Part shown: in pieces, positions 1 to 64,000 of the stretch | How the letters are laid out: every line of letters starts with the position of its first letter | Position numbering within the stretch: position 1 is the stretch's first letter | Source of the DNA: Polyangia bacterium | GTDB lineage: Bacteria > Myxococcota_A > Polyangia > JAAYKL01 | Direction: 5' to 3' | Assembly: GCA_050304755.1 (NCBI GenBank) | Contig: JBNLED010000235.1 | Location: 700 to 64,699 of the forward strand | DNA: 64,000 nucleotides | Notes under the pieces: generated by a model | What the model saw: only the letters and a program-made list of their open reading frames with translations | Told to the model about the DNA's origin: nothing | The model's database searches: none | Made by a program: the position numbers and the translations under genes

Positions 1-20
1 AATGGGCTTATGCCCGTCAA

Positions 21-36
21 TGGTATGTGTCTTGCT
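21..36 (+). promoter_or_regulatory. sigma54 -24/-12 promoter upstream of pat
   Basis: TGGTATGTGTCTTGCT fits TGGYAYRNNNNTTGCW with exact GG-N10-GC spacing, about 40 nt before the ATG at 78. Confidence 0.75.
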
Positions 37-77
37 TGGAACCACACCGACATATCATCGGACACATGAGGAAAACG

Positions 78-2753
78 ATGAGCACGCGCAATCTGAGACA
101 GCTGTTTCGGCCGAAATCCATCGCTGTGATCGGGGCATCGAATAGACCGTCCAGTATCGGGGCGATTTTAATGCGGAACCTCCTCGGCGCGGGTTTCGAC
201 GGACCGATCATGCCGGTCAATCCCAAGCACGAAGCCGTGGCCGGCGTGATCGCCTACAACGACGTGGCGAGCTTGCCCATCACGCCGGAGCTGGCGCTGA
301 TGGCCACGCCCCCCGCCTCGATTCCCGGTCTGATAGACGCGCTGGGGAAACGGGGCACCAAAGCCGCGGTGGTGCTCACCGCGGGTATGGGGGCAACCGA
401 TGAGGGGGGCGGTCCGAGCTTTCAGCAAAAGATGGTCGAAGCGGCCAAGCCCTATTCGCTGCGCATCCTCGGTCCCAACTGCGTCGGTCTGATCATCCCC
501 GGGCTCGGCCTCAACGGGAGCTTTGCGCACACCACGACCCTGCCGGGAAAGCTGGCCCTGGTGACCCAGTCGGGGGCGCTCGTCACCGCAATTTTGGACT
601 GGGCCGAATCCCGGTCCATCGGGTTTTCCCATTTCATCTCGCTGGGCAACAGCGCGGACGTGGACTTCGGCGACACCTTGGACTATCTGGGGAGCGATCC
701 CGGAACCCGAGCCATTCTGTTATATATCGAGTCAGTCACCCATGCGCGGAAGTTCATGTCCGCGGCCCGGGCGGCCGCCCGCAACAAGCCGGTCATCGTG
801 GTCAAGGCCGGTCGGACACGAGAAGGAGCCGCGGCCGCTTTGTCGCACACCGGAGCGCTGGCAGGCTCCGACGACGTGTACGACGCGGCGATTCGCCGGG
901 CCGGAATGCTTCGGGTATCGGAAATCGAAGACCTGTTCGACGCGGTGGAGAACTTGGCGAGATCGCGTGCTTTCAATGACGACCGTCTCACCATCCTGAC
1001 CAACGGCGGAGGCCCCGGGGTAATGGCCACTGACGCGCTGGCCAGGGCCGGCGGACGGCTCTTAGAGCTCTCTTCCGAGACGATCGAACGACTGGACAAG
1101 CTGCTTCCGGGAACTTGGTCACGACGCAATCCCGTGGATATCATCGGCGATGCGCCGGTGGAACGCTACCTCGAGGCCATGAAGATACTCTTCGCTGACA
1201 AGGGGTGCGAATCGATTCTGTTCATCCACGCGCCGACGGCCATCGTGCCGAGCGAAAAGATCGCGGAGGCCCTGGCGCCCGCCATTTCGGAATCAACCGC
1301 TAACGTTCTAAGTTGCTGGCTCGGCGTCAACGGCGTCGCCGGGGCGAGGCGGCTTTTTTCCGACAATAACATCCCCACCTACGATACGCCCGAGGATGGG
1401 GTCCGCGCGTTTATGCAGATGGTGGACTACAAGCGGAATCAGGCGCTGCTCATGGAGACCCCCGCCTCCTCGCCTGAGACCGTTCCGGAGATGGATCAAG
1501 TCAAACGCATCGTCGCCGAGGTTTTGAGAGAAGAAAGGGAGCTCTTGACCGAGCCAGAGGCAAAGGCGGTTCTCGCGGCCTACGGTATTCCGGTGGTATC
1601 GACTGAAATCGCAACGGACGTCAACGAGGCCGTGTCCGCGGCTCGGAAGCTCGGATTTCCCGTCGCCGTGAAGATCCTCTCTTTGGACATTTCGCACAAA
1701 TCAGATGTCGGGGGAGTGGCGCTCGATCTCATGACGCCTGATGCGGTGAACGCCGCGGCCCTGGGGATGATGACACGCATTCGAGAGCTGAGGCCCGATG
1801 CGCGGATCCAGGGCTTCGCCATCCAGCAAATGATTCGCAGAGCCGGCGTGCACGAGCTGATTGTGGGCGCCGCGACAGACCCGATCTTCGGTCCGGTGAT
1901 ACTCTTCGGTCAGGGGGGCACCGGCGTGGAGGTCATCGGGGATCGCGCCGTCGGGCTGCCGCCGCTGAACACGAAGCTGGCCCGGGAGCTCGTCGAGCGC
2001 ACGCGTGTGTCCAAGCTGCTCGATGGGTATCGCGATCGACCGCGAGCCAGACTCGACGACATCTACCGCGCGATAATTCAGATATCTCAGCTGATCGCCG
2101 ACGTGCCCGAGATTGCCGAGTTGGACATCAATCCGCTATTCGCGGACGAGAACGGCGTTTTGGCAGTAGACGCGCGCATCCGCGTGATCCGCTCAGCTGA
2201 AAAGGGCCCAAGTCGCCTCGCCATTAGACCGTACCCACGGGAGCTCGAGGAACACATTGAATTCGACGGAAGGCCCATCCTCCTGCGCCCCATCCGTCCG
2301 GAGGACGAGCCGGCCCACGCCGAGCTGCTCTCCAAGCTTCGCCCCGAGGACCGGCGCCTGCGATTTTTTGGGCAGGTGAGTGAGTTTCGTCACACGGAGA
2401 TGGCGAGGTTCACGCAGATCGACTACGACCGAGAGATGGCGTTCATCGCCGACGCCAGAAAGCAAGACGGAGAGCCCGAGACGTTGGGCGTGGTCCGGAT
2501 CGTCGCATATGCCGACAATGTCCGCGCCGAGTTCGCGATAATCGTACGCTCCGACATGCAAGGACACGGCCTCGGCCGCATCCTGGCCGACAAGATGATT
2601 CGTTACTGCCGCGCCAGCGGCATTCGGGAGCTCGTCGGGAGCGTGCTCAGCGACAACCGGCGGATGCTCTCTCTGGTCGATGAGCTCGGTTTCTCGCGGG
2701 TCGGGACAATCGATGACACCTATGAGATCAGCCTCGCACTGCAGGCACGGTAG
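78..2753 (+). CDS. pat: Protein lysine acetyltransferase Pat/YfiQ type (NDP-forming acyl-CoA synthetase-like domains plus C-terminal GNAT)
   Basis: N-terminal LFRPKSIAVIGAS, LGPNCVG, SHTGALAG, ATP-grasp SHKSDVGGV, and C-terminal GNAT AEFAIIVRSDMQGHGLGR; start moved to ATG 78 behind a GAGG RBS. Confidence 0.9.
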   Translation: MSTRNLRQLFRPKSIAVIGASNRPSSIGAILMRNLLGAGFDGPIMPVNPKHEAVAGVIAYNDVASLPITPELALMATPPASIPGLIDALGKRGTKAAVVLTAGMGATDEGGGPSFQQKMVEAAKPYSLRILGPNCVGLIIPGLGLNGSFAHTTTLPGKLALVTQSGALVTAILDWAESRSIGFSHFISLGNSADVDFGDTLDYLGSDPGTRAILLYIESVTHARKFMSAARAAARNKPVIVVKAGRTREGAAAALSHTGALAGSDDVYDAAIRRAGMLRVSEIEDLFDAVENLARSRAFNDDRLTILTNGGGPGVMATDALARAGGRLLELSSETIERLDKLLPGTWSRRNPVDIIGDAPVERYLEAMKILFADKGCESILFIHAPTAIVPSEKIAEALAPAISESTANVLSCWLGVNGVAGARRLFSDNNIPTYDTPEDGVRAFMQMVDYKRNQALLMETPASSPETVPEMDQVKRIVAEVLREERELLTEPEAKAVLAAYGIPVVSTEIATDVNEAVSAARKLGFPVAVKILSLDISHKSDVGGVALDLMTPDAVNAAALGMMTRIRELRPDARIQGFAIQQMIRRAGVHELIVGAATDPIFGPVILFGQGGTGVEVIGDRAVGLPPLNTKLARELVERTRVSKLLDGYRDRPRARLDDIYRAIIQISQLIADVPEIAELDINPLFADENGVLAVDARIRVIRSAEKGPSRLAIRPYPRELEEHIEFDGRPILLRPIRPEDEPAHAELLSKLRPEDRRLRFFGQVSEFRHTEMARFTQIDYDREMAFIADARKQDGEPETLGVVRIVAYADNVRAEFAIIVRSDMQGHGLGRILADKMIRYCRASGIRELVGSVLSDNRRMLSLVDELGFSRVGTIDDTYEISLALQAR

Positions 2754-2837
2754 GGGAGGGCGTGATGGGGCGAATCGGTCTGCGTCTCTGATCGACCTGG
2801 GGGGCGGCGACCCCACCGGGGACCGCCTTGGCATCCC

Positions 2838-3200
2838 CTATTCTTTGTCCAACCACTGGCGCGCCTTGGAGGCTTCCGTCCGATCGAAGTAGCGCACCGA
2901 CGCTCTCGTGAACGGTCTGCAAAACGTCGCCATGCCGTGCTGACAAGTCTTTTCCCCGACGATCGCGAGTCTCGAGATGTTGGAGAAATGGGTCAGCGAA
3001 AACTGGGTATCCCCCCAGGATGCACCGGCGTTCCAGCCGAGGAAGTCGGTCATATCGAACAACAGGCGTAATTTCCCGTGCTGCCTGACGAGTCGGTCGA
3101 ACTCGGGCACAAATTGATCGTAATCTGCTTCTACCAGCTTATCGTTGATGCTTAAGACCAGCACCTTGCCGCTGTTTTCTTCTTTGAGTCGAATCGTCAT
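2838..3200 (-). CDS. STAS/SEC14 (SpoIIAA-like) domain protein
   Basis: 120 aa with DYDQFVPEFDRLVRQHGKLRLLFDM and RLAIVGEK, typical of the SpoIIAA-like family. Confidence 0.75.
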   Translation of the reverse strand: MTIRLKEENSGKVLVLSINDKLVEADYDQFVPEFDRLVRQHGKLRLLFDMTDFLGWNAGASWGDTQFSLTHFSNISRLAIVGEKTCQHGMATFCRPFTRASVRYFDRTEASKARQWLDKE

Positions 3201-3260
3201 GTTTCACTCTCGGGCTTTCTGTTTTAAAATTGATATCACCGTGTTTTCACGGTTTCTTTC

Positions 3261-3276
3261 TTCAATAATCGTACCA
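3261..3276 (-). promoter_or_regulatory. Possible sigma54 promoter (imperfect -12) for the STAS gene
   Basis: Minus strand TGGTACGATTATTGAA: perfect -24 and correct spacing, but GA instead of GC at -12. Confidence 0.4.
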
Positions 3277-3346
3277 ATGTTTCGAGGCTTTTGAGCGGGC
3301 GTAAAACCGCTGCTACACCGTGTTCACCATTCGCTGGTGCCCAGAG

Positions 3347-3386
3347 CGTCTTATCCGTTGAGATTCTAATCCCATCGGATAAGACG
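3347..3386. promoter_or_regulatory. 40-bp imperfect palindrome between divergent sigma54 promoters (candidate enhancer)
   Basis: CGTCTTATCCG-N18-CGGATAAGACG with perfect 11-bp arms and a partly palindromic spacer; its centre lies about 90 bp from each promoter. Confidence 0.5.
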
Positions 3387-3456
3387 ATTTGGTAACCTCA
3401 AATTGTTCAGGAAACGTTTTCACCCTTTATCAAGCATCGATGCGCGATCGAGGCTC

Positions 3457-3472
3457 TGGCATCGTTATTGCT
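3457..3472 (+). promoter_or_regulatory. sigma54 promoter for the methyltransferase-DAGK unit
   Basis: TGGCATCGTTATTGCT. Confidence 0.75.
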
Positions 3473-3559
3473 TGTCTCTTAAACCGGTTGAAAAACGGTA
3501 TGGGCTTCGCTCCTGTGGACGCACGGCGTTTACGAGACTCAATACCAAAGGAGGCCGGG

Positions 3560-4186
3560 ATGAAACCAGAAAAAATAGATCTACAAGACGGCTTGAGGCC
3601 GCTCTATCGCACCAGCAGCCTCGGAGAATTGGAGATGCCTCCGGTTCAGCCGATTGTAGACGCGCTCATTCTTCAACGAGATGACGTGATAGTGGAGATC
3701 GGCGCCGGCACGGGTCACTATACGCTTCCCATCGCGAGGCATCTCCACGCATTGGGCGGGGCAGGCATCATCTACGCTTGCGATTTCTCAAAGTCAGCGG
3801 TAGAGGGGATTGACAAGGACGCTGCGGCTCGAGGGGTGACTGCTCATGTCCGCACCGCTTGTCTTTCCGCGGTTGGGCCTCGCTGCCTACCGTTCGCGGA
3901 CGAACAGATTCAAAGTGTTCTGGTGGTGAATACCCTTCAATACCTCGCTGATCCGGCACCATATTTGGCCGATATTGCGCGAATTCTAGCCCCTTGCGGC
4001 GGCCTGCTGATTGCGGATTGGAAACGGGACGAGCATCATTCTCAAGGCAAGCCATCAGGGAATGGAATCGCGCCGGAGGCACTGTATTCCTTGCTGGACA
4101 GGGTTGGGCTCGATGTGCATGACCGCCTCAATATGGACGGATATTCTTGGGCCGTACGGGCGATGAAGCCTCTTGTCCTATTGTGA
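3560..4186 (+). CDS. Class I SAM-dependent methyltransferase
   Basis: Motif I VEIGAGTGHY; start reassigned to ATG 3560 behind AAGGAGG. Confidence 0.8.
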   Translation: MKPEKIDLQDGLRPLYRTSSLGELEMPPVQPIVDALILQRDDVIVEIGAGTGHYTLPIARHLHALGGAGIIYACDFSKSAVEGIDKDAAARGVTAHVRTACLSAVGPRCLPFADEQIQSVLVVNTLQYLADPAPYLADIARILAPCGGLLIADWKRDEHHSQGKPSGNGIAPEALYSLLDRVGLDVHDRLNMDGYSWAVRAMKPLVLL

Positions 4187-4220
4187 CACCTTGAAATTCC
4201 AATAGACGAAGGCAGACGGA

Positions 4221-5210
4221 ATGATGAGCGTAAAGAAAGAAATCACAGCCATTGTGCTCAATCCCGAGGCGAGAGACGGGCAAGCAGGGAACAATTGGCC
4301 TTGGGTTGACAAAGTACTGCGCGAGCACGGCATCCGGTTCGACACGTTCGAAACCAATAGCGACGGGAACATCGTCAAGGCCGTCAAGGAGATCGCCGAG
4401 TCCGGTTACGGCAGGATTGTCGGGGCCGGCGGTGACGGTACCCAGAATGCCGTCATCAACGGCATCATGCAGGCGGATGTGGACGAGCGCCCGGAGTACG
4501 GAATTCTGCCGTTCGGAACGGCGAACGATATCGGCAAGTCTTTTCACCTCACGATGCCTGGCTGGACCGAAAGAGGCCTCGAAGCCTGCGTGAGGGCTCT
4601 TGTGGCCGGCACGAGGTACAATCTCGATCTGGGCCTTGTAAATGGTGAAAGATACTTCGCGAATTCCTTTACCGCAGGTTTCGACGCCGTCGTGCTCAAG
4701 GATAGAAATACCACGAGACATACGCGGATGGTGATGAACAAGGGCATCGAAAGCTATGTTCCCAGCATGTTCAAGAGCTTTCTCGGCCGCTACAAGCCGC
4801 CCAAAGCTAGAATCAGCGTGGACGGTGAGGAATTCAAAAACGCGAAGTTGTTCAATCTCGTGGTCAAGGACGCCATGGTTTATGCGGGCAATTTCGTTCT
4901 CAGCGATAACATTCGCGGTAACGACGGTTTCCTGGACGTGTTCCTCTATGCGAGCTCCGAAGCCTATACCTCTGAAATCGGAACCCACGTGCTAAAAGCA
5001 TTTCTCAAGCTCGATCCCACGGGGCTATCCTCTGATTTTATCGACCTCGCGGTGCAGAACAGCCGCCATAAGCGGGGAACAGCCATCGATATACAGATAG
5101 ACAGGAAGCTCGAATCTCAAATCGACGGAGAAGAGTATAGGAAAGACAACCATTTTACTATCGAATGCGCCAGGCACGCGCTGACGCTTATCGTCCTTTA
5201 TGAGCGCTGA
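4221..5210 (+). CDS. Diacylglycerol/lipid kinase family protein (YegS/BmrU-like)
   Basis: IVLNP, GAGGDGT, LPFGTANDI and QIDGE motifs. Confidence 0.85.
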   Translation: MMSVKKEITAIVLNPEARDGQAGNNWPWVDKVLREHGIRFDTFETNSDGNIVKAVKEIAESGYGRIVGAGGDGTQNAVINGIMQADVDERPEYGILPFGTANDIGKSFHLTMPGWTERGLEACVRALVAGTRYNLDLGLVNGERYFANSFTAGFDAVVLKDRNTTRHTRMVMNKGIESYVPSMFKSFLGRYKPPKARISVDGEEFKNAKLFNLVVKDAMVYAGNFVLSDNIRGNDGFLDVFLYASSEAYTSEIGTHVLKAFLKLDPTGLSSDFIDLAVQNSRHKRGTAIDIQIDRKLESQIDGEEYRKDNHFTIECARHALTLIVLYER

Positions 5211-5300
5211 TAGAACTCCGCATCGATGACATCTTCGGTTCCGCCGTCCGGGCGTGGGGGCGGTTTCTCGGCGGCCGACTTGACGTCGGCTGGACGAAGC
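5198..5300 (-). pseudogene. Remnant resembling the DnaK C-terminal tail
   Basis: Minus frame ends ...PDGGTEDVIDAEFYQRS*; the DVIDAEF tail is typical of DnaK; no upstream DnaK body. Confidence 0.4.
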
Positions 5301-5346
5301 CGTAATCGTAATCCGTTGTTCCTGAACCGCGCGATGCGAGTCCCCC

Positions 5347-5362
5347 TGGCACAAGCCATGCA
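5347..5362 (+). promoter_or_regulatory. sigma54 promoter upstream of the 81-aa ORF
   Basis: TGGCACAAGCCATGCA. Confidence 0.65.
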
Positions 5363-5412
5363 GGCGTGTTGACACAACAAAATCTGCTCTTCTGTCCAAA
5401 GGAGGCGGCACG

Positions 5413-5658
5413 ATGAATAATCAAGATGAGTTCAACGACCTGATCCGGTTCTCGGGCTCCATGGAGGCAGAGTTCCTGGTCATGCTTCTTACATATGGCG
5501 ATGTGACCTTCAAGTTGACCAAGCTGCCCCTCTCGATTGGGTCACTTCTACCATCGTCACAAGCACCCGTCGTGGTCCAGGTAGTCAATGAAGATTTCAA
5601 CCGAGCAAAGGAATTGCTCGCCGAGTATCGAAAAACGCAGGGTGTCCCATTGGGCTAG
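5413..5658 (+). CDS. Small hypothetical protein, DUF2007-like
   Basis: AAGGAGG RBS; pattern MEAEFLVMLL...VVVQVVNEDFNRAKELL resembles DUF2007 proteins. Confidence 0.6.
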   Translation: MNNQDEFNDLIRFSGSMEAEFLVMLLTYGDVTFKLTKLPLSIGSLLPSSQAPVVVQVVNEDFNRAKELLAEYRKTQGVPLG

Positions 5659-5877
5659 CTGGTTTCCATCGACGGCATCGTCCCTACGACGAGCCAGGTT
5701 TCAGGAGCGCTTATCGACGTGGTCGTCGGAGACCGTCTGGACGTGGTCGGTCAGTTTCGCAAAGCGGGCGGCAACCCCCTCGGCGATTGGCTGCCTTCAG
5801 GATCCGAGTTCGAAGAGGCACGCTTTACCCGGGTCTGGGATCGTATCGCGGAGGCGATTTATCAAGCGCGCGGTTGA
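5659..5877 (+). pseudogene. C-terminal remnant of a lipase-like alpha/beta hydrolase
   Basis: Start-less frame DGIVPTTSQV...GDRLDVVGQF...SGSEFEEARFTRVWDRIA resembles DGIVPTxSQ...DHLDVVGHF; the catalytic His would be replaced by Arg. Confidence 0.45.
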
Positions 5878-5928
5878 GATACCTCGGGTATTCCGGATCC
5901 CCTCGGCACTAAAAACTGATGCCAGTTT

Positions 5929-7248
5929 CTAGCCCTCCATGCGAGGGGGTTGCCCGGTGGACATGACGACGTCCCGCCAAAGCGGGCTCTCTGGATCGAT
6001 ACAGTTTCGCCGGCTTGTGGTGACGGCGATGGGCACGTGGACCAGGCGATTGTTGATCATGCCGACGATACAGGCGGTCCGACCGGTCATTGCCGCGTGA
6101 ACCGCATTGCTACCGAGTCGTCCACAATAAATGGCGTCAACCGGGTTGGCCGGTGTGCTGCGGATGATGTAGCTCGGGTCGATATACTTGATATTCACCT
6201 CTAGGCTACCTTCTTTGAAGAAATCCGCAACTCGCTGTTTCAGATAGATACCTATATCTCCTAACTTCTTGTTGCCCGAGGCGTCTTGTCCTTGTGTTGC
6301 CACCAGAGATTGTCCGGAGCCTTCAGCCACCAGGATAACCGCATGATGCCGCCGTTGAAGTCGCTGTTCGAGCAGTGCTAGCAGGCCCATCTCCCCTTCC
6401 AACATGAAGGGGACTTCCGGTATGAGAACGAAGTTGACCTCATTGGCGGCCAGGCACGTATGAGCGGCGATGAACCCCGATTCACGCCCCATCACCTTGA
6501 CGATACCGATGCCGTCAACCGCACCGCGGGCCTCGGTGTGGGCGCTCGAAACTGCTTGCACGGCCTGGGAGACAGCTGTTTCGAATCCGAATGATTTTTC
6601 GACAAAGCTCAAATCGTTGTCGATGGTTTTGGGTATCCCCACCACGGCGATAGGCTTGTTTCGTCGAAGAAGCTCTCCTGCGATACCGAGCGCTCCCAGC
6701 AGGGTACCGTCACCGCCGATGGTGAACAATATGTCCAGCTTCAATCGCTCTATGGCGTCCGCGAGCTCGGTGGTGCGGTCGCCGCCGCCCCTCGACGACC
6801 CCAGGATGGTCCCACCATCGCGATGAATATCTCGAACCACATCCGGTTGGAGGGCTAGGACAGGATATCGAGAAAGGGGAAGCAGTCCCTGATACCCATA
6901 TCGGATTCCGCTGATCTGTCGCACACCGTAGGAATACCAGAGCGTCATCACAATCGAACGAATGACATTGTTCAATCCCGGGCAAAGCCCACCACAAGTG
7001 ACGATCCCCGCATGCACGCCCTGCGGTTCAAAGAAGATCTGCTCTCTTGGACCGGCCCGTTCCAACAAACCGCGGGGAGGTAACGATTCTGAGACAGTAT
7101 CAAGAGTAAAATCGATGTCGTAGAGCACCCGCTCATCATCTCTCACGTAGTTTGCCAGCGAGTCCCCTAGGTGCGTTGACAGTTTAATAGGCGATGGCGT
7201 TTCGGCGACACCGAGTTTTGTAATCGAAAAGTCTAACGCGCTCATCAT
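5929..7248 (-). CDS. pfkA: ATP-dependent 6-phosphofructokinase (long, clade X type)
   Basis: TCGGLCPGLN, GGTILGSSRG, GGDGT (Gly suggests ATP use), PKTIDND, VMGRESG and DPSYIIRS. Confidence 0.92.
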   Translation of the reverse strand: MMSALDFSITKLGVAETPSPIKLSTHLGDSLANYVRDDERVLYDIDFTLDTVSESLPPRGLLERAGPREQIFFEPQGVHAGIVTCGGLCPGLNNVIRSIVMTLWYSYGVRQISGIRYGYQGLLPLSRYPVLALQPDVVRDIHRDGGTILGSSRGGGDRTTELADAIERLKLDILFTIGGDGTLLGALGIAGELLRRNKPIAVVGIPKTIDNDLSFVEKSFGFETAVSQAVQAVSSAHTEARGAVDGIGIVKVMGRESGFIAAHTCLAANEVNFVLIPEVPFMLEGEMGLLALLEQRLQRRHHAVILVAEGSGQSLVATQGQDASGNKKLGDIGIYLKQRVADFFKEGSLEVNIKYIDPSYIIRSTPANPVDAIYCGRLGSNAVHAAMTGRTACIVGMINNRLVHVPIAVTTSRRNCIDPESPLWRDVVMSTGQPPRMEG

Positions 7249-7294
7249 TGTGGTTTCCTATTTTATATCCCGAGTGATCTTCACTTGTAAATCG

Positions 7295-8050
7295 TCAATT
7301 GGACACGGACGACATTGGGGACTTGCGAGCAGAGTGCGAGGGATGCTTTTTTGAGCCAATAGGATGCAACTCGGCTCCTCCCTCGAGTGGACGGGACGGT
7401 CCAGGTCGTTCGCCCTCCAAAATGAATTTGGCGCGACAATCCTCGCTACAGAAGTAATAACGTTGAGAGCCTTGACCGGTTTCAGAAATTGCAAACGCTT
7501 TGTTCACCTGCGTGTCGCAAACCGGATCACGAACGAGGTTTTGCTTCTGATACTGCTCGTGGTGTGCCAATTGAAAATATATATCAAGAAAATTCAAAAG
7601 CGTTTTCTCAACCCATTCTACGAGTCGCGATTCATCCGGGTCGTCCAACGAAATCGAAAGGGCGCCCCGTTTATCAAATTTCATGAAGACAGGCAGGATT
7701 TGCAACGACCAAGTGATATCGAGATTTTCAATACCGGCGTCATGTGAAACCCAAAAGTCCAGTGTTGTGCCGGCGGGAAACCGGGGGCTTGCCTCAAACC
7801 GGCAAATCAAACGACGACCATTGGCATCTTGCGAAGAAAGGGAGGCGTTTTCGAAATACGAAACCAACCTTTCCAACCGCGGTCGAATAACGTTGTCGAG
7901 CACCTGATCGGCGATTTTCGTATATCTCACCAGTCGAGTCGTTCTCTCCTCGTGCTGACGGTTCAGCGACTGCTGGTAGGCCCGTATCTGTTCTTCTTCC
8001 GTCGCGAGTTTCTCTTTAATTTTTTTTATGAAATCATTGAGGCTCTGCAT
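7295..8050 (-). CDS. YHS domain-containing protein
   Basis: C-terminal VRDPVCDTQV...YYFCSEDCRAKF; coiled-coil-like N-terminus. Confidence 0.75.
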   Translation of the reverse strand: MQSLNDFIKKIKEKLATEEEQIRAYQQSLNRQHEERTTRLVRYTKIADQVLDNVIRPRLERLVSYFENASLSSQDANGRRLICRFEASPRFPAGTTLDFWVSHDAGIENLDITWSLQILPVFMKFDKRGALSISLDDPDESRLVEWVEKTLLNFLDIYFQLAHHEQYQKQNLVRDPVCDTQVNKAFAISETGQGSQRYYFCSEDCRAKFILEGERPGPSRPLEGGAELHPIGSKKHPSHSARKSPMSSVSN

Positions 8051-8116
8051 TGTGCACCTATTCTGTATCGAATTTGTTTTTCAGGACGTGACGTCCTCTG
8101 GACGCACTTGAAGTTC

Positions 8117-8132
8117 TGCAAGACGCATGCCA
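8117..8132 (-). promoter_or_regulatory. sigma54 promoter for the YHS-pfkA unit
   Basis: Minus strand TGGCATGCGTCTTGCA. Confidence 0.8.
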
Positions 8133-8409
8133 TGCAAACCACTGTAAGGTCTCTGGTCAAAATAAAGTTTCCAAGCTGGCAATCGCTGCACCCGTCCGGC
8201 AAGGCGCGAGGAGTGGAGAATACTGGGGTATTTGACCGACGAGCAACGCCGACGGGCGGGATGCAGCGGTTGTCAGATGGCAAGTTAATTTTGATCAGAG
8301 GCCTAAGGTGCGGTGTGTTTCGGTGCAGTCTCTCCGAAGGGCTCCGTTCGGCCTCGGCTGACGCACCTCGACGCGTTTTACCTCGCCGACCTATCGGGAT
8401 TTCGAGGTT

Positions 8410-8769
8410 CTACATAAGTTCCGTCTCCGGTGGGGGCGGGTCGGTTCTGCGCCTCTTTTGAGAACGCATCCTTCCATCGTTACTCTCGACCCTTCTGCTC
8501 AACTTTTCTAAAGCGCAATCGACAGCTTGGTCCAAGCTCGATGCCCGGTGAGTGACAGCGATGGGCCGCCGACCTTCGAGGCGGGCTTCTATGATGCACC
8601 GTATATCATTTACACCTCGTTTGCGGCCGTTTACGTCGCTCAAATAAACCTCCACCCGCATGATGTAATCGCTCATTCGCTTGAGCGCCCTCTCCACTGA
8701 ATCCTTGACTTGATCAGTCATTCTATTGCGACCGCCAATGTTGCCATCGGTATTTATTTGAACTCTCAC
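8410..8769 (-). CDS. HPF/RaiA family ribosome-associated protein (paralog 1)
   Basis: GTG start behind GGAGAAGA; VQINTDGNI, RVEVYLSD, RCIIEARLEGRRPIAVTH, QAVDCALEKL; 119 aa. Confidence 0.85.
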   Translation of the reverse strand: MRVQINTDGNIGGRNRMTDQVKDSVERALKRMSDYIMRVEVYLSDVNGRKRGVNDIRCIIEARLEGRRPIAVTHRASSLDQAVDCALEKLSRRVESNDGRMRSQKRRRTDPPPPETELM

Positions 8770-8790
8770 AATCTTCTCCCGTTGCACTCT

Positions 8791-8834
8791 TGAATCTTGC
8801 CTCACGAGACCTTGTTCCCGCCGTGCAAGATTCA
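8791..8834 (-). promoter_or_regulatory. Conserved leader hairpin, copy 1
   Basis: Minus strand TGAATCTTGC-ACG-GCGGGA-ACAAGG-TCTCGT-GAG-GCAAGATTCA: 10-bp outer stem plus inner stem. Confidence 0.55.
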
Positions 8835-8902
8835 GGTACAAATTTGTACCCGATCTCAATAGATCTCGTTCTTGGCCATCGATAAAACCATGCTTTCACG
8901 GG

Positions 8903-8918
8903 TGCATTCCTCGTGCCA
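8903..8918 (-). promoter_or_regulatory. sigma54 promoter for hpf paralog 1
   Basis: Minus strand TGGCACGAGGAATGCA. Confidence 0.75.
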
Positions 8919-9027
8919 AATTATCGAAGGAATCGACCGGATTCTACCAAGTGCCGCGATGTGAAACAAACGGAGACAACAACGGTGTCTTTCCGACGTT
9001 TAAGAGAAAGTACAACAAGTGTATGTA

Positions 9028-10116
9028 TCACACTCTCCATTTTTGAATGGGCGGGTCGGAATCAATAGGGGTTTCATGAAGAAAGCGGTAGAGGGTCGCT
9101 CTACCCACGCCGAGCAGCGTTGCAGCGCGCAGCTTATTCCCTTCAGATTGGACCAAGGCCTGCTGAACTGTCTCGGGGGTGAGCTTTCGGTGTTGTCGCT
9201 TGCCCGGTGGATCCACGGAAGCGACTATCGTTCCCGTAGGTGAATATTCCCGGGGCGATGCCTTGGGGCTTCCGCCGGCCTTCTGTATTTCTCGAGGAAG
9301 GTGATCGGCCAAGACGACATCTCCCGGGCAGCGTATCGAGGAGAACTGAAGGGAGTTGATCAGCTCACGTACATTTCCTGGCCAGGGGTAATGTTTGAGC
9401 AAGTACATGGCGTCGTCGCTGACAAACCGAATCTCTTTGCCGGTTTCGGTTTGCACCTTCTCGAGGACGCTCGCCATGATGTAGGGGATGTCCTCTCTTC
9501 TTTCGCGAAGAGGCGGAAGGTCCAGGGGAATCACGCAGAGTCTGTAGAACAGATCTTCCCTGAAAGCACGCGTTTGGACCATCGCTCTTAGATCGCGATT
9601 CGTCGCTGCGATGATGCGATTGTCCACCGCAATGGAGGTCTCGCCGCCAACGCGCTCAAAGGCACTGTGTTGTAAAACGCGCAGCAGGCTGACCTGCATG
9701 CGGGGTGAAAGCTCGCCGACTTCGTCGAGAAAAATGGTCCCCTTGTGTGCCAGCTCGAAACGCCCTTTTCTGTCACGGATGGCACCCGAAAAGGCGCCTC
9801 TCACGTGTCCAAAGAGCTCGCTCTCCAGGATGTTCTCCGGCAGGGCGCCGCAATTGACCGGCACAAACGGGCCTGACTTTCGCCGGCTCTCAGCGTGGAG
9901 GGCCGCGGCGACGAGCTCCTTCCCGGTGCCGCTCTCTCCAGAGATCAACACCGGGTAATCCGAGGGGCCGACAGCCCGAATGGTCTCGAAGATCTCTTTG
10001 CTGACGCGAGAAATCCCTGTCATGCCATGGAAGCACCGCTGTGCGTCACGCCAGTCATTGAGATCATTCAGCCTGGTGCTGTCGTGGATAGATGCCGGCT
10101 TGGCCCATGTTTGCAT
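9028..10116 (-). CDS. sigma54-dependent Fis-family transcriptional activator without an N-terminal sensory domain
   Basis: [35 protein letters not shown] and a C-terminal HTH; only about 30 aa precede the AAA+ domain. Confidence 0.9.
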   Translation of the reverse strand: MQTWAKPASIHDSTRLNDLNDWRDAQRCFHGMTGISRVSKEIFETIRAVGPSDYPVLISGESGTGKELVAAALHAESRRKSGPFVPVNCGALPENILESELFGHVRGAFSGAIRDRKGRFELAHKGTIFLDEVGELSPRMQVSLLRVLQHSAFERVGGETSIAVDNRIIAATNRDLRAMVQTRAFREDLFYRLCVIPLDLPPLRERREDIPYIMASVLEKVQTETGKEIRFVSDDAMYLLKHYPWPGNVRELINSLQFSSIRCPGDVVLADHLPREIQKAGGSPKASPREYSPTGTIVASVDPPGKRQHRKLTPETVQQALVQSEGNKLRAATLLGVGRATLYRFLHETPIDSDPPIQKWRV

Positions 10117-10195
10117 ATTGTTCCTCTTTCGGTTGGGTGGTCGAGCACGACGTCAGGGAGCGCCTGGCTCCAATCATCGCGACGATGTCCCACGT

Positions 10196-11089
10196 CTATA
10201 TGGACCGACGACCGACCGGCGACCGCAGTGCGCCGTCGACTTGCGCATCGAAATGAACATCCAACTGAGGGAAGGCGATGACGATCCCGGCTTCCTTGAG
10301 CGCCCACCAGATGGCCTCGTTCAGCTCCGAGGTGAGTCTTCTGGCGATCCATGGTTCATTACTCCAGACAAACACTTTAAAGTTCACCGCTGAATCGGCG
10401 AACTCGGTCATCTGCACGCGAGGGTCCTTTGTCCCATCCCGCCAAGGGATGCTTTTTGCGGTGGCATCGAGCACCTCCCGCACTTGTCGCATATCCGAGC
10501 TGTAGACCACTCCCACCGTCGAGCTCAGCAAAAAGGAGGCGTCCGACAGGGTGTAGTTCTTCACCATACCCAGAACCAGAATAGAATTGGGGACGATGAT
10601 CTCCTCTTCGTTTCGGGTGCGCACCATTGTCGCTCGGATGCCCATTTTAACGACTTTTACCACCTCTCCCTCTATCTCGAGCACATCCCCTTGCTTAATG
10701 GATTTCTCCACAAGGAGGATTATGCCCGACACGAAGTTTTGTGCGATATTCTGCATGGCAAACCCAAATCCGACGGCGAAAATGGCCCCCGCGGCGAACA
10801 GGGTAGAGAGATCGATGCCGAGAACCTGCAGAGCGGCCACGCCACCGGCCAGCATGATCAAAATCTGCGAAATGCGCTGGATGATAGCCGAGTTTTCCCG
10901 GTTCTTCAGCTCCTTCTTCTCGAAGAACCGATGGATCCCGCGTCGGCTGAGCCGCGACAAGAAATAGGTGGCGAGAACGATGATGATAACAATGATGAGG
11001 CTGCCGACCGTGACCGTGGTCGTCCTTACGGTAAAGAGCTCCACACCGAACATCTCTTTTACAGTCATAAATATGCCGTGCTGACTCAT
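10196..11089 (-). CDS. mscS: Small-conductance mechanosensitive channel (MscS family)
   Basis: GVGFG-like GFGFAMQNIAQNFVSGIILL, IKQGDVLEI, IIVPNS and IVIAFPQ motifs. Confidence 0.88.
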   Translation of the reverse strand: MSQHGIFMTVKEMFGVELFTVRTTTVTVGSLIIVIIIVLATYFLSRLSRRGIHRFFEKKELKNRENSAIIQRISQILIMLAGGVAALQVLGIDLSTLFAAGAIFAVGFGFAMQNIAQNFVSGIILLVEKSIKQGDVLEIEGEVVKVVKMGIRATMVRTRNEEEIIVPNSILVLGMVKNYTLSDASFLLSSTVGVVYSSDMRQVREVLDATAKSIPWRDGTKDPRVQMTEFADSAVNFKVFVWSNEPWIARRLTSELNEAIWWALKEAGIVIAFPQLDVHFDAQVDGALRSPVGRRSI

Positions 11090-11125
11090 GCGGTTCTCCC
11101 TGTGTTGTCATTCACCGAGCCGAGC

Positions 11126-11141
11126 AGCAAAATACATACCA
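11126..11141 (-). promoter_or_regulatory. sigma54 promoter for the mscS-activator unit
   Basis: Minus strand TGGTATGTATTTTGCT. Confidence 0.75.
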
Positions 11142-11407
11142 AAGGGGAGCCCGTGAAATGGCAATGGACGGGAACCTCGCCACGAAATCGAACCAAAAGT
11201 GTATTCGCTAATCCTGCTCTATAAGACTGCCAATCTCATCCAACGGGATAAATGAACATTTCGAAACGTACGCCGCAAAGGGTAGCCCCCAAGTGCCCCA
11301 AAAGGGGGAGTTTCTGGAACGCCCCAGCCTTTTGGCCAGTGAATAATGTCCCACCATACTACCGTCCCTCTGGGGCAGTAACCGATAACGCTTCTTACCT
11401 TCGCCAA

Positions 11408-11423
11408 TGGTACGAAAGTTGCT
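11408..11423 (+). promoter_or_regulatory. sigma54 promoter for groES-groEL
   Basis: TGGTACGAAAGTTGCT, about 28 nt before the groES ATG. Confidence 0.75.
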
Positions 11424-11450
11424 TGCTCTGCACTTTAAAGGAGATCGCAC

Positions 11451-11741
11451 ATGAAAATTCGACCGTTATATGACCGCATTTTGGCCAAACGATTGGAAAA
11501 AGAAAAGAAGACTTCGGGTGGCCTTATCATTCCGGACAACGCCAAGGAGAAGCCCCTCGAGGCGCTGGTCGTCGCCGTCGGCAGCGGTAAACGCCTCGAT
11601 AATGGTGAGATGCTGCAGCCCTCGGTGAAGACCGGCGACAAGGTGCTCATCGGCAAGTACTCGGGATCTGAGGTTGAGATCGACGGTAAGGACCACATCA
11701 TTCTGCGCGAGGACGACCTCCTCGCTATCATCGAAAGATAG
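11451..11741 (+). CDS. groES: Co-chaperonin GroES
   Basis: [11 protein letters not shown], mobile loop [16 protein letters not shown]. Confidence 0.97.
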
Positions 11742-11751
11742 GGAAAGTTAA

Positions 11752-13332
<1,581 letters not shown>

Positions 13333-13423
13333 CGCAAGGTTTGAGATGAAAACGCTTCGCCTCCCGCCCATGGGCTCAACACCAAATCCCGCAACGAGCG
13401 TTATACCCCCCTGGGAGAGACCA

Positions 13424-14695
13424 ATGTCCGCCGCGCCGGAGTCGGTGGCATTGCTCGACGGTGGTGATCAGGCCTATCCCCGAATGCTTCAAGCCATTGA
13501 ACGGGCGAAAAGGAGCGTACATCTGGAGATATACGCCTTCGCCCCTTCCGGGGTGGGCGCTCGTTTTATCGAGGCGCTGGCAAACGCGTCCGCCCGAGGT
13601 TTGACGGTGAGGGTCCTCGTTGACGGTTGGGGCTCCGCGAGAGGGGGACTCGCCGTCACGGCGTCCCTGCGCGCAGCAGGCTGCGAGGTTCACGTTTATA
13701 ATCGCCTCTTGGCCTTGCTCATCGGTCGAATCGGACGGAATCATCGCAAGATACTGCTCGTCGACGACGAGGTTGCTTTTCTCGGTGGGATCAACATCGG
13801 CGACGAAAACGTGAAAGCGGGCGTGCGCGTCGGCTGGGCCGACCTTGCCCTCGAAATCCGCGGACCGCAGTGTGCACATCTAGGGGACATGATTCGCCGA
13901 GAGCCGCACCCGTCGGTTGTCAGCTCTCTGCGCATTTACCTCTGTGGAATCGGAGGAGGCTGGCGTATGCGCCGAAGGTACCTCAGAGCTTTCGCAAGCG
14001 CACGGCAAAGTATCCGGGTTGCACACGGCTACTTTCTGCCAGACCCGGGCGTCGTGCGCGCGATCACCGCTGCCGCCCGGCGGGGCGTTCTAGTTCGTTT
14101 GCTGCTCGCCGGCCAAAGCGACGTCCCATTCGCGCGGTGTGCCGTGAGGAGCCTCTATCGTCGGCTGTTGGCGGCGGGCGTCATTATCCATGAGTGGCGC
14201 GGATCGGTCTTGCACGCGAAGGTGGCCACCATCGATGGGCGTCGCCTTCTCGTCGGCAGCTTCAACCTGGATCCCTTCTCCCTCGCCAACCTTGAGGCAT
14301 TGGTAGAAGTCGATGAGCCCATGATCGTCCAGCAGGGAGAGGCGTGGATTGAGAACCACTTCGCGCTATCTCACCCGGTGACGACCGTGGAGGCGACCTC
14401 GCGACTCAAGCGGTGGTTGCTTGATCCCCTTGGCCGCGTTGTCGCAAGGTTGGCAGAAGCGGCGAGTCGTGCGATTGCAGGTCGGAAGCAGCGCCAATCG
14501 TCGACGGACGAATCCTTCTTGTCCGAGACAAAACACCGTGGGCCGACGATGCCGAAGTGCTCCTTTGCCCACCGAAATGGAAGCGAGAGACAATCATGCC
14601 GACCATCGAAAGCACCCCAAAATTCGTCGCGGCAGTCTACGACCGCATCGAGAGAAACCTCGCGCGTATCCGAGACCGTCTCGAGCGACCCCTGA
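13424..14695 (+). CDS. Phospholipase D / cardiolipin synthase ClsB-like
   Basis: Two HKD motifs ([16 protein letters not shown]); start likely ATG 13424 behind GGGAG; the C-terminus overlaps the aconitase by 100 nt. Confidence 0.85.
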
Positions 14696-16866
14696 CGTAC
14701 GCCGAAAAGATTCTGCTCGGCCATCTTGATGATCCCGGCGACGCCGATCTGCGCCCGGGGGAGAGCTACATTCAAGTGAACCCCGACAGGGTGGCGATGC
14801 AGGACGCGACGGCACAAATGGCGTTGTTGCAGTTCGCCCATGCCGGCATCCCCGGGGTCAAGGTGCCGACGACAGTCCACTGTGACCATTTGATCCGGGC
14901 TCACCTGGGCATGGGCGAGGACATGCGGGTCGCTATCGACGAGAACAATGAAGTCTACGCATTTCTTCAGACAGCGTCGACCAAGTACGGCATCGGATTC
15001 TGGAAACCGGGCGCCGGTATCATTCACCAGGTCGTTCTCGAAAACTACGCCTTCCCCGGCGGTATGATGATCGGCACGGACTCCCATACCCCCAACGCGG
15101 GGGGCCTCGGCATGTTCGCCTGCGGAGTGGGGGGGGCTGACGCTGTAGACGTTATGGCCGGTTTTACCTGGGAAATACTCTATCCTCGATTGATCGGGGT
15201 CCATCTCAAAGGACGCCTCAGCGGTTGGACAGCCCCCAAGGACATCATTCTCAAGCTGGCCGGCATCCTCACCGTAGAGGGGGGAACCAATGCCGTTATC
15301 GAATACTTCGGTCCCGGCGCCGGGAGTTTCTCGTGCACGGGCAAGGCGACGATCGCTAACATGGGCGCGGAAATCGGCGCCACCACCTCGATCTTTCCGT
15401 ACGATGAATCGATGGAACGCTACCTGCTCGGAACCGAGCGCGTCGCGCTTGCCGATATTGCAGGCCGCAAGCAGCATCTCCTACGGGCGGATGAGGAGGT
15501 CCTCCGTGATCCGGAGAAGTTTTTCGGGAGGGTGATTGAAATCGATCTGTCCCGGCTCGAGCCGCATCTTGTCGGGCCTCACACTCCCGATCTGGCGCGA
15601 CCGGTCTCGGAGATGGCTGCGGCGGTTAAAAGCGAGGGGTATCCAGATGACATCTCCGTGGCGTTGATCGGCTCTTGCACCAACTCGTCATACGAGGACA
15701 TCTCGCGCGTAGCGGATGTGGTCCGGCAGGCCAAACAGCACGGGATCGCAAAGACTACCGTTCCTTTCATGGTCACGCCGGGCTCCGAGCAGGTCCGGGC
15801 GACTATCGAACGCGACGGTCAGATGGCCGAGCTCAAGAACTTCGGTGCGACGGTTCTGGCCAATGCGTGCGGCCCATGCATCGGTCAATGGCAACGGGAC
15901 GAGCTCAAATACGGAACCCCGAACACCATTGTAACCTCGTTCAACCGCAATTTTCCACGACGCAACGACGGCAGCGCGAACACCCACGCTTTCATCGGTA
16001 GTCCCGAGATTGTCGCGGCCTACGCCCTCGGCGGTAAGCTCTCATTCAATCCGCTCACCGATCCCCTCCACGGAGCCGACGGAACCGAGTTCCGGCTTGA
16101 ACCACCCAGGCCGGCGCCAGACCTGCCTCCCGAAGGTTTCGCATGGGTTCCGGGGGGGTATCTCGCCCCGCCAGCAGACGGCAGCGATGTGGAGATTCGC
16201 ATAGCAAAGAACAGCGAGCGGTTGCAGGTGCTCGAGACCTTCGCGGCATGGGATGGCCGTGATTTCGAACGGCTTCCCCTGCTGTTCAAAGCCCTGGGCA
16301 AGTGTACCACCGACCACATCTCCCCAGCCGGCCCCTGGCTCGCGTTTCGCGGGCACCTCGACAAAATATCGAACAACATGTTCATCGGGGCGGAAAATGC
16401 GTTCTCTGGCAGCACCGGAACGACTCGAGATCCGTTGACCGGCGAGACAGAAAAGCCTGTTGCCGTCGTGGCCCGTGCGCTCAAGGCTCGGCATATTCGT
16501 TGGATCGTGGTCGGGGACTACAACTACGGAGAGGGCTCGAGTCGCGAGCACGCGGCCATGTCGCCTCGATTGCTCGGAGCCGCTGCCATCGTGACCCGAT
16601 CTTTCGCCAGGATCCACGAATCCAACCTGAAGAAACAAGGCGTGCTTCCGTTGACTTTTGCCGATCCCGCGGACTACGACAAGGTCCAGGAGGCGGACCT
16701 TATCAGCATCAGCGGCCTATCGGAACTCGCATATGGCTCTCAACTGATGCTTACCCTGCATCATCCGAACGGGATCGAAGAGCAGATTCAGGTCGAGCAC
16801 TCACTGAATGCGCAACAGATCGAATGGTTCAAGGCAGGATCGGCCCTGAACATGCTCAAAAGGTAA
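14596..16866 (+). CDS. Aconitate hydratase (mitochondrial-type bacterial aconitase)
   Basis: [52 protein letters not shown] and [11 protein letters not shown]. Confidence 0.95.
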
Positions 16867-16885
16867 AATGCTTGAATCGACCAGC

Positions 16886-17116
16886 TCAGCCCGGACCCCC
16901 CAGGGTCCAGATTTCGCGTCCACTCTTGAGACGCTTCTTTTGGATCTTCACGTCGTCGGCGCCTTCGGCCTCGGCGATGGAGAGCAGCTCGGCGATGTCC
17001 TCTGGGCTTCCATCACAGAATCCTATTGGCCGCGGATTACCGGGCAGGCTGAGCTGGACCTTGAGCTCGCCCCGGTCCCAGCGGGTCTGTGTGGCATTGT
17101 CGTAAGGATGGATCAT
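16886..17116 (-). CDS. Small hypothetical protein (76 aa)
   Basis: Fills the gap downstream of hpf paralog 2; globular-looking sequence (TRWDRGELKVQL, PRPIGFCDG, GREIWTLG); weak RBS. Confidence 0.55.
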   Translation of the reverse strand: MIHPYDNATQTRWDRGELKVQLSLPGNPRPIGFCDGSPEDIAELLSIAEAEGADDVKIQKKRLKSGREIWTLGGPG

Positions 17117-17210
17117 GCAAGTGACTTTATGCGAACCGCAGCTTCAGGGCAAGATTTGAGTTGAATAACCGATATTGAATAGGCATTATGTTCTTTCAGA
17201 CTCCTTCTAT

Positions 17211-17570
17211 CTATATGAGCTCCGGATCAGACAGGTTTTTGGCGGTCCTGCGACCGTCTTGATGACGCGCCCTATCAACGCTGTTCTCGATCAGTCTGCT
17301 CAACCTATCTACGGCACAATCGACAGCTTGCTTCAAGGTCGTGGATTGGTGGGTGACGGTGATGGGTTTGCGTCCTACGAAGAGGGCTTTCATCATGCAA
17401 CGATTACTGTTCTGGCCTCGTTTTCGGCGGATGACCCCGCTCAAGCGGATCTCCACCCGCGTAATGCGAGCGCCGGTTTGTTCCAGCGCGCTATTCACCG
17501 AGTTTCTGATCTGATCAATCATCTTCTCGTGCCCTTCGATATCGCCATCGGTGTTTACTTGTACTCTCAT
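17211..17570 (-). CDS. HPF/RaiA family ribosome-associated protein (paralog 2)
   Basis: ATG 17570 behind GGAGAAGA; VQVNTDGDI, RVEIRLS, KPITVTH, QAVDCAVDRL; 119 aa, the same length as paralog 1. Confidence 0.8.
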   Translation of the reverse strand: MRVQVNTDGDIEGHEKMIDQIRNSVNSALEQTGARITRVEIRLSGVIRRKRGQNSNRCMMKALFVGRKPITVTHQSTTLKQAVDCAVDRLSRLIENSVDRARHQDGRRTAKNLSDPELI

Positions 17571-17622
17571 CGTCTTCTCCTGTGCCACGGTTCAACCGTA
17601 CACATAGTGGTTGAAACCTTGT

Positions 17623-17662
17623 AATCTTGCGGCACGACACTCTGGTCTCGTCCGGTAAGATT
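17623..17662 (-). promoter_or_regulatory. Conserved leader hairpin, copy 2
   Basis: Minus strand AATCTTAC-CGG-ACGAGAC-CAGA-GTGTCGT-GCC-GCAAGATT; same architecture as 8791-8834. Confidence 0.5.
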
Positions 17663-17738
17663 TTTTTTTATTCACCCCTTTTTCTCGATTTCGCACTTTC
17701 ACCAGGAGGCCTTTTCTTGCGAAATTCGGTTAATTGAA

Positions 17739-17754
17739 TGCATACCTCATGCCA
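17739..17754 (-). promoter_or_regulatory. sigma54 promoter for hpf paralog 2
   Basis: Minus strand TGGCATGAGGTATGCA; 14 of 16 positions identical to the paralog 1 promoter. Confidence 0.75.
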
Positions 17755-17781
17755 AGTGTATTCTCGAAATCGAGCAATATT

Positions 17782-17797
17782 TGGCTGATTTTTTGCA
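17782..17797 (+). promoter_or_regulatory. Divergent sigma54 promoter for the small basic protein
   Basis: TGGCTGATTTTTTGCA; GG-N10-GC kept, weaker -24. Confidence 0.5.
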
Positions 17798-17934
17798 GCC
17801 GGAATGTCGGGGCGCCATACACGCATAACCTGTAGGGACACACGGCAGTGTTCGAAGTCGATGTCGAATTCGAGGTACCGTTGCCATGAACGAAACTGCA
17901 AATTACATAACATTCGAGAAAGGGAGAGATGAAT

Positions 17935-18048
17935 ATGGGCGATAAAGGTGGAAAAAAAGATAAGCAGAAGGCAAACAAACAAAAAGCCCGCAAACAAGAG
18001 GAGAGGGAGCAAAAGAAAAAGGACAAGCAACAGAGGAGCGCTTCCTGA
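17935..18048 (+). CDS. 37-aa Lys/Gln-rich small protein (not in the ORF track)
   Basis: MGDKGGKKDKQKANKQKARKQEEREQKKKDKQQRSAS*; AGGGAG RBS at 17921-17926; alternative in-frame ATG at 17929. Confidence 0.65.
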   Translation: MGDKGGKKDKQKANKQKARKQEEREQKKKDKQQRSAS

Positions 18049-18065
18049 AGAAACGGTGACAGGCC

Positions 18066-18290
18066 ATGGGCTCTATCGAAAGCACGCCCGGTTTTGTTGA
18101 GGCGGTTTACCGACGCATCGAAAGGAATCTCGATAGTATCCGGATTCGCATCGGGCGTCCCTTGACGTATGCAGTAACACTTCTGCTGGGTCATCTTGAA
18201 GATCCCCAAAGGGTCGACTTGCGTCCCGGTGACAGCTATGTGCAAGTTCGCCCGGATAGGGTCGCGATGCAGGATGCAACTGCTTGCTGA
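18066..18290 (+). pseudogene. Truncated 5' copy of the aconitase gene
   Basis: 74 aa collinear with the N-terminus of 14596-16866 (IEST.. RPLTYA.. [10 protein letters not shown]), then a stop. Confidence 0.9.
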
Positions 18291-18303
18291 ACTCCGAGCT
18301 CGT

Positions 18304-19512
18304 CTATTCGTTCAGCAATTCCGCGAGACGACTGGCGCTCATGACACCCTTGTACACGTAAAGAGAGCCTGGAAGGTCGGTCGGCAGAACCTGCTCGCTG
18401 ACCCGCAGGCGCTTTGATACGGCAAAAATGACACGCTGAGGCAGACCGGCCTCCACCAGCTCGACCCTTTTCCACACCGCGTCACGGCTCCAGAACCCCA
18501 TCACCTCGAGATACACCACCTCGCCCGTTCCGTTGTGGACGAACTGAAGATCGGGAATACAGAGCCCCACGCCGGGTAACTCGAGGATGTCGGTCGAAGG
18601 CGCGACCATCCATTCGGTTTCGAGGGCATCGAACCGTTCAACCAAAACAGCGACATCGTCCGCCGGCCTGGACGCGGCGTCGTGCTCAGCTGTCTCACCA
18701 TCGCCGCCCCCTTCCAGATGGAAGGTCAACAGCTGCTTCTCTTTGCCCCACAGCACTTCAGCGTCGAGCTTCCATCTCCCGCATTCGTCGAGAGCCGGTA
18801 CCAACATGGCCAGCTTGATACCGTACTTGGTGACCGAACGGAACATGCTGAACGGCCCATCGATGTCGATGAGATATCCGCCCTTTTCCAAAGGTCGGAT
18901 GACATGCAACAGACCGAGAAACTTGAGCTTGTGAAAGAGTCTCCGGTATGATCCGGGGTTCATTGAACGAACCGATACCGCGACACGGGTCGCCTTGAGC
19001 AGCACACCTTGGCCTTGACGCTTCTCATATAAGTCAACCAGGTGTGTCGGAGATATCGACTCAAAAGAGACGAGACGATGAGCGCCCTTGAGATCTGCAT
19101 ATAGTAGGCGGTCGACCTCATCGACAGGGAGCCCGAACTGTTTACCCGCTTCGCTCATCACAAAACCGCGATCAAATCTCAACGCCTGCTCCGCGGCTTG
19201 TCTCTGGCGGCTCGCCTCCTTGAAAACGGCTTCCCGCAGCAAGGGAGGGTCGATATCTGCGGACACTTCAAAATCGCAGCGATCCAACACAAGCTTCAGG
19301 AGGCCGGCCGCCAGTTTTCGATCCCGAACGTGTACGTCGACGGATTTGCACCTGGTGTCAAAATCTTCACGGGTCTTATCCAAGTGGCCCTCGGCTATAT
19401 CGAGGTAGGCTTGTGCCATGGTGTACGCCCGCTGTCTCACTTGATGGCTCATCTGACGGAGGCACAGACGGTCGCCTCTTCTGAACGCCCGGACGAGGTC
19501 AACGGTAAGCAA
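18304..19512 (-). CDS. DUF790 family protein (Bax1-like nuclease)
   Basis: LYADLKGAHRL, IDGPFSMFRSVTKYGIKLA, IPDLQF...YLEVMGFWSRD (PD-(D/E)XK-like); overlaps the upstream helicase. Confidence 0.8.
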   Translation of the reverse strand: MLTVDLVRAFRRGDRLCLRQMSHQVRQRAYTMAQAYLDIAEGHLDKTREDFDTRCKSVDVHVRDRKLAAGLLKLVLDRCDFEVSADIDPPLLREAVFKEASRQRQAAEQALRFDRGFVMSEAGKQFGLPVDEVDRLLYADLKGAHRLVSFESISPTHLVDLYEKRQGQGVLLKATRVAVSVRSMNPGSYRRLFHKLKFLGLLHVIRPLEKGGYLIDIDGPFSMFRSVTKYGIKLAMLVPALDECGRWKLDAEVLWGKEKQLLTFHLEGGGDGETAEHDAASRPADDVAVLVERFDALETEWMVAPSTDILELPGVGLCIPDLQFVHNGTGEVVYLEVMGFWSRDAVWKRVELVEAGLPQRVIFAVSKRLRVSEQVLPTDLPGSLYVYKGVMSASRLAELLNE

Positions 19513-20890
19513 CGTGGTCCCTCCTGCGCTTGCTCACGAACGCCTCGCTGGTGTTGTTTGCGACTAACTCATACAACACGGCCCGGGTACCATCCCTCTT
19601 CTTGCGCAGTATTCGTCCGAGCCGCTGCACATGTTCGCGCACAGACCCGCTGCCGGATACGACAACGGCGACGTTGGCCTCCGGTACGTCGACGCCCTCG
19701 TTGAGTACCTTCGAGGTTGCTATCGCGGTATAGGTCCCGTCTGCCAGGCCGGACAGGATCGCGCTGCGCTCCGTCACCTTGGTCTGATGAGTGATGACGG
19801 GAACAAGAAAACGGCGTGAGATGGCGTAAGCGGTGGCGTTGTCCTGGGTGAAGAGAATCGTCTTGTCGCCGCGATGCCGATGCAAGAGATAGTCGACATA
19901 TTCGAGCTTTGACGGCGCCGTGAAGGCAAGGCGGCGTTGGCGTTGATAGGCCTCCATGGCGCGACGCCCCGCCGGGGTACGGGCCGATTGGATGACGAAT
20001 TGGTTCCATCCCTCGGGAGAGCCCATTTGAATTCCCGCAGAGGAGACGAAGCTTCGATAGATGCTTCGCGCATTCTGGTATTCCTCGAGCTCCTCGGGGC
20101 TCAGCTCCACCGCGATCCTCTCCACGTCGTACTCCGCCAGGTATTCTCCGGTCATTTCCCGTATGTCGCGCCGGTATACGAGCGGCCCGACCAGCTCGTC
20201 GAGCTCGGTGTGACGGCCGTCGACCCGCTCCGGCGTCGCCGAGAGGCCGAGTCGGTACGGCGCCAGACAGAAACGTGCCGAGAGACCGTAGGCGTCTCCC
20301 GGCAGGTGGTGGCACTCGTCGAATACGACGAGACCGAACTTGGCGCCCAAGTGCTCCATGTGAATGTATGCCGAATCGTAAGTCGTGACAGTCAGCGGTT
20401 CGACGGAATAGTCGCCTCCCCCGATGACGCCCACGGAAACGTCGAAGCTCGATCGCAGCAGGTCGTACCACTGCCTCACGAGGTCGAGCGTGGGCGCCAC
20501 CACCAAGGTACTCCTTCGCTTCGCATCGATAGACATCAGCGCCACGTGGCTCTTGCCGGCGCCGGTGGGCAGCACGACAACCCCGCGGCCCCCAGCGTGA
20601 TTCCATGCGTCCAAGGCCTCGGACTGAAAGGGCCTCGGTTCGCGCTTGATTCGCAAACCATCGTCCAGCGTTTCGTAGTCTCTGGCGTCGTCTTCGTATG
20701 CGACCTTCCCGCGAACGAAAGTCATGACGACCTCGGCGTAGGACACCGCCGGCGCCCGATAGCAACGCGCGCGCTCGTCCCATACACACGAAGCGGGCAG
20801 TAACGCCATGTCAGGTCCCCCCCTAATCTCCAGTGTGCCCTGATTAAACTCGATATGAGCGACGTTGTTTGCTGCTGCGTATTTCTTCAT
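19499..20890 (-). CDS. XPB/Rad25-like SF2 helicase
   Basis: LPTGAGKS, DECHH, LGLSAT, VLNEGVDVP and QRLGRILR. Confidence 0.88.
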   Translation of the reverse strand: MKKYAAANNVAHIEFNQGTLEIRGGPDMALLPASCVWDERARCYRAPAVSYAEVVMTFVRGKVAYEDDARDYETLDDGLRIKREPRPFQSEALDAWNHAGGRGVVVLPTGAGKSHVALMSIDAKRRSTLVVAPTLDLVRQWYDLLRSSFDVSVGVIGGGDYSVEPLTVTTYDSAYIHMEHLGAKFGLVVFDECHHLPGDAYGLSARFCLAPYRLGLSATPERVDGRHTELDELVGPLVYRRDIREMTGEYLAEYDVERIAVELSPEELEEYQNARSIYRSFVSSAGIQMGSPEGWNQFVIQSARTPAGRRAMEAYQRQRRLAFTAPSKLEYVDYLLHRHRGDKTILFTQDNATAYAISRRFLVPVITHQTKVTERSAILSGLADGTYTAIATSKVLNEGVDVPEANVAVVVSGSGSVREHVQRLGRILRKKRDGTRAVLYELVANNTSEAFVSKRRRDHVAYR

Positions 20891-21105
20891 GCCATAGAGC
20901 TATCTCGTTTCCTGAATTCTGCTTTTTACACATTAATCCGATGTTGCAGCGATGCCCTACATCGTTCTGCAACCGCCGCATATTATAGATTTTCACAACA
21001 AAAAGACAGAGGGATTCTCACTCTCCAAGCATCGTGGCTTCCCACATAGACAAGAGGATTCGGTTTTTCAAACGTTCAATCGCACTTCGAAGGACCACCA
21101 GCGCT

Positions 21106-24100
21106 TCAACCTTCGCAAACGCCCGCGTCGGCATCCTCGTCCGCAGGCTCATCCCCCTCCTGTCCGCTTCCCTCGTCCTTGTCCGAAGGAAGATCTTTCT
21201 CCTCGGCGGCCGGGATCTCATCGGCCTCCGCGGGCTCGGACAACTGCGCTGCCGCATCCCCGACGGTCCCGTCCGTCGTTACGCTTCCCAGTGAGAGGCG
21301 CTTCCAGAGAAAGTAGATAGCCGGGATGATGACCAGGGTCAGGATGGTGGAGGAGACCATGCCGCCCACCATGGGCGCGGCGATGCGCTTCATGATTCTC
21401 GTGCCGGTCTCGGTGCCGAACATGATGGGCAGAAGCCCGATGGTGGTGGTCGTCACCGTCATGAGCTTTGGGCGTAGGCGATCCACGGCGCCCTCGATGA
21501 CGATGGCCTTGAGGTCGGAGAGCGTGTGGAGACGCCCCTCGGCACGCCAGCGATCATAGGTTTCGTCGAGGTAGACCAGCATCACCACCCCGGTCTCTGC
21601 GGCGAGCCCGGCCAGCGCGATGAACCCGACCGCCACCGCCACCGATACGTTGAAGTCGAACCAGTAGAGCAGCCAGACCCCGCCCACCAGGGCGAAGGGG
21701 AGGGTCAGCATCACGATGGTCGTCTCGGTGGCGTTCCTGAAGTGCAGAAACAAGAGCACGAAGATGAGGGCGAGGGTAATCGGGACCACCGTCATCAACC
21801 GCTTGTTCACCCGCTCCATGTACTCGTACTGGCCCGACCAGACGATGGAGACCCCCTCGGTGCGGCCGAGCTTGTCGGCGAGCAGCTTCTTGGCCGTCTC
21901 CACGTAGCCCCCCACATCGGCGGTCTTGAGATCCACGAAGATCCAGGCGGTCCGACGGGCGTTCTCGCTCTTGATCATCGGCGGGCCCTTGCTGATGCTG
22001 ACATCGGCCACCTGGGCCAGCGCCACCCCGTGCCCCATGGGGGTCGGTACGGTGAGCTCTTTGAGCTTCTCCACATTGTTTCGAAGCTCCCGCGGGTATC
22101 GCACGTTGATCGGATACCGTTCCAGCCCCTCCACCGTCTTGCTCACATTCATGCCGCCGATGGCGCTGCGGACCACGCGTTGCACGTCCCCCACCGTCAG
22201 GCCGAACCGCGCCGCGTCCTGCCGCCGAATATCGATGTCGACGTAGTTCCCCCCGACGACCCGTTCCGAGTAGACCGACGCCGTGTCTTTCAGCTCCCTG
22301 AGGAGCGCTTCGATTTTCTGCCCGATCTCCGAGAGCTGCTCCAAGTCGTCCCCCATCAGCTTGATGCCCACCGGGGTCTTGATCCCGGTGGCGAGCATAT
22401 CGATGCGGGTCTTGATGGGCATGGTCCAGGCGTTGGTGAGGCCCGGAAACTGTATCATCCCGTCCAGCTCCTTGATGATATCCTCGATGGTCTTTCCCTC
22501 GGGCCAGGTCTCGGGATCATCGAGCTGAATCACCGTCTCGATCATCGACAAAGGCGCCGGATCGGTGGCGGTCTCGGCCCGGCCGATCTTGCCGAGCACG
22601 TGCTTTACCTGGGGATGGGAGGCGATGAGCTTGTCGGTCTGCTGCAGCAGCTCCTTGGCCTTGGTAATGCTGATGCCGGGGGGCGTGGTGGGCATGTAGA
22701 GCAGGTCTCCCTCGTTGAGGGGCGGCATGAACTCACTGCCGAGCTGCGTATACGGCCACACGGAAGCCGCGGTTACCCCAATCGCCAGCAGGATCGTCGC
22801 CACGGGAAACCGGAGCACGAGGCGGATGATCGGCTTGTAGATCCAGATGAAGAAGCGGCTCAAGGGGTGTTTTTTCTCGCTGAGCATCTTGCCCCTGACG
22901 AAGTAGAACATCAGCACGGGGATGATGGTGATGGCCAGGACAGAGGACGCGGCCATGGCGAAGGTCTTGGTGTAGGCCAGCGGTCTGAAGAGCCGGCCTT
23001 CCTGCTGCTCCAGGGTAAAAACCGGCAGGAAGCTCACGGTGATGATGAGTAGCGAAAAGAAGAGCGCCGGGCCCACCTCCTGGGCCGCCTTGATGACCAT
23101 CTCCTGGTGGGTGAGCCCCGAGTCCCGCTCCCGGTGCTTGTGGAGGTTCTCCACCATCACCACCGAGGCGTCCACCATCACCCCGATGGCGATGGCGATT
23201 CCCCCGAGGCTCATGATGTTGGCATTGATGCCGATAAGCCCCATCACGAGAAAGCTGAGCAGGATGCCCGCGGGCAGGGTGATGATCGCCACCAGGGCGG
23301 AGCGCACGTGGAGCAGAAACAATATGATCACGATGGCGACGACGATCATCTCCTCCACGAGCTTGGTCTTCAGCGTGTCGATGGCCTTGCCGATGAGCGT
23401 TGATCGATCATAGGAGGTGTGAATCCGGATGCCCTCCGGCAACCCCTTCTTGAGCTCTTCGAGTCGTTGCTTGACCCGCTGGATGACCTCCAAGCCGTTC
23501 TCGCCGAATCGCATGACGATGATACCGGAGACCGCCTCGCCTTTGCCCCCCATCTCGATGATCCCGCGCCGGATGTCCGGCCCGATGCCGATCTCCGCGA
23601 CCTGGGAGAGCATGATGGGGGTGTGGGTTTCGACGTCCACCCCTACCGGGATGTTCCGGAGATCGTCCAAAGAGCGAATATATCCCTTGCCTCGGACCAT
23701 GAACTCTGTCTCCGCCATCTCCAGCAGACGCCCCCCCACGTCGATGTTGGAATCCTTGATGGCCGTGTTGATCTGCTTGAGGGTGAGCCCGAACGCCCGC
23801 AGCTTCTCGGGATCCACCTCCACCTGGTACTGCTTTATGAACCCGCCCGCGCTCGCCACCTCGGCCACGCCGGGCAGGCTCATCAGCTCGTAGCGCAGGT
23901 ACCAGTCCTGGATGGAGCGGAGCTCGGCCAGGTCGTGTCGGTCCGACGTCAGCGTGTATTGATAGACCCACCCCACCCCCGTGGCGTCGGGACCCAGCTC
24001 CGGGGTGACCCCCTCCGGGAGCCTGCCCTGCACGACATTCAGGTACTCGAGCACCCGGGAGCGCGCCCAGTAGAGATCGGTGCCGTCCTCGAAGATGACA

Positions 24101-24381
24101 TACACCATGGAGAAGCCGAAGAACGAGTAACCGCGTACGGTCTTGGCATAGGGCACCGACAACATGGAGGTGGTGAGGGGATAGGTCACCTGGTCCTCCA
24201 CCACCTGGGGAGACTGGCCCGGGAACCGGGTGAAGACGATGACCTGCACGTCCGAAAGGTCGGGGATGGCGTCCACCGGCATGTTGAGCATGGCGGAGGC
24301 GCCCAAGGCCAGTACGACCATGGCGAGCACGATGACGAGGAAGCGGTTCTTGACGCTCTTCTCGATGATCCATTTAATCAT
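21106..24381 (-). CDS. cusA: CusA/CzcA family heavy-metal RND transporter
   Basis: DAIPDLSDVQVI, LGPDATGVGWVYQY, IGVMVD, EGDLLYMP, RLRPKLMT; Met residues typical of the Cu/Ag subfamily. Confidence 0.93.
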   Translation of the reverse strand: MIKWIIEKSVKNRFLVIVLAMVVLALGASAMLNMPVDAIPDLSDVQVIVFTRFPGQSPQVVEDQVTYPLTTSMLSVPYAKTVRGYSFFGFSMVYVIFEDGTDLYWARSRVLEYLNVVQGRLPEGVTPELGPDATGVGWVYQYTLTSDRHDLAELRSIQDWYLRYELMSLPGVAEVASAGGFIKQYQVEVDPEKLRAFGLTLKQINTAIKDSNIDVGGRLLEMAETEFMVRGKGYIRSLDDLRNIPVGVDVETHTPIMLSQVAEIGIGPDIRRGIIEMGGKGEAVSGIIVMRFGENGLEVIQRVKQRLEELKKGLPEGIRIHTSYDRSTLIGKAIDTLKTKLVEEMIVVAIVIILFLLHVRSALVAIITLPAGILLSFLVMGLIGINANIMSLGGIAIAIGVMVDASVVMVENLHKHRERDSGLTHQEMVIKAAQEVGPALFFSLLIITVSFLPVFTLEQQEGRLFRPLAYTKTFAMAASSVLAITIIPVLMFYFVRGKMLSEKKHPLSRFFIWIYKPIIRLVLRFPVATILLAIGVTAASVWPYTQLGSEFMPPLNEGDLLYMPTTPPGISITKAKELLQQTDKLIASHPQVKHVLGKIGRAETATDPAPLSMIETVIQLDDPETWPEGKTIEDIIKELDGMIQFPGLTNAWTMPIKTRIDMLATGIKTPVGIKLMGDDLEQLSEIGQKIEALLRELKDTASVYSERVVGGNYVDIDIRRQDAARFGLTVGDVQRVVRSAIGGMNVSKTVEGLERYPINVRYPRELRNNVEKLKELTVPTPMGHGVALAQVADVSISKGPPMIKSENARRTAWIFVDLKTADVGGYVETAKKLLADKLGRTEGVSIVWSGQYEYMERVNKRLMTVVPITLALIFVLLFLHFRNATETTIVMLTLPFALVGGVWLLYWFDFNVSVAVAVGFIALAGLAAETGVVMLVYLDETYDRWRAEGRLHTLSDLKAIVIEGAVDRLRPKLMTVTTTTIGLLPIMFGTETGTRIMKRIAAPMVGGMVSSTILTLVIIPAIYFLWKRLSLGSVTTDGTVGDAAAQLSEPAEADEIPAAEEKDLPSDKDEGSGQEGDEPADEDADAGVCEG

Positions 24382-24396
24382 GACAGGTATCCTCCG

Positions 24397-26493
24397 TCAG
24401 CGCTTCTTCTCCACGAGATCCATGCCGCACTTGGGACACGTGCCGGGGCCGTCCTGGACCACCTCCGGGTGCATGCCGCAGGTCCAGTAGGTATCGCCGC
24501 CGGCCCCCTTGCCATCGACCTTGTCGTCCGCCTGGTACTGGCCTTTCTTTTTTGACTGCAGACGCGCCGCCAACAGCTTGGACACCGCCTCCTGGAGCTG
24601 GCTTTCCGAATCGAGCAGGAACTGCCCGGAGACCACCACCTCCTCGCCCTTGGTGAGACCTTCCAGAATTTCGGTCTTGTGGTTGTCGGCCACAAGCCCG
24701 GTGACCACCTCCCGGGGTTCGTACTTGCCGTACCCCCTGACGACAAACACGATGCGCCGCTCCCCGGAGTGGAGCACCGCCTCGGAGGGCACCGTGACGG
24801 CGTGGTCCTTGCGTCGGGTCTCGATGCGCACAATGGCCAGCATTCCGGGTTTCAGGTCGATCCCGGGGTTCTCGAACTCCAGGCGGACTCGCAGGGTTCG
24901 CGATTTGCGGTTCAGGGTCGGGTAAACGTATGACACCGTTCCCTCCCACGCCTTGCCTTGCTGAGAGGTGAGCTCGATGGACGCCGGCTGCCCCACGGAG
25001 ATCCACGGGGCGTCGTACTCGTACACCTCGGTGTTCACCCAGATGCGGTCGAGATCGCCGATGCGGTAGAGATCGGCCCCGGAGTTCACGTGGGCGCCGA
25101 GCACGACATTTTTGTGAAGCACGTAACCCGAACGGGGGGCGTAGATGGTGAGGGTCTTCGAGGCCTTGCCGTCCGAGGCAATTCGCTTCAGATACCGGGG
25201 GCCGATGCCCCACAGCTCCATCCGCCGGGCCGCCGAGCGTGCCAGTCTTCCGTCCGGTCCCTCGGTGCGCACCGCGAGCAGGTACTCCTCCTGGGCCGCC
25301 ATCAGCTCCGGGGAGTAGACGTTGAAGAGCGGCTGCCCGCGCTTCACCTTCTGACCCGTTTCGTCCACGAAAATGCGCTCGATCCATCCGTTGAACCGGA
25401 GGTTGACGACGGAGACCTCGTCCTCGGCCACCTCCACCTCGCCGATGGTGCGCACGTGCCGGAAGATGGGACCGTGCGTGACCTTGGCCACCCGGACCCC
25501 CATGTTCTGCACCACCACCGGGTCAATCCGGATGGTCTTGCCATCATCCGAGGTCCCCGCGCTCTCATCCTCGTACACCGGCACCAGGTCCATGCCCATG
25601 GGGGACTTGCCAGGCTCGTCTCGAATGTAGGTCGGATCCATCGGCGCGACCCAGTATTTGATTTTTCTATCGCCGGATTTTCCCGAGGGGACCTCGGGGG
25701 ACGCGGTCCCGGCCGCCGGCTGTTTCCCGAGCATCTTCACGTACCGCTCTGGGTTCTTGTCGAATATCGGCTTGCACATGGCGCAACAGAAGACATAGGT
25801 CTTGCCCTGGTATTCGCTGCTCGCGGTTTCCTTCGTAACGGTAAAATCGTTCTGCATGACAGGACAGAACGCCTTGGTCCCCACCGGCGGCATCCCGTCG
25901 AAGCCGTTCACGTGGACGTGGTTCGCGTGTTCGTCCTCCGGCTGTTCGTGGGCATGACCATCGCGGGAGATCACTTCATCCTCCGCCGGACTCAGATACC
26001 TCTCCGGATCCGCGTCGAACTGCGGCTTGCAGCCCGGGCAACAGAAGACATAGTGCTTGCCCAGGTATTCGGAGTGCAGGGTGTTCTCGTTCACCTCGAA
26101 GACATTGCCCATCACCGGGCACTTGGCCCGGGTCCCGACCGCCGGTTTTTCGTCAAAGGCAATCGGCGCGGTCTCATCCCCGGCGCCGGCATCATGCGTT
26201 TTTCCGCTCGCTTCTACGGACGCCTGCGGCGGATGCGCCGCTTCCTTCTGGGTGCCGCGTCCCTCCGCCATGGGGACCAGATCCATCTTGCAGATGGGGC
26301 AGGTTCCCGGCGCCTCCTGAACCACGGTGGGATGCATGGGACAGGTGTACAGCGGGTGGTTCTCCGCGTTTTTTTCTTCGGTTGTTCCGGGCAGGAAATC
26401 GGGCTGCCCCAGTTGGAACGCCGTGAAAATCCCGCCTGCGACCAGCGCCAACAGCCCCGTGACGATTATCACCTTTTTCACTTTCCCACTCAT
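24397..26493 (-). CDS. cusB: CusB-like periplasmic adaptor with HMBD and two YHS domains
   Basis: YTCPMHP, two CPVM...YVFCC..CKP.FD YHS repeats, YWVAPMDP..PGKSPMGMDLVP, MFP core and a C-terminal WTCGMHP; ATGA overlap with the upstream gene at 26490-26493. Confidence 0.88.
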   Translation of the reverse strand: MSGKVKKVIIVTGLLALVAGGIFTAFQLGQPDFLPGTTEEKNAENHPLYTCPMHPTVVQEAPGTCPICKMDLVPMAEGRGTQKEAAHPPQASVEASGKTHDAGAGDETAPIAFDEKPAVGTRAKCPVMGNVFEVNENTLHSEYLGKHYVFCCPGCKPQFDADPERYLSPAEDEVISRDGHAHEQPEDEHANHVHVNGFDGMPPVGTKAFCPVMQNDFTVTKETASSEYQGKTYVFCCAMCKPIFDKNPERYVKMLGKQPAAGTASPEVPSGKSGDRKIKYWVAPMDPTYIRDEPGKSPMGMDLVPVYEDESAGTSDDGKTIRIDPVVVQNMGVRVAKVTHGPIFRHVRTIGEVEVAEDEVSVVNLRFNGWIERIFVDETGQKVKRGQPLFNVYSPELMAAQEEYLLAVRTEGPDGRLARSAARRMELWGIGPRYLKRIASDGKASKTLTIYAPRSGYVLHKNVVLGAHVNSGADLYRIGDLDRIWVNTEVYEYDAPWISVGQPASIELTSQQGKAWEGTVSYVYPTLNRKSRTLRVRLEFENPGIDLKPGMLAIVRIETRRKDHAVTVPSEAVLHSGERRIVFVVRGYGKYEPREVVTGLVADNHKTEILEGLTKGEEVVVSGQFLLDSESQLQEAVSKLLAARLQSKKKGQYQADDKVDGKGAGGDTYWTCGMHPEVVQDGPGTCPKCGMDLVEKKR

Positions 26494-27782
26494 CGGCTCA
26501 CCCCGCTTGCGTCGCTGCCCGCGACGGTTTCGATCTCTTTTCCAATCGTGGTTTCGATCTTTGCCTTCATCCGCCGGGTGGTCATTCGGGCCGAGTGAAT
26601 CGCTCGCTCGAACTCGATCAAATCGACCTCGGAGCGGTAGATGGAGAAGAAGTCCGCCCGATCGGTCTCGTACGCGAGCATCGCGGACTCCAGGGTTCTT
26701 TGGGCCGCGGGCACCAGCGTCTCCGAGTAGTTCTTTTCTTTCGAGTAGGCTCTCTGCCACGCGGCGAGGCTTCTTTCTATATCGGTCCCGATCTCGTCTA
26801 TCACCGCGCTCTTCTGATACTCGGTGGCCTTGGCCTGCTCCAGGTGCGCCGCTCGCTTCGCGTCCGTCGTGCCGAGGTAATCGAAGGGAATCGGAATGGC
26901 CGCGCCGATGGACATCTGGTCCGTGCCGTCATCCATGCCCACCTCCGCGCGAAATCGATAGCCGAGCCACACAGAGAAGTCCGGCCTTCGCTCATAGGCC
27001 GCCTGGTCCGCCGCGAGCCTCGACGCGCGCGCCCTCTCGTCCAGCGCGAACAACGCGGGACGGTTCTCCTTGGCCTCTGCGATGAGCGCGTCCAAGTCGG
27101 ATGGCGGGACGACCGACGTGGCGGCTTTCGGCGTGTCGATCTGGGTTCGAGGCCCCCTGTGGAGCGCGTTGTTGATCGACGCGGTGATCTCCCGAGCCTT
27201 CTTATCGAATTCCTCCAGCTCTTCGGTCAGCCGGTCTTTGAGCAGGGCCATGCGCAGCACGTCCTGCTGGTTGCCGCGGCCCACCTCGTATCTGAGGCGC
27301 ACGGATTCGAGGATCCTGTCCACGGCGGCGATGTGCTCCTCCGTCACCGCCTTCAGCTGTCGTACGAGGGTGAGCGACAGATAGCCCTCTTTCACGGCGC
27401 CCTTGAGCTGCACCGCCATCTCCTCCCGATCCATCTTCGTTGCCTTCGCCTCGGCCAGGGACACCGCCTCGCGTTTGTCGTTCTTGCCGGGGAAGGGAAA
27501 GGTCTGGGTCACCTTGAGCTGAATGCCGGTCATCGGGGAGTCGCCGAGCGCCCAGGAGTTCACGGGGAAGTTGGAGTACTCCACGGCCACCACCGGATCC
27601 ATCCACTTCTGCACCGCCTTGGACTTGTACTTCAGCGCTTCGACCTGCCTCTCCATGACCGAGAGCCTGGGGTTCACGCGGACCGCCTCCTCGGCGAGCG
27701 CGTTCAGGTCGTCCTCCGCCACACTCTGAAGCGGAGAGATGAGAATCAACAGAGCCCCCGTTATTACTGCTTTTCGTTTCAT
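26490..27782 (-). CDS. TolC/CusC family outer membrane efflux protein
   Basis: Signal peptide, QTFPFPGK, YEVGRGNQQDVL and AYETDRADFF; first gene of the RND operon. Confidence 0.85.
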   Translation of the reverse strand: MKRKAVITGALLILISPLQSVAEDDLNALAEEAVRVNPRLSVMERQVEALKYKSKAVQKWMDPVVAVEYSNFPVNSWALGDSPMTGIQLKVTQTFPFPGKNDKREAVSLAEAKATKMDREEMAVQLKGAVKEGYLSLTLVRQLKAVTEEHIAAVDRILESVRLRYEVGRGNQQDVLRMALLKDRLTEELEEFDKKAREITASINNALHRGPRTQIDTPKAATSVVPPSDLDALIAEAKENRPALFALDERARASRLAADQAAYERRPDFSVWLGYRFRAEVGMDDGTDQMSIGAAIPIPFDYLGTTDAKRAAHLEQAKATEYQKSAVIDEIGTDIERSLAAWQRAYSKEKNYSETLVPAAQRTLESAMLAYETDRADFFSIYRSEVDLIEFERAIHSARMTTRRMKAKIETTIGKEIETVAGSDASGVSR

Positions 27783-27907
27783 CGCAAAGCTCCCATCGGC
27801 CGTCCTGCGTTGTTGGGTTGTAAACCGGTTCGGTACAGCATCCTCATATGTTTGTTCTCGCTTCCATGTGGTGTGCCTTCCTCTCGACGCTCCGAACCAT
27901 CTTAAGG

Positions 27908-27923
27908 AGCAATAAGCGTGCCA
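27908..27923 (-). promoter_or_regulatory. sigma54 promoter for the cusCBA-like operon
   Basis: Minus strand TGGCACGCTTATTGCT, a consensus match. Confidence 0.85.
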
Positions 27924-27977
27924 CGGAGAGAGGTTCCGAGTTTTAAAGAGGTGTGACGATTCAAACGATATGAAGTA

Positions 27978-27989
27978 GAGAATATTCTC
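27978..27989. promoter_or_regulatory. 12-bp perfect palindrome between divergent sigma54 promoters
   Basis: GAGAATATTCTC. Confidence 0.3.
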
Positions 27990-28078
27990 AAACGCCTTTT
28001 AGACTATTGTTTATTCCCCCGTCGATGTCACCGGTGGTCTGTCGCGCTCGCGCTCGGAATCATTCGTTTGTCGAAGGA

Positions 28079-28094
28079 TGGCATGACGCTTGCT
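28079..28094 (+). promoter_or_regulatory. sigma54 promoter for the secreted YHS protein
   Basis: TGGCATGACGCTTGCT. Confidence 0.8.
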
Positions 28095-28154
28095 CGAAAT
28101 TGGGGACAGCATTGATAAGACCCGCGGAGACGCGGAATGACAAAGGAGAAGAAG

Positions 28155-28505
28155 ATGGTACGCACAATGTTATCTGCCATGGCGACCGGGGGCCTGCTCA
28201 CCGTTGGGCTTCTTCAAGGCGGCAACGCTTTGGCCGCCGAACACGGTCACCCCATGCATCATGGGGACCAACACGCCGCGGGCAAAGGTCATCACGGACA
28301 GGACAAAGGCGCGGCGAAGAGTGCCAAGAACGGGTTCAAGAAGAAACCCGCCGTTGGGACCAAGGCCAAGTGCCCGGTTATGGGCAACGAGTTCACGGTC
28401 TCGAAGGAGACCACGTTTTCGAAGTACAAGGGCAAGTACTACGCGTTTTGTTGCCCCGGGTGCAAACCGCAGTTCGACAAGACCCCGGAAAAATACTTGA
28501 AGTGA
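28155..28505 (+). CDS. Secreted His-rich YHS-domain protein (putative metal chaperone)
   Basis: AAGGAG RBS, signal peptide ending ALA, HGHPMHHGDQH, and a YHS domain KPAVGTKAKCPVM..YYAFCCPGCKPQFD. Confidence 0.8.
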   Translation: MVRTMLSAMATGGLLTVGLLQGGNALAAEHGHPMHHGDQHAAGKGHHGQDKGAAKSAKNGFKKKPAVGTKAKCPVMGNEFTVSKETTFSKYKGKYYAFCCPGCKPQFDKTPEKYLK

Positions 28506-28587
28506 CCCGAATGTCGATGTCGAGTCCCCTTCCCTCTTCTCATGAATCGAATCGCGCTCGAATCATTGACTGACAACCTCGGTCTCA

Positions 28588-29454
28588 TCAAGGTTTTTTG
28601 AAGACCAGAAAGACCTGGTACGGAAGCAGCTTCGCATGCTCCACCTCGAGCGAGAGCCCTGCTTTTGTGACCAGCGCCACGAGCTTTCCGCGAGGAATCT
28701 TCGCGGCCTCGGGGGGGCCCTCCGGTAAGTTCCCCTCTTTGAATTCGACGAGCGCGAGGCGCGCCCCGGGCTTCATCTGACCGACCAGCTTGGCGAGCCA
28801 CGCCTGGCGATCCGAGACGTGGTGGAGCACATCGCAGACAAACACGAGATCCGTGTCGGCCGTCACCCCCGGATCAGTCGGCGTGATGACCTTCGCCTCG
28901 ATGTTCTCGATGCCGCCCTCCATCGCCCGATGGTGGATATGCCTGACCATCTCGGGCTCCGTGTCCGCCGCGATGACGTTGCCCGCCGGCAGGGCCTCGG
29001 CGAAGCGGAAGCTGAAGTAACCGGAGCCGGCCCCGAGGTCGAAGACCGTCTCCGCGCCCTCCAATCCGAGGGCCGCCACTACCTCGTCGGGCTTCTGCCA
29101 CACGGCGCGGTCGGCGCGATCCAGAAAGGCGATGTACTTCTCGACGTCATCGAACGGCTTCAAGTGGGATGGATCTATACCCTGTTTTCGCAATGGGCAG
29201 TCTATCGGCGGATGTTCAGGGTCGTGCGTCTTGGGCTTCGCGGCAGTGGCGACCTGCTTGGCAGGGGGACTCTCGATTGATGTATTAGGAACCGAGTCAT
29301 GGGGGTTGCCGCCAACGGTCGAGTCGTTATTTTTGCACCCACTAACCATCAAGCCACAAACGAGCACGGCGACCCACCAGAGAGCAGGAGATGCCCCCCC
29401 AGATATCGGACCCCTCCCGCGCTTCGCAAGAACCGGAAATCGCTCCGTCAGCAT
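28588..29454 (-). CDS. Lipoprotein class I SAM-dependent methyltransferase
   Basis: Lipobox-like MVSGC; QKPDEVV, VFDLGAGSGYF and DLVFVCDVLHH. Confidence 0.8.
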   Translation of the reverse strand: MLTERFPVLAKRGRGPISGGASPALWWVAVLVCGLMVSGCKNNDSTVGGNPHDSVPNTSIESPPAKQVATAAKPKTHDPEHPPIDCPLRKQGIDPSHLKPFDDVEKYIAFLDRADRAVWQKPDEVVAALGLEGAETVFDLGAGSGYFSFRFAEALPAGNVIAADTEPEMVRHIHHRAMEGGIENIEAKVITPTDPGVTADTDLVFVCDVLHHVSDRQAWLAKLVGQMKPGARLALVEFKEGNLPEGPPEAAKIPRGKLVALVTKAGLSLEVEHAKLLPYQVFLVFKKP

Positions 29455-29572
29455 AGCGCTTCCTTCACTTCCTCGATGCCCATCCGGTCGACGAATTTCA
29501 CCATACGCTCTCGTTTCTCGGCGAGCTGCCGCCCACCACCAGGTTCCATCCGGTCTTCTTGCCGAAGACGCA

Positions 29573-31117
29573 TCACTTCAACCCCAAGCGCACGGCCAAG
29601 TGATGAAAGTTGCTGCGATGCATTCCGAGGGATCGGGCGGCCGAGGACCAGTTGCCCTGGTGTGTCGTCAGGGCTTGCCTTATCAGCGAGCGTTGGAAGT
29701 CACGCGTCGCTTCCTTGATATCGATGGGCGATGCCTCTGATTCCAGTGCGAATGCTTCCCTGGGCACGCTGCGCGTTACCCGAGCGAAATCCGAGCCGAG
29801 ATGTGCGATCGTAATGAGAACCGGCTCTCCCCGAGGGATACCTGCGGCGGCCTTGAGCGTCACCCGCGACAATACGTTCTCCAACTCTCTCACGTTTCCA
29901 GGCCAGGGGTAGGCCTTGAGTGCGTCGATGGCTTCCGGTTCCAGCCGTATCGGCCCGAGCCCCAGGCGGGTGCGGTTCAAATCGCAGAAGAACCCTGCGA
30001 GAAGGGGAACATCGTCCACACGCTCTCGAAGGGAAGGCACGCGGAGCGGATACACGTTGAGCCGATGAAACAGATCCGCGCGATAGTGTCCGGCGTTGAC
30101 TTCGGCCGCGAGGTCCCGGTTGGTCGCGGCAACGACACGCACATCGGCCGTGGTGATTCGGTCCGACCCGACCCGTTGGATTTCCCCCTGCTGCAAGGCG
30201 CGGAGGAGCTTGGGCTGCAAGGAGAGGGGCAGCTCGCCGATCTCGTCCAGAAACAAGGTGCCCTTGTCCGCCACCTCGAACTTGCCGGCGCGGTCGGCGG
30301 TGGCTCCGGTGAACGAGCCCCGGACATGACCAAAGAGCTCGCTGTCGGCGAGGCTCTCGGGCAGCGCCGCGCAGTTGACGTAGAGCATGGGCTCGTCTTT
30401 GCGCTTCGATGCCGCGTGCACCGCCGTGGCGACGAGCTCCTTGCCCACGCCGGTCTCTCCCATGATGAGGACCGTGAAGTCCGAGCGGGCGACGAGATCA
30501 ATGTCCTCCCTCAGACGCTGCATCAACTTCGTGGTGCCGATCATGTCGCTCCCTTGACGCAGCTTCACGTCTCGCATGAGATCCCGCGCGATCAAACCGC
30601 TCTTCTCCGCACTCTTCTCCAGGGCTTCAATCAGATGGGTCGTTCGCATCTCCGCCGCCGCCAGGGCCCCGATGGCGGCGAGGAAGCGTTGGTCGATATC
30701 ATCGAACGCGTTTGGTTGTACGGCGTCGGCGGTCAACGCGCCGATGAGCTCATCACCAATCCGAAGCGGACACCCGAGGCAGGCGTGGACATGGGTGAAC
30801 CCACCCTCGTCACCGAGCAACCCGTCGAAGGGGTCCGGCAGGTTGCTGTCACTCGGGAAGAGCACGGGAGCCTCGGATCGGCAGATGATCTCCAGGCGAG
30901 GCTGCTCCTTCAGCCGGTACCGCCTTCCCATGGCGTCGGGTGACAGCCCCATGGAGACGATGGGAACGAGGGAGTCGCCCTCCAATCGGAGCAACGATGA
31001 CGCGTCGAAGGGAATGACCCGATGAAGTGCGTCCAGCAAACGTTCATATCGTTCCTCCGAAGAGAGGGCGGCGGTCAAATCCGAGGCTATGGCGACGATG
31101 GCTTCTAAGGGATCCAT
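29573..31117 (-). CDS. norR: NO-sensing sigma54 activator NorR
   Basis: GAF domain with [15 protein letters not shown] and TADA (Fe-ligand pattern of E. coli NorR); AAA+ [14 protein letters not shown]; C-terminal HTH. Confidence 0.9.
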
Positions 31118-31182
31118 TGTTGCGATCGATACAACAATGTTGCGTTATTCGCAACTTTCTTGCTGTTGTACATATAGCAACA
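31118..31182. promoter_or_regulatory. Three tandem 17-bp palindromes, candidate NorR enhancer sites
   Basis: GTTGCGATCGATACAAC (31119), GTTGCGTTATTCGCAAC (31139), GTTGTACATATAGCAAC (31165); consensus GTTGY-N7-RCAAC. Confidence 0.7.
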
Positions 31183-31220
31183 TATCTGAATAACCCACTG
31201 ATATGTATCACTATAGCTTT

Positions 31221-31236
31221 CGGCACACACCTTGCT
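31221..31236 (+). promoter_or_regulatory. sigma54 promoter for ric
   Basis: CGGCACACACCTTGCT. Confidence 0.75.
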
Positions 31237-31318
31237 CTTTCAGCTATTTGACGGTGAGACGCGCCGCGCAAAAAGAAGCTATGCGACCGGATGCCGGTCG
31301 ATGACAAGGAGGTCAGAC

Positions 31319-31981
31319 ATGATGAATATCAATAGAACACTCGGGGAGTTGGTCACGGAGATGCCGGTTGCCGCGAAGGTGCTGCATCAACACGGGCTCG
31401 ATTTCTGCTGCGGTGGACAGCAGTCCATCGATCAGGCGTGCCGAGCAGAAGGATTGGATCCAGAGGCGCTCTTTCGGGAAATCGAAGCACAGACGCCCGG
31501 CTCGGACAAGGAGGTCCGCTGGGATCAACGTCCATTGGAGGATCTCATTTCGCATATCTTGAAGACCTATCACGAGCCCCTCAAGGTCGAGGTGCCGCGG
31601 CTCGTCGATCTCGCCGTCAAGGTCGAGGCGGTTCACGCGGACAAGCCCGATTGCCCGACCGGGCTCTCCAAGCTTCTCGCCGATATTCAGCTGGCCGTAG
31701 AGAGCCACCTCGCCAAAGAGGAGCAGATCCTCTTCCCGTTGATCATCGCCGGGCGGGGCCAAATCGCCCACATGCCGGTGCAGGTGATGCTCCACGAGCA
31801 CGACGATCACGGACGAAACCTGAGACGTATTCGGGAGCTCACCCACGATTTCCGTCTTCCGCAAGACGCCTGCGCGAGCTGGCGAGAGCTCTACCGGGCC
31901 CTGGCCGAGCTGGAGACCGAGCTGATGAAACACATTCATCTGGAGAACAACATACTCTTCCCCAGAGCGCTCGCCGAATAG
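31319..31981 (+). CDS. ric: Iron-sulfur cluster repair di-iron protein (Ric/YtfE/NorA family)
   Basis: DFCCGG, HLAKEEQILFP, MLHEHDDHG and HIHLENNILFP; start ATG 31319 behind AAGGAGG. Confidence 0.93.
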   Translation: MMNINRTLGELVTEMPVAAKVLHQHGLDFCCGGQQSIDQACRAEGLDPEALFREIEAQTPGSDKEVRWDQRPLEDLISHILKTYHEPLKVEVPRLVDLAVKVEAVHADKPDCPTGLSKLLADIQLAVESHLAKEEQILFPLIIAGRGQIAHMPVQVMLHEHDDHGRNLRRIRELTHDFRLPQDACASWRELYRALAELETELMKHIHLENNILFPRALAE

Positions 31982-32036
31982 CTTGAGAACGGAAAGAAGA
32001 ACCAAAATGAAACCCCCACCATGTCGGATGTCCTGA

Positions 32037-32170
32037 AACGTCAAGCACGCCCTCATCATCATGGTCAACCTCCCCTTGGCCCTGGTGGGTGGCATCACAA
32101 CATGTTCGTGTTGCCGACCATCTACGCCAAGGTCGCGCGGCCTGAACGCGGCAAAAGCGCTTCATCATCG
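32037..32170 (+). pseudogene. Internally deleted CzcA/CusA-type transporter remnant
   Basis: NVKHALIIMVNLPLALVGGI (late TM motif) joined in another frame to FVLPTIYAKVARP (final TM motif). Confidence 0.55.
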
Positions 32171-32389
32171 GATCCATCCTCCGACGCCTGGCGCAATTTG
32201 AGAACGGTGTATCATATTGGTATACCAAAAGTCGGATCTCCAGGGATGGCTGCCACGTTGTCCCGCTCGAAATCAAACGACATTACCCGTTGGCACGGTA
32301 TTGGCTTCCGCGTCGTGCCGCGGGGCAATCCCGTTACAACCATGGAGATAGCGATGCTAGCACAAGGACCGGGGCGATACGGAGAATTC

Positions 32390-32947
32390 ATGGATGGTCA
32401 TACAACGGCGACATTGGGAACACATCAGGGGCTTTCGTCGAATTCCGACGTCCGGACGGACCGGCAGTCGAAGACCGCTGCGGTTGACGTGGAGGCATAC
32501 TACACCCGGTACGCTCCCATGGTACTTCGTCGTTGCCGAAAACTCCTCGGAAGCGAGGAGGCGGCGTTGGATGCCCTGCAGGATACCTTTGTCAATGTCT
32601 TGCGAAATCGGGAGCGTCTCGCGGATGATTCCCCCAGCGGTCTGTTGTATCGGATAGCGACCAACGTATGCCTCAACAAGCTCAGGGCCGCGGCGAGAAA
32701 CAGGGAAACCGCGGGGACGGATTTGCTTCAACGAATCGCCCATACGGCGGCCCCCGAGGATCGCTTCATCGCCGCGAACCTGATCAGCAGACTGTTCGCG
32801 AGGCAGCGGGAGTCCACGCGCGCCATGGCCGTGATGCATCTACTGGACGGCATGACCGTGCGCGAAGTCGCCGAAGAGGTGGGGATGAGTGTCTCCGGTG
32901 TGCGGAAACGGCTTCGCCCGCTGAGGGATCAGCTGAGCACCGTATAG
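32390..32947 (+). CDS. ECF sigma-70 factor
   Basis: YAPMVLRRCRKLLGSEEAALDALQDTF, LLYRIATNVCLN and EVAEEVGMSVSGVRKRL; start ATG 32390 behind GGAG. Confidence 0.85.
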   Translation: MDGHTTATLGTHQGLSSNSDVRTDRQSKTAAVDVEAYYTRYAPMVLRRCRKLLGSEEAALDALQDTFVNVLRNRERLADDSPSGLLYRIATNVCLNKLRAAARNRETAGTDLLQRIAHTAAPEDRFIAANLISRLFARQRESTRAMAVMHLLDGMTVREVAEEVGMSVSGVRKRLRPLRDQLSTV

Positions 32948-33016
32948 CGCTTTGCCCCTGGCGTGGGGAATGTTAGAATATCGAGACAGGACAATCCGAA
33001 CGCGCAAGGGGATCAA

Positions 33017-34591
33017 ATGAAACTCTCAATGCTTTTTCTCATGGTGTGGCTGCTCTCTTTGCTGGGAGGGTGCCAGAAGGCCGAAGAGTCCGCCCCGGCA
33101 GACGGGGGCGATGAATCCACGGATACCGGCGGTTCGGACGGCGATACCGATAGCGACGGTGACGCCGATACCGACACGGACGCTGACGGTGATACGGACG
33201 CCGATACAGACAGCGACATGGACACCGATACAGACACGGACGGCGATACAGACACAGACGGCGATACAGACACAGACACGGACGCCGACGGCGATACGGA
33301 TGCTGATACCGACACGGACGCCGACGGAGACACGGACGCCGATGGAGACACGGATACCCTCACCGCAGACCCGGGGCTGGTGGACGTCCCCCTGACGAGC
33401 GCGGTGACGGACGTTCAGCCGATGACCGGGATGGTGCTGTGGAACGATCACCCGGACAGCGGATCGGAGGCGATCGCCCTCGAGTACTCCTATATGGCGT
33501 TCGACGATATCGCCGTCGACGCCGATCCTTCCGCCTGGCGCTGGGACGGAGTGGAAGGGTTGCTGGATGATATCGCCTCCCACGACCACCAGGCGGTGCT
33601 CCGCTTCTACTACGTCTACCCCGGATCGCCGACGACGGTCCCCGGCTACATCAAGGCGCTCGATGACTATACCGAGACAACCGCCGACTCCGAGGGCCGC
33701 CCCACGGGTTTTCCGGACTGGTCCCATCCGGAGCTCCAGGCGTTCACCAAGACCTTCTACTCCGAGCTCGCCGCCCGCTACGACGACGACGAGCGGCTCG
33801 CCTTCCTGCAGGTGGGGTTCGGCCTCTGGGGCGAGTATCACATCTACGACCCCGGCGAATCCCTGGGAGAGAACTTCCCGGACATGGCCTACCAGGAGGA
33901 GTTTTTCCGCCATCTCGAGGCCGCGTTCCGCACACTCCACTGGAGCATCTCCATCGACGCCGCCGATGGTTCCAACACCCCCTTCGAAGCGTTGCCCGAG
34001 CTCAAGGAGATCCCGTTCGGGCTGTTCGATGATTCATTCCTCCACGAGGACCACGGCGACTACAACAAGGAATGCTTCGACTTCTTCGGCGCCGAAAAGC
34101 GGCTCGCCTCCCCGGTGGGGGGAGAACTCAGCTACTTCACCGACTATGATCAGCAGCACGCGCTGGATCTCCCTTCCGGCCCCCACGGGATCCCCTTCGA
34201 GACCCTGGCTGGCGAGTACAACGTCACCTACATGATCGGCAACGACCAACCGGACTATCACCCCTTCGACCGGATCCGCGACGCCGGCATGGCCCTGGGG
34301 TATCGCTTCCGGGTGCGATCCTTCCGGGCCTCTTCCTCCCGCTCCCTCGTCGCCGTGGAGAACACCGGGATCGCCCCCATCTACTATGATGCGTACGTCG
34401 CGGTGGACGGCGTCCGCTCTCCCGACTCCCTGAGGGAGTTGCTCCCCGGCGACCGCCGCGAATACGAGATCCCGGCGGGCGGGGCCGAGCCCGTCCTGAC
34501 GATCGAATGCGACAGGCTCCTTTCGGGACAGCGCATCCAGTTCGACGCGGACCTGCCGGAGGGCGAGCTCAAGAGGTCACAGGAGCAGTAA
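33017..34591 (+). CDS. Lipoprotein with (Asp-X)n stalk and DUF4832-type putative glycoside hydrolase domain
   Basis: Lipobox LLGG-C; acidic repeat; LRFYYVYPG, QVGFGLWGEYH and LGYRFRV..VENTGIAPIYYD. Confidence 0.75.
   Translation: MKLSMLFLMVWLLSLLGGCQKAEESAPADGGDESTDTGGSDGDTDSDGDADTDTDADGDTDADTDSDMDTDTDTDGDTDTDGDTDTDTDADGDTDADTDTDADGDTDADGDTDTLTADPGLVDVPLTSAVTDVQPMTGMVLWNDHPDSGSEAIALEYSYMAFDDIAVDADPSAWRWDGVEGLLDDIASHDHQAVLRFYYVYPGSPTTVPGYIKALDDYTETTADSEGRPTGFPDWSHPELQAFTKTFYSELAARYDDDERLAFLQVGFGLWGEYHIYDPGESLGENFPDMAYQEEFFRHLEAAFRTLHWSISIDAADGSNTPFEALPELKEIPFGLFDDSFLHEDHGDYNKECFDFFGAEKRLASPVGGELSYFTDYDQQHALDLPSGPHGIPFETLAGEYNVTYMIGNDQPDYHPFDRIRDAGMALGYRFRVRSFRASSSRSLVAVENTGIAPIYYDAYVAVDGVRSPDSLRELLPGDRREYEIPAGGAEPVLTIECDRLLSGQRIQFDADLPEGELKRSQEQ
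33137..33358 (+). repeat. (Asp-X)n coding repeat, about 74 aa
   Basis: DGDTDSDGDADTDTD... alternating Asp. Confidence 0.95.
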
Positions 34592-34659
34592 TGACGCTAC
34601 TTCGGCAGGCCGCGGTCGCGCCCCCAGGTTACCGTCGGGCGATCGGAAACCTCGGAGAT

Positions 34660-34880
34660 ATTGAAGAAGGGGGGATCGCCTATCAATACCAGGATGGAAG
34701 CACGCCGAAGGGACAACGAACGAAGAGTATCGACGCCTTTCAATCGGGTTTGGGAGAGGTCTTTCATCAGTCCGAAAGCCGGCGGTCTCGGTTTGAACCT
34801 GACGGCCGCGGATTATCTGATCCACAAGGACCCCTGGTGGAACCCCACTGTCGAGGATCAAGCGCCGGATCGCGCGGAGG
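34660..34880 (+). pseudogene. SNF2-family helicase C-terminal domain remnant
   Basis: [19 protein letters not shown], frameshift near 34760, then [37 protein letters not shown]. Confidence 0.85.
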
Positions 34881-34931
34881 ACGACGCCGGTTGTAGTGGG
34901 ATCACCTTGAGCGCTGGACGCGAACCGCCGG

Positions 34932-35234
34932 CTATTTCTTCGGCGGCACCACCGTATCCTTGAAGGCCTTGGAGAGGCGCATCTTCACGACGGTCTTGGC
35001 GGGGATCTTGATGGCCTCGCCGGTCTGCGGATTGCGCCCCATCCTCGCCTTGCGTTTCTGTTTGACGAGCTTCCCCACCCCGGGAATCGTGAACTCCCCA
35101 GCGCTCTTTGTCTGCTTGGCGGCCAGCGCACCGAGCTCCTCCAGGATGCCCTTCGAGGTCGCCTTCGTGAGGTCATACTTTTCGGCGAGGTAGTTGACTA
35201 CCTCTGTCTTGGTCATGGGTTTCTTTGCCGGCAT
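34932..35234 (-). CDS. HU/IHF family DNA-binding protein
   Basis: [16 protein letters not shown] and [20 protein letters not shown]; ATG 35234 behind AAGGAGG. Confidence 0.92.
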
Positions 35235-35469
35235 GTCTGCCTCCTTTGTCCATTGTCGTGTTGAATGGGTGTTGATGATAAAAACGTTATGAACGAAAAT
35301 TCCCGGTACGCAACACGAAACGATGTTTTGAGGCGGTGACATCTCAACGGGTGACAGTTACGAGCGGCCCTCGCCGCTGGCCCAAGGTCCCTCGGAAAAG
35401 TATAAAACGAAGGTGAGAGCATACGCGTTTCCCGCTAAGATTGGGAGATGATTCGGCGCACGCCGGTTA

Positions 35470-35700
35470 TTCCTGCGGAAAGATCTGCCCCCCCCTGTGG
35501 GAACAGCTGACACCCCTGCGGGAAGACTCGATACCCCTGTGGGAAGATCTCCCCGATCTGCGGGAAGATGCCCACACCCCGCAGAAAACCCCGCCCCCCC
35601 TGCGGGAAGATGCTCACGCCCCTGCGGGAAGAGCTGCCCCCTTGCGGGAAGACCTCACACGCCTGTGGGAAGACGCCGACACTCCCACGGGAAGGCCCCC
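35470..35700. repeat. Degenerate tandem repeat of about 21 bp, about 11 units
   Basis: Core CCCCTG(C/T)GGGAAGA recurring at 20-22 bp intervals. Confidence 0.85.
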
Positions 35701-35768
35701 ACGGGGGGGCTCTGCAAATTTATAAGTAGGCATCAATCCCCAATTTCATGTTACTTTTTTCACTCGAG

Positions 35769-36074
35769 ATGCTGAACCAGACCCGTTATCACAACGCCAG
35801 ACGTCGCGGACAGAAAGTGGACAAATCCAAGTTCATCGAAGTCTGGCAGTTTCAGATCGCCGTCCCGCCGGAGCTCAAAGAGAAGAGCAGCGCTGAACAA
35901 AGGGCCTACATCAAAGAAGCGTTGGGCAACGCCGAGCAAAGCTTTCAAAAGGGCCGGGGATACACCCCCGTCCTCGGCGTCAACAACATCATGAGGCAGC
36001 AGCCGTTGGACCGGCCGCTCGCCCCTGCTTTTCGACCTCGGATCAAGATATTCTGCCGGCAAAGCGCACGATGA
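35769..36074 (+). pseudogene. Possible C-terminal fragment of an IS200/RAYT-like transposase
   Basis: RYHNARRRGQKVD...VLGVNNIMRQQPLDRP..FRPRI recalls the C-terminal part of myxobacterial RAYT-like proteins; no HUH motif present. Confidence 0.3.
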
Positions 36075-36466
36075 TCGTCTCGCCACGGGCTTTCTTCTAC
36101 CGCCATTGATGGTGGCGGAGGTCTTGAACGCTCTCGCGGCCGCCGTAATTCGTACACGTGATGCCAGAGCGCGGTGAACCTCAGCTCCTTATCGTTACGA
36201 GCTGCTTGCCGTATCCGGTCCAGCGCGCTTTGCAGGGCTTCCCGGTCCTATGCCCGGTCCCTGGTTTGCTGGGCCGACGTGGGATCTCCCGGCGTAAGAA
36301 TCTCTCATTCTCTACATCTCGCCGGTTTGTGCCGGCGCACGGACGGACATGATTTCTGCACTTTCTAAATGGTATCTCCATGCCCACCGTCATAAAAAGC
36401 GCCAGACCTACTGGAAATTTTTCTATATAATTCGTTGGGATTGGCAATGGGAAGGGCCGGGTCGAA

Positions 36467-36856
36467 ATGAGCAATTCTTCGAGAAGATACGTTCCGTGCG
36501 GGATGGTTCTCTGGCTGATGGGCGTGGGCTGCAGTCCTTTCGTCGAGGAGGGTATCGGGCCTGAAACGAACGAGGGACAAACCGGTTCGACGAGTAAGGC
36601 TGCTCCTGAGAGCGAGCTTCGGGAGATGGCAGGCGCAAAAACCAAGACTGCCGCGCTGGATAAGAAGAGCGCAGCGTCAGAATCGAAATTATCAGCCCTT
36701 GCGACGGACTCTGAACCGGCGAGCTCGTTCTTTGAGATATGTGAGAGGAAGCTGATGAAGCAGGGCGTGAACAGCGTTGACGCGCACAATTGGTGCGGCG
36801 GCCAGGTGGGAGACAGTTTCGGGTACGGTGAGCTGAATTTCGTTGGGGCATCTTGA
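36467..36856 (+). CDS. Hypothetical lipoprotein (possibly degraded)
   Basis: MVLWLMGVG-C lipobox-like start; low-complexity middle. Confidence 0.4.
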   Translation: MSNSSRRYVPCGMVLWLMGVGCSPFVEEGIGPETNEGQTGSTSKAAPESELREMAGAKTKTAALDKKSAASESKLSALATDSEPASSFFEICERKLMKQGVNSVDAHNWCGGQVGDSFGYGELNFVGAS

Positions 36857-37608
36857 AGAGGCGCTGCAGAATTGAGGGGGCGCTCGTCCCTGAAGAGGCT
36901 CTCCGATGTCGAGCTCGATGAATTCAAAAAGACCGGGGCAATGCCCTGAGGCGCGAGGAGGATTTATCGCGAATGAGCGAGACCACCAATAATCAACTTG
37001 TGTGTTCGCCAAGACGATGCAACACTTCGCGGCAGGTCCTCGATGGCGTTGTCGGGGGACCGGCGGCGATTTCTTCAATAGGAAACTCGATTCAGGTCGT
37101 CTGGAATGACAATTTGGGTTCGCTGCGATATCGTCTAGCGCCGATTTCGGACATCGGTACGGAACCGGATGTTGTCATAATTGATTCGGATGAATACGGA
37201 GGGGTTCATCGTCCAACGTCCAACTCCATGATCAGCAGAGCCACCGCCGATCGCACCGGCCAGGTCGCCGCCTCAGCTGGAATTCGAATAGCAGCAGTCG
37301 AGGGGTTAGGCGAGTCAACGGAGCTCGAACGCCCTCGGGGGAATCCCAACCGTTCGATCCCAAAATTGGACACACCGCCTTCTCTAATCTCAAATTCTGA
37401 CACTTGATCCCGACCGTCCGCGCGGATCATCAAAAACGCCACCGCGAGACGCTGCTGACCCGTCAGACGATAACTCGCTGGAATAAGTTATCTTTTTTTG
37501 ACAAGCCCACCCCTACAGGCCCCTCTTTCCGCGCTTCCCCCGCCGCCGCTTTGAAATCGGCACATTTTTTTCATTGAGGTTACACCTCAAACAGTTGCAA
37601 AACAGATT

Positions 37609-39516
37609 ATGCAACCTGTCATGAATAGCGAGGTAAAAGAGAAAATGTCGTTGATATCTTCGATGGAAGTGAGTGCAAGATTGATCTGGGTTCTCCTCAC
37701 GGTAGCAATACTGGCGCAATGCGGAGGTGATGATTCGAACGATACGAAAAAGCCTAACGCCTCGAAGGACAAGGATTCTGAAACCGCTACCGACACCAAT
37801 GACACCGACACCGGCTCGGGGGACTCGAACATCGAGTACCAGCAGGCCCTGCTCATCGATGACTTCGAGGATGGGGACTATGTACCGCTCGTCGGCAACG
37901 GATGGTACACCTATGACGATTCCAATGACGAAGGCGCCTCCACGGTGACCGTCACCGAAGAGGATGATCAGGTGACCGCCACCGGTGAGGGATACGAATC
38001 CGAGCGGTCGCTTGCCGTGAGCTACGCGCTCGACCAGGGAGACTGGCAGTACGACCCCTACGTCGGCTGGGGAGTCAACCTCGGCGATGAGGAGACGCCG
38101 TATGATGCCTCCGTTTTCGGCGGCGTCACTTACATGTACAAAGGAAACGCCCACATCACGATGGTGCAGATTTTAGATGTGACCGATTGGGACGATTACC
38201 ACGTTACCGTACCGGCGGCGGAACAGTGGACCCGCGCCACTCTGCCCTTCACCGATTTCGCGCAGGACGGGTGGGGGAGGCTCGTGGCGTTCAACCTCGA
38301 GAATACGGTCAACCTCGGCTGGCAGGTCAAAGGCGCCACCGGCGACGAAGGCGAGGTCCTCATCGACGACGTCGCTTTCCTGGAATCCATCGACGCCGAG
38401 ACGGACACGGATCTGATCATACACGACCCGGAGCCCCCCGAGGAGGAGACCCTCGACAGCCTCGAAATCGACAATCCGTTACAGGCGCTAGCCATGGAAA
38501 CGCTGGACAAGGGATACAACATCACCAACTGGCTGGAGGAAGATAAATTTGAATCGTATAAATACGATGAAACCTATGTCAACGCGCTGGCGGACAACGG
38601 GTTCAAAGCCCTCAGGCTGCCCATCGACCTCGATCTGTACATCGCCGATCGCGACGCCCACCTCGAGGGGGATGCGGATTTCGCCATCGAGGAGGTGCTC
38701 TTCGAGATCCTCGACAACTTCGACCAATGGACCGCGGCGACGGGTATGAGCCTTACCATCGATTATCATCAGTACGACAATTCCTTTGATATGAGCAATG
38801 ATCGGTACATGGACGCGGTGGTTCGGCTCTGGACCGCGGTGGCCGGCCATTTTGCCGACAGTCCGCGCGTCGACCTCTTTTACGAGATCATGAACGAGCC
38901 CGAGCTCGCCGGTGGGGTCGACGCGGTTGATCAATCCGATTGGACCGACTTCGCCACAGAGATCATCGACGGTATCCGGAGCGCGGACACCACCCACACG
39001 ATCCTCTTCGGCGACGTGAGCTGGAACGCCATCTCTCCGCTCATCCGGCGCGACCCGTTCGACGACGACAACATTATCTACGTTTTTCATTTCTACGAGC
39101 CGTTCGTGTTCACCCACCAAGGTGCGACCTGGAGCGGCATGGGCACCGTCAGGGACATCCCCTACCCCTATTCGAAGGATCGCTGGTCGGAATACTCCTC
39201 GGACTTCGGATTCTCACCCAACACCGAATCGTGGATCATCTCCGCGCTCAACCAATATTACCGAGAAGGTTTCAAATCATGGATGAAAAACCAAATTATC
39301 GATGCCAAACAGTGGGCAGTCGACAACAATGTGCCGGTGATCTGCAACGAGTTCGGCGCCTATGATCGCTCCAGCACCAAAGAGGACCGCGTTCGCTACA
39401 CCACCGACCTCGTGGATATCTTCGAAGAGCTGGAGATCCCCTGGCAGCATTGGTTCATGACCGTAGACGATGACGGCGAGATGGACCCGGACCTGAAAGA
39501 GGCGTTCGATTTGTAA
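37609..39516 (+). CDS. Lipoprotein: CBM11/CIA30-like module plus GH5 endoglucanase
   Basis: ILAQ-C lipobox, short acidic linker, LLIDDFEDGD..WYTYDD, and GH5 catalytic YEIMNEP and VICNEFG, HFYEPFVFTHQG; exact start uncertain. Confidence 0.88.
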   Translation: MQPVMNSEVKEKMSLISSMEVSARLIWVLLTVAILAQCGGDDSNDTKKPNASKDKDSETATDTNDTDTGSGDSNIEYQQALLIDDFEDGDYVPLVGNGWYTYDDSNDEGASTVTVTEEDDQVTATGEGYESERSLAVSYALDQGDWQYDPYVGWGVNLGDEETPYDASVFGGVTYMYKGNAHITMVQILDVTDWDDYHVTVPAAEQWTRATLPFTDFAQDGWGRLVAFNLENTVNLGWQVKGATGDEGEVLIDDVAFLESIDAETDTDLIIHDPEPPEEETLDSLEIDNPLQALAMETLDKGYNITNWLEEDKFESYKYDETYVNALADNGFKALRLPIDLDLYIADRDAHLEGDADFAIEEVLFEILDNFDQWTAATGMSLTIDYHQYDNSFDMSNDRYMDAVVRLWTAVAGHFADSPRVDLFYEIMNEPELAGGVDAVDQSDWTDFATEIIDGIRSADTTHTILFGDVSWNAISPLIRRDPFDDDNIIYVFHFYEPFVFTHQGATWSGMGTVRDIPYPYSKDRWSEYSSDFGFSPNTESWIISALNQYYREGFKSWMKNQIIDAKQWAVDNNVPVICNEFGAYDRSSTKEDRVRYTTDLVDIFEELEIPWQHWFMTVDDDGEMDPDLKEAFDL

Positions 39517-39539
39517 CCCAGGGAGACTTGTAGAGACCT

Positions 39540-40222
39540 GTTTCCGTGGGGAGATGAGACCACGAAGACGTGTGGAGCGTCATGCCGAGAACCTCGCTAA
39601 CCTTCCGATGCGTCATGTACGTGCTCCTCTGCAGCGCCCACACCGCGAATCGCCGTTCGAATTCCCTCCGCGCCCGCGAACGCTCTCTTTCAGTCTTTCA
39701 GCGCTCGCTCCGGTTATTTGACAGATCGCCTCTACCAGCCCGCGAACACCTCCGTGGTCAACCATTCCGGCTCCTGGTCCTTACCCATGTAGCGCCTATG
39801 GCTCGTCCATCCCCGAACGCCGTCCAGCCGGGTGTCAGCCCGGCCCTCAACGGGTTCAGATGGATATAGGCCACGAGGTACATGTGATACGCCTCGTATC
39901 TCACGAGCTGGCTCTTGAACCGTCCGCGAAAAAGCGAGCCGTTTCGCCGGTGTCGGCGATTGAAGCGCTAGGTGTACGTGGCGCCCAAGTTTTTCATCGC
40001 GGAAGACAGATTGCCAAGCGGCGACCTGACCAGCAGGAGATGGTGATTCGGCATCAGCGAATAGGCGTGCACCTCTATGCCAAAACGCTCTATCATGTCA
40101 TCGATGGTGTTCTAAAAATCGAGTGCGTCGTCGTCATTCAGAAATATCTTTGCCCGGTTTCTACCGCGGTTCATGACATGGTGCCATGCGCCCCTGTAGT
40201 CTTCTCTGATTGGTCGCGCCAT
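39540..40222 (-). pseudogene. REP-associated tyrosine transposase (RAYT, IS200/IS605 superfamily) pseudogene
   Basis: MARPIREDYRGAWHHVMNRG..AYSLMPNHHLLL..GSLFRGRFKS..YIHLNPLRAG; in-frame TAG at 40112-40114 and 39968-39970, then a frameshift; degraded C-terminal HTH. Confidence 0.9.
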
Positions 40223-40534
40223 GAGCAGACACTATGTGATAAAATGTCTTTGTCTAGGCCCTTAATTGCCGAAACGCCACGAGCATTGAAGAAAGGACCC
40301 CATCCCTCTACAATGCCTACGGGCACCAAAATCCACTGTCAAAGAAACGGCCTCTCGGTCAATGGGCACGTGCGTCCTGGTGGCCGAAACCTTCACTTTC
40401 AGAGAATCTTTGCAGTGCGAGAGGACGTTCTCCCTATGCGCGGACAACCGCTCTTGCACCCAAACACAATACCGAGACAACAAGAATTCGGTTCACGGTG
40501 TAAGGTGTTGATGCTATGAGAAAAAAATGAACTC

Positions 40535-40563
40535 TTGACGCGTAGTTCGAAGAGGGCTTTTAA
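40535..40563 (+). promoter_or_regulatory. Possible sigma70 promoter
   Basis: TTGACG-N17-TTTAAT in an AT-rich gap upstream of the CE1 gene. Confidence 0.35.
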
Positions 40564-40857
40564 TATGACTACGCTCTTCGACCACGTGTAGGAGATTCAA
40601 TGCAAGTTACAATCGAATATTCGATGCGATGAGCCGTTTGCACGACAGCGGGGCCATCTCCACCATCGGTCAGATGCCGGACACCGGCCTGGTGTCGACA
40701 GAGGACTACGTGTTTCCAGCGAATCGCGCTGTAACTTCGGGGGGAGGCAGCATCGGCATAAGGAGCAGCGGCGATGCTTCGAACTCGGTGTGGTATTATC
40801 GCCGACGAGTCCGAAAGGGAATACTATCCGGGCTCGCTTGAAGGAAAGGTTTAGAAA

Positions 40858-42231
40858 ATGAGACGACTGGTTTGTCTATGGGCTGTAGTCTGCGTGGTGC
40901 AGATTTCTTGCGCGGAGAGCGATCCCTCGAATAGTGGGGATACATCTTCGGAAACTTCGTGGTCGACCGATGTTGGTGGAGACGCTGATTCAGATACCGA
41001 CGCGGACGCCGATTCAGATACGGACGCGGACGCTGATACGGATACGGACAGCGACAGCGACACCGACAGCGACAGCGACACCGACAGCGACAGCGACGCG
41101 GATTCGGATACCGACGCCGATGCCGACAGCGACGCGGACTCGGATGCCGACACGGACACGGACAGCGACGCGGACTCGGATGCCGACACGGATACGGACG
41201 CTGACAGCGACGCGGACTCGGATGCCGACACGGACACGGACGCAGACGGCGACGCGGATGCTGATTCGGATGCCGACACGGATGTGGATACAGACGCCGA
41301 CACGGATGTGGATACGGACGCCGACACGGATGTGGATACGGACGCCGACACCGATGTGGATACGGACGCCGACACCGATGTGGATACGGACGCCGACACG
41401 GATGTGGACACGGACGCCGATGTGGTCAGGAGCGCCGGCTGCGGCAAGACGCCCACGCTCGAGAACAGGAGCACCATCACTATTCAGAGCAGCGGCACGA
41501 GCCGCCGTTACATTTTGTGGTATCCCGACAATTACGACAATAATCTGCCGCACCGGTTGGTGATCGCCTACCACTGGTGGTCCGGCAGCGCGGAGCAGGT
41601 CGTCGACTGCCACAGCGAAGGGATTGATTGTTACACGACACAGAGTCCCTTCTATGGGCTTTGGGATCTTTCGGAGGGCAGCACTGTCTTCGTCGCACCC
41701 GACGGAATCGACGCCGGTTGGGCTAATACGGGCGGCCGCGACCTGACGTTTACCGACGATATTCTCGACCAGGTCGAAAACGATCTCTGTATCGATGAAA
41801 GCCGCATTTTCGCGAACGGGTTCAGCTACGGCGGCGGCATGTCCTACGCTATAGCCTGTGCTCGTGCGGATGTCTTTAGGGCCGTGGCGGTTTACGCCGG
41901 CGGGGAGCTCAGCGGTTGCGAGGGAGGCAACACGCCCATCGCGTACTACGCCTCACACGGTCTCGACGATGGGACGTGCACCCCGGACATGGGAAGATCG
42001 CTGCGCGATCACTTCGTCCAGGTCAACGGCTGCACGCCGCAGAATCCGCCCGAGCCCGCGGACAACAGCGGCACGCACATCTGCACGACCTACGAGGGGT
42101 GCTCGGCCGGGCACCCGGTCCGCTGGTGCGCGTTCGACGGCAGCAACGGTCACGACCCGTCGCCAAAGGACCCGGGACAGTCCACGACATGGAATCCTCA
42201 AGAGGTTTGGACTTTCTTCACACAGTTCTAA
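40858..42231 (+). CDS. Lipoprotein with (Asp-X)n stalk and CE1 feruloyl-esterase-like domain
   Basis: VQIS-C lipobox; [24 protein letters not shown] nucleophile elbow and GHDP. Confidence 0.85.
40981..41421 (+). repeat. (Asp-X)n coding repeat, about 147 aa, ending in 24-bp DADTDVDT units
   Basis: [11 protein letters not shown]...DVDTDADT repeated. Confidence 0.95.
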
Positions 42232-42262
42232 ATGTTTCTCGGGACCTCGGGACGGAGGGGAC

Positions 42263-42572
42263 GTCGCGGTAGGAATTCCCCGCTTCCGGGGCACCCCCCG
42301 CACAGATCCCGGCGGGCGCTGCTAACGCACCGGGCTCCTGCCTCGGGTCAGACGCGCAAGCGCTGTTCCGGATAAGGGTGCGTGATTCGGGCCGTCGGCA
42401 GCCAGTTCTTCGCCAGTCTACTCATGCGTTTCCAGGGCATCTTGCCGTTCTGACTCCGGCGACTGATGGCCTGATGCCACAGGCGGACTACCGCCATACG
42501 GAACGCACTCATCGAGTAGGAATTCCGGGGCACTCCATAATACTGGAAGTGTCCTCGAAGCACTGACGCCAT
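42263..42572 (-). mobile_element. 5'-truncated group II intron (maturase C-terminus plus domains V and VI)
   Basis: LRGHFQYYGVP..RRSQ..WLPTARITHPYP* followed by DV GAGCCCGGTGCG..CGCCCGCCGGGATC and DVI ending CCTACCGCGAC. Confidence 0.9.
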
Positions 42573-42602
42573 GTAAAGAGAGCTGCCATCAGCTGCTGCC
42601 GG

Positions 42603-44024
42603 CTACCCCCCGATCAGGAAGCGGAGGAGCCGCTCTATGAGGCGACCGTAGGGGGGCGCGAAGAGCCCGGTGGCGGCGAACCGTCCCTGATAGAAGAGGC
42701 TCTTGTAGTGGGTGAAGGTATCGAAGCTGGCCTTGCCGTAGTAGCCGCCGTGACCGCTGTTCCCGAAGGCGAACCGGGGGAGGTCGTCGCAGATGAAGTG
42801 GAGGAGGGTGTCGTTGACGGTGACGCCCCCGGCGCGGGTCTCGTGGAGCACCCGGCGGACCCGGGCCCGATCGCGGTCGAAGACGTAGAGCGCGAGGGGA
42901 GCGGGGCGGTCGTTGATGTAGTCGAGGGCGTCGTCGAGGGTTCGGTAGGTGACGATGGGGAGCACCGGTCCGAAGATCTCCTCCCGCATCACCTGGGCCT
43001 CCTCCGGGGTATCGAGGAGCAGGGTGAGGGGCATCTTCCTATCCCCGTCGAGGCGCTCGCCCGCAGGGTTGATCTCGATCTTCTCGGCCCCCTTTTCCAC
43101 AGCCTCTTCGACCAGCGCGATCAGCCGCGAGAGCCGCGCGGGGCTGGCCACGCCGGAGTAGTCCGGGTTGTCGATCAGGGTCGGATAGCGGCGCGCCACC
43201 GCCTGGGTCAGGGCGGAGACCACCGCCCGCTCTTGACCTTCCGGGATTAACAGGTAGTCCGGCGCCACACAGGACTGGCCCGCGGTAAAGCACTTGCCCT
43301 GCGCCACCCGGTCCGCGAAGCTCTCCACGGGCCAGGACGCGTTGTAGAGGACCGGGCACTTGCCCCCGAGCTCCAGGGTCACTGGCACCAGGTTCTCGGC
43401 GGCCGCGAGGGCCACCTTCCGCCCCACCGCGTTCCCCCCGGTGAACAACAGGTGATCGAGGGGGAGCCGGGTCACCGCCCTCCCGAGGTCCGGACCGCCC
43501 GTGACCGGCGCGACCTCGGTCTCCTCGAACACCTCGGAGAGGAGGTCGGCCAGGAGCGCCGAAGTCTCGGGGGTATGCTCCGACAGCTTGAGCAGCACCC
43601 GGTTTCCCGCGGCCAGCGCCCCCGCCAGCGGCACGAGGGCCAGCATCACCGGGTAGTTCCAGGGGGAGATGATCCCCACCACCCCCTTGGGCTGGGGCAC
43701 CACCTGGGCCCGGCCCGGGAGGAAGACCCAGTTGGCGCGCGCCCCCCGGGGCCGCATCCACCGCCGGAGCCGCCGTCGGACGTAGCGGATGTGGTTCACC
43801 GTTACCCAGACGTCCCCCATCATGCTGTCGTGTATCGAGCGGTGGCCGAAGTCCCGGCGGATCGCCTCACAGATATCGTTCCGATGGCGGCGAACGAGGG
43901 TCTCCAGGCGCTCGAGCCACCTTCTCCGTGTGCCGAGGCTCGGGAGGGGATCGCGCCGGTGGGCCGCCCGCAGCCGGGCCAGGACCGCGTCCAGAGCGGG
44001 GCTCCCATTTTCAACTTTTTTCAT
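42603..44024 (-). CDS. Aldehyde dehydrogenase (coniferyl aldehyde dehydrogenase/ALDH3-like)
   Basis: ISPWNYP, LFTGG, TLELGGK, GQSCVAPDY and EEIFGP; likely start ATG 44024. Confidence 0.88.
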   Translation of the reverse strand: MKKVENGSPALDAVLARLRAAHRRDPLPSLGTRRRWLERLETLVRRHRNDICEAIRRDFGHRSIHDSMMGDVWVTVNHIRYVRRRLRRWMRPRGARANWVFLPGRAQVVPQPKGVVGIISPWNYPVMLALVPLAGALAAGNRVLLKLSEHTPETSALLADLLSEVFEETEVAPVTGGPDLGRAVTRLPLDHLLFTGGNAVGRKVALAAAENLVPVTLELGGKCPVLYNASWPVESFADRVAQGKCFTAGQSCVAPDYLLIPEGQERAVVSALTQAVARRYPTLIDNPDYSGVASPARLSRLIALVEEAVEKGAEKIEINPAGERLDGDRKMPLTLLLDTPEEAQVMREEIFGPVLPIVTYRTLDDALDYINDRPAPLALYVFDRDRARVRRVLHETRAGGVTVNDTLLHFICDDLPRFAFGNSGHGGYYGKASFDTFTHYKSLFYQGRFAATGLFAPPYGRLIERLLRFLIGG

Positions 44025-44250
44025 CGGGGCGACCGGTACTGCTTGAGAATCGGCCAGGCGATGCTCGCGTTTCCATGCTGCGACTCGGTCCCAGGCGACG
44101 TACAGAGCCACACCTCGACGCCCTCGTCACACTCGGAGGAAGCGTACGCCTGACAACCGTTCCCCACATCCGACGCCGTCCCGGTACACCCGTCGAACCC
44201 CGCCCACAGATTGAGCGTGGTCACCGCGCCGAGGAGAGTGATCGGGTGCC
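44021..44250 (-). pseudogene. C-terminal remnant of an LpqC/CE1-type esterase
   Basis: WAGFDGC..CQAY..CDEGVEVWLCT..HGNASIAWPILK*; its stop overlaps the ALDH ATG (ATGA). Confidence 0.5.
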
Positions 44251-44464
44251 CCGTCGCGACGCAAGCCAGCCCCGAAATCAGCGTTCTATATAAACCTTGC
44301 ACCAGATGACTCCTGTCTATACGTTATAATAGCTTTGAAAATCGATATCACTACAGACCGGTGCGATCCGCTCCATATTTTTTAGGGAATGCCGATTATC
44401 GGTCTCTTCGAGGGCGCCGTTCTCTCGAGGTGTTTTGAAGAACTGATTAGTTTAGTAATGACCA

Positions 44465-45622
44465 GTGACATTGAGCAGATATGAAAAAATAGCGGTTCCC
44501 CGTTTCGAGGTCGCCTTGTCGTCGAGAGACCTTGTCCGATGTGGATCCTCGCTTGCGAGGGTGTCGCGAAATCCAGATTCAAAAAGAAGCCTCATCTCGA
44601 CGATATGTCTGCTGAACGTCACCCTCCTTCTCATCGCCCTCCCCTGCGCGGGGCAAACCGGCCCGCCGGGAGGTCGTCCCCGCGTCATCTTCATCGACCA
44701 TCCGGAGCCCAACCCGTCGGACGCCGCGCTCTTTACGGCGATACGCGCCCAGCTATCCGTGGCCTCCCTGATGCTGGACCGCGCCGCGCCCATCAACCCC
44801 GACCTCGCCGTGAGCGCGCCGAGCCTGGCCGCAGCGCATCAGGCGGCGCTGGTGTTCTGGATCGAAGACGGGGATCCGTGCCAGATCCATTTCTTTGTAC
44901 CGGATGCCGCCGGCGGGCAGTTCTCCAGCCGAATCATCGACATCGACCTGAGCAACCAATCCAGCCGCTACGACGCCATCGCGGTGGTCGCCGCCATCAT
45001 GATCGAGGGGCTCATCCTCTCCCGGACCTCCGCGCAGGTGCCGACATCCGAGCCAAAACCGCCACCACCCGCCCCCGAGGCAGAGGAGACGCCAGGGCGC
45101 CGGTTCGAAATCCACCTGGCCTATTCCGGCACTCTCGCGGCGCCCGCCATGCCGATCCACGGCGGAACCCTCGGCGCCGGCCTCTGCCCACATCGCTGGA
45201 TCTTCGCCGCCGTCTCCCTGAGCCTGTACGCGCCGGCGACCTTCTCGAACGAGGCGCTCAGGATTCGCCTCGTCTCCAGGCAGATCGATGTGCACGCGGC
45301 CGCCCGGCTGCTCATCCGGCCCCTCGAAATCCGCCTGGGCGTCTCCTACTCCGTGGACCTCCGATCGTATTCGACCACCGCCGTCGATGAGACCATCCGC
45401 TCACGAAGGGACAACTACAACGGGATTCACTCGTTCGTGCCGTTTCTCTACGCGGGGTGGACCTACCGGGAGCGGATCGGCATCTTCGGCAGGATGGGCG
45501 CGAGCCTGGCGATTAACGAAACCGTCTTTCGAATCCGGCGCGCGGACGGCAATCCCACCGAGGAGCTCGAGCCGTTCGACGTGAAGCTGATCTACCAGCT
45601 CGGCGCGCTCGTCCGGTTTTAG
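44465..45622 (+). CDS. Hypothetical exported protein (Pro-rich linker, beta-strand-rich C-terminus)
   Basis: Hydrophobic signal-like segment LLNVTLLLIALPCAG; alternating-residue C-terminal half ending VRF; start uncertain. Confidence 0.6.
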   Translation: MTLSRYEKIAVPRFEVALSSRDLVRCGSSLARVSRNPDSKRSLISTICLLNVTLLLIALPCAGQTGPPGGRPRVIFIDHPEPNPSDAALFTAIRAQLSVASLMLDRAAPINPDLAVSAPSLAAAHQAALVFWIEDGDPCQIHFFVPDAAGGQFSSRIIDIDLSNQSSRYDAIAVVAAIMIEGLILSRTSAQVPTSEPKPPPPAPEAEETPGRRFEIHLAYSGTLAAPAMPIHGGTLGAGLCPHRWIFAAVSLSLYAPATFSNEALRIRLVSRQIDVHAAARLLIRPLEIRLGVSYSVDLRSYSTTAVDETIRSRRDNYNGIHSFVPFLYAGWTYRERIGIFGRMGASLAINETVFRIRRADGNPTEELEPFDVKLIYQLGALVRF

Positions 45623-45632
45623 ACCGCTTCCG

Positions 45633-46997
45633 TTATCTATCCAACTGGTTCAAGCGCCGGTGCGCCCGTTTGATCTGGGAGCTTCCGGGAAACCGCTCTA
45701 TGAATCGCCGCAGCGTCGCCCGCTCCAGGGCCTTCTCCCCGAGCCGTCGATAGGTCGTCGCGATCCCGAAGAGCGCCTCCTCGGCCATCGGCCCGTCGGG
45801 CGCCCGTTTCTGATAGGTCCGGTAGTGGTCCAGCGCCTCTCTCGGCTTGCCGAGATGACGGAGCTCGATTCGGGCCAGGCTGATCAGCGCGGCGGTCGAC
45901 TCCGGACGTTTCGGATAGTGTTTGAGAATCCCCCGATATCGAGATGACGCGCACCGCCAGTCGCGGGCGATCAGGCAGGCCTGTGCCTCGTGAATCAGGC
46001 GGTCTATGCTGGGGACACCGCGCTTGGACGGCGTCGCGCCGGGCCGCGCGCTCGAAACGGGGGGGGCGAAGGGCCGTTCGGACGGCGAACGCCGGGCCGC
46101 CGCCGCGGGATCACTTTCATCGAGGGCAATCGCCGTCTCTCCCGATGTCGATTCGGCCAGCTCGCCGACAGGCGACGCCGGTTCCGACAGGCGCTGACGA
46201 TTCTCTGTGTAGAGCACCTGTCGAATCGAAGCGGTTCGGGGCGCGGAGATCGCGAATACCCGCTGCCGCCGCAGATCGGCCCCCTGGCCCGCCTTTACGA
46301 GGAGCGTCTCACCGGCGGTCGCCGTGGGGACGAACTCGACCACGCCGCGAAACACCTCCACCTGGCTGCTTCTCTTATCGACTTTGACCGTGAACATCGT
46401 CCCCTTGACCCTGACCTCCCCTTGAGGGGTCACCACGGATACTTTTCGTTTACGGGGACGATTCGGATCGATGAGCATCCCCACGGTGCCCCCCTGCACC
46501 CCTACTCTGACGTCGCCGTCGTTAGTGATGAACACGTCGGGGGACTCGTCGTCACAATAGGTTATGACAACCCCCGACACCATCTCCTCTGGAGGAACGG
46601 GCCGGCACTCGACGGCGACCACCGCTGCAGCGTCCCGCCGAGCCCCGTCGAAGGGCCACGGTCGGACGAACATCACGACGACTAGTATCGCGGCCACGGC
46701 CGACGCCATCGCCAGTTTTTTGAAATAGTCCCGGTTTTGAAGCTGGGCCCGCTTCTTCATCGAAGTCTGATAGGCGGCATCGAGCCCCGAGTGGAAACGC
46801 CTCTCCGCGTGGGCCTCCGCCTGGGTGGGGAGTGCGGACATCCAATCGACCACCCGCCGGCATTCCGGGCATTCCGCGAGGTGCGCCTGTACCGCCAGGT
46901 TCTCCCGGTCCAAAAGCGGCTCTTCCGCGAACTGCTTTTCGAGGAGGGCCTCCGCCGCCAAGCAGGACAGCCCCGCATCACCCATGGTATCCCTCAT
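45633..46997 (-). CDS. Anti-sigma factor: HxxxCxxC, TM helix, FecR domain and TPR
   Basis: HLAECPEC, TM LAMASAVAAILVVV, VTPQGEVRVKGTMFTV..VEVFRGVV, TPR with EEALF; overlaps the ECF stop. Confidence 0.82.
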   Translation of the reverse strand: MRDTMGDAGLSCLAAEALLEKQFAEEPLLDRENLAVQAHLAECPECRRVVDWMSALPTQAEAHAERRFHSGLDAAYQTSMKKRAQLQNRDYFKKLAMASAVAAILVVVMFVRPWPFDGARRDAAAVVAVECRPVPPEEMVSGVVITYCDDESPDVFITNDGDVRVGVQGGTVGMLIDPNRPRKRKVSVVTPQGEVRVKGTMFTVKVDKRSSQVEVFRGVVEFVPTATAGETLLVKAGQGADLRRQRVFAISAPRTASIRQVLYTENRQRLSEPASPVGELAESTSGETAIALDESDPAAAARRSPSERPFAPPVSSARPGATPSKRGVPSIDRLIHEAQACLIARDWRCASSRYRGILKHYPKRPESTAALISLARIELRHLGKPREALDHYRTYQKRAPDGPMAEEALFGIATTYRRLGEKALERATLRRFIERFPGSSQIKRAHRRLNQLDR

Positions 46998-47599
46998 AGC
47001 CTGTCCTCCTCCATCACCTCGAGGAGATCAGGATTCTGATTCAGGATGACTCTGAGCTCGCGATACGCGGTCTTCAGCCTCGCCTTTATCGTATTCCGCG
47101 ACGTCTCCGTGAGGTCGGACACTTCCCTCACGGTATAACCGTAGGCCAAATGGAGCAACAGCGGAACGCGCCGCTTCTCCGGGATATGTTTCATTTTGTA
47201 AATCAGCATCTCAATTAGTTGTCGCCGCGAGGCGGCAATTTCGGGCGTCTCGAGATGTATGCCATCCTGCTCCTTCAGCGACATGAACATCTCGTTCTTC
47301 CTTTTCTCCTTCTTGCTTTCCTTCGTCGCCGTGCGATAGGCGATCCGTTCTGCCCACGCCTCAATGGTTCCGAGCCCTTTGAAGCTGTCCAGGCTCTTGA
47401 ACACCTGGAGGGCTGCGATCTGCGCGACATCCTCAGCCTGCCTTCCGTTCCCCAACACCAACCAGACAATCTTCAATATCCGTGGGTAGAGTCTACAGAA
47501 CAGCTTCTCCTCGGCCTTGCTGTCCGTCAGGGCCGATTGTGCGAGCTGGAGATCATTTAGGGAGATGGGTATGCCGACATTCATTATTTCATCATACAC
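46994..47599 (-). CDS. ECF sigma-70 factor
   Basis: AEDVAQIAALQVFKSLDSFKG, AWAERIAYR and GYTVREVSDL..NTIKARL. Confidence 0.88.
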   Translation of the reverse strand: MYDEIMNVGIPISLNDLQLAQSALTDSKAEEKLFCRLYPRILKIVWLVLGNGRQAEDVAQIAALQVFKSLDSFKGLGTIEAWAERIAYRTATKESKKEKRKNEMFMSLKEQDGIHLETPEIAASRRQLIEMLIYKMKHIPEKRRVPLLLHLAYGYTVREVSDLTETSRNTIKARLKTAYRELRVILNQNPDLLEVMEEDRL

Positions 47600-48021
47600 T
47601 GATTATCTCATAATAGTTAAGGGGGCTCTACATCTGAGAAACGGGTACCTATTCTGAGTGAAAAATTCCAACTTGAGAAATGAAGTCGGCGAACCTGCCG
47701 TGATTCGAGGCCGGCGCCCCCGTCGATCCCGTATCCATAAAAATCCCACACCCGTTTTTTGGGGGGTATGCCTACTACAGTTTGATAGATCGTCGGCCAT
47801 CTCACCTTTAATAGCGGCGAGTGGTGCCGGTCAGGATGAGCGGCCTGAGACGGACAACGAGGCCCGACGAGGACCGCCTCGTCTCAGATAGACGCCTTTC
47901 CAAACGGGCTAGTGAGGACCGCGTCAATCTGCGCAGGGATACGATTTTAACCTGGTAGGCATTATTGAAAGTCAGTGAACTCGAATGATCAGAAATCCGA
48001 CAGCACCTGAAGGGAACTGTT

Positions 48022-49599
48022 ATGACAAAATATGAAGGGATCTTTTCTCGGACCAAAGCCCAGATACAGCGGATCACTTATTGTCTCGTTTCTGCAACGA
48101 TTATGGCCTCCGCGTCCGGTTGTACGAGCTCTGATGAGGCGGTGGACGGCGGCTCCGGAAATGATACGTCCGGGGACACCGATGTCGACATGGACACCGA
48201 TACGGACGCCGATGCCGATACCGATGCCGATGCGGACACCGACACGGATGCCGACGCGGACACGGATACCGACACCGACACTGATGCCGACACCGACACC
48301 GATGCCGACACAGACAGCGACACAGACGCGGACACCGACACCGACGCGGACACCGACACCGATGCGGACGCCGATACCGATACCGACAGTGATACAGATT
48401 CCGACACGGATGCGGACGGCGACACCGACGCCGACACCGAGGCCGACACCGATGTCGACACCGACGCTGATTCCGATACCGACACCGACGGCGACGCCGA
48501 CACCGATGCGGATACCGACGCGGATGCCGATACGGTCACCGAATCGCCGGATACGGGTACCGGAACCGGGGAGCTCGATAACCCGCTGGAATCCCTGAGG
48601 ACGTCAGCGGAGGAGATCGGACTCCGGCTGGCCAATCGCTTCCAGAGCAGGCCGTTGAACTTCAGCAATCTCATCCCCTCCCCCGGCGGGGAGTATCCGG
48701 GAGACGGCTACAAGACCGCGTGTGAGTGGTACGGCTCATTGGGGGTGGCCGGACTGACCGGGGAGCAGACCCTGCTCGACTCGCTGGTCTCCAAGTTCGA
48801 TGTGTTCAAGCCGAGGATCGTGGATGACATCATCAACCGGTCCAGCCCCCATGTCGACTTGTACATCTTCGGAATGGTGCCCTTGGAGATCTATCTCCAG
48901 ACGAATGACGAGAGCTACCTGCCCCTCGGCACCGCCATCGCCGATGAGCAGCAGGTCACCAACCAGACCCGCGACGCCATCGACGATATGTTCATGATGA
49001 CCGGCTTGCAGATTGAGGCCTACCGAGGCACGGATGACCCAAAGTACGTGGACTTCATGGCCACCACTATGGCACACTACCTCGAATTCCAGCAGGACAA
49101 CGGCCTGTTCTTCCACAACATCAATGAGGCCCGCACCCACTGGGGACGCGGCAACGGCTGGTTCGCCTCGGGCATGGCGGAGATCATGCGTGATATCCCC
49201 AAAGACCACGATCTCTACGCCACCATTGAAAACGGGTATCTGCGAATGATGGAGGGGCTACTGCCGTTCCAGAGCGACAACGGCCTCTGGTATCAGGTCG
49301 TCGACCTGCCGGACAATCCGGCCAACTGGGAGGAGTCCTCGTGCTCCGCCATGTTCACCTATGCCATGATCGCCGGTGTCCGGCGGGGGGTGCTTTCGGC
49401 GGACACCTATGTGCCCGTGGTTGAAAAGGCCTGGAATGGCCTGTTGACAAAAATCGCCGACAATGGTGATGTGCGAGACATCTGTCCGGGGACCTGGTAC
49501 GAGGCCTCACCGGAGGCGTATATGGCCAAGAACCCGATCACCGGCGATGGTCACGGTCAGGCGCCGGTTCTCTGGGCCGCGGCCGAGCTGCTAAGGTAG
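48022..49599 (+). CDS. Lipoprotein with (Asp-X)n stalk and GH105 (GH88/105) unsaturated glycuronidase
   Basis: ASG-C lipobox; IDDMFM, HWGRGNGW, WYQVVD and EESSCSAMFTY. Confidence 0.88.
   Translation: MTKYEGIFSRTKAQIQRITYCLVSATIMASASGCTSSDEAVDGGSGNDTSGDTDVDMDTDTDADADTDADADTDTDADADTDTDTDTDADTDTDADTDSDTDADTDTDADTDTDADADTDTDSDTDSDTDADGDTDADTEADTDVDTDADSDTDTDGDADTDADTDADADTVTESPDTGTGTGELDNPLESLRTSAEEIGLRLANRFQSRPLNFSNLIPSPGGEYPGDGYKTACEWYGSLGVAGLTGEQTLLDSLVSKFDVFKPRIVDDIINRSSPHVDLYIFGMVPLEIYLQTNDESYLPLGTAIADEQQVTNQTRDAIDDMFMMTGLQIEAYRGTDDPKYVDFMATTMAHYLEFQQDNGLFFHNINEARTHWGRGNGWFASGMAEIMRDIPKDHDLYATIENGYLRMMEGLLPFQSDNGLWYQVVDLPDNPANWEESSCSAMFTYAMIAGVRRGVLSADTYVPVVEKAWNGLLTKIADNGDVRDICPGTWYEASPEAYMAKNPITGDGHGQAPVLWAAAELLR
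48175..48534 (+). repeat. (Asp-X)n coding repeat, about 120 aa
   Basis: [15 protein letters not shown]... Confidence 0.95.
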
Positions 49600-49605
49600 G
49601 GAACC

Positions 49606-51051
49606 ATGAAACAAGAATTCACACCATTAATACTTGCCGCAGTGGTCCTGTTCGGCTGTACCTCGAACGAAGGCGAGCCGGACGGCGGCATCGGCGACAC
49701 TAGCGCAGCGGATGCGGATACCGACACGGATGCCGACGCCGATACCGACACCGATTCCGATACCGACACCGATTCCGATTCAGACGCTGATACTGACGTC
49801 GACTCGGATTCCGACACCGATACCGACACCGACGCCGATTCCGACACGGATTCCGACGCCGACGCCGACACCGACACCGACACTGACGCCGATACCGACG
49901 CTGATAGCGACACTGACGTCGACACTGACGCCGACACCGACGCCGATACCGACGCTGATAGCGACACTGACGGCGACACTGACGCCGACACCGACACGGA
50001 TGCCGACACCGACACCGACACCGACACAGACGGTGACACCGACGCCGATACCGACGCTGATGCAGACACCGAAACGGATACCGGCACGGGGATGCAGAAC
50101 GACACCGGCACCGGTGTCGGGGAGTGTGTCGACGATCGCGCAGCTTCGGGGGGGAGCGGTCAAGTCACCCAGGTCGACCGTGGAACCTGGGGCGCGGACG
50201 GCGTCCCGAGCTATGTCAACATGTATATCCAAGTTCCCCCGACCCTGCCGAGCAACCCCCCCATTGTGGTGGCCTGCCACTCCTGCGGGACCCCCGTCCA
50301 GGGGTACATCGGTGCAGTCACCAGAGTCCGGGAAGCGGCGAACAACATCGGTTTCATTATGATTTTCCCGGAGGCCACGGATCGCAACTGCTGGGACGTG
50401 GGGACTGACCAATCCCTCACCCACGACGGCGGCGGGGATACCCAGGCCGTCGCCCAGATGGTGCAGTACGTCATCTCGGAATACAACGGCGATCCAGAAC
50501 GGGTCTATATCATGGGGGGGTCCTCGGGGGCGATGATGACCCAGGCCATGCTGGCGGTATATCCCGATATCTTCAAGGCGGGCTCGGCGAGGGCCGGGGT
50601 TCCTGCCGGCTGCTGGGCGGACGGCTACAGCGACTCCAATCAGTGGGGCGGCGTCTGCGCGGGGGGCAACTCCAACAGGACCGCCGAGGAGTGGGGGGAT
50701 CTGGCGAGGGGGATGTATGCAGGGTATGACGGCCACCGTCCCAGGGTCCAGATCTTCCACGGCGTGAACGATCCGACCATCAGCTACAACAACTTCGGGG
50801 AATCCATCGAACAGTGGACGAATGTCCTAGACCTGGACGCCGCCCCGAGCTCCACCGACAGCATCACCACGTCGGTCACCAACTATGACCGTCAGTTCTG
50901 GACAGACGACTGCGGCTATACCGTCTTCGAGGCGTGGTCCGCCCCGAACGAGGATCACTCCTTCGACTATGAGGAAGAGGCCATCCTCGCCTTCTTCGGC
51001 CTCGACGAATTCCGTTGCATCGACCCCCAGATTGAGATGTGCGGACCTTAA
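49606..51051 (+). CDS. Lipoprotein with (Asp-X)n stalk and CE1 acetylxylan-esterase-like (PHB depolymerase family) domain
   Basis: LFG-C lipobox; [26 protein letters not shown] and FHGVND. Confidence 0.88.
49711..50082 (+). repeat. (Asp-X)n coding repeat, about 124 aa
   Basis: [17 protein letters not shown]... Confidence 0.95.
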
Positions 51052-51053
51052 AC

Positions 51054-51074
51054 AGTTGATATTAATCAACTTTT
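51054..51074 (+). terminator. AT-rich hairpin after the esterase stop (weak terminator or operator)
   Basis: AGTTGAT-ATTA-ATCAACT followed by TTT. Confidence 0.3.
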
Positions 51075-51175
51075 CGTCCATGTGAAAAAACTGCTACCCG
51101 TTTTCTGGAGTATGGTCCACTTGAGAGTGGCGAAAATGGTTTCAAGGGACTGCCAGGAAAGGGGTTATAAGCACG

Positions 51176-53953
51176 ATGCGAAGAATATCGGGAATAATGA
51201 CGAGAAGGAACGGACCGCATTGGGCGCTGTACGCGGCCCTTTGGCTCGCGTTCGGGTGTGCTGCGGAGGAGGGATCCAACGACGCCGGGACGGACACCGC
51301 CTACGGCGATGCCGACACCGATTCCGACTCGGACACTGATTCCGACAGCGACACCGACACGGATACCGATGCGGATGCCGACACCGATTCCGACTCGGAT
51401 TCGGACGCCGATTCCGACACGGACGCCGATTCGGATACCGACGCTGATTCGGATACCGACAGTGACACGGACATCGATTCCGATTCGGATTCGGACATGG
51501 ACACCGACACCGATACGGACACCGACGGGGACACCGATGCGGACGCGGATACCGACGCGGACGGGGACGCCGACGCCGACGCCGACACCGACGCGGACAC
51601 CGATGGCGACACCGATGCGGACACGGACGGGGACACCGATGCGGACACCGACACCTATACGGAACCGCCCGTAAAGAGCGTCGATGTCACCGGCAGCGCC
51701 GGTGAGACGCTCCGGATCACCGCATACGGGGACTACATGGTGCGGATCCAGGCCATCGAGGCCGGGGATACTTTCTACCCGGACGACCAGTATGAAATGG
51801 TGGAACGGCATGATTGGGACGGCGGGCTGAGGGTCGTCGACGAGGAGACCTCGATGACGGTGAGGACCACCGCCCCCGACGGCGTCTCCCTCTCCATCAC
51901 GAAGGATCCGCTGCGCATCGCCTTCTCCATCACCGGCCAGTCCGAGCCCGTGCTGACCGAGAGCGAGGGGATATCCTGGGGCGAATCGATAACGGAGTCC
52001 TTCACACCGGTGGCGGGGGAGCACTTCGCGGGCCTGGGGCACGAGGCGTACGGGCGGGTCGAGAGCCTCGATCGGGCGGGGAGCAGCCTGACCGTCCGCA
52101 GCGGCAGCGAGGGGGCGCTCGTCGCGCCGTTCTACCTGTCATCTCGAGGTTACGGTGTCTTCCTCAACACGACCTTCACCCACACCATCAACCTGGGCCG
52201 CAGCAACACCTATTCCCTCTCTATCAACGGGGAAGGGTTCGGCGGCCAGATGGACTATTTCTTCATCGCCGGCCCCGAGCTCACCAAGGTGGTGGACCGC
52301 TACACCCAGCTCACCGGGCGCCCCCGGCTCCCCCAACGCTCCCTCTTCGGCCTGCACCTCTCGGACAAATCCGATCCGAACAACGACGGCGAGTCCTGGT
52401 GGAAGCAGATGATCACCAGCCACCGGGACGCCGGCTTCGCCTTCGACCACCAGGTCAACGACAACGCCTGGCGGGCCTCGAACGAGGCGGTCTCCGGACA
52501 GAAGAACTCCTGGTTCGCTTGGCGGGCCGACCAGTTCCCGGACCCGGCGGGATACAAGCGGTGGTGCGACGAGAACGGGGTCACGGTGACCCTCGACCTC
52601 AACCGGCCGGGCATCCCGTTGAACCCGAGCTGGAACAACAGCTTCAGCATCTCGGGCACCAATGATTGTCCCGATTTCACCAACCCCGATACGAGGCAGT
52701 GGATATGGGATCTGTTCTTCGACAACGCGTTCGATCCGGCCCTCGGCTACCCCGGCGACGCGATCTGGCTCGATGAGTTCGACTACCCGGACCACAACCA
52801 CTCCACGACCCTCTGGAGCGGCAAGCGCTGGGCGGAGGAGTCCATCAACTACCACCTCAACCTGCAGAAGTCCTGCGTCGCGGAGGGCTGGGACCCGGCC
52901 ATGGGCGAGTCCAAGCGCCCCTACTTCTGGAGCCGCGGGATCACCGCCGGCGCCCAGCGCTGGGGAGCCCACTGGACCGGCGACCTGGACAGCAACTGGA
53001 GGGACATGGCCTACCAGGTGCGGGCGCTCCAGTCCTCGGGGATCTCCGGATTCCCCTACTTCAACCACGACGCGGGCGGTCACTTCAATGTATCGGTCAG
53101 CGAGGACAACCTCTACCGGCAGTGGGATATCGCGTTCGGCAGCTTCACCCCGATCTGGAAGCCCCACGGGCCAGGGCACAAGCGGTGGCCACTCCAGCGC
53201 AACGGCACATGTCAGGACACCGCCCGGACCTACATCACCGTCCGGTACGAGATGATTCCCTTCATTTACTCCTACGCGCGCATCGCCCAGGCCACCGGCG
53301 TCCCCATGGCCCGGTCCATGTTCCTCGAGGATCGGGAGAACGAGACCGCGTGGGAACGCGACATGCAGTACATGTGGGGACGGGAGATGCTCGTGGCCCC
53401 CAACTGCTCCGACGGCGGCAACAGCGTCTCCGTGTGGTTCCCGGCGGGGGACTGGTACGACTTCTGGGACGACACGAAGTACGGCGGCGACACGACGGAG
53501 AGCATCAGCGCCCCCACCGGGCATCTTCCGGTCTTCGTCAAGGCCGGCGCCATCGTTCCGATGGCCCCCTACGCGCTCTCCACCTTCTTCATCCCCGCGG
53601 ACGAGCTCCGGGTGCACATCTACACCGGCGCAGACGGCACCTTCGAGCTCTATGAGGATGACGGGGTCACCGAGAAGTTCAGGACCCAGGGGGAGTCCCG
53701 GTTGACCGAGATCACCTACACGGACCAGGATCTCGGCGTGGAGATCAGCGCGGCCCAGGGGACCTACGACGGTGCGCCCGACAACCGATCCTACCAGATC
53801 ATCTATCACGGACTCTCCGGCGAGACGCCGTTGTTCCTGGACGGCGAGCCCGTCAGCGCGACATGGGATGCCCAAAACGGATTGCTGACCGTCGATGTCC
53901 CCGCCAGGGGAGTGGACAGCGCCTTCAAGGTCTCCGGCACCTCCGGCAAGTAG
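51176..53953 (+). CDS. Lipoprotein with (Asp-X)n stalk and GH31 glycosidase (with DUF5110-like C-terminus)
   Basis: AFG-C lipobox; [27 protein letters not shown] (nucleophile), HWTGD (acid/base), HDAGG and [12 protein letters not shown]. Confidence 0.9.
51308..51655 (+). repeat. (Asp-X)n coding repeat, about 116 aa
   Basis: [13 protein letters not shown]... Confidence 0.95.
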
Positions 53954-54056
53954 CCGTCGCGCCTGTTCGGTACGATTGGCGAGAAAGGCCGGCGCCGCCC
54001 CCAGACCGCTTCGGATTAAAATTGATCGACTCTCGCTTGCCCTCACGCCCTGCTGC

Positions 54057-54144
54057 TGCGTTGTCCTCCTCGATGGGACTCGAATGGATCGACGCGAGCT
54101 GCGATTCGTTCGAGGCCCGCTTCGTCTGCGAGGACCACCAGTAG
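54057..54144 (+). pseudogene. C-type lectin domain C-terminal remnant
   Basis: CVVLLDG, a 1-nt frameshift, then LEWIDASCDSFEARFVCE*, matching the CTLD pattern C...WxDxxC....F(V/I)CE. Confidence 0.45.
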
Positions 54145-54418
54145 ACAGAAGAACGCCGCCGTAGTCTGCGGAGGGGCGCAAACGTCTACGGCGAGAACTT
54201 CGATTTCGAATTGTGAGTCCAAGACCTCGCCGTAGCCTCGCCCAGCGAGCGGAGGCGGACACGTTACCAAAACTTGACGCATCGACTTTCGGCAGGCAAC
54301 GCCGCGTCAAGAGCTTCTCCATTTGTAGAAATTCCAAGGGATTATCCGTTCGTTTTTGGAAGACGGGGGCACTGCTAAACTGACAGGTCGACCGGATGAA
54401 AGGAGCCCCCCAAGAAAG

Positions 54419-55729
54419 ATGAACCGACACGATTCGAGAGGCATTGAGAACCGCGGGAGGAGCGCCGTGCTCATCGCGACATTGTGCTCGTGCCTGTTGG
54501 CTCGAGTCTCCCACGCGGGTGAGGGGGATGCCTCTTCGAGCGGATCCCCGGAGCTGCAAGGACGCATCGACGAGACCACCGACCGGCGGCTCTGGACCGA
54601 CGACCGGGATCAGGTGGCCGTGGGATATCGCTACGGATTCTATCTGCAGACCCTCGACGAGCGGTTCCGGCTCCAGCTCAACGGGCTCTTCAAGCTGAGA
54701 TACCACTACACCAATCAGGTCGTCGCCCCCGCGAGGCGGGGATTCGTCTCCCGGGTCTCCAACCCCGCCTCCGCCATCCTGTTCTTCGGGCACCTGTTCA
54801 CCAAACGACTGACCTATATGATGATGCCGGATTTCGGGAACGGCGAGTTCAAGGTCTACTACATGTATTTCGTGTACGAGGCGGTCCCCAAAAAGCTCTA
54901 CTTCCGGGTGGGCCAGGGCAAGAAGCCCTATGCCCGCTTCTTTTTGACCTCCCCCATCGAGCGGGCGTTCGTGCTGGACGCCACCGCGTACAACTACGCG
55001 AAGACGGGGCTCCCCATCGGTCACGGCGTCGATATCGGAGCGGAGATCGGCAACAACTTCGTCGTCGCGAAGGGGCTCGAGTGGACCCTCGGGGTTTACA
55101 ACGGCACCAGCGCCATGCCGATCGTGACCGGGGTGGTTCATCCCCATCAACCCGATGCGAGCGGTGAGCTTATTCCGGTGACGGAAGCCCCCCTCGAGGA
55201 GGTCACCGTCACCAACTATCCCGCGAAGATGAAGCCCACGCTCATCGGACGCTTTGGATACAACTGGGGCGGCCTGAAGGGGTACTACGCGTCGGATCAG
55301 GACGGCGGTCCTCCGAGGGGTGGGATCGCAGCGTCCATACAGGCGGACTTCGACGGGGACGGGGACCAGCGGAGTTTTCTGCGTTGGGAGGCCGACGGCA
55401 TCTTCAAGGCATACCACCTGACCCTGAGCGGCGGCATCAACTTCGTCTACAGCGCCGAAGGCCACTTCTACGAGTCACCGGAGCTGATGGGGTACGCGAT
55501 GCACGGGCAGGCCGGGTACGCGATCAAGGGGTGGGTGGAGCCCGTATTCCGCTACAGTTACGTCAATCCCCCGGGGGCGGACAACGCGATCTCCGAGTTC
55601 GCAGGGGGGCTCGGGCTGTTCTTCTTCAAATCGCAGTTCAAATGGGACAACAACTTCGGGATTGACTGGTATCGCTATCAGCGCAGCATGGACTACACCT
55701 ACGTCTCCCAATTCCAGGTCTATTTCTGA
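54419..55729 (+). CDS. Outer membrane porin-like protein (OprO/OprP-like)
   Basis: Signal peptide, YRYGFYLQT..FRLQLNG, amphipathic beta strands and C-terminal QFQVYF beta-signal. Confidence 0.7.
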   Translation: MNRHDSRGIENRGRSAVLIATLCSCLLARVSHAGEGDASSSGSPELQGRIDETTDRRLWTDDRDQVAVGYRYGFYLQTLDERFRLQLNGLFKLRYHYTNQVVAPARRGFVSRVSNPASAILFFGHLFTKRLTYMMMPDFGNGEFKVYYMYFVYEAVPKKLYFRVGQGKKPYARFFLTSPIERAFVLDATAYNYAKTGLPIGHGVDIGAEIGNNFVVAKGLEWTLGVYNGTSAMPIVTGVVHPHQPDASGELIPVTEAPLEEVTVTNYPAKMKPTLIGRFGYNWGGLKGYYASDQDGGPPRGGIAASIQADFDGDGDQRSFLRWEADGIFKAYHLTLSGGINFVYSAEGHFYESPELMGYAMHGQAGYAIKGWVEPVFRYSYVNPPGADNAISEFAGGLGLFFFKSQFKWDNNFGIDWYRYQRSMDYTYVSQFQVYF

Positions 55730-55764
55730 TAATAGCCGCGATCTTTGAGGGGGGGTCCGGCAGG

Positions 55765-57321
55765 TTATCGTCCGTAGACGCTCACGATGCTCGCCTGAAT
55801 CGCCTCATCGGTTTCGTCGGTGGTCTCCCCGGCGATGACCGCCCCCTCGGAGAACCCGCCGGAGCCGTTCGGATCCCCCGCCCCCCCCTCGCCGAGGGCC
55901 AGCCCGCCCTCCTGCTGGAGGGGAGAGTATCCCCCCTCGGGCAGGGTCGGCAGATCGACATGGACCGAAAGCGTCCCCTCCTGCGCGTTCCCGGCCTTGA
56001 CCTGCCAATGGGCGACCCCGTCGTGCTTGAAGAGGACCGTCACGATCTCGTGGGGCACGGACGGGTTGGGGTTCTCCCCGGTCTCGGTGCAGTTGCACTC
56101 CCCCGGCCGGTCGCACGCCGCCCCTGAGTCGCACTTCGCGACGTTCCCGGCGTACACCCCCTGCTCCCAGTCGACCATGGGCCACGGCCCCTCCCCCTCC
56201 CCCTTCGACCAGAACTTGATCTTCGAGAAGTTGAGCGCGCTCAAGGTCCCGGGACCAGTGTAGTGGATCTGGTCGCCCGTGTTGCCGTAGTTGAAGCAGC
56301 AGTTATCGTTCACATACTTGGCGTGGAAGATGGAGTAGGTGGTCTGGGGCTCGGCGCCGAGGGGCATGTTCGTGGTCTGATCCCGGTTCCTGAGGCACTG
56401 GGACCGATCCTTCCAGCTGCCCGCGGGTGGGAAGCCCTGCTCGAGGGCGATGGGGATCCGCGTCCCGTCGGACATCTCCCAATACTCGACATCCAACAGG
56501 TCGCAGGATTTCGGGGTGCCGGGCATGTTCCATTCCACGTCCCCCCGCCACATGTCGTTGGCGTTCTCGGTCTGGTCATACAGCGTGGTCAGCTTACACG
56601 CGGTGCCCGCGCAGAAGGACTCCAGGGTTGCCAGGTCCACGAGCCCGCCGGCGGACACGACGCCGATATCCATCTCCTGCTCATCCGAGGCGCGCAGCAC
56701 GGTGAACAGGGGACCATCGTAGTCCGCGAACAGCGCCCGAGTGAGGGCGTGGGCCGCCACGAAAGGGGTCCCCGCCGCGGCCGCGATATCGCCAGGGAGG
56801 GTGGGGACATCGGTATCCGCGTCCGTATCCGCGTCCGTATCCGCGTCTGTATCCGCGTCCGTATCCGCGTCAGTATCCCCATCGGCGTCCGTGTCCCCGT
56901 CTCCGTCAGTATCGGTATCGGTATCCGTGTCCGCATCAGTATCCGAATCACTGTCTGCGTCCGTGTCGGCATCGGCGTCGATATCCGCATCGGTGTCCGC
57001 ATCCGCGTCGCTGTCGGTGTCGGCATCGGCATCCGTATCCGCGTCGCTGTCCGTGTCGGCATCGGTGTCCGTGTCGGCATCGGTATCCGTGTCGGCATCG
57101 GTATCCGTATCCGCGTCGCTGTCCGTATCCGCGTCGCTGTCCGTATCCGCGTCGCTGTCCGTATCCGCGTCGCTGTCCGTATCCGCGTCGCTGTCCGTAT
57201 CACTGTCCGCATCGCCTGCGCCCGTGTCCGGACCATCGGCGCCGTCGTCCGAGGTTGCGCAACCGAACGCGAAGACGCCCACGATACAGAGATTCCAAAT
57301 CATCAGCTGGTCTTCTCTCAT
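55765..57321 (-). CDS. Lipoprotein with (Asp-X)n stalk and GH54 alpha-L-arabinofuranosidase B catalytic domain
   Basis: AFG-C lipobox; [38 protein letters not shown] and GFSEG. Confidence 0.85.
56809..57213 (-). repeat. (Asp-X)n coding repeat, about 135 aa, including five perfect 18-bp units
   Basis: TCCGTATCCGCGTCGCTG x5 at 57104-57193. Confidence 0.95.
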
Positions 57322-57571
57322 GTGAAATATTTCTCTTTCCTGTCTCGTTGACTCCCACAGTCCTTATTAGGCCATCCAATCCGGTCTTTTCGAATACGAG
57401 AAGCCCTTTGAAGCGCTTCGCTGTCGTTCTGTAAGTAGTTCTCGTCGCCGGAAAGCGAACGGATCGTTCGTCAATTTTTCGTTCGGAAGGCCGTGACGTC
57501 CGACCGCCTCCGCAAGGCCTATCTGCGGTGTGATTCTTGGTCTTGGAATCTCTAATCCGAGGGCGAGCCCG

Positions 57572-59356
57572 TCACGGCAGCTCCACCGCGCCCAGGTCAC
57601 AGGCGTCCGGGTCCCGGGTCTCCCCCCGCTGGTCCGTGACTTCGCAGCCGACGCCGGCCCCCAGCGCCGGGCTGCCGCCCCCAAGGAGGAGGGTCGGTGT
57701 CGGCCCGCCGTGGTCACCGGGCTCGGCATCGAGCAGGGGATCGGCGACGATAATGTCAGGCGTACATCGGTCCGACCCGGCGTCCCCGGATTCGCTCAGC
57801 CACTGCAACACGTGATCCCCCGTGCCCGTCTCGCCGCAGCTGTAGGCCTGGCCCCAGGGATTGCCCGCGCTGTTGTCGACGAAGATGCTGTTGTGCACCT
57901 CGAAGCCGCCGCCGAAGAGCGCCCCGCCATGCCCCCCCGCGAAATTCCGCGAGAAGGTGGTGTTGTTTACGATGACCGGCCCGCCGCTGCTAATGGCACC
58001 GCCGTAGGACTCGGCCTGATTTCCGTGGAGCGTGACATTCGCGAGGGTGCAGGTGGGCGCGCAGTCCAGATACAGACCGCCGGCGTGATTCTCGCTGGTG
58101 TTCGAGACGAGGCTCGACGCCCGGATGACGATCTCGCCGTTGCTGACCCGCATGCCGCCGCCGAGCCCCCCCTCGCCGACGGTGTTTTTCTCGACGAGCG
58201 TCCGATCGACCATCACCTGGTCCGGTGGATAGGCCCAGATGTAGACCCCGCCGCCGCTCCGGAGCCCGCGGTTGTTCCGGATCTTTGAGCCACATATCTC
58301 GATGAGGCCCCCCTCGTCGTCCTCGGGGCTTTCGGAGGCGCCGTCCGTCCCGATGGCCCCGCCCTCGCCCCAGCCGTTGTCGATGGTCTCGTTGTCCTCG
58401 AAGACGGAGTTGATCACCTGCAGGGGCGAGAGGAGGCTATAGACGGCGCCGCCGTAAAAGGAGCGGTTCCTCATGAACCGGCTGCCCACGATGGTCAGCG
58501 CGCTGCCGGTCCAGACCGACACCGCTCCGCCGCCGCGCCCGGCGGTGTTGTCCTCGAAGACGCAATCGCGGACCTCGACCCGGCTCCGCCAGTTGCCGGC
58601 CACGGCGCCGCCGATCCCGTCCGCCTCCTCGCTCGCCGGAGCGCTGCCGTTGATGAACCGCAGGTTGCGGACCGACAGGGAGCCGTTGCTCGGCGCCGAA
58701 AGGATACGGGTCGTCCCGCCGCCGTCCAGCGTGACATCTCCCGCCTCGCCGTCAACCACGGTCTCCGTCCCGGCCCCGATTTCGGCCCCGACGGAGATGA
58801 TGACCGGGGACGCACCGCAGTCGAAGGTGATGTAGCCCCCGGCGCCGACGGCCGCGCGGAGGGCCTCCTCGGTGCAGCTCTCGGGGGTGCCGCTCCCGAC
58901 GATATAGTGGGAAGAGGGAACCGGCCAGGGGTCCGGCTCATCGCAAATCCGCAACGGTCGCCCCTCCGTATCGGTTTCCGTATCGACTTCCGGTTCGGTA
59001 TCCGTGTCACCGTCGGTATCCGTATCACTGTCGGTGTCTATATCCGCATCGGTGTCGGCGTCGGTGTCTCCGTCTGCATCCACATCAGTGTCCGAATCGC
59101 TGTCTCCGTCCGAATCCGTATCCGTGTCGGCGTCGGCATCCGTGTCAGCGTCGGTGTCCGCGTCGGCGTCCGTGTCTGTGTCGGTGTCGCTATCTCCCGA
59201 GCCCACGGTCGTATCGGAGGCCGTTTCGAATTCCAAATCATTCTCAGACGGGTATTGGAAGGTGTCGCCGTGTTCCGCCTCTTTTACACCCTCGTCAGTA
59301 CAGGACACACTGTTCAAACCTATATGGAGTGTTAGTAGAATGGCCTTTTTCATCAT
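57572..59356 (-). CDS. Lipoprotein with (Asp-X)n stalk and right-handed beta-helix (Pmp-like GGA repeats, choice-of-anchor Q-like end)
   Basis: SVS-C lipobox; repeated N..GGA(V/I) and terminal DQRG..CDLGAVE. Confidence 0.75.
58967..59194 (-). repeat. (Asp-X)n coding repeat, about 76 aa
   Basis: [13 protein letters not shown]... Confidence 0.95.
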
Positions 59357-59678
59357 TTGGAAACAGCCCTCACTCTCGAGTAGTGCACCCGCCTGAATAA
59401 AAGGGGCGTGCGATTTTCGGCTATTTTGAGGCGAGTCCGCGTTTTTTTACCCGATACCTCGCGAAATATGCAGGGACTATCGAATCTGGTCGAGCAGCCC
59501 ATTGAAAAAACGGAGTCAATAGCCATTGTTTCTATTGCCAGATCAATGCCCCATTTAATCAAACGGAGTAGAAAATAACAACAAATCCGTGCCGGTACAA
59601 AATAGCGGGGGATTGAACCGACGCTCGGGAACCGTCCCCGCCTCTTGTGACGATGAGGGCGAGGCTTATACTATTAGA

Positions 59679-60692
59679 ATGTCGGGTTGCTCCCCGTTGA
59701 GGCGTCCCGCCTCTCTCCCAACCGCCAATCTATTGATAGGGATGGGCCTCCTCGCCGCGGTGGCCCTGGGGTGCGGGCAGATCGCCATCGAGAGGGTTGA
59801 CAGGAATTCCGACACGGCCACGGGCGCGGGGCTCGACGGTACGGATGCGGATACCGGCCCTGACGTAGACGCCGACACCGACGCGGATACCGATGCCCAC
59901 ACGGACACCGCCGATGCCTGTCCCGATCCGCTTCCGGGCGGGGTGTCCGCGATCGGCGGCTTGGAGGACTGGACACACTTCAATGATGCTGTCGTGACCC
60001 TGGAGGAAATCACCGGGCAGACCTTCACTCAGGCATGGAGAGCCGAGATGGTCGGGGGGATGACCGACCCCACGGGGACCCAGATGCTGCAGATGACAAT
60101 CAACGATATCGCCGCCGGCGATGTCCTGTTCGCGTCGTTCTGGATCCGCTGCGAGAGCGCAGCGGCAGGAGAATGCCGGACCGGGTTCGTTTTCGAGCTG
60201 GACGCGTCTCCCTGGAACAAGTCCGTTCAGTTTCACTTCACGATTGACGACACGTGGCGCCTTCACCAGATTCCGTTCGTCGCCGCCGCCGACCAGGCGG
60301 CCGGAGAGGTCGGCGGAAAATTCCGCCTCGGGTACGCCGATCAGGTGCTGCTGATTCATCCTCTAGACATCGTGAACTACCGGGACGCCGTCCCCATCGA
60401 ATGCCTCCCCCGATCGCCGGAGCTCACCGACGCGCTCGACATCTTCGCGATACCGGAGGAGACGGCCGTGGTGGGGGAGGAATATCGCTATCGATTGGAG
60501 ATGAACGGACCGGTCGGGGCATCGGTCACCGCAAGGGGGCTGCCGGCCTGGCTGGACTTAGACGGGGACGATCTGTTTCGGGGAACGCCCCAGGCGGGCG
60601 ACGCGGGCATCATCTCTGACATCTCCATCACCGCCGATGACGGCAACACCTCCGACACCGTGGCGTTCCAGCTGGAAGTCCTGAATCCGTAG
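59679..60692 (+). CDS. Non-catalytic lipoprotein: short (Asp-X)n, CBM-like beta-sandwich and Ig-like domain
   Basis: ALG-C lipobox; IAAGDVLFASFW..FVFE..PWNKS..W...IPF (CBM seen on GH10 enzymes, from recollection); GLPAWL..GTP Ig-like repeat; short repeat at 59835-59915. Confidence 0.65.
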   Translation: MSGCSPLRRPASLPTANLLIGMGLLAAVALGCGQIAIERVDRNSDTATGAGLDGTDADTGPDVDADTDADTDAHTDTADACPDPLPGGVSAIGGLEDWTHFNDAVVTLEEITGQTFTQAWRAEMVGGMTDPTGTQMLQMTINDIAAGDVLFASFWIRCESAAAGECRTGFVFELDASPWNKSVQFHFTIDDTWRLHQIPFVAAADQAAGEVGGKFRLGYADQVLLIHPLDIVNYRDAVPIECLPRSPELTDALDIFAIPEETAVVGEEYRYRLEMNGPVGASVTARGLPAWLDLDGDDLFRGTPQAGDAGIISDISITADDGNTSDTVAFQLEVLNP

Positions 60693-60963
60693 CCGGAACA
60701 CCGGCCGGACTCGGCGTCCACATCGGCTGCCTGGCGGTGATCGGTGGTGACCCGGTGGTTCATGGCCCCGGCCCCTCTTTCCGGCACCGGGTCGGGGTCG
60801 GGTGAATACAAAATCGGGCGAATACAAGATTCGCCCCTTCATTTATGCAGAATATTTCTATAAAACGTGACAAAATAGCCGCCAAGGTGAGCTAATCAAG
60901 AGCCGTACAACAACATAATATCGTAGAATGACTGCGAGACTCTTAATCTGTTTGGAGGAAAGA

Positions 60964-62406
60964 ATGAAACAATACACAATGTTGCCATTGACGCTGCTGC
61001 TGATCTTGTCGTGGACAGCAGGCTGCGGTGAAGAAGACCCGGGGGTAAGCACCGGGGACACCGGAACCGGCGCGTACACCGACACCGACACCGACACCGA
61101 CTCGGACACCGACGCTGATGCAGATGCCGACACCGATGCCGACGCCGACACCGACTCGGACGCCGACACCGATGCCGACGCCGACACCGACACCGACGCC
61201 GACACCGACTCGGATGCAGACACCGACTCGGATGCAGACACCGACTCGGATGCAGACACCGACTCGGATGCAGACACCGATGCGGATACCGACACCGACG
61301 GCGATACCGATGCGGATACCGACGCTGACGGCGACACCGATGCCGACACCGATGCCGACACCGATGCCGACACCGATGGCGACACTGACGCGGATACCGA
61401 CGCCGACACGGACAGCGATACGGACACGGGCACCGGAGCGGCTACGGATACGGGCGACGAGCAGTGCGAAGATATCGCGTACACCATGCCGCCGGAGCGG
61501 ACCCGCCTGATCGATAATCAATACACCGCCGATCCCTCCGCCCATGTGTTCGACTGCCGGCTCTTCTTCTTTCCCTCCCACGATCAGGACAACGCCGCAG
61601 GGTTCAACATGATTGACTACCACGCCTTCTCCCTCAACCAGAACGGCGACTTCGAGGATCACGGGGTGATCGTCAGCCTGGACGATGTGCCCTGGGCCCG
61701 GCAGTACGCGTGGGCACCGGACGCGGCCTACAAGAACGGTAAATACTATTTCTACTTCCCCGCAAAGGACAGCGGCGGCATCTTCCACATGGGCGTCGCC
61801 GTTGCGGATTCTCCGGAGGGACCCTACACGCCGGAGCCGGAGCCCATTCCGGGCAGCTACAGCATCGACCCCACGGTCTTCGTCGATGATGACGGACAGG
61901 CCTACATGGTGTTCGGCGGCAACTGGGGGGGACAGCTCGAGTGCTACGCCACCGGAGACTATGACCCTTCGAATTGCTCCGACGACAATGGAAACGGGGG
62001 CGCCGGGCAGCAAACCCCGCGGATCGCGAAATTCAAGGACAACATGCTGGAGTTCGACGGAGACGTCCAGGTGGTCCAGATTTCAGGCGGGGAGACGTTC
62101 TTCGAGGGGGCCTGGATGCACAAGTACAACGACACCTACTACCTCTCCTACTCCACCGGCCCCTCGTGCCAGATCATCTACGCCACCAGCGACAATCCCA
62201 TGGGCCCCTTCACCTACCAGGGAGTGGTCCTGCCCAGCCACAATTCAGGGTGGACCACCCACCACTCCATCGTGGAGTTCCAGGGCAATTGGTATCTCTT
62301 CTACCACGACTCCTCCTGCTCGGGGGGCGAGACCACGAAGCGCTGCGTCAGGTACGCTTCCCTCACCTACGGGGCGGATGGCTCCATCAACCGCGTCACC
62401 CCCTGA
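60964..62406 (+). CDS. Lipoprotein with (Asp-X)n stalk and GH43 (GH43_1-like) xylosidase/arabinofuranosidase
   Basis: TAG-C lipobox; YTADP, WAPD, SIDP, FFEG and [10 protein letters not shown]. Confidence 0.92.
61081..61428 (+). repeat. (Asp-X)n coding repeat, about 116 aa
   Basis: [15 protein letters not shown]... with 18-bp GACTCGGATGCAGACACC units. Confidence 0.95.
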
Positions 62407-62431
62407 TTCAGGGAAGGCGCGATTCTCGACG

Positions 62432-62872
62432 CTATTCTCTAGGCGAAATAATCTCGACGAGCTTCGGCACATAGCGGGGGTCGTCGCCGAGGCGGCGGCC
62501 GATCAGCCGGCTCAGCCCCAGACCGACCAGGAGCCCGGCCGCGGCGCCGAGGAGCGCCGAGAGGTCCTCCCCCGGGCCGATCCGGTTGCCGGCGAGGGCG
62601 CCCCCGATGAGGGTCGCCGCCGGGATCAGGTAGACCGCCGCGGAGGCCTTGAGGACGTTCACCTCGGGGAGGGCCAGCACCACCGTGTCGCCGGGCTTCG
62701 CGTCCAGGGTGTTCTCCACCCGGAGCTCCACCGCTTTGGCCTTTCCCCCGAGGGTGCGGCAGGCGCCCTCCGCCTCGCAGCCGTGGCACGCGTCCGCCCG
62801 CTCGATCCGGACGTAGATATGATGCGCCTCCGCGCGGACGACCACCCCCGCCTCCTTGCAGACATGGCTCAT
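62432..62872 (-). CDS. rseC: SoxR-reducing system RseC/MucC family protein
   Basis: EAGVV..CHGC...C, AKPGDTVVL, AAVYLIP and two TM helices. Confidence 0.85.
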   Translation of the reverse strand: MSHVCKEAGVVVRAEAHHIYVRIERADACHGCEAEGACRTLGGKAKAVELRVENTLDAKPGDTVVLALPEVNVLKASAAVYLIPAATLIGGALAGNRIGPGEDLSALLGAAAGLLVGLGLSRLIGRRLGDDPRYVPKLVEIISPRE

Positions 62873-63957
62873 GGTTCACCGACCTTCGGGAGGGGCACCG
62901 CCCACGCCACCCCGGCCTCTCGCAGGCGCTCCCGGACCTCTCGCAGATCGGCGTCGAGGCCGCCGCCGGTCTCCCCCCGGGCGCCCGCCGCCTCGAGGAG
63001 CGCGGCGGCGGCCACCACCTTTCCCTGCTTCAGGAACGCGTGCCCGAGATCCCGCATCACCTCCGCCTCCGGCTGTCCCAGGGCCAGGGCCCGCTTCAAC
63101 AATCCGATGGCCACCCCGTACTCCCCCTTCAGGTTCATCTGCCGCCCCAGATTCCGGAGGAGCCGCCCCGCGGAGGGTCCCTCCCGCACCAGCATCAGCC
63201 CGAGCTTGTAAAGCTCCTCGGACCAGGTCCCCGTCTCCAGCTTCTCCAGGGCCTCCCCCAGGAGGGCGATCCCCTCGCCGATGAGGGAGAGCTGTTCGGG
63301 GTTGAGCTGACTACCCACCGGGGTCTTGGGGAGCATCGTGAGGAGCCCCGGCCACGACGACAGCACGGAGACGACCTTGTGGGAGTTTCCCTCCACCGCG
63401 GCATTGCGGGCCTTCTCCACCGCCATCAGATCGAGGGAGAACGATCGCTCGGCCATCCCGGCGAGGTCCCGCCGGAGGTTGACGCGTATTGTCTCGAGGA
63501 AGACGTCGAGCGAGACGACCTCCAGATCGTCCGGCGTGCGGTAGACGACCAGGTACCGGGGAGACGCGGGATCGAGGCTCGCCAGGAAGATCCGGTCGAG
63601 GGATATGTCGAACAGCGGGGCGACCAGCAGGTTCTTGGCACCCAGCAGCCCGATGGCCGCCTCGGTCTCGAAGGGGAGCCTGGGCACGTACGCCGGCCGG
63701 TGCTCGTGCAGAAGCGCCTGCACCACCTGGAGGCGGAAATCCCCGAGGCTGAGCACCTGCTCCTCGTCGTCGTTCAGGGTGAAGTGGATTGCCGTGTTGA
63801 GGGGGGACTTCGGGTCCACGTTCAGGGCTCGGATTTGAATCCCCAATATGAAAGCGTAGGCCAGAAAGCGCTCCCCCAGCACCCGTTTGAGGGCGTCGAA
63901 CTGGGGGATGTGGACCTTGAGCTTCTCGAACCACCCGTCGGTGTGGTGGTTCATCAT
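62869..63957 (-). CDS. Hypothetical protein with C-terminal TPRs (may extend beyond the window)
   Basis: TPR-like GEYGVAIGLLKRALALG..LGHAFLKQGK; the frame stays open to the window edge; ATGA overlap with rseC. Confidence 0.65.
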   Translation of the reverse strand: MMNHHTDGWFEKLKVHIPQFDALKRVLGERFLAYAFILGIQIRALNVDPKSPLNTAIHFTLNDDEEQVLSLGDFRLQVVQALLHEHRPAYVPRLPFETEAAIGLLGAKNLLVAPLFDISLDRIFLASLDPASPRYLVVYRTPDDLEVVSLDVFLETIRVNLRRDLAGMAERSFSLDLMAVEKARNAAVEGNSHKVVSVLSSWPGLLTMLPKTPVGSQLNPEQLSLIGEGIALLGEALEKLETGTWSEELYKLGLMLVREGPSAGRLLRNLGRQMNLKGEYGVAIGLLKRALALGQPEAEVMRDLGHAFLKQGKVVAAAALLEAAGARGETGGGLDADLREVRERLREAGVAWAVPLPKVGEP

Positions 63958-64000
63958 CAGGACCTCCGCGCCGCACCGCTCGAAGTAGTCGAAGCCGTTG

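Follow-up and report, generated by a model that had tools for sequence, protein, structure and literature searches.

A dense group of sigma-54 promoter candidates in a 31-kb stretch of a Polyangia bacterium and their putative activator inputs

The first 31 kb of a 64,000-nucleotide stretch of DNA from an uncultured Polyangia bacterium (the window) raise the question whether the motifs that precede many of its genes are sigma-54 (-24/-12) promoters, and whether these serve one regulatory programme or several. An earlier note had listed 13 candidate promoters there and read them as one assembled sigma-54 programme. The reading that we favor, with a probability of roughly 0.55, is a stress-gene neighbourhood on genuine sigma-54 promoters with separate activator inputs, of which there would be two at a minimum and probably three or more. 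The features concerned are collected in Table 1.

Table 1. Promoter candidates, genes and repeats in the window (positions in nucleotides).
Feature	Position	Strand	Basis and remarks
Promoter candidate TGGTATGTGTCTTGCT	21..36	+	Exact TGGYAYN5TTGCW; intergenic, correctly oriented; before pat-like gene
Pat-like protein	66..2753	+	NDP-forming acyl-CoA synthetase-like domains and C-terminal GNAT; start codon 66 or 78
SpoIIAA-like/STAS protein, 120 aa	2838..3200	-	PF11964, E = 7e-26
Imperfect promoter candidate TGGTACGATTATTGAA	3261..3276	-	One mismatch; before STAS gene
Palindrome CGTCTTATCCG-N18-CGGATAAGACG	3347..3386	.	11-bp perfect arms
Promoter candidate TGGCATCGTTATTGCT	3457..3472	+	Exact match; 87 nt before ATG at 3560
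Methyltransferase-DAGK/YegS operon	3560-5210	+	Pfam for both genes; downstream of TGGCATCGTTATTGCT
Promoter candidate TGGCACAAGCCATGCA	5347..5362	+	Upstream of 81-aa ORF
81-aa ORF	5413-5658	+	Weak DUF2007 likeness
YHS-PFK operon	5929..8050	-	YHS-domain protein 7295-8050, phosphofructokinase 5929-7248; Pfam YHS, PFK
Promoter candidate TGGCATGCGTCTTGCA	8117..8132	-	Exact match; 66 nt before YHS-PFK ATG at 8050
HPF/RaiA-like protein 1 (HPF1), 119 aa	8410..8769	-	PF02482, 37.7 bits vs. cut-off 23.7
Promoter candidate TGGCACGAGGAATGCA	8903..8918	-	Upstream of HPF1, 133 nt to start at 8769
bEBP1, sigma-54 activator, 362 aa	9028..10116	-	PF00158, E = 2e-67; AAA+ from residue 34, then HTH_8
MscS-type mechanosensitive channel	10196..11089	-	Pfam MS_channel domains; first gene of mscS-bEBP1 operon
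Promoter candidate TGGTATGTATTTTGCT	11126..11141	-	Exact match; 36 nt before mscS ATG
Promoter candidate TGGTACGAAAGTTGCT	11408..11423	+	Exact match; 27 nt before groES ATG
groES-groEL-PLD/cardiolipin-synthase-like-aconitase	11451..16866	+	Pfam, gene calls; tightly packed
HPF/RaiA-like protein 2 (HPF2), 125 aa	17211..17588	-	PF02482, 29.5 bits; HPF1 paralog
Promoter candidate TGGCATGAGGTATGCA	17739..17754	-	Upstream of HPF2, 150 nt to start
Weak site TGGCTGATTTTTTGCA	17782..17797	+	3 mismatches to consensus; faces truncated unit
39-aa Lys-rich ORF	17929-18048	+	Downstream of 17782(+)
Aconitase remnant	18066-18290	+	73% identical to first 73 codons of aconitase gene
cusC-cusB-cusA-type metal efflux operon	21106..27782	-	Pfam OEP, HlyD_D23 with HMBD/YHS domains, ACR_tran
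Promoter candidate TGGCACGCTTATTGCT	27908..27923	-	0 mismatches to TGGCACG-N4-TTGCW; upstream of cusCBA
Promoter candidate TGGCATGACGCTTGCT	28079..28094	+	Exact match; 42 nt before ATG
His-rich YHS/TRASH protein	28137-28505	+	Pfam; hydrophobic N-terminus read as signal peptide
NorR (GAF-AAA+-HTH), nitric-oxide-responsive sigma-54 activator	29573..31117	-	NCBIfam NF003451, Pfam GAF, Sigma54_activat, HTH_8
Three tandem inverted repeats	31118..31182	.	TGTTG-N9-CAACA at 31118-31136 and 31164-31182; GTTGCG-N5-CGCAAC at 31139-31155
Promoter candidate CGGCACACACCTTGCT	31221..31236	+	Upstream of ric; 82 nt before ATG at 31319
Ric/YtfE di-iron iron-sulfur-cluster repair protein	31319..31981	+	TIGR03652, 245.7 bits vs. 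cut-off 204.7; Pfam ScdA_N, Hemerythrin

All 13 listed 16-mers are present at the positions and on the strands that the earlier note gave. Under an independent consensus derived from the literature (TGGCACG-N4-TTGCW, GG and GC being invariant and up to two mismatches allowed), 11 of them match; the two others hold up less well, as the site at 3261(-) reads TTGAA, i.e., GA replaces GC at -12, and that at 17782(+) is weak, with three mismatches. Each of the 11 is intergenic, oriented toward a gene, and ends 26-150 nt before a start codon. The exact pattern TGGYAYN5TTGCW occurs seven times, far denser than in dinucleotide shuffles (0.15 expected; 0 of 100 shuffles reach seven), and 15 times vs. 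3.5 expected when one mismatch is allowed. Of the 13 matches to the literature consensus in total, 11 are located in upstream zones of the correct orientation, which account for 6.1% of the sequence searched (binomial p = 3e-12). Such zones are occupied in 11 of 17 cases in 1-32 kb vs. 0 of 18 cases at 32-64 kb, the half with the CAZyme genes (Fisher p = 3e-5), which bears out the earlier remark that no equally good match precedes the CAZyme genes. Outside the window, 80 unrelated genome loci (1.40 Mb) contain the exact pattern once, and loci with an activator homolog at their centre (0.77 Mb) contain it 27 times, compared with seven in 31 kb here. The consensus over 12 window sites is TGGcAcGa.t.TTGCt. 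A truly divergent arrangement is seen in three cases, namely, 3261/3457, 11126/11408 and 27908/28079. Thus, the sequence, position and orientation of these motifs support the view that they behave as sigma-54 (-24/-12) promoters.

It is very improbable that the motifs are instead chance occurrences, sites of another protein or places of unproductive holoenzyme binding, with the genes being read from unrecognised sigma-70-type promoters. Such an explanation would draw on the usual control of groESL by other means, and on the possibility that a scan for sigma-70-like promoters misses a differing consensus of this lineage; in these intergenic regions that scan found no strong site, and 10 weak matches vs. 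7.5 expected, none of which is well placed. It is opposed by the above statistics of enrichment, orientation and spacing, by the fact that relatives of 72-84% protein identity retain the HPF and bEBP1 promoters, by the classical NorR arrangement at ric, and by the presence of two cognate sigma-54 enhancer-binding protein genes (NorR and bEBP1) within the same 31 kb, which the earlier note had not reported.

As for the downstream genes, the targets named earlier were confirmed by Pfam, namely, the Pat-like protein, PFK, aconitase, two HPF-like genes, GroESL, PLD, MscS, CusCBA and Ric. The Pat-like protein contains the domains CoA_binding_2, Succ_CoA_lig, ATP-grasp_5 and Acetyltransf_1 and reaches no NCBIfam equivalog cut-off; its promoter candidate lies about 30-40 nt ahead of the start codon and is identical in L171. 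The imperfect site at 3261(-) is likewise identical in the same-species contigs L171-L173. Between this site and 3457(+), the palindrome is centred (3366.5) exactly midway between the -24 GG dinucleotides of both promoters, with 92 bp to either side, and is a candidate enhancer shared by this divergent pair. According to PF11964, the product of the gene at 2838-3200 is of the SpoIIAA-like/STAS type and is not an HPF. The YHS and PFK genes are on the same strand, with 46 nt between them.

The start of HPF1 was set from the gene call in L163; an earlier TTG start gave a promoter distance of 43 nt. Homologs of HPF1 are named RaiA by JGI. The resemblance between HPF2 and HPF1 is visible in their protein sequences, and their promoters have in common a GAGG(A/T)ATGCA spacer and -12 region. 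In L174, the site TGGCACGAAGAATGCT, identical to TGGCACGAGGAATGCA at 14 of 16 positions, precedes an HPF gene of 72% identity, and two further well-placed sigma-54 sites occur in 12.5 kb. HPF-like and SpoIIAA-like genes are also grouped with carbon-metabolism genes in L175.

The mscS promoter candidate is identical in L001, L002 and L163, and that of groES has a 13/16-identical counterpart in L170, about 190 nt upstream of groES. With gaps of 10 and 13 nt and an aconitase ATG (14596) that overlaps the 3' end of the PLD gene, groES-groEL-pld-acn is probably one operon. Its GroEL has no GGM tail at the C-terminus and is closest to Polyangia sequences. The weak site TGGCTGATTTTTTGCA is probably a promoter left over from a truncated unit, which comprises the 39-aa ORF and the aconitase remnant. 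The motif is missing from most loci of MscS and GroEL homologs in other phyla, and therefore this wiring is evolutionarily shallow.

The AAA+ domain of bEBP1 has the Walker A sequence GESGTGKE and the loop GAFSGA, which differs from the canonical GAFTGA; the protein has no sensor domain and meets no NCBIfam equivalog cut-off. Relatives of 83-95% identity are 357-362 aa long, those of 60-69% identity carry PAS domains, and distant homologs (42-58%) never adjoin homologs of the island genes. The gene lies 80 nt downstream of mscS with no promoter in between, and the 5' leader found in relatives is here joined to the end of mscS; in L163, L164 and L165, an exact TGGCAYGAYAATTGCT site is located 46-102 nt before the bEBP1 gene. 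Judging from this arrangement, bEBP1 is predicted to be co-transcribed with mscS from a sigma-54 promoter in the window; in the three relatives, it has a sigma-54 promoter of its own. When its GAF domain is removed, NorR is active in the absence of a signal (PMC2831303), and PspF and HrpRS, which have no cis-regulatory domains, are controlled in trans (PMC7057263). Since bEBP1 lacks a sensor domain, we infer by analogy with N-terminally deleted activators that it is constitutively active, i.e., whenever it is made. As its gene is, in addition, always behind a sigma-54 promoter, an amplifier or cascade is the likely logic.

The ric promoter, on the other hand, appears to belong to a self-contained, classical NorR nitric-oxide circuit. 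NorR scores 681.8 bits against the NF003451 equivalog over its full length (cut-off 476); JGI names the representative of its cluster 'anaerobic nitric oxide reductase transcription regulator'. The norR and ric genes are divergent, and upstream of the ric -24/-12 site lie three repeats, with centres about 120, 100 and 74 nt ahead of the inferred ric start site, which are candidate NorR enhancer sites. The same architecture has been reported for NorR of E. coli and Ralstonia (PMC2831303, PMC1274295). The divergent cusCBA/YHS pair has the appearance of a unit for metal stress.

A different palindrome is present in each of the three divergent intergenic regions and in the ric region, and no element shared by the promoter upstream regions rose above shuffled controls in a k-mer test or with a Gibbs sampler. 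Therefore, several inputs are likelier than one programme. Intergenic DNA is 98% identical in close relatives and thus offers no footprinting power. Four of the intergenic regions are enriched in the half-site GTCTTRT/GATAAGAC, which the others lack (p = 7e-4 in a post hoc test). In the form GATAAGAC/GTCTTAT it occurs in three intergenic regions of the window and ahead of the HPF promoter in L174, and in the form GTCTTGT ahead of the L163 and L165 bEBP1 promoters. This recurrence would suit a single signal that acts through one master activator, e.g., bEBP1, to turn on all units as a dormancy or shutdown response coupling ribosome hibernation, acetylation, membrane remodelling and carbon flux, as would the common promoter class of units located together, the central place of bEBP1 behind such a promoter itself, and the gene grouping in L175. 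We nevertheless consider a single programme unlikely, given the unlike palindromes, the lack of a shared motif above shuffled controls, the dedicated NorR and repeats of ric, and the metal-specific signal suggested by cusCBA and the YHS protein. The promoters listed in the earlier note are thus confirmed, and the targets too, whereas we found no evidence for one assembled programme, so that the earlier reading is supported in part; its label of dormancy or metabolic shutdown comes from gene names.

The different palindromes are equally what one would expect if each unit belonged to an unrelated sigma-54 regulon and answered to a distant activator of its own, in a genome with many enhancer-binding proteins. 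In this case, bEBP1 would act on no more than its own gene or those next to it, and the clustering would be a by-product of stress genes gathering in a recombination-prone region. Many activators are found in Myxococcota and similar lineages (PMC12316311), the affinity of GroEL to Polyangia sequences fits, and signs of rearrangement include the truncated aconitase beside a Bax1-XPB block, the replacement of the bEBP1 promoter by mscS, and a step in GC content at about 18.3 kb, from 57.0% in the core to 61-62% elsewhere. This mosaic is possible but doubtful, since 11-12 promoters in 31 kb vs. 0 in the next 33 kb are extreme even against activator-centred loci, the promoters of HPF1 and HPF2 are clearly paralogs of each other, and the genes have a coherent functional theme.

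Returning to the neighbourhood with separate inputs, we infer both its physiological theme and the following assignment of activators to promoters. NorR would most likely bind the repeats at 31118-31182 and, upon sensing of nitric oxide by its GAF domain, activate the promoter at 31221. The resident activator of the lower-GC core (about 1-18.3 kb) would be bEBP1, the units being pat, STAS, MTase-DAGK, the 81-aa ORF, YHS-PFK, HPF1, mscS-bEBP1, groESL-pld-acn and HPF2. As a transcriptional amplifier or cascade, a trigger would open the bEBP1 promoter, bEBP1 would build up, and it would then drive its own promoter and some or all of the neighbouring ones; since no common upstream sequence was detected among the core promoters, it is only adjacency that ties bEBP1 to any of them. 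The GAFSGA loop of bEBP1, the gene surroundings of its distant homologs and the shallow evolution of the wiring also count against this reading. The cusCBA and His-rich YHS pair would most likely answer to a metal-responsive activator encoded outside the window. The regulatory wiring is real but ordinary in kind; what sets it apart is chiefly how dense it is and which genes it targets. For Planctomycetota, in silico work had already predicted that GroES/EL and MscS are under sigma-54 control.

We recovered all 13 of the 16-mers that the earlier note had listed as candidate -24/-12 promoters, each at its coordinate and on its strand, and mapped the genes behind them using Pfam and NCBIfam scans (see table). 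The pattern abstracted from the window's own sites, TGGYAYN5TTGCW, has seven exact matches, versus 0.15 expected from dinucleotide-preserving shuffles of the window, none of which reached seven; with one mismatch allowed, 15 matches were observed versus 3.5 expected. This bears out an excess of the sigma-54 motif in the window. Since this pattern was taken from the very sites under test, we repeated the test with the literature consensus TGGCACG-N4-TTGCW, in which GG and GC were obligatory and up to two mismatches were allowed. This gave 13 matches in the window, 11 of them non-coding, upstream of and facing a gene start; the correctly oriented upstream zones account for only 6.1% of the strand-specific search space (binomial p = 3e-12). 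Of the 17 upstream zones in the first 32 kb, 11 carry one of these sites, whereas none of the 18 second-half zones does (Fisher p = 3e-5), which upholds the earlier statement that no equally good match precedes the second-half CAZyme genes. A chance origin of the motifs is rejected on enrichment, placement and zone occupancy alike, and the sigma-54 promoter cluster is far beyond chance. As an external control, we counted the exact pattern TGGYAYN5TTGCW elsewhere: against seven occurrences in 31 kb of the window, there was one in 1.40 Mb (80 loci from other bacteria) and there were 27 in 0.77 Mb of sequence surrounding activator homologs.

The predicted promoters fit the sigma-54 class on every feature that can be tested in sequence. 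The consensus of the window sites, TGGcAcGa.t.TTGCt, is that of a textbook sigma-54 promoter, and 11 sites have GG and GC both intact and 10 nt apart, with at most two mismatches to TGGCACG-N4-TTGCW. At the 11 well-placed sites the motif ends 26-150 nt before the start codon (133 nt for HPF1, the first of two HPF/RaiA-like proteins, with the start at 8769; the scan itself had scored a TTG start), leaving room for a transcript start about 11 nt past the GC plus a ribosome-binding site. Two window genes encode cognate AAA+ activators with PF00158, Walker A and a GAFTGA-type loop; rpoN was absent from the 64-kb window and from short same-species contigs. A sigma-70-type scan of the promoter regions gave no strong, well-placed site, and the IHF consensus WATCAANNNNTTR had no match in any of these regions. 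A gene for an HU/IHF-family DNA-binding protein lies just beyond the promoter cluster. Rfam at gathering thresholds detected nothing in the window.

Coordinates of predicted promoters and other features in the window
Position (strand)	Feature	Details
21(+)	Predicted promoter	Before Pat-like protein (acyl-CoA-synthetase-like domains plus GNAT)
3261(-)	Predicted promoter	Before SpoIIAA-like/STAS protein; TTGAA at -12, GC lacking
3347-3386	Palindrome CGTCTTATCCG-N18-CGGATAAGACG	Centre at the exact midpoint of two -24 GGs, 92 bp from each
3457(+)	Predicted promoter	Before SAM methyltransferase, then DAGK/YegS-type lipid kinase
5347(+)	Predicted promoter	Before 81-aa ORF
8117(-)	Predicted promoter	Before YHS-domain protein, then phosphofructokinase
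8410-8769(-)	HPF1	37.7 bits on PF02482
8794-8831(-)	38-nt stem-loop	5' leader of HPF1
8903(-)	Predicted promoter	Before HPF/RaiA-like protein 1
9028-10116(-)	bEBP1	362 aa
10117-10205(-)	bEBP1 leader	About 90 nt
11126(-)	Predicted promoter	Before MscS channel, then sigma-54 activator bEBP1
11256-11269	Palindrome ACATTTCGAAACGT	
11298-11335	Palindrome CCAAAAGG-N22-CCTTTTGG	
11408(+)	Predicted promoter	Before groES, groEL, two-domain PLD (cardiolipin-synthase-like), aconitase
11752-13332(+)	GroEL	526 aa
14596-14695	PLD/aconitase overlap	Aconitase ATG at 14596
17211-17588(-)	HPF2	29.5 bits on PF02482
17624-17661(-)	38-nt stem-loop	5' leader of HPF2
17739(-)	Predicted promoter	Before HPF/RaiA-like protein 2
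17782(+)	Weak site	Three mismatches; no intact gene downstream
17929-18048(+)	39-aa Lys-rich ORF	MNMGDKGGKKDKQK...
18066-18290(+)	Second-aconitase remnant	First 73 codons
18304-20890(-)	DUF790 (Bax1-type nuclease) and XPB/ERCC3-type helicase genes	Overlapping; helicase has damage-recognition domain
27908(-)	Predicted promoter	Before cusC-cusB-cusA-type efflux operon
27978-27989	Palindrome GAGAATATTCTC	
28079(+)	Predicted promoter	Before small His-rich YHS/TRASH protein; hydrophobic, signal-peptide-like N-terminus
29573-31117(-)	NorR	514 aa
31118-31136, 31139-31155, 31164-31182	Three tandem inverted repeats	norR-ric intergenic region
31221(+)	Predicted promoter	Before Ric/YtfE
32021-32947(+)	ECF sigma factor	PF07638; N-terminal extension of about 150 aa
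34932-35342(-)	HU/IHF-family protein	PF00216, E = 1e-23
45633-47599(-)	ECF sigma factor	PF07638; paired with FecR/TPR anti-sigma gene, adjoining glycoside hydrolase genes

In teaching, sigma-54 is mostly associated with nitrogen, flagella or the envelope. In the window, its motifs stand before genes for central-carbon enzymes, a protein acetyltransferase, chaperonins and ribosome-hibernation-like factors, with a promoter about every 2.6 kb. The targets that the earlier note had given for these 31 kb stood, although its list left out the SpoIIAA-like/STAS protein, and it had missed the two resident sigma-54 activators, NorR and the sensor-less bEBP1. The groES unit is closely packed: two of its gaps measure 10 and 13 nt, and the aconitase gene begins inside the 3' end of the PLD gene. 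Operon genes seldom overlap by as much as these two do (about 100 nt, in different frames), so one boundary may be mis-set. HPF1 and HPF2 score above the PF02482 gathering score of 23.7 and match no NCBIfam model at E <= 1e-5, and are thus placed at the family level, with a putative role in ribosome hibernation. The window GroEL ends in ...AEEPKA and lacks the Gly/Met-rich C-terminal tail of its homologs (543-549 aa), and is probably a specialised paralog; a 528-aa homolog with 82% identity is likewise tail-less and has no groES alongside. In base composition, the core of the promoter cluster stands apart, with a GC content of 57.0% in 1-18.3 kb versus 61-62% elsewhere, and GC3 of 0.53-0.72 for genes at 2.8-11.7 kb versus 0.75-0.92 in the CAZyme half.

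Two units in the first 31 kb are motif-free, namely, the Bax1(DUF790)-XPB helicase pair, which is archaeal-style, and a methyltransferase-norR operon. The second half encodes GH5, GH88, GH31, GH43, an arabinofuranosidase and esterases, none of them with a motif, and the two ECF sigma factors with FecR-type anti-sigma and the HU/IHF-family protein there are motif-free as well. The CAZyme half may be under ECF control. To the left of the window edge, a same-species contig (GCA_050303475.1, L171 5468-8776) carries a DUF5670 small membrane protein gene and an 81-aa ORF upstream of pat on the same strand; its pat is split into 730- and 126-aa ORFs by a frameshift or an assembly error.

NorR, with GAF, AAA+ and HTH domains (Pfam GAF, Sigma54_activat and HTH_8), scores 681.8 bits over residues 5-514 of 514 against the NCBIfam NorR equivalog NF003451 (cut-off 476), and is divergent from ric, which is itself above the RIC equivalog cut-off. 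The three inverted repeats between them, of the form TGTTG-N9-CAACA or GTTGCG-N5-CGCAAC, have their centres about 120, 100 and 74 nt upstream of the inferred ric transcript start. In E. coli and Ralstonia, NorR likewise uses three tandem enhancers before a sigma-54 promoter, with norR divergent from its target, and in some species it governs the ric-type genes norA and dnrN (PMC2831303, PMC1274295). The window thus resembles E. coli norR-norVW and Ralstonia eutropha norR-norAB in having a GAF-AAA+-HTH activator divergent to its target and three tandem repeats about 70-120 nt before a -24/-12 promoter, and the norA/dnrN systems in having a Ric/YtfE/DnrN-type di-iron protein as the target. However, the GT-N7-AC core consensus of NorR enhancers was found by eye in none of the three repeats, and the window also differs in its NorR loop, GSFTGA, in having no adjoining NO reductase or flavohaemoglobin gene, and in the ECF sigma gene that lies 40 nt after ric. 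As the architecture is kept but the half-site TGTTG-N9-CAACA differs, we class the ric unit as a predicted NorR circuit with a divergent candidate operator.

The second activator, bEBP1, has a sigma-54 interaction domain from residue 34, with Walker A GESGTGKE and an L1 loop GAFSGA, and a C-terminal HTH_8; Pfam detected no sensor or receiver domain, and the N-terminus is 33 residues long. It scores 252 bits against the PspF equivalog TIGR02974 (cut-off 443.55) and 210.7 bits against NF008622 (cut-off 529), and reached no NCBIfam equivalog cut-off. Like PspF and HrpR/HrpS, it combines an AAA+ sigma-54 interaction domain with a C-terminal HTH and no cis-regulatory domain. Unlike PspF, it lies below the PspF equivalog cut-off; unlike PspF and HrpRS, its gene is read from a predicted sigma-54 promoter, no PspA- or HrpV-like partner was recognised nearby (there was no PspA_IM30 match among the scanned window ORFs), and its nearest relatives with a sensor have PAS domains, some of them accompanied by a low-molecular-weight phosphatase-like domain. 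By domain content and model scores, bEBP1 resembles PspF/HrpS in the absence of a sensor, yet is placed outside both families. Its relatives at 83-95% identity are equally short (357-362 aa), and those at 60-69% identity have PAS domains, often plus a low-molecular-weight-phosphatase-like domain; as the near relatives are short and the remoter ones PAS-bearing, the bEBP1 lineage appears to have lost its sensor. NorR without its GAF domain has signal-independent activity (PMC2831303), and PspF and HrpRS, which naturally lack an N-terminal regulatory domain, are controlled in trans (PMC7057263).

An exact TGGCAYGAYAATTGCT lies 46-102 nt upstream of the bEBP1-type gene in three relatives (L163, L164 and L165). 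In the window, the bEBP1 leader is joined directly to the mscS 3' end, so bEBP1 would be transcribed from the promoter at 11126. The sensor-less activator is therefore itself a predicted sigma-54 target in every case, in the window and in three relatives. The leader is conserved among the window, L163 (2340-2600) and L165 (120-380); L164 1-175 was also included in this comparison. The sigma-54 promoter that precedes the leader in the relatives is replaced in the window by the mscS 3' end, which points to a recombination that fused the mscS and bEBP1 units. On the simplest reading, the amount of bEBP1 would set its activity, and the sigma-54 promoter would set the amount, which would make bEBP1 an amplifier or cascade element, as in the activator cascades of Myxococcus development. 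Assigned by adjacency alone, it would be the obvious candidate activator for the lower-GC core (1-18.3 kb).

We looked for a shared enhancer and found none: when 8- to 11-mers were counted across seven promoter regions, the numbers did not exceed those in shuffles, and Gibbs sampling (widths 10, 14 and 18, L163 and L165 bEBP1 promoters added) yielded the same information content as shuffled sets. Each divergent region has a palindrome of its own (see table), which favours several activators. The half-site GTCTTRT is a weak lead for a shared factor: four of its 11 window copies lie in sigma-54 intergenic regions, which cover 4.1% of the window (p = 7e-4, post hoc), and further copies precede the HPF promoter of L174, an HPF-homolog locus, and the bEBP1 promoters of L163 and L165. 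The earlier note had read the region as an assembled programme for stress, dormancy or metabolic shutdown; its dense sigma-54 promoters before stress-type genes stand, but the NorR-ric circuit and the differing palindromes speak against a single programme. A neighbourhood that takes several inputs, with at least two activators encoded inside it, is a better description than one dormancy programme.

A bolder possibility is a general stress or dormancy sigma system, a counterpart of RpoS or SigB, made up of sigma-54 and a self-amplifying sensor-less bEBP1. Some trigger would switch on positive feedback at the bEBP1 promoter, which would co-induce the two ribosome-hibernation-like factors, the tail-less GroEL paralog with GroES and the Pat-type protein acetyltransferase, and likewise PFK, aconitase, the lipid-remodelling enzymes and MscS, and the HPF and aconitase mRNAs would be further controlled after transcription through a conserved 38-nt hairpin in their 5' leaders. 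We consider this general-stress system, hairpin included, unlikely.

The amplifier reading of bEBP1 has a parallel in Nla28 of Myxococcus xanthus, which has a receiver domain and is part of a two-component system. In the development cascades of Myxococcus, it acts on its own and other activator promoters through a tandem 8-bp repeat (PMC9765219). The window is similar in placing an activator gene behind a sigma-54 promoter, as in this starvation/stress network (PMC9765219), and its targets, like those of Nla28, are metabolic, envelope and defence genes; feedback on itself and on other sigma-54 promoters is proposed for bEBP1 from sequence alone. The Nla28-type tandem 8-bp repeat was not found in the window.

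ZraSR-ZraP of enterobacteria has a divergent sigma-54 promoter pair, one driving a small His-rich protein, in a metal-stress setting. The 27908/28079 pair is alike in its divergent promoters, its small His-rich protein with a signal-peptide-like N-terminus and its metal-stress context; unlike in ZraSR-ZraP, the His-rich protein has a YHS/TRASH domain, the partner operon encodes a CusCBA-type efflux pump, and no ZraS/ZraR pair is present in the window. A 2025 comparative study of Planctomycetota predicted that sigma-54 promoters are enriched before genes for MscS channels (COG0668), chaperones (GroEL, GroES, small heat-shock proteins and the DnaK system), universal stress proteins and proteases, in Planctomycetia and, to a smaller degree, in Phycisphaerae (PMC12316311). 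GroESL and MscS, the most surprising targets in the window, thus have a precedent, predicted in both cases, whereas the HPF/RaiA-like proteins, the Pat-like acetyltransferase, PFK, aconitase, PLD and DAGK are unmentioned in the main text of that study. The window gives mixed signals as to its taxon: the ECF sigma factors match PF07638, but the GroEL is 84% identical to Polyangia sequences, its named matches, and the names on bEBP homologs of about 60% identity are Planctomycetota or Deltaproteobacteria. The interest of the region lies in its density, in a sensor-less activator that is itself predicted to be sigma-54-transcribed, and in targets such as HPF-like proteins, a tail-less GroEL, Pat, PFK and aconitase, and it offers a chance to test published in-silico sigma-54 predictions. 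If confirmed, it would be a natural test bed for one sigma factor integrating several activators and a model for control of a sensor-less activator through its own sigma-54 promoter (bistability or cascade), and would bear on the in-silico claim of sigma-54-driven heat-shock and MscS genes outside Proteobacteria. The roughly 12 short, tight, predicted activator-dependent promoters of graded consensus match are potential parts for characterisation.

Sparse sampling of the lineage leaves the comparison with little depth. The best evidence of conservation is from the HPF-like gene: its homolog in L174 (72% identical) is preceded by TGGCACGAAGAATGCT, which is identical to the HPF1 promoter at 14 of 16 positions, the unusual -12 AATGC included, and this 12.5-kb contig has two more well-placed sigma-54 sites. 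The predicted HPF1 and HPF2 promoters are clearly paralogous. On the 3.75-Mb contig L175 (1-20366), an HPF-like gene of 60% identity is found together with a SpoIIAA-like gene in a pentose-phosphate/glycolysis cluster in which no sigma-54 motifs were found, so the association of HPF/STAS genes with carbon metabolism would predate the sigma-54 wiring. This cluster comprises G6PD, 6PGD, phosphoketolase, RpiB, transaldolase, aldolase, transketolase and PGI, with an N-ATPase operon adjoining. The intergenic DNA of L163 is 98% identical to the window and thus uninformative for footprinting; in L164 and L165, synteny downstream of bEBP1 differs from the window. A metagenome search with bEBP1 returned paralogs at <=58% identity, with island genes near none of them. 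A genome search with MscS gave homologs 47-60% identical, in other phyla only and with no motif upstream, and the motif is mostly absent from MscS and GroEL homologs of other phyla. Canonical sigma-54 sites are missing from the loci of GroEL homologs that are 82-84% identical (L167-L170), the lone exception being a 13/16 match about 190 nt upstream of groES in the Polyangia-like contig L170; these loci thus lend no support to deep conservation of the groESL-sigma-54 link. One of these loci (L169 3202-8425, GroEL 84% identical) carries HSP20-groES-groEL, an unknown ORF and an HPF-like gene, with an XylR_N/V4R-type sigma-54 activator nearby and no canonical -24/-12 site before groES.

The 38-nt stem-loop, AATCTTG...CAAGATT, is found in four 5' leaders, those of HPF1 and HPF2 in the window and of the HPF homolog and the aconitase gene in L174 (3420-3457(+) and 6399-6436(-)). 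Compensatory changes affect four of the 15 base pairs, each in one or more of the copies, and the stem-loop had no Rfam match. On the opposite strand, the HPF2 and L174 aconitase copies are followed by a T8 run and are terminator-like.

Downstream of the weak site at 17782(+) there are only the 39-aa ORF and, after it, the aconitase remnant, as if a divergent unit had decayed and the Bax1-XPB block had been inserted. The remnant protein is 73% identical to the intact aconitase at 14596 (78% column identity in the aligned DNA), and the remnant ends 14 nt short of the 3' end of the Bax1 gene (18304).

Follow-up and report, generated by a model that had tools for sequence, protein, structure and literature searches.

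The window, a 64,000-nucleotide stretch of a Polyangia contig, contains genes for ten proteins with lipobox-type signal peptides, nine of which also carry an in-frame tract of aspartate alternating with small residues, (Asp-X)n or DX. The explanation that best accounts for the data, and that we think probable although far from certain, is a set of enzymes mounted on disordered, polyanionic, anchor-proximal DX spacers, with vesicles or the outward side of the outer membrane as the favored location. The region extends from 33017, the ATG of the first gene, to 62406, the stop codon of the GH43 gene, as an earlier note on this DNA had correctly placed it. Its features, with predicted lipoproteins numbered P1 to P10 and tracts located by regular expression (regex), are as follows.

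32021..32947, plus strand: ECF-type sigma factor, 308 aa, long N-terminal extension (Pfam Sigma70_r2, Sigma70_ECF, Sigma70_r4_2)
33017..34591, plus strand: P1 lipoprotein (LLGG-C, Cys19), DUF4832-related glycosidase-like TIM barrel plus beta-sandwich; DX tract 33137-33358, 74 aa
37609..39516, plus strand: P2, GH5 (LAQ-C), weak CIA30/CBM-like N-domain, Pfam Cellulase 129 bits
40858..42231, plus strand: P3, CE1-type feruloyl esterase lipoprotein (QIS-C), PDB 8jh8, E 9e-69; DX tract 40981-41424, 148 aa, C-terminal part (DTDADTDV)x6 by repeat analysis
45633-46997 and 46994-47599, minus strand: FecR/TPR anti-sigma factor and ECF sigma factor, respectively, divergent from the GH105 operon (Pfam, NCBIfam)
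48022..49599, plus strand: P4, GH105 lipoprotein (ASG-C), Pfam Glyco_hydro_88 165 bits; DX tract 48175-48438 plus 48445-48534, 88 + 30 aa with Glu-Ala between
49606..51051, plus strand: P5, CE1 feruloyl/acetylxylan esterase lipoprotein (LFG-C), NCBIfam esterase_phb family; DX tract 49711-50070, 120 aa
51176..53953, plus strand: P6, GH31 lipoprotein, alpha-xylosidase-like (AFG-C), Pfam GH31 146 bits; DX tract 51308-51655, 116 aa
54356..55729, plus strand: signal-peptide protein with C-terminal ...QVYF, co-directional with P4 to P6
55765..57321, minus strand: P7, GH54 alpha-L-arabinofuranosidase lipoprotein (AFG-C), Pfam ArabFuran-catal 245 bits; DX tract 56806-57213, 136 aa
57572..59356, minus strand: P8, beta-helix protein (SVS-C), C-terminal choice-of-anchor Q domain; DX tract 58997-59194, 66 aa
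59589..60692, plus strand: P9 lipoprotein (ALG-C), middle domain plus He_PIG Ig-like domain; DX tract 59862-59897, only 12 aa, inside an acidic stretch of about 27 aa
60928..62406, plus strand: P10, GH43 lipoprotein (TAG-C), Pfam Glyco_hydro_43 113 bits; DX tract 61081-61428, 116 aa

A six-frame regex search of the whole window for (D-X)n of at least 6 found tracts in nine ORFs between 33.0 and 62.4 kb, eight of them 66 to 148 aa long and one of 12 aa, and in no other frame or gene. This bore out the claim that nine proteins carry such a tract and that the GH5 protein, with an acidic Ser/Thr/Lys linker of about 45 aa, does not. The tract starts 16 to 36 residues after the cysteine in all nine. 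The proposed architecture of Cys signal peptide, short spacer, DX tract and unrelated C-terminal enzyme is genuine, and the domains that share it are unrelated to one another. The X residues are small (Thr > Ala > Ser > Gly > Val), and a codon-by-codon tally of the tracts found no charged residue, proline or aromatic among them. In the AlphaFold2 model of P1, the tract has pLDDT values below 50 and no secondary structure, beside a TIM barrel and beta-sandwich modeled at above 90 over residues 121-520, and the DX tract is thus likely an intrinsically disordered spacer. The 40-nm reach proposed earlier is a contour length, not the end-to-end distance expected of a disordered chain. Acidity extends beyond the tracts: even without them, all ten proteins have a pI of 4.0 to 4.7, versus 5.4 to 10.6 for the other proteins of the window.

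The N-termini had been described as ten type II signal peptides. Seven of the ten passed the PROSITE PS51257-type lipobox pattern, and a relaxed pattern was needed for the non-canonical lipoboxes of the GH5 protein (LAQ-C), P3 (QIS-C) and P8 (SVS-C); P2 could equally be cleaved by signal peptidase I. Clear CAZy-type domains, namely GH5, two CE1 esterases, GH105, GH31, GH54 and GH43, are likewise present in seven proteins. P4 resembles unsaturated rhamnogalacturonyl hydrolases, its best PDB relatives being YteR and other GH105 entries; P5 matches feruloyl esterase 8iy8 and acetylxylan esterase 5x6s (E about 1e-56); and P6 scores 205 bits against the NCBIfam alpha-xylosidase model, under its cut-off. 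The DUF4832 assignment of P1 fell short in Pfam (20 versus 29 bits) but gains support from homologues of up to 69% identity, one of the close ones named DUF4832 by NCBI, and from the confident model, which resembles GH35, GH14, GH39 and GH36 folds in Foldseek. The CBM11 reported in P2 was reduced to a CIA30 match of 17.9 bits, under the Pfam threshold. P8 matched generic Beta_helix, choice-of-anchor Q and, weakly, rhombotarget A models and nothing else, and the presumed CBM of P9, a protein that probably starts at an internal Met, had no PDB or NCBIfam match. Polysaccharide action, claimed for all ten, is therefore unsupported for these two, leaving seven CAZy-type proteins and one glycosidase-like protein.

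Nor is the array contiguous as first described. It is broken by an HU gene, an aldehyde dehydrogenase gene, two possible outer-membrane barrels, the ECF sigma/anti-sigma pair and some 3.5 kb in which no ORF is convincing; what stands is a tight cluster at 48.0-62.4 kb. The other ECF sigma gene sits immediately upstream of P1, the first DX lipoprotein gene.

The Asp-X alternation is under selection. Aspartate occupies 447 of the 448 codons in the D register, and GAC and GAT are used there at 62/38, against a background of 64/36, which indicates purifying selection on the alternation rather than a fresh DNA microsatellite. Repeats within the tracts match at only 66 to 85% (TRF), and higher-order repeats of 18 to 54 nt point to growth within each gene. 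The longest DNA strings common to tracts of different genes, 14 to 24 nt, did not exceed codon-shuffled controls, and the ten signal peptides are mutually unrelated. The idea of one portable module joined to many enzymes is thus unsupported, since the tract DNAs share no similarity beyond composition. The tracts are also trouble spots for assembly: a sister assembly diverges at 41293, within the P3 tract, a sister-MAG contig stops within the P7 tract, and all 4 mismatches to the sister assembly in 15.7 kb lie in tracts. The P4, P5 and P6 tract lengths are identical in an independent assembly.

In public data, proteins with lipobox plus DX fall into thousands of clusters, most of which come from Myxococcota MAGs. 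When 1.84 billion representatives were searched exhaustively with phmmer, 3512 matched at E<=1e-3 and 415 still did at E<=1e-10. Of the 244 proteins retrieved, 152 had lipobox plus DX; the median distance from Cys to DX was 20 aa, and the median tract length about 80 aa. Scanning the genomes of species representatives for the DNA pattern yielded 38 strict cases, 27 of them in MAGs labelled Myxococcota, Polyangia, Myxococcales or "Deltaproteobacteria". Arrays of DX-CAZyme lipoproteins do recur (GH43, beta-helix and CBM6/35-GH43 at L099; esterase, GH2 and esterase at L033; GH54 at L040), and many GH, PL, CE and CBM domains are among the partners. However, contrary to what had been supposed, the DX spacer is not CAZyme-specific: other partners include Lcl_C/DUF1566, FGE-sulfatase, cyclophilin, CotH, MopE, nuclease/phosphatase, RCC1, peptidase C1 and CAP domains. 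DX tracts also occur directly before MYXO-CTERM anchors (L037, TIGR03901 36.9 bits against a cut-off of 20) and, in giant proteobacterial proteins, immediately behind transmembrane helices. The common denominator is therefore a position next to an anchor, and these neighbors fit an anchor-proximal spacer role.

We propose that the region specifies a set of proteins that debranch and de-esterify plant hemicellulose and pectin, comprising the seven CAZy-type enzymes, a novel GH-like barrel, P8 and P9. Each protein would be exported by Sec and, judging from the motif, probably lipidated at the signal-peptide cysteine. A Gly/Ser/Thr/Asp/Glu segment of 16 to 36 aa followed by up to 148 aa of Asp alternating with a small residue would then hold the enzyme to the membrane as a disordered polyanionic spacer. 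A negative charge at every second residue may keep the chain expanded, soluble and non-sticky to anionic lipopolysaccharide and polysaccharide, allowing the enzyme to sweep a volume at a distance from its anchor. The tracts presumably grew by internal duplication of 18- to 54-nt units, selection keeping the Asp register. The predicted and favored site is on vesicles or on the outer membrane, facing outward.

A less probable reading, though one to be taken seriously, is that these are ordinary lipoproteins, sorted by Lol, that face the periplasm from either the inner membrane or the inner leaflet of the outer one and trim imported oligosaccharides there, with DX providing reach and solubility only. 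Gram-negative lipoproteins by default end up on the periplasmic side of the outer membrane. In E. coli, about half of the lipoproteins of the outer membrane have an N-terminal linker that is disordered (10.1101/2021.01.05.425367). In Myxococcus xanthus, which delivers lipoproteins to the extracellular matrix, Lys at +2 is an inner-membrane signal and Ala at +7 an extracellular-matrix signal (PMC3222651); here, Lys +2 occurs in none of the ten proteins and Ala +7 in only one. The GH31, GH43, GH54, GH105 and esterase families are mostly exo-acting, debranching or oligosaccharide-acting and could equally work in the periplasm, and the one likely endo-acting enzyme, the GH5, is the one that has no DX tract. 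Nothing in the window was recognized as a component that exports lipoproteins to the surface, and uptake would be supplied by the 54356-55729 product, a possible outer-membrane beta-barrel or porin encoded within the operon, which had no match in Pfam, NCBIfam or PDB. Against this, a T9SS C-terminal sorting domain (PF18962), which implies secretion, is present in some homologues of the P1 domain, and DX-lipoprotein endo-enzymes elsewhere (GH5, GH8, GH11, GH12, GH45, PL1) must meet polymers. DX also adjoins MYXO-CTERM, a cell-surface anchor, in other Myxococcota, and T2SS places lipidated MYXO-CTERM proteins and the Klebsiella lipoprotein pullulanase on the surface (PMC11980579). Together with the matrix lipoproteins of M. 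xanthus and the lipobox carbohydrases of Saccharophagus (PMC3124978), these are precedents for lipoproteins placed outside the cell. Finally, 100 to 150 residues with 50 to 74 negative charges would seem to exceed the needs of a periplasm of about 25 nm.

It is rather unlikely that DX has a role beyond spacing, whether as a brush that binds Ca2+/Mg2+ and so forms bridges to lipopolysaccharide or draws Ca2+ out of pectin gels, as a surface or vesicle export signal comparable to the acidic one of Bacteroidota lipoproteins, or as an O-glycosylation substrate. Charge repulsion alone does leave unexplained the preservation of a strict alternation instead of just any Asp-rich mixture, and the near-invariant register with only small X residues is stricter than a generic spacer needs. 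The overlapping DxDxD motifs may resemble Ca2+-binding loops, such as those of EF-hand-like and TSP3 motifs; acidic residues lie at +3 to +6 after the cysteine in all ten proteins; and staphylococcal SD repeats are O-glycosylated by SdgA and SdgB. However, the cluster has no linked gene for a glycosyltransferase, a dedicated translocon or a metal-related function, related Polyangia have these enzyme families working on uncharged Gly/Ser linkers, and the GH5 and P9 manage without a long tract. The idea that the tracts are neutral low-complexity expansions, by-products of compositional (e.g., saline) adaptation or assembly artefacts is highly improbable: their higher-order repeats, their assembly problems and the co-variation of linker and domain acidity across lineages would suit it, but one non-Asp codon in 448 with background synonymous usage is incompatible with neutrality and largely refutes the neutral-expansion version, and the tracts are in frame in nine genes, reproduced in length by an independent assembly, and constant in position relative to anchors across thousands of protein clusters.

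The spacer-borne enzyme set that we favor can be compared with several known systems. As first noted, the locus has the hallmarks of neither PULs nor cellulosomes; profile searches found no SusC/D, dockerin/cohesin, T9SS tail or MYXO-CTERM in any window protein. The likeness to staphylococcal SD stalks is apt and a close precedent: NCBIfam aligns the tracts to the SD regions of SdrC, SdrD, ClfA and ClfB, at 35 to 92 bits, far under the family cut-offs, and experiments show SdrC SD repeats to be disordered and, through charge repulsion, highly extended (PMC9881980). The suggestion of a distinct system is overstated, as tethered lipoproteins have precedents. Saccharophagus degradans has lipobox carbohydrases with polyserine linkers, such as that of about 110 aa after the lipobox in Chi18B (PMC3124978), where the linker here is acidic. 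GH54 orthologues of other Polyangia are lipoproteins with Gly/Ser-rich linkers, whereas P7 has a DX tract. Such a tract is absent from all 120 of the best GH54 homologues, most of which are lipoproteins with G/S/A/T linkers, and their median domain pI is 5.95, versus 4.33 here. Homologues of P1 with acidic linkers have acidic domains too. The DX spacer would thus be a lineage convention for the anchor-adjacent segment, mostly of uncultured Polyangia and other Myxococcota, that accompanies unusually acidic catalytic domains and corresponds, in acidic form, to the Gly/Ser-rich tethers of the orthologues in soil Polyangia and the polyserine tethers of Saccharophagus: a widespread, apparently undescribed version of the flexible tethers on membrane-anchored bacterial enzymes.

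The alternating (Asp-X)n segment between the signal-peptide Cys and the C-terminal domain, here called the DX tract, proved to be real, strongly nonrandom, and broader in its distribution than the earlier note knew. A six-frame regular-expression search of the window confined runs of six or more (Asp-X) units to nine of the ten ORFs P1 to P10 (33017 to 62406), in the coding frame every time, which bears out the claim that nine of them carry the tract and the GH5 protein (P2) does not. In each of the nine, the tract starts 16 to 36 residues past the Cys closing the hydrophobic signal peptide, and the tract lengths are 74, 148, 88 + 30, 120, 116, 136, 66, 12, and 116 amino acids. The DNA of the tracts is built of imperfect repeats, 66 to 85% matching, with higher-order units of 18 to 54 nucleotides. 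Across the eight long tracts, the Asp register holds Asp at 447 of 448 codons and Glu at the remaining one. The X residues are T 198, A 138, S 67, G 26, V 13, M 3, and I 3 (T 44%, A 31%, S 15%), with charged residues, Pro, Asn/Gln, Leu, and aromatic residues all absent. Asp codon usage is equal in the tracts (GAC 62%, GAT 38%) and in the rest of the window (64 and 36%). Because the synonymous sites are at equilibrium and Asp is almost never replaced, the alternation is under strong purifying selection, and the tract is not a young microsatellite. The tendency of Asp-X to form a succinimide runs inverse to the X order T > A > S > G, an order that could reflect selection for the chemical stability of a long-lived extracellular chain. 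AlphaFold2 assigned the tract a pLDDT below 50 and no secondary structure. Biophysical work on the staphylococcal SdrC Ser-Asp repeat describes a disordered, highly extended chain that resists compaction through charge repulsion (PMC9881980). By analogy, the DX tracts would likewise be disordered and extended.

The proposal that all ten ORFs begin with a type II signal peptide stood in part. A PROSITE PS51257-type pattern ([LVI..][ASTG..][AGS]-Cys, with an h-region free of charge) matched P1, P4, P5, P6, P7, P9, and P10, whereas P2 (LAQ-C), P3 (QIS-C), and P8 (SVS-C) matched a relaxed lipobox pattern only. By the lipobox criterion, then, the ten are predicted Sec/SPII lipoproteins, with P2, P3, and P8 admitted by the relaxed form. 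All ten carry Asp or Glu within positions +3 to +6 after the Cys. The lipoprotein export signal (LES), in which acidic residues just after the +1 Cys direct the protein to the surface, is defined only for Bacteroidota, and the host here is probably a myxobacterium.

Most of the domains previously assigned to these proteins were recovered in Pfam, NCBIfam, and PDB sequence searches, namely, GH5 (P2), GH105 (P4, with YteR and other GH105 entries as the nearest solved structures), an alpha-xylosidase-like GH31 (P6), the GH54 catalytic domain (P7), and GH43 (P10). The two CE1-type esterases are P3, which matched feruloyl esterase 8jh8 (E value of 9e-69), and P5, which matched feruloyl esterase 8iy8 and acetylxylan esterase 5x6s (E values of about 1e-56). 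The basis of the CBM11 call is a subthreshold CIA30 match. For P1, the DUF4832 score fell under the Pfam threshold; the protein belongs to a large family of uncharacterized exported proteins. Its AlphaFold2 model, built with 41 homologs, pairs a (beta/alpha)8 barrel with a beta-sandwich at high confidence (pLDDT above 90 across residues 121 to 520), and Foldseek matched it to GH35, GH14, GH39-like, and GH36 enzymes. The description of the ten as polysaccharide active is backed by the domains of most of them but not by those of P8 and P9, whose matches indicate no such activity: P8 yielded a generic Beta_helix, a choice-of-anchor Q domain, and a weak rhombotarget A match, and P9 yielded nothing recognizable besides He_PIG in Pfam, NCBIfam, and PDB searches. 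PDB sequence searches gave no match for P1, P9, or the candidate barrel protein at 54356 to 55729, listed below. The closest protein homologs reach 67 to 72% identity at most. Exact-sequence queries with P3, P5, P7, P10, and the GroEL of the window matched no record, and housekeeping proteins of the window are present in GCA_050303475.1 and GCA_050299055.1, whose accession prefixes are close to that of a "Polyangia bacterium" MAG (L033), a hint and no more. None of the fetched DNA loci from other genomes holds a close relative of the window enzymes, the matches being L033 to P3 (38%) and L040 to the GH54 protein (28%).

The window has a G+C content of about 60%. Pfam and NCBIfam place housekeeping and regulatory genes in its first half, and the ten ORFs of note from 33.0 kb onward. 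The features outside the ten ORFs are as follows.

First half of the window: an acetyl-CoA synthetase/GNAT fusion, PFK, GroEL, aconitase, an XPB-like helicase, CusCBA, sigma-54 activators, and ECF sigma factors
18304-20890, minus strand: XPB/ERCC3-like helicase with a damage-recognition domain, beside a DUF790 (Bax1-like nuclease) gene, a pair known mainly from archaea
21106-28505: CusCBA-type efflux operon, with metal-binding domains of the HMBD (three), YHS (two), and TRASH (one) types in its membrane-fusion protein (787 aa); a small YHS/TRASH protein is encoded separately beside it
28588-29454, minus strand: protein with a class I SAM-methyltransferase domain
34932-35357, minus strand: HU-like gene
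35472-35690: about 10 to 11 tandem copies of the core CTG[CT]GGGAAGA with a 21-nucleotide period
39517-40857: 1.3 kb with no convincing ORF, between the GH5 and feruloyl esterase genes
44465-45622, plus strand: candidate beta-barrel protein
54356-55729, plus strand: candidate beta-barrel protein

The methyltransferase-domain protein is the sole other lipobox protein of the window and has no DX tract; should translation begin at an in-frame ATG further upstream, it has a lipoprotein-type signal (…LMVSGC), and the location so predicted is unusual for an enzyme of this kind. An ECF sigma gene adjoins P1, and an ECF sigma gene with a FecR/TPR anti-sigma gene lies divergently upstream of the GH105-CE1-GH31 operon. 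The CTG[CT]GGGAAGA array sits 115 to 330 bp upstream of the start of the HU-like gene, in a 2.2-kb stretch (35.36 to 37.6 kb) of lower G+C content (about 55%) with no convincing ORF and no Rfam match, and it may consist of protein-binding sites along one face of the helix. Rfam searches of the whole window at the gathering threshold and of 35.3 to 40.9 kb in E-value mode gave no match, and ARAGORN found nothing. The two gaps at 35.4 to 37.6 kb and 39517 to 40857 flank the GH5 gene, which is itself lower in G+C, and this gene may be a later insertion. Each of the two candidate barrels has a signal peptide and a C terminus (...RF or ...YF) of the sort seen in outer membrane beta-barrels, and neither matched Pfam, NCBIfam, or PDB. 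The one at 54356 to 55729 runs in the direction of the GH105-CE1-GH31 genes and may be an uptake porin.

The idea that one portable lipobox-plus-stalk module had been joined to many enzymes did not find support in the DNA. The ten signal peptides and post-Cys spacers bear no sequence relation to one another, and the longest exact strings common to the tracts of different genes (14 to 24 nucleotides) are no longer than those in controls in which Asp codons and X codons were shuffled within each tract. The shared strings do not exceed what composition gives, so the tracts show no sign of recent gene conversion or of a module lately transferred among them. The internal higher-order repeats indicate instead that the tracts grew in place. 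One observation keeps the idea of a portable module alive. A contig from a sister metagenome-assembled genome (MAG) (GCA_050303475.1, JBNLBU010000079.1; L121) is 99.975% identical to window positions 41293 to 56997 and diverges abruptly at 41293 (L121 position 15705), within the P3 tract. Its feruloyl esterase has the same catalytic domain and last 44 tract codons as P3, preceded by another, canonical lipoprotein signal (…LLAAGC), another spacer, and a shorter tract of about 58 amino acids; the upstream genes (a peptidase C14-barrel protein, an anti-sigma factor, and an ECF sigma factor) also differ from those of the window. Two DX tracts may have recombined at this junction, or the contig may be an assembly chimera. 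The latter is at least as likely, because the contig terminates within the DX tract of P7 (window position about 57180) and all four mismatches in the shared 15.7 kb (41295, 41298, 48441, and 49919) fall in DX tracts, 8.9% of the block by length.

Database searches extended the lipobox-plus-tract arrangement well beyond the window. A word-indexed search with the N-terminal 180 amino acids of P7 returned 1,221 proteins at an E value of ≤1e-3, and phmmer, run exhaustively against 1.84 billion cluster representatives, returned 3,512 at ≤1e-3 and 415 at ≤1e-10. A lipobox-type N terminus followed by a DX tract was found in 152 of 244 retrieved sequences, with a median spacer of 20 amino acids and a median tract of about 80. 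The few named sources in the word-indexed search were "Deltaproteobacteria," Polyangia, or Myxococcota MAGs. Scanning one genome per species for DNA encoding (Asp-[Thr/Ala])x10 gave at least 117 stretches and at least 38 strict lipobox-plus-DX ORFs. Among the matches listed, 27 of 38 strict ORFs came from MAGs labeled Myxococcota, Polyangia, Myxococcales, or "Deltaproteobacteria," and all 38 came from metagenome assemblies, with no named cultured isolate. The CAZyme partners include GH2, GH5, GH8, GH11, GH12, GH16, GH29, GH43, GH45, GH53, GH54, and PL1, along with Cip1-like, BD-FAE, CBM3, CBM6, and CBM35 domains, and by a rough count CAZymes account for about 20 to 25% of the DX lipoproteins. 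The other partners are led by Lcl_C/DUF1566, the most frequent, and comprise FGE-sulfatase, cyclophilin, CotH, MopE, Exo_endo_phos, PI-PLC, RCC1, peptidase C1, and CAP. Judged from these database proteins, the tract is not CAZyme specific. Arrays resembling that of the window do occur: locus L099 has three DX lipoproteins in a row (GH43, beta-helix, and CBM6/35-GH43), L033 has an esterase, a GH2, and an esterase with DX tracts, and L040 has a single DX-GH54. In some DX lipoproteins of the databases (P0384, P0397, P0411, P0431, P0453, and others), a small Cys-rich module (C..G..C.C…C..G..C) separates the lipobox from the tract. Loci L099 and L103 (JAFGXQ01…) share their accession prefix with the order o__JAFGXQ01 from Zodletone, a lineage among the nonpredatory Polyangia reported to be enriched in just these GH/PL families; the Zodletone paper mentions neither lipoproteins nor Asp repeats. 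In the limited literature covered, (Asp-Thr/Ala/Ser)n tethers on lipoproteins were not described, which is limited evidence of novelty.

The anchor beside the tract is not always a lipobox. In two Myxococcota-type loci, the tract stands directly before a MYXO-CTERM in a large protein: L037 (Myxococcota MAG OZ245034.1; TIGR03901 score of 36.9 bits, cutoff of 20), with DX runs of about 330 amino acids in total across an 860-residue region, and L081 (MAG CSMAG_306), with a borderline 19.4 bits and a Cys-rich repeat protein as its cargo. Giant proteobacterial proteins (L013 from Sphingomonas, L054 from Phyllobacterium, L014, L015, and L113) have the tract right after a Gly/Ala-rich transmembrane helix, and that of L054 runs to about 1,050 amino acids. 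The DX tract thus adjoins the anchor with three anchor types, lipobox, MYXO-CTERM, and transmembrane helix, just as staphylococcal SD repeats adjoin LPXTG, and this position in unrelated lineages offers the strongest comparative argument that the tract would serve as an anchor-proximal spacer.

Within protein families, the tether varies. All 120 best GH54 homologs (61 to 72% identity, the named ones from Polyangia or Myxococcales) lack a DX tract. Most of the complete ones are lipoproteins, with linkers of G 26%, S 15%, A 14%, T 12%, and D 3%, and the median pI of their catalytic domains is 5.95, versus 4.33 in P7. The P1 homologs include forms with a lipobox and DX tract (P0257, 40 amino acids), a lipobox and another acidic linker, a lipobox and a short linker, a type I signal, and a T9SS tail (PF18962), and those with acidic linkers have acidic domains too. 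Even without their tracts, the ten window proteins have pI values of 4.0 to 4.7, versus 5.4 to 10.6 for the other, mostly cytoplasmic, window proteins. From the linker variants and domain acidity across homologs, the DX tether represents the acidic end of a range of interchangeable low-complexity tethers. It goes with a general acid shift of exported proteins, for which salinity or divalent cations may be the cause.

A bolder reading, to which we give only a slim chance, is that the (Asp-small)n tract, beyond passive spacing, would serve recognition or retention in a route of surface or vesicle display that is specific to Myxococcota and common to lipobox and MYXO-CTERM anchors, forming a Ca2+/Mg2+-responsive, polyanionic outer membrane brush that positions a hemicellulase/pectinase "lawn." Were this so, recombination between tracts could reshuffle anchors and enzymes, and the N terminus of the L121 esterase may show it. 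Plant and algal polymer breakdown by uncultured, nonpredatory Polyangia is, to our knowledge, known from gene counts alone, and we know of no work on how these bacteria hold their enzymes at the cell. The findings reveal no new principle of polysaccharide utilization. They do supply a conserved, easily recognized sequence marker of an exported, probably surface-tethered proteome in these lineages, spanning more than 3,500 protein clusters and three kinds of membrane anchor. The tract is also a natural design for a polyanionic stalk of up to 74 charges, one that can be set directly beside the Gly/Ser and polyserine tethers of orthologous enzymes. Because DX tracts break or misjoin short-read assemblies, MAG catalogs probably undercount these proteins or list them in truncated form.

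Several known systems were set aside because their defining features were looked for and found absent: the Sdr family, polysaccharide utilization loci (PULs), cellulosomes, T9SS cargo, and MYXO-CTERM substrates. As the earlier note had stated, Pfam and NCBIfam detected no SusC-like TonB-dependent transporter or SusD-like lipoprotein among the roughly 40 window proteins, and Pfam detected no dockerin or cohesin in them and no Por_Secre_tail in any of the ten. The candidate barrels at 44465 to 45622 and 54356 to 55729 had no Pfam or NCBIfam match to a Slam/TXISS DUF560 translocon, of which a distant relative may remain. MYXO-CTERM proteins have a lipidated Cys, an adjacent disordered region, and surface display (PMC11980579), features in which the window proteins would resemble them, but their anchor is C-terminal and myxosortase processed, whereas the window anchors are N-terminal; the NCBIfam model for the MYXO-CTERM (TIGR03901: GC motif, transmembrane helix, Arg-rich tail), which detects L037, matched none of the ten.

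The likeness to staphylococcal Ser-Asp stalks is closer in form. Clf/Sdr stalks are also Asp-small-residue dipeptide repeats, of 60 to more than 150 residues, between an anchor and a functional domain, and NCBIfam aligns the window tracts to those SD regions. However, the Clf/Sdr anchor is a C-terminal LPXTG joined to peptidoglycan and the cargo consists of adhesin A-domains, whereas the window proteins have an N-terminal lipobox in a diderm, carry enzymes, and favor Thr and Ala over Ser, so that the repeat is not SD proper. In the ten translations the catalytic domain is C-terminal and is followed by neither an LPXTG nor a hydrophobic tail, and no SdgA/B-like glycosyltransferase gene lies near the cluster. 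The SdrC, SdrD, ClfA, and ClfB models scored 35 to 92 bits, on the repeat only, far under their cutoffs of 999 to 2,500, and there is therefore no homology to Clf/Sdr.

Outer membrane lipoprotein linkers of Gram-negative bacteria are short (about 10 to 40 amino acids) and compositionally unremarkable. As predicted for the window proteins, the disordered linkers of Escherichia coli and other Gram-negative bacteria come directly after a lipid anchor (El Rayes et al., 10.1101/2021.01.05.425367). Lipid-anchored CAZymes at the diderm surface have a precedent in PulA, a T2SS-exported lipoprotein pullulanase, as cited in PMC11980579, and Myxococcus xanthus delivers lipoproteins to its extracellular matrix (PMC3222651). 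Nearer in sequence are the GH54 lipoproteins of Polyangia and Myxococcales, which share with P7 an orthologous domain (61 to 72%), mostly a lipobox, and a low-complexity linker of 80 to more than 300 amino acids; their linkers are Gly/Ser/Thr rich and their domains near neutral, whereas P7 is acidic. By the account in PMC3124978 (Howard et al. 2004, cited therein), the marine gammaproteobacterium Saccharophagus degradans 2-40 has a lipobox on dozens of GH, PL, and CE enzymes, including GH43, GH31, GH105, GH5, GH53, and CE1, and in its Chi18B about 110 residues of polyserine link the lipobox to the catalytic domains, with placement at the outer membrane proposed (PMC3124978). The same succession of lipobox, long low-complexity linker, and CAZy domain is seen in P3 to P7 and P10, and in P1 with its GH-like fold, and both systems have neither SusC/D nor a cellulosome. 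The Saccharophagus linkers are polyserine or Glu-Pro, whereas those of the window are a charged dipeptide repeat, present on almost every enzyme of the locus and under strict register selection. With the Saccharophagus carbohydrases, the SD stalks, and the Gly/Ser-tethered GH54 lipoproteins as precedents, the claim of a distinct display system is not supported; lipobox, low-complexity linker, and CAZy domain make up an architectural class rather than a homologous family, and S. degradans is its closest functional precedent.
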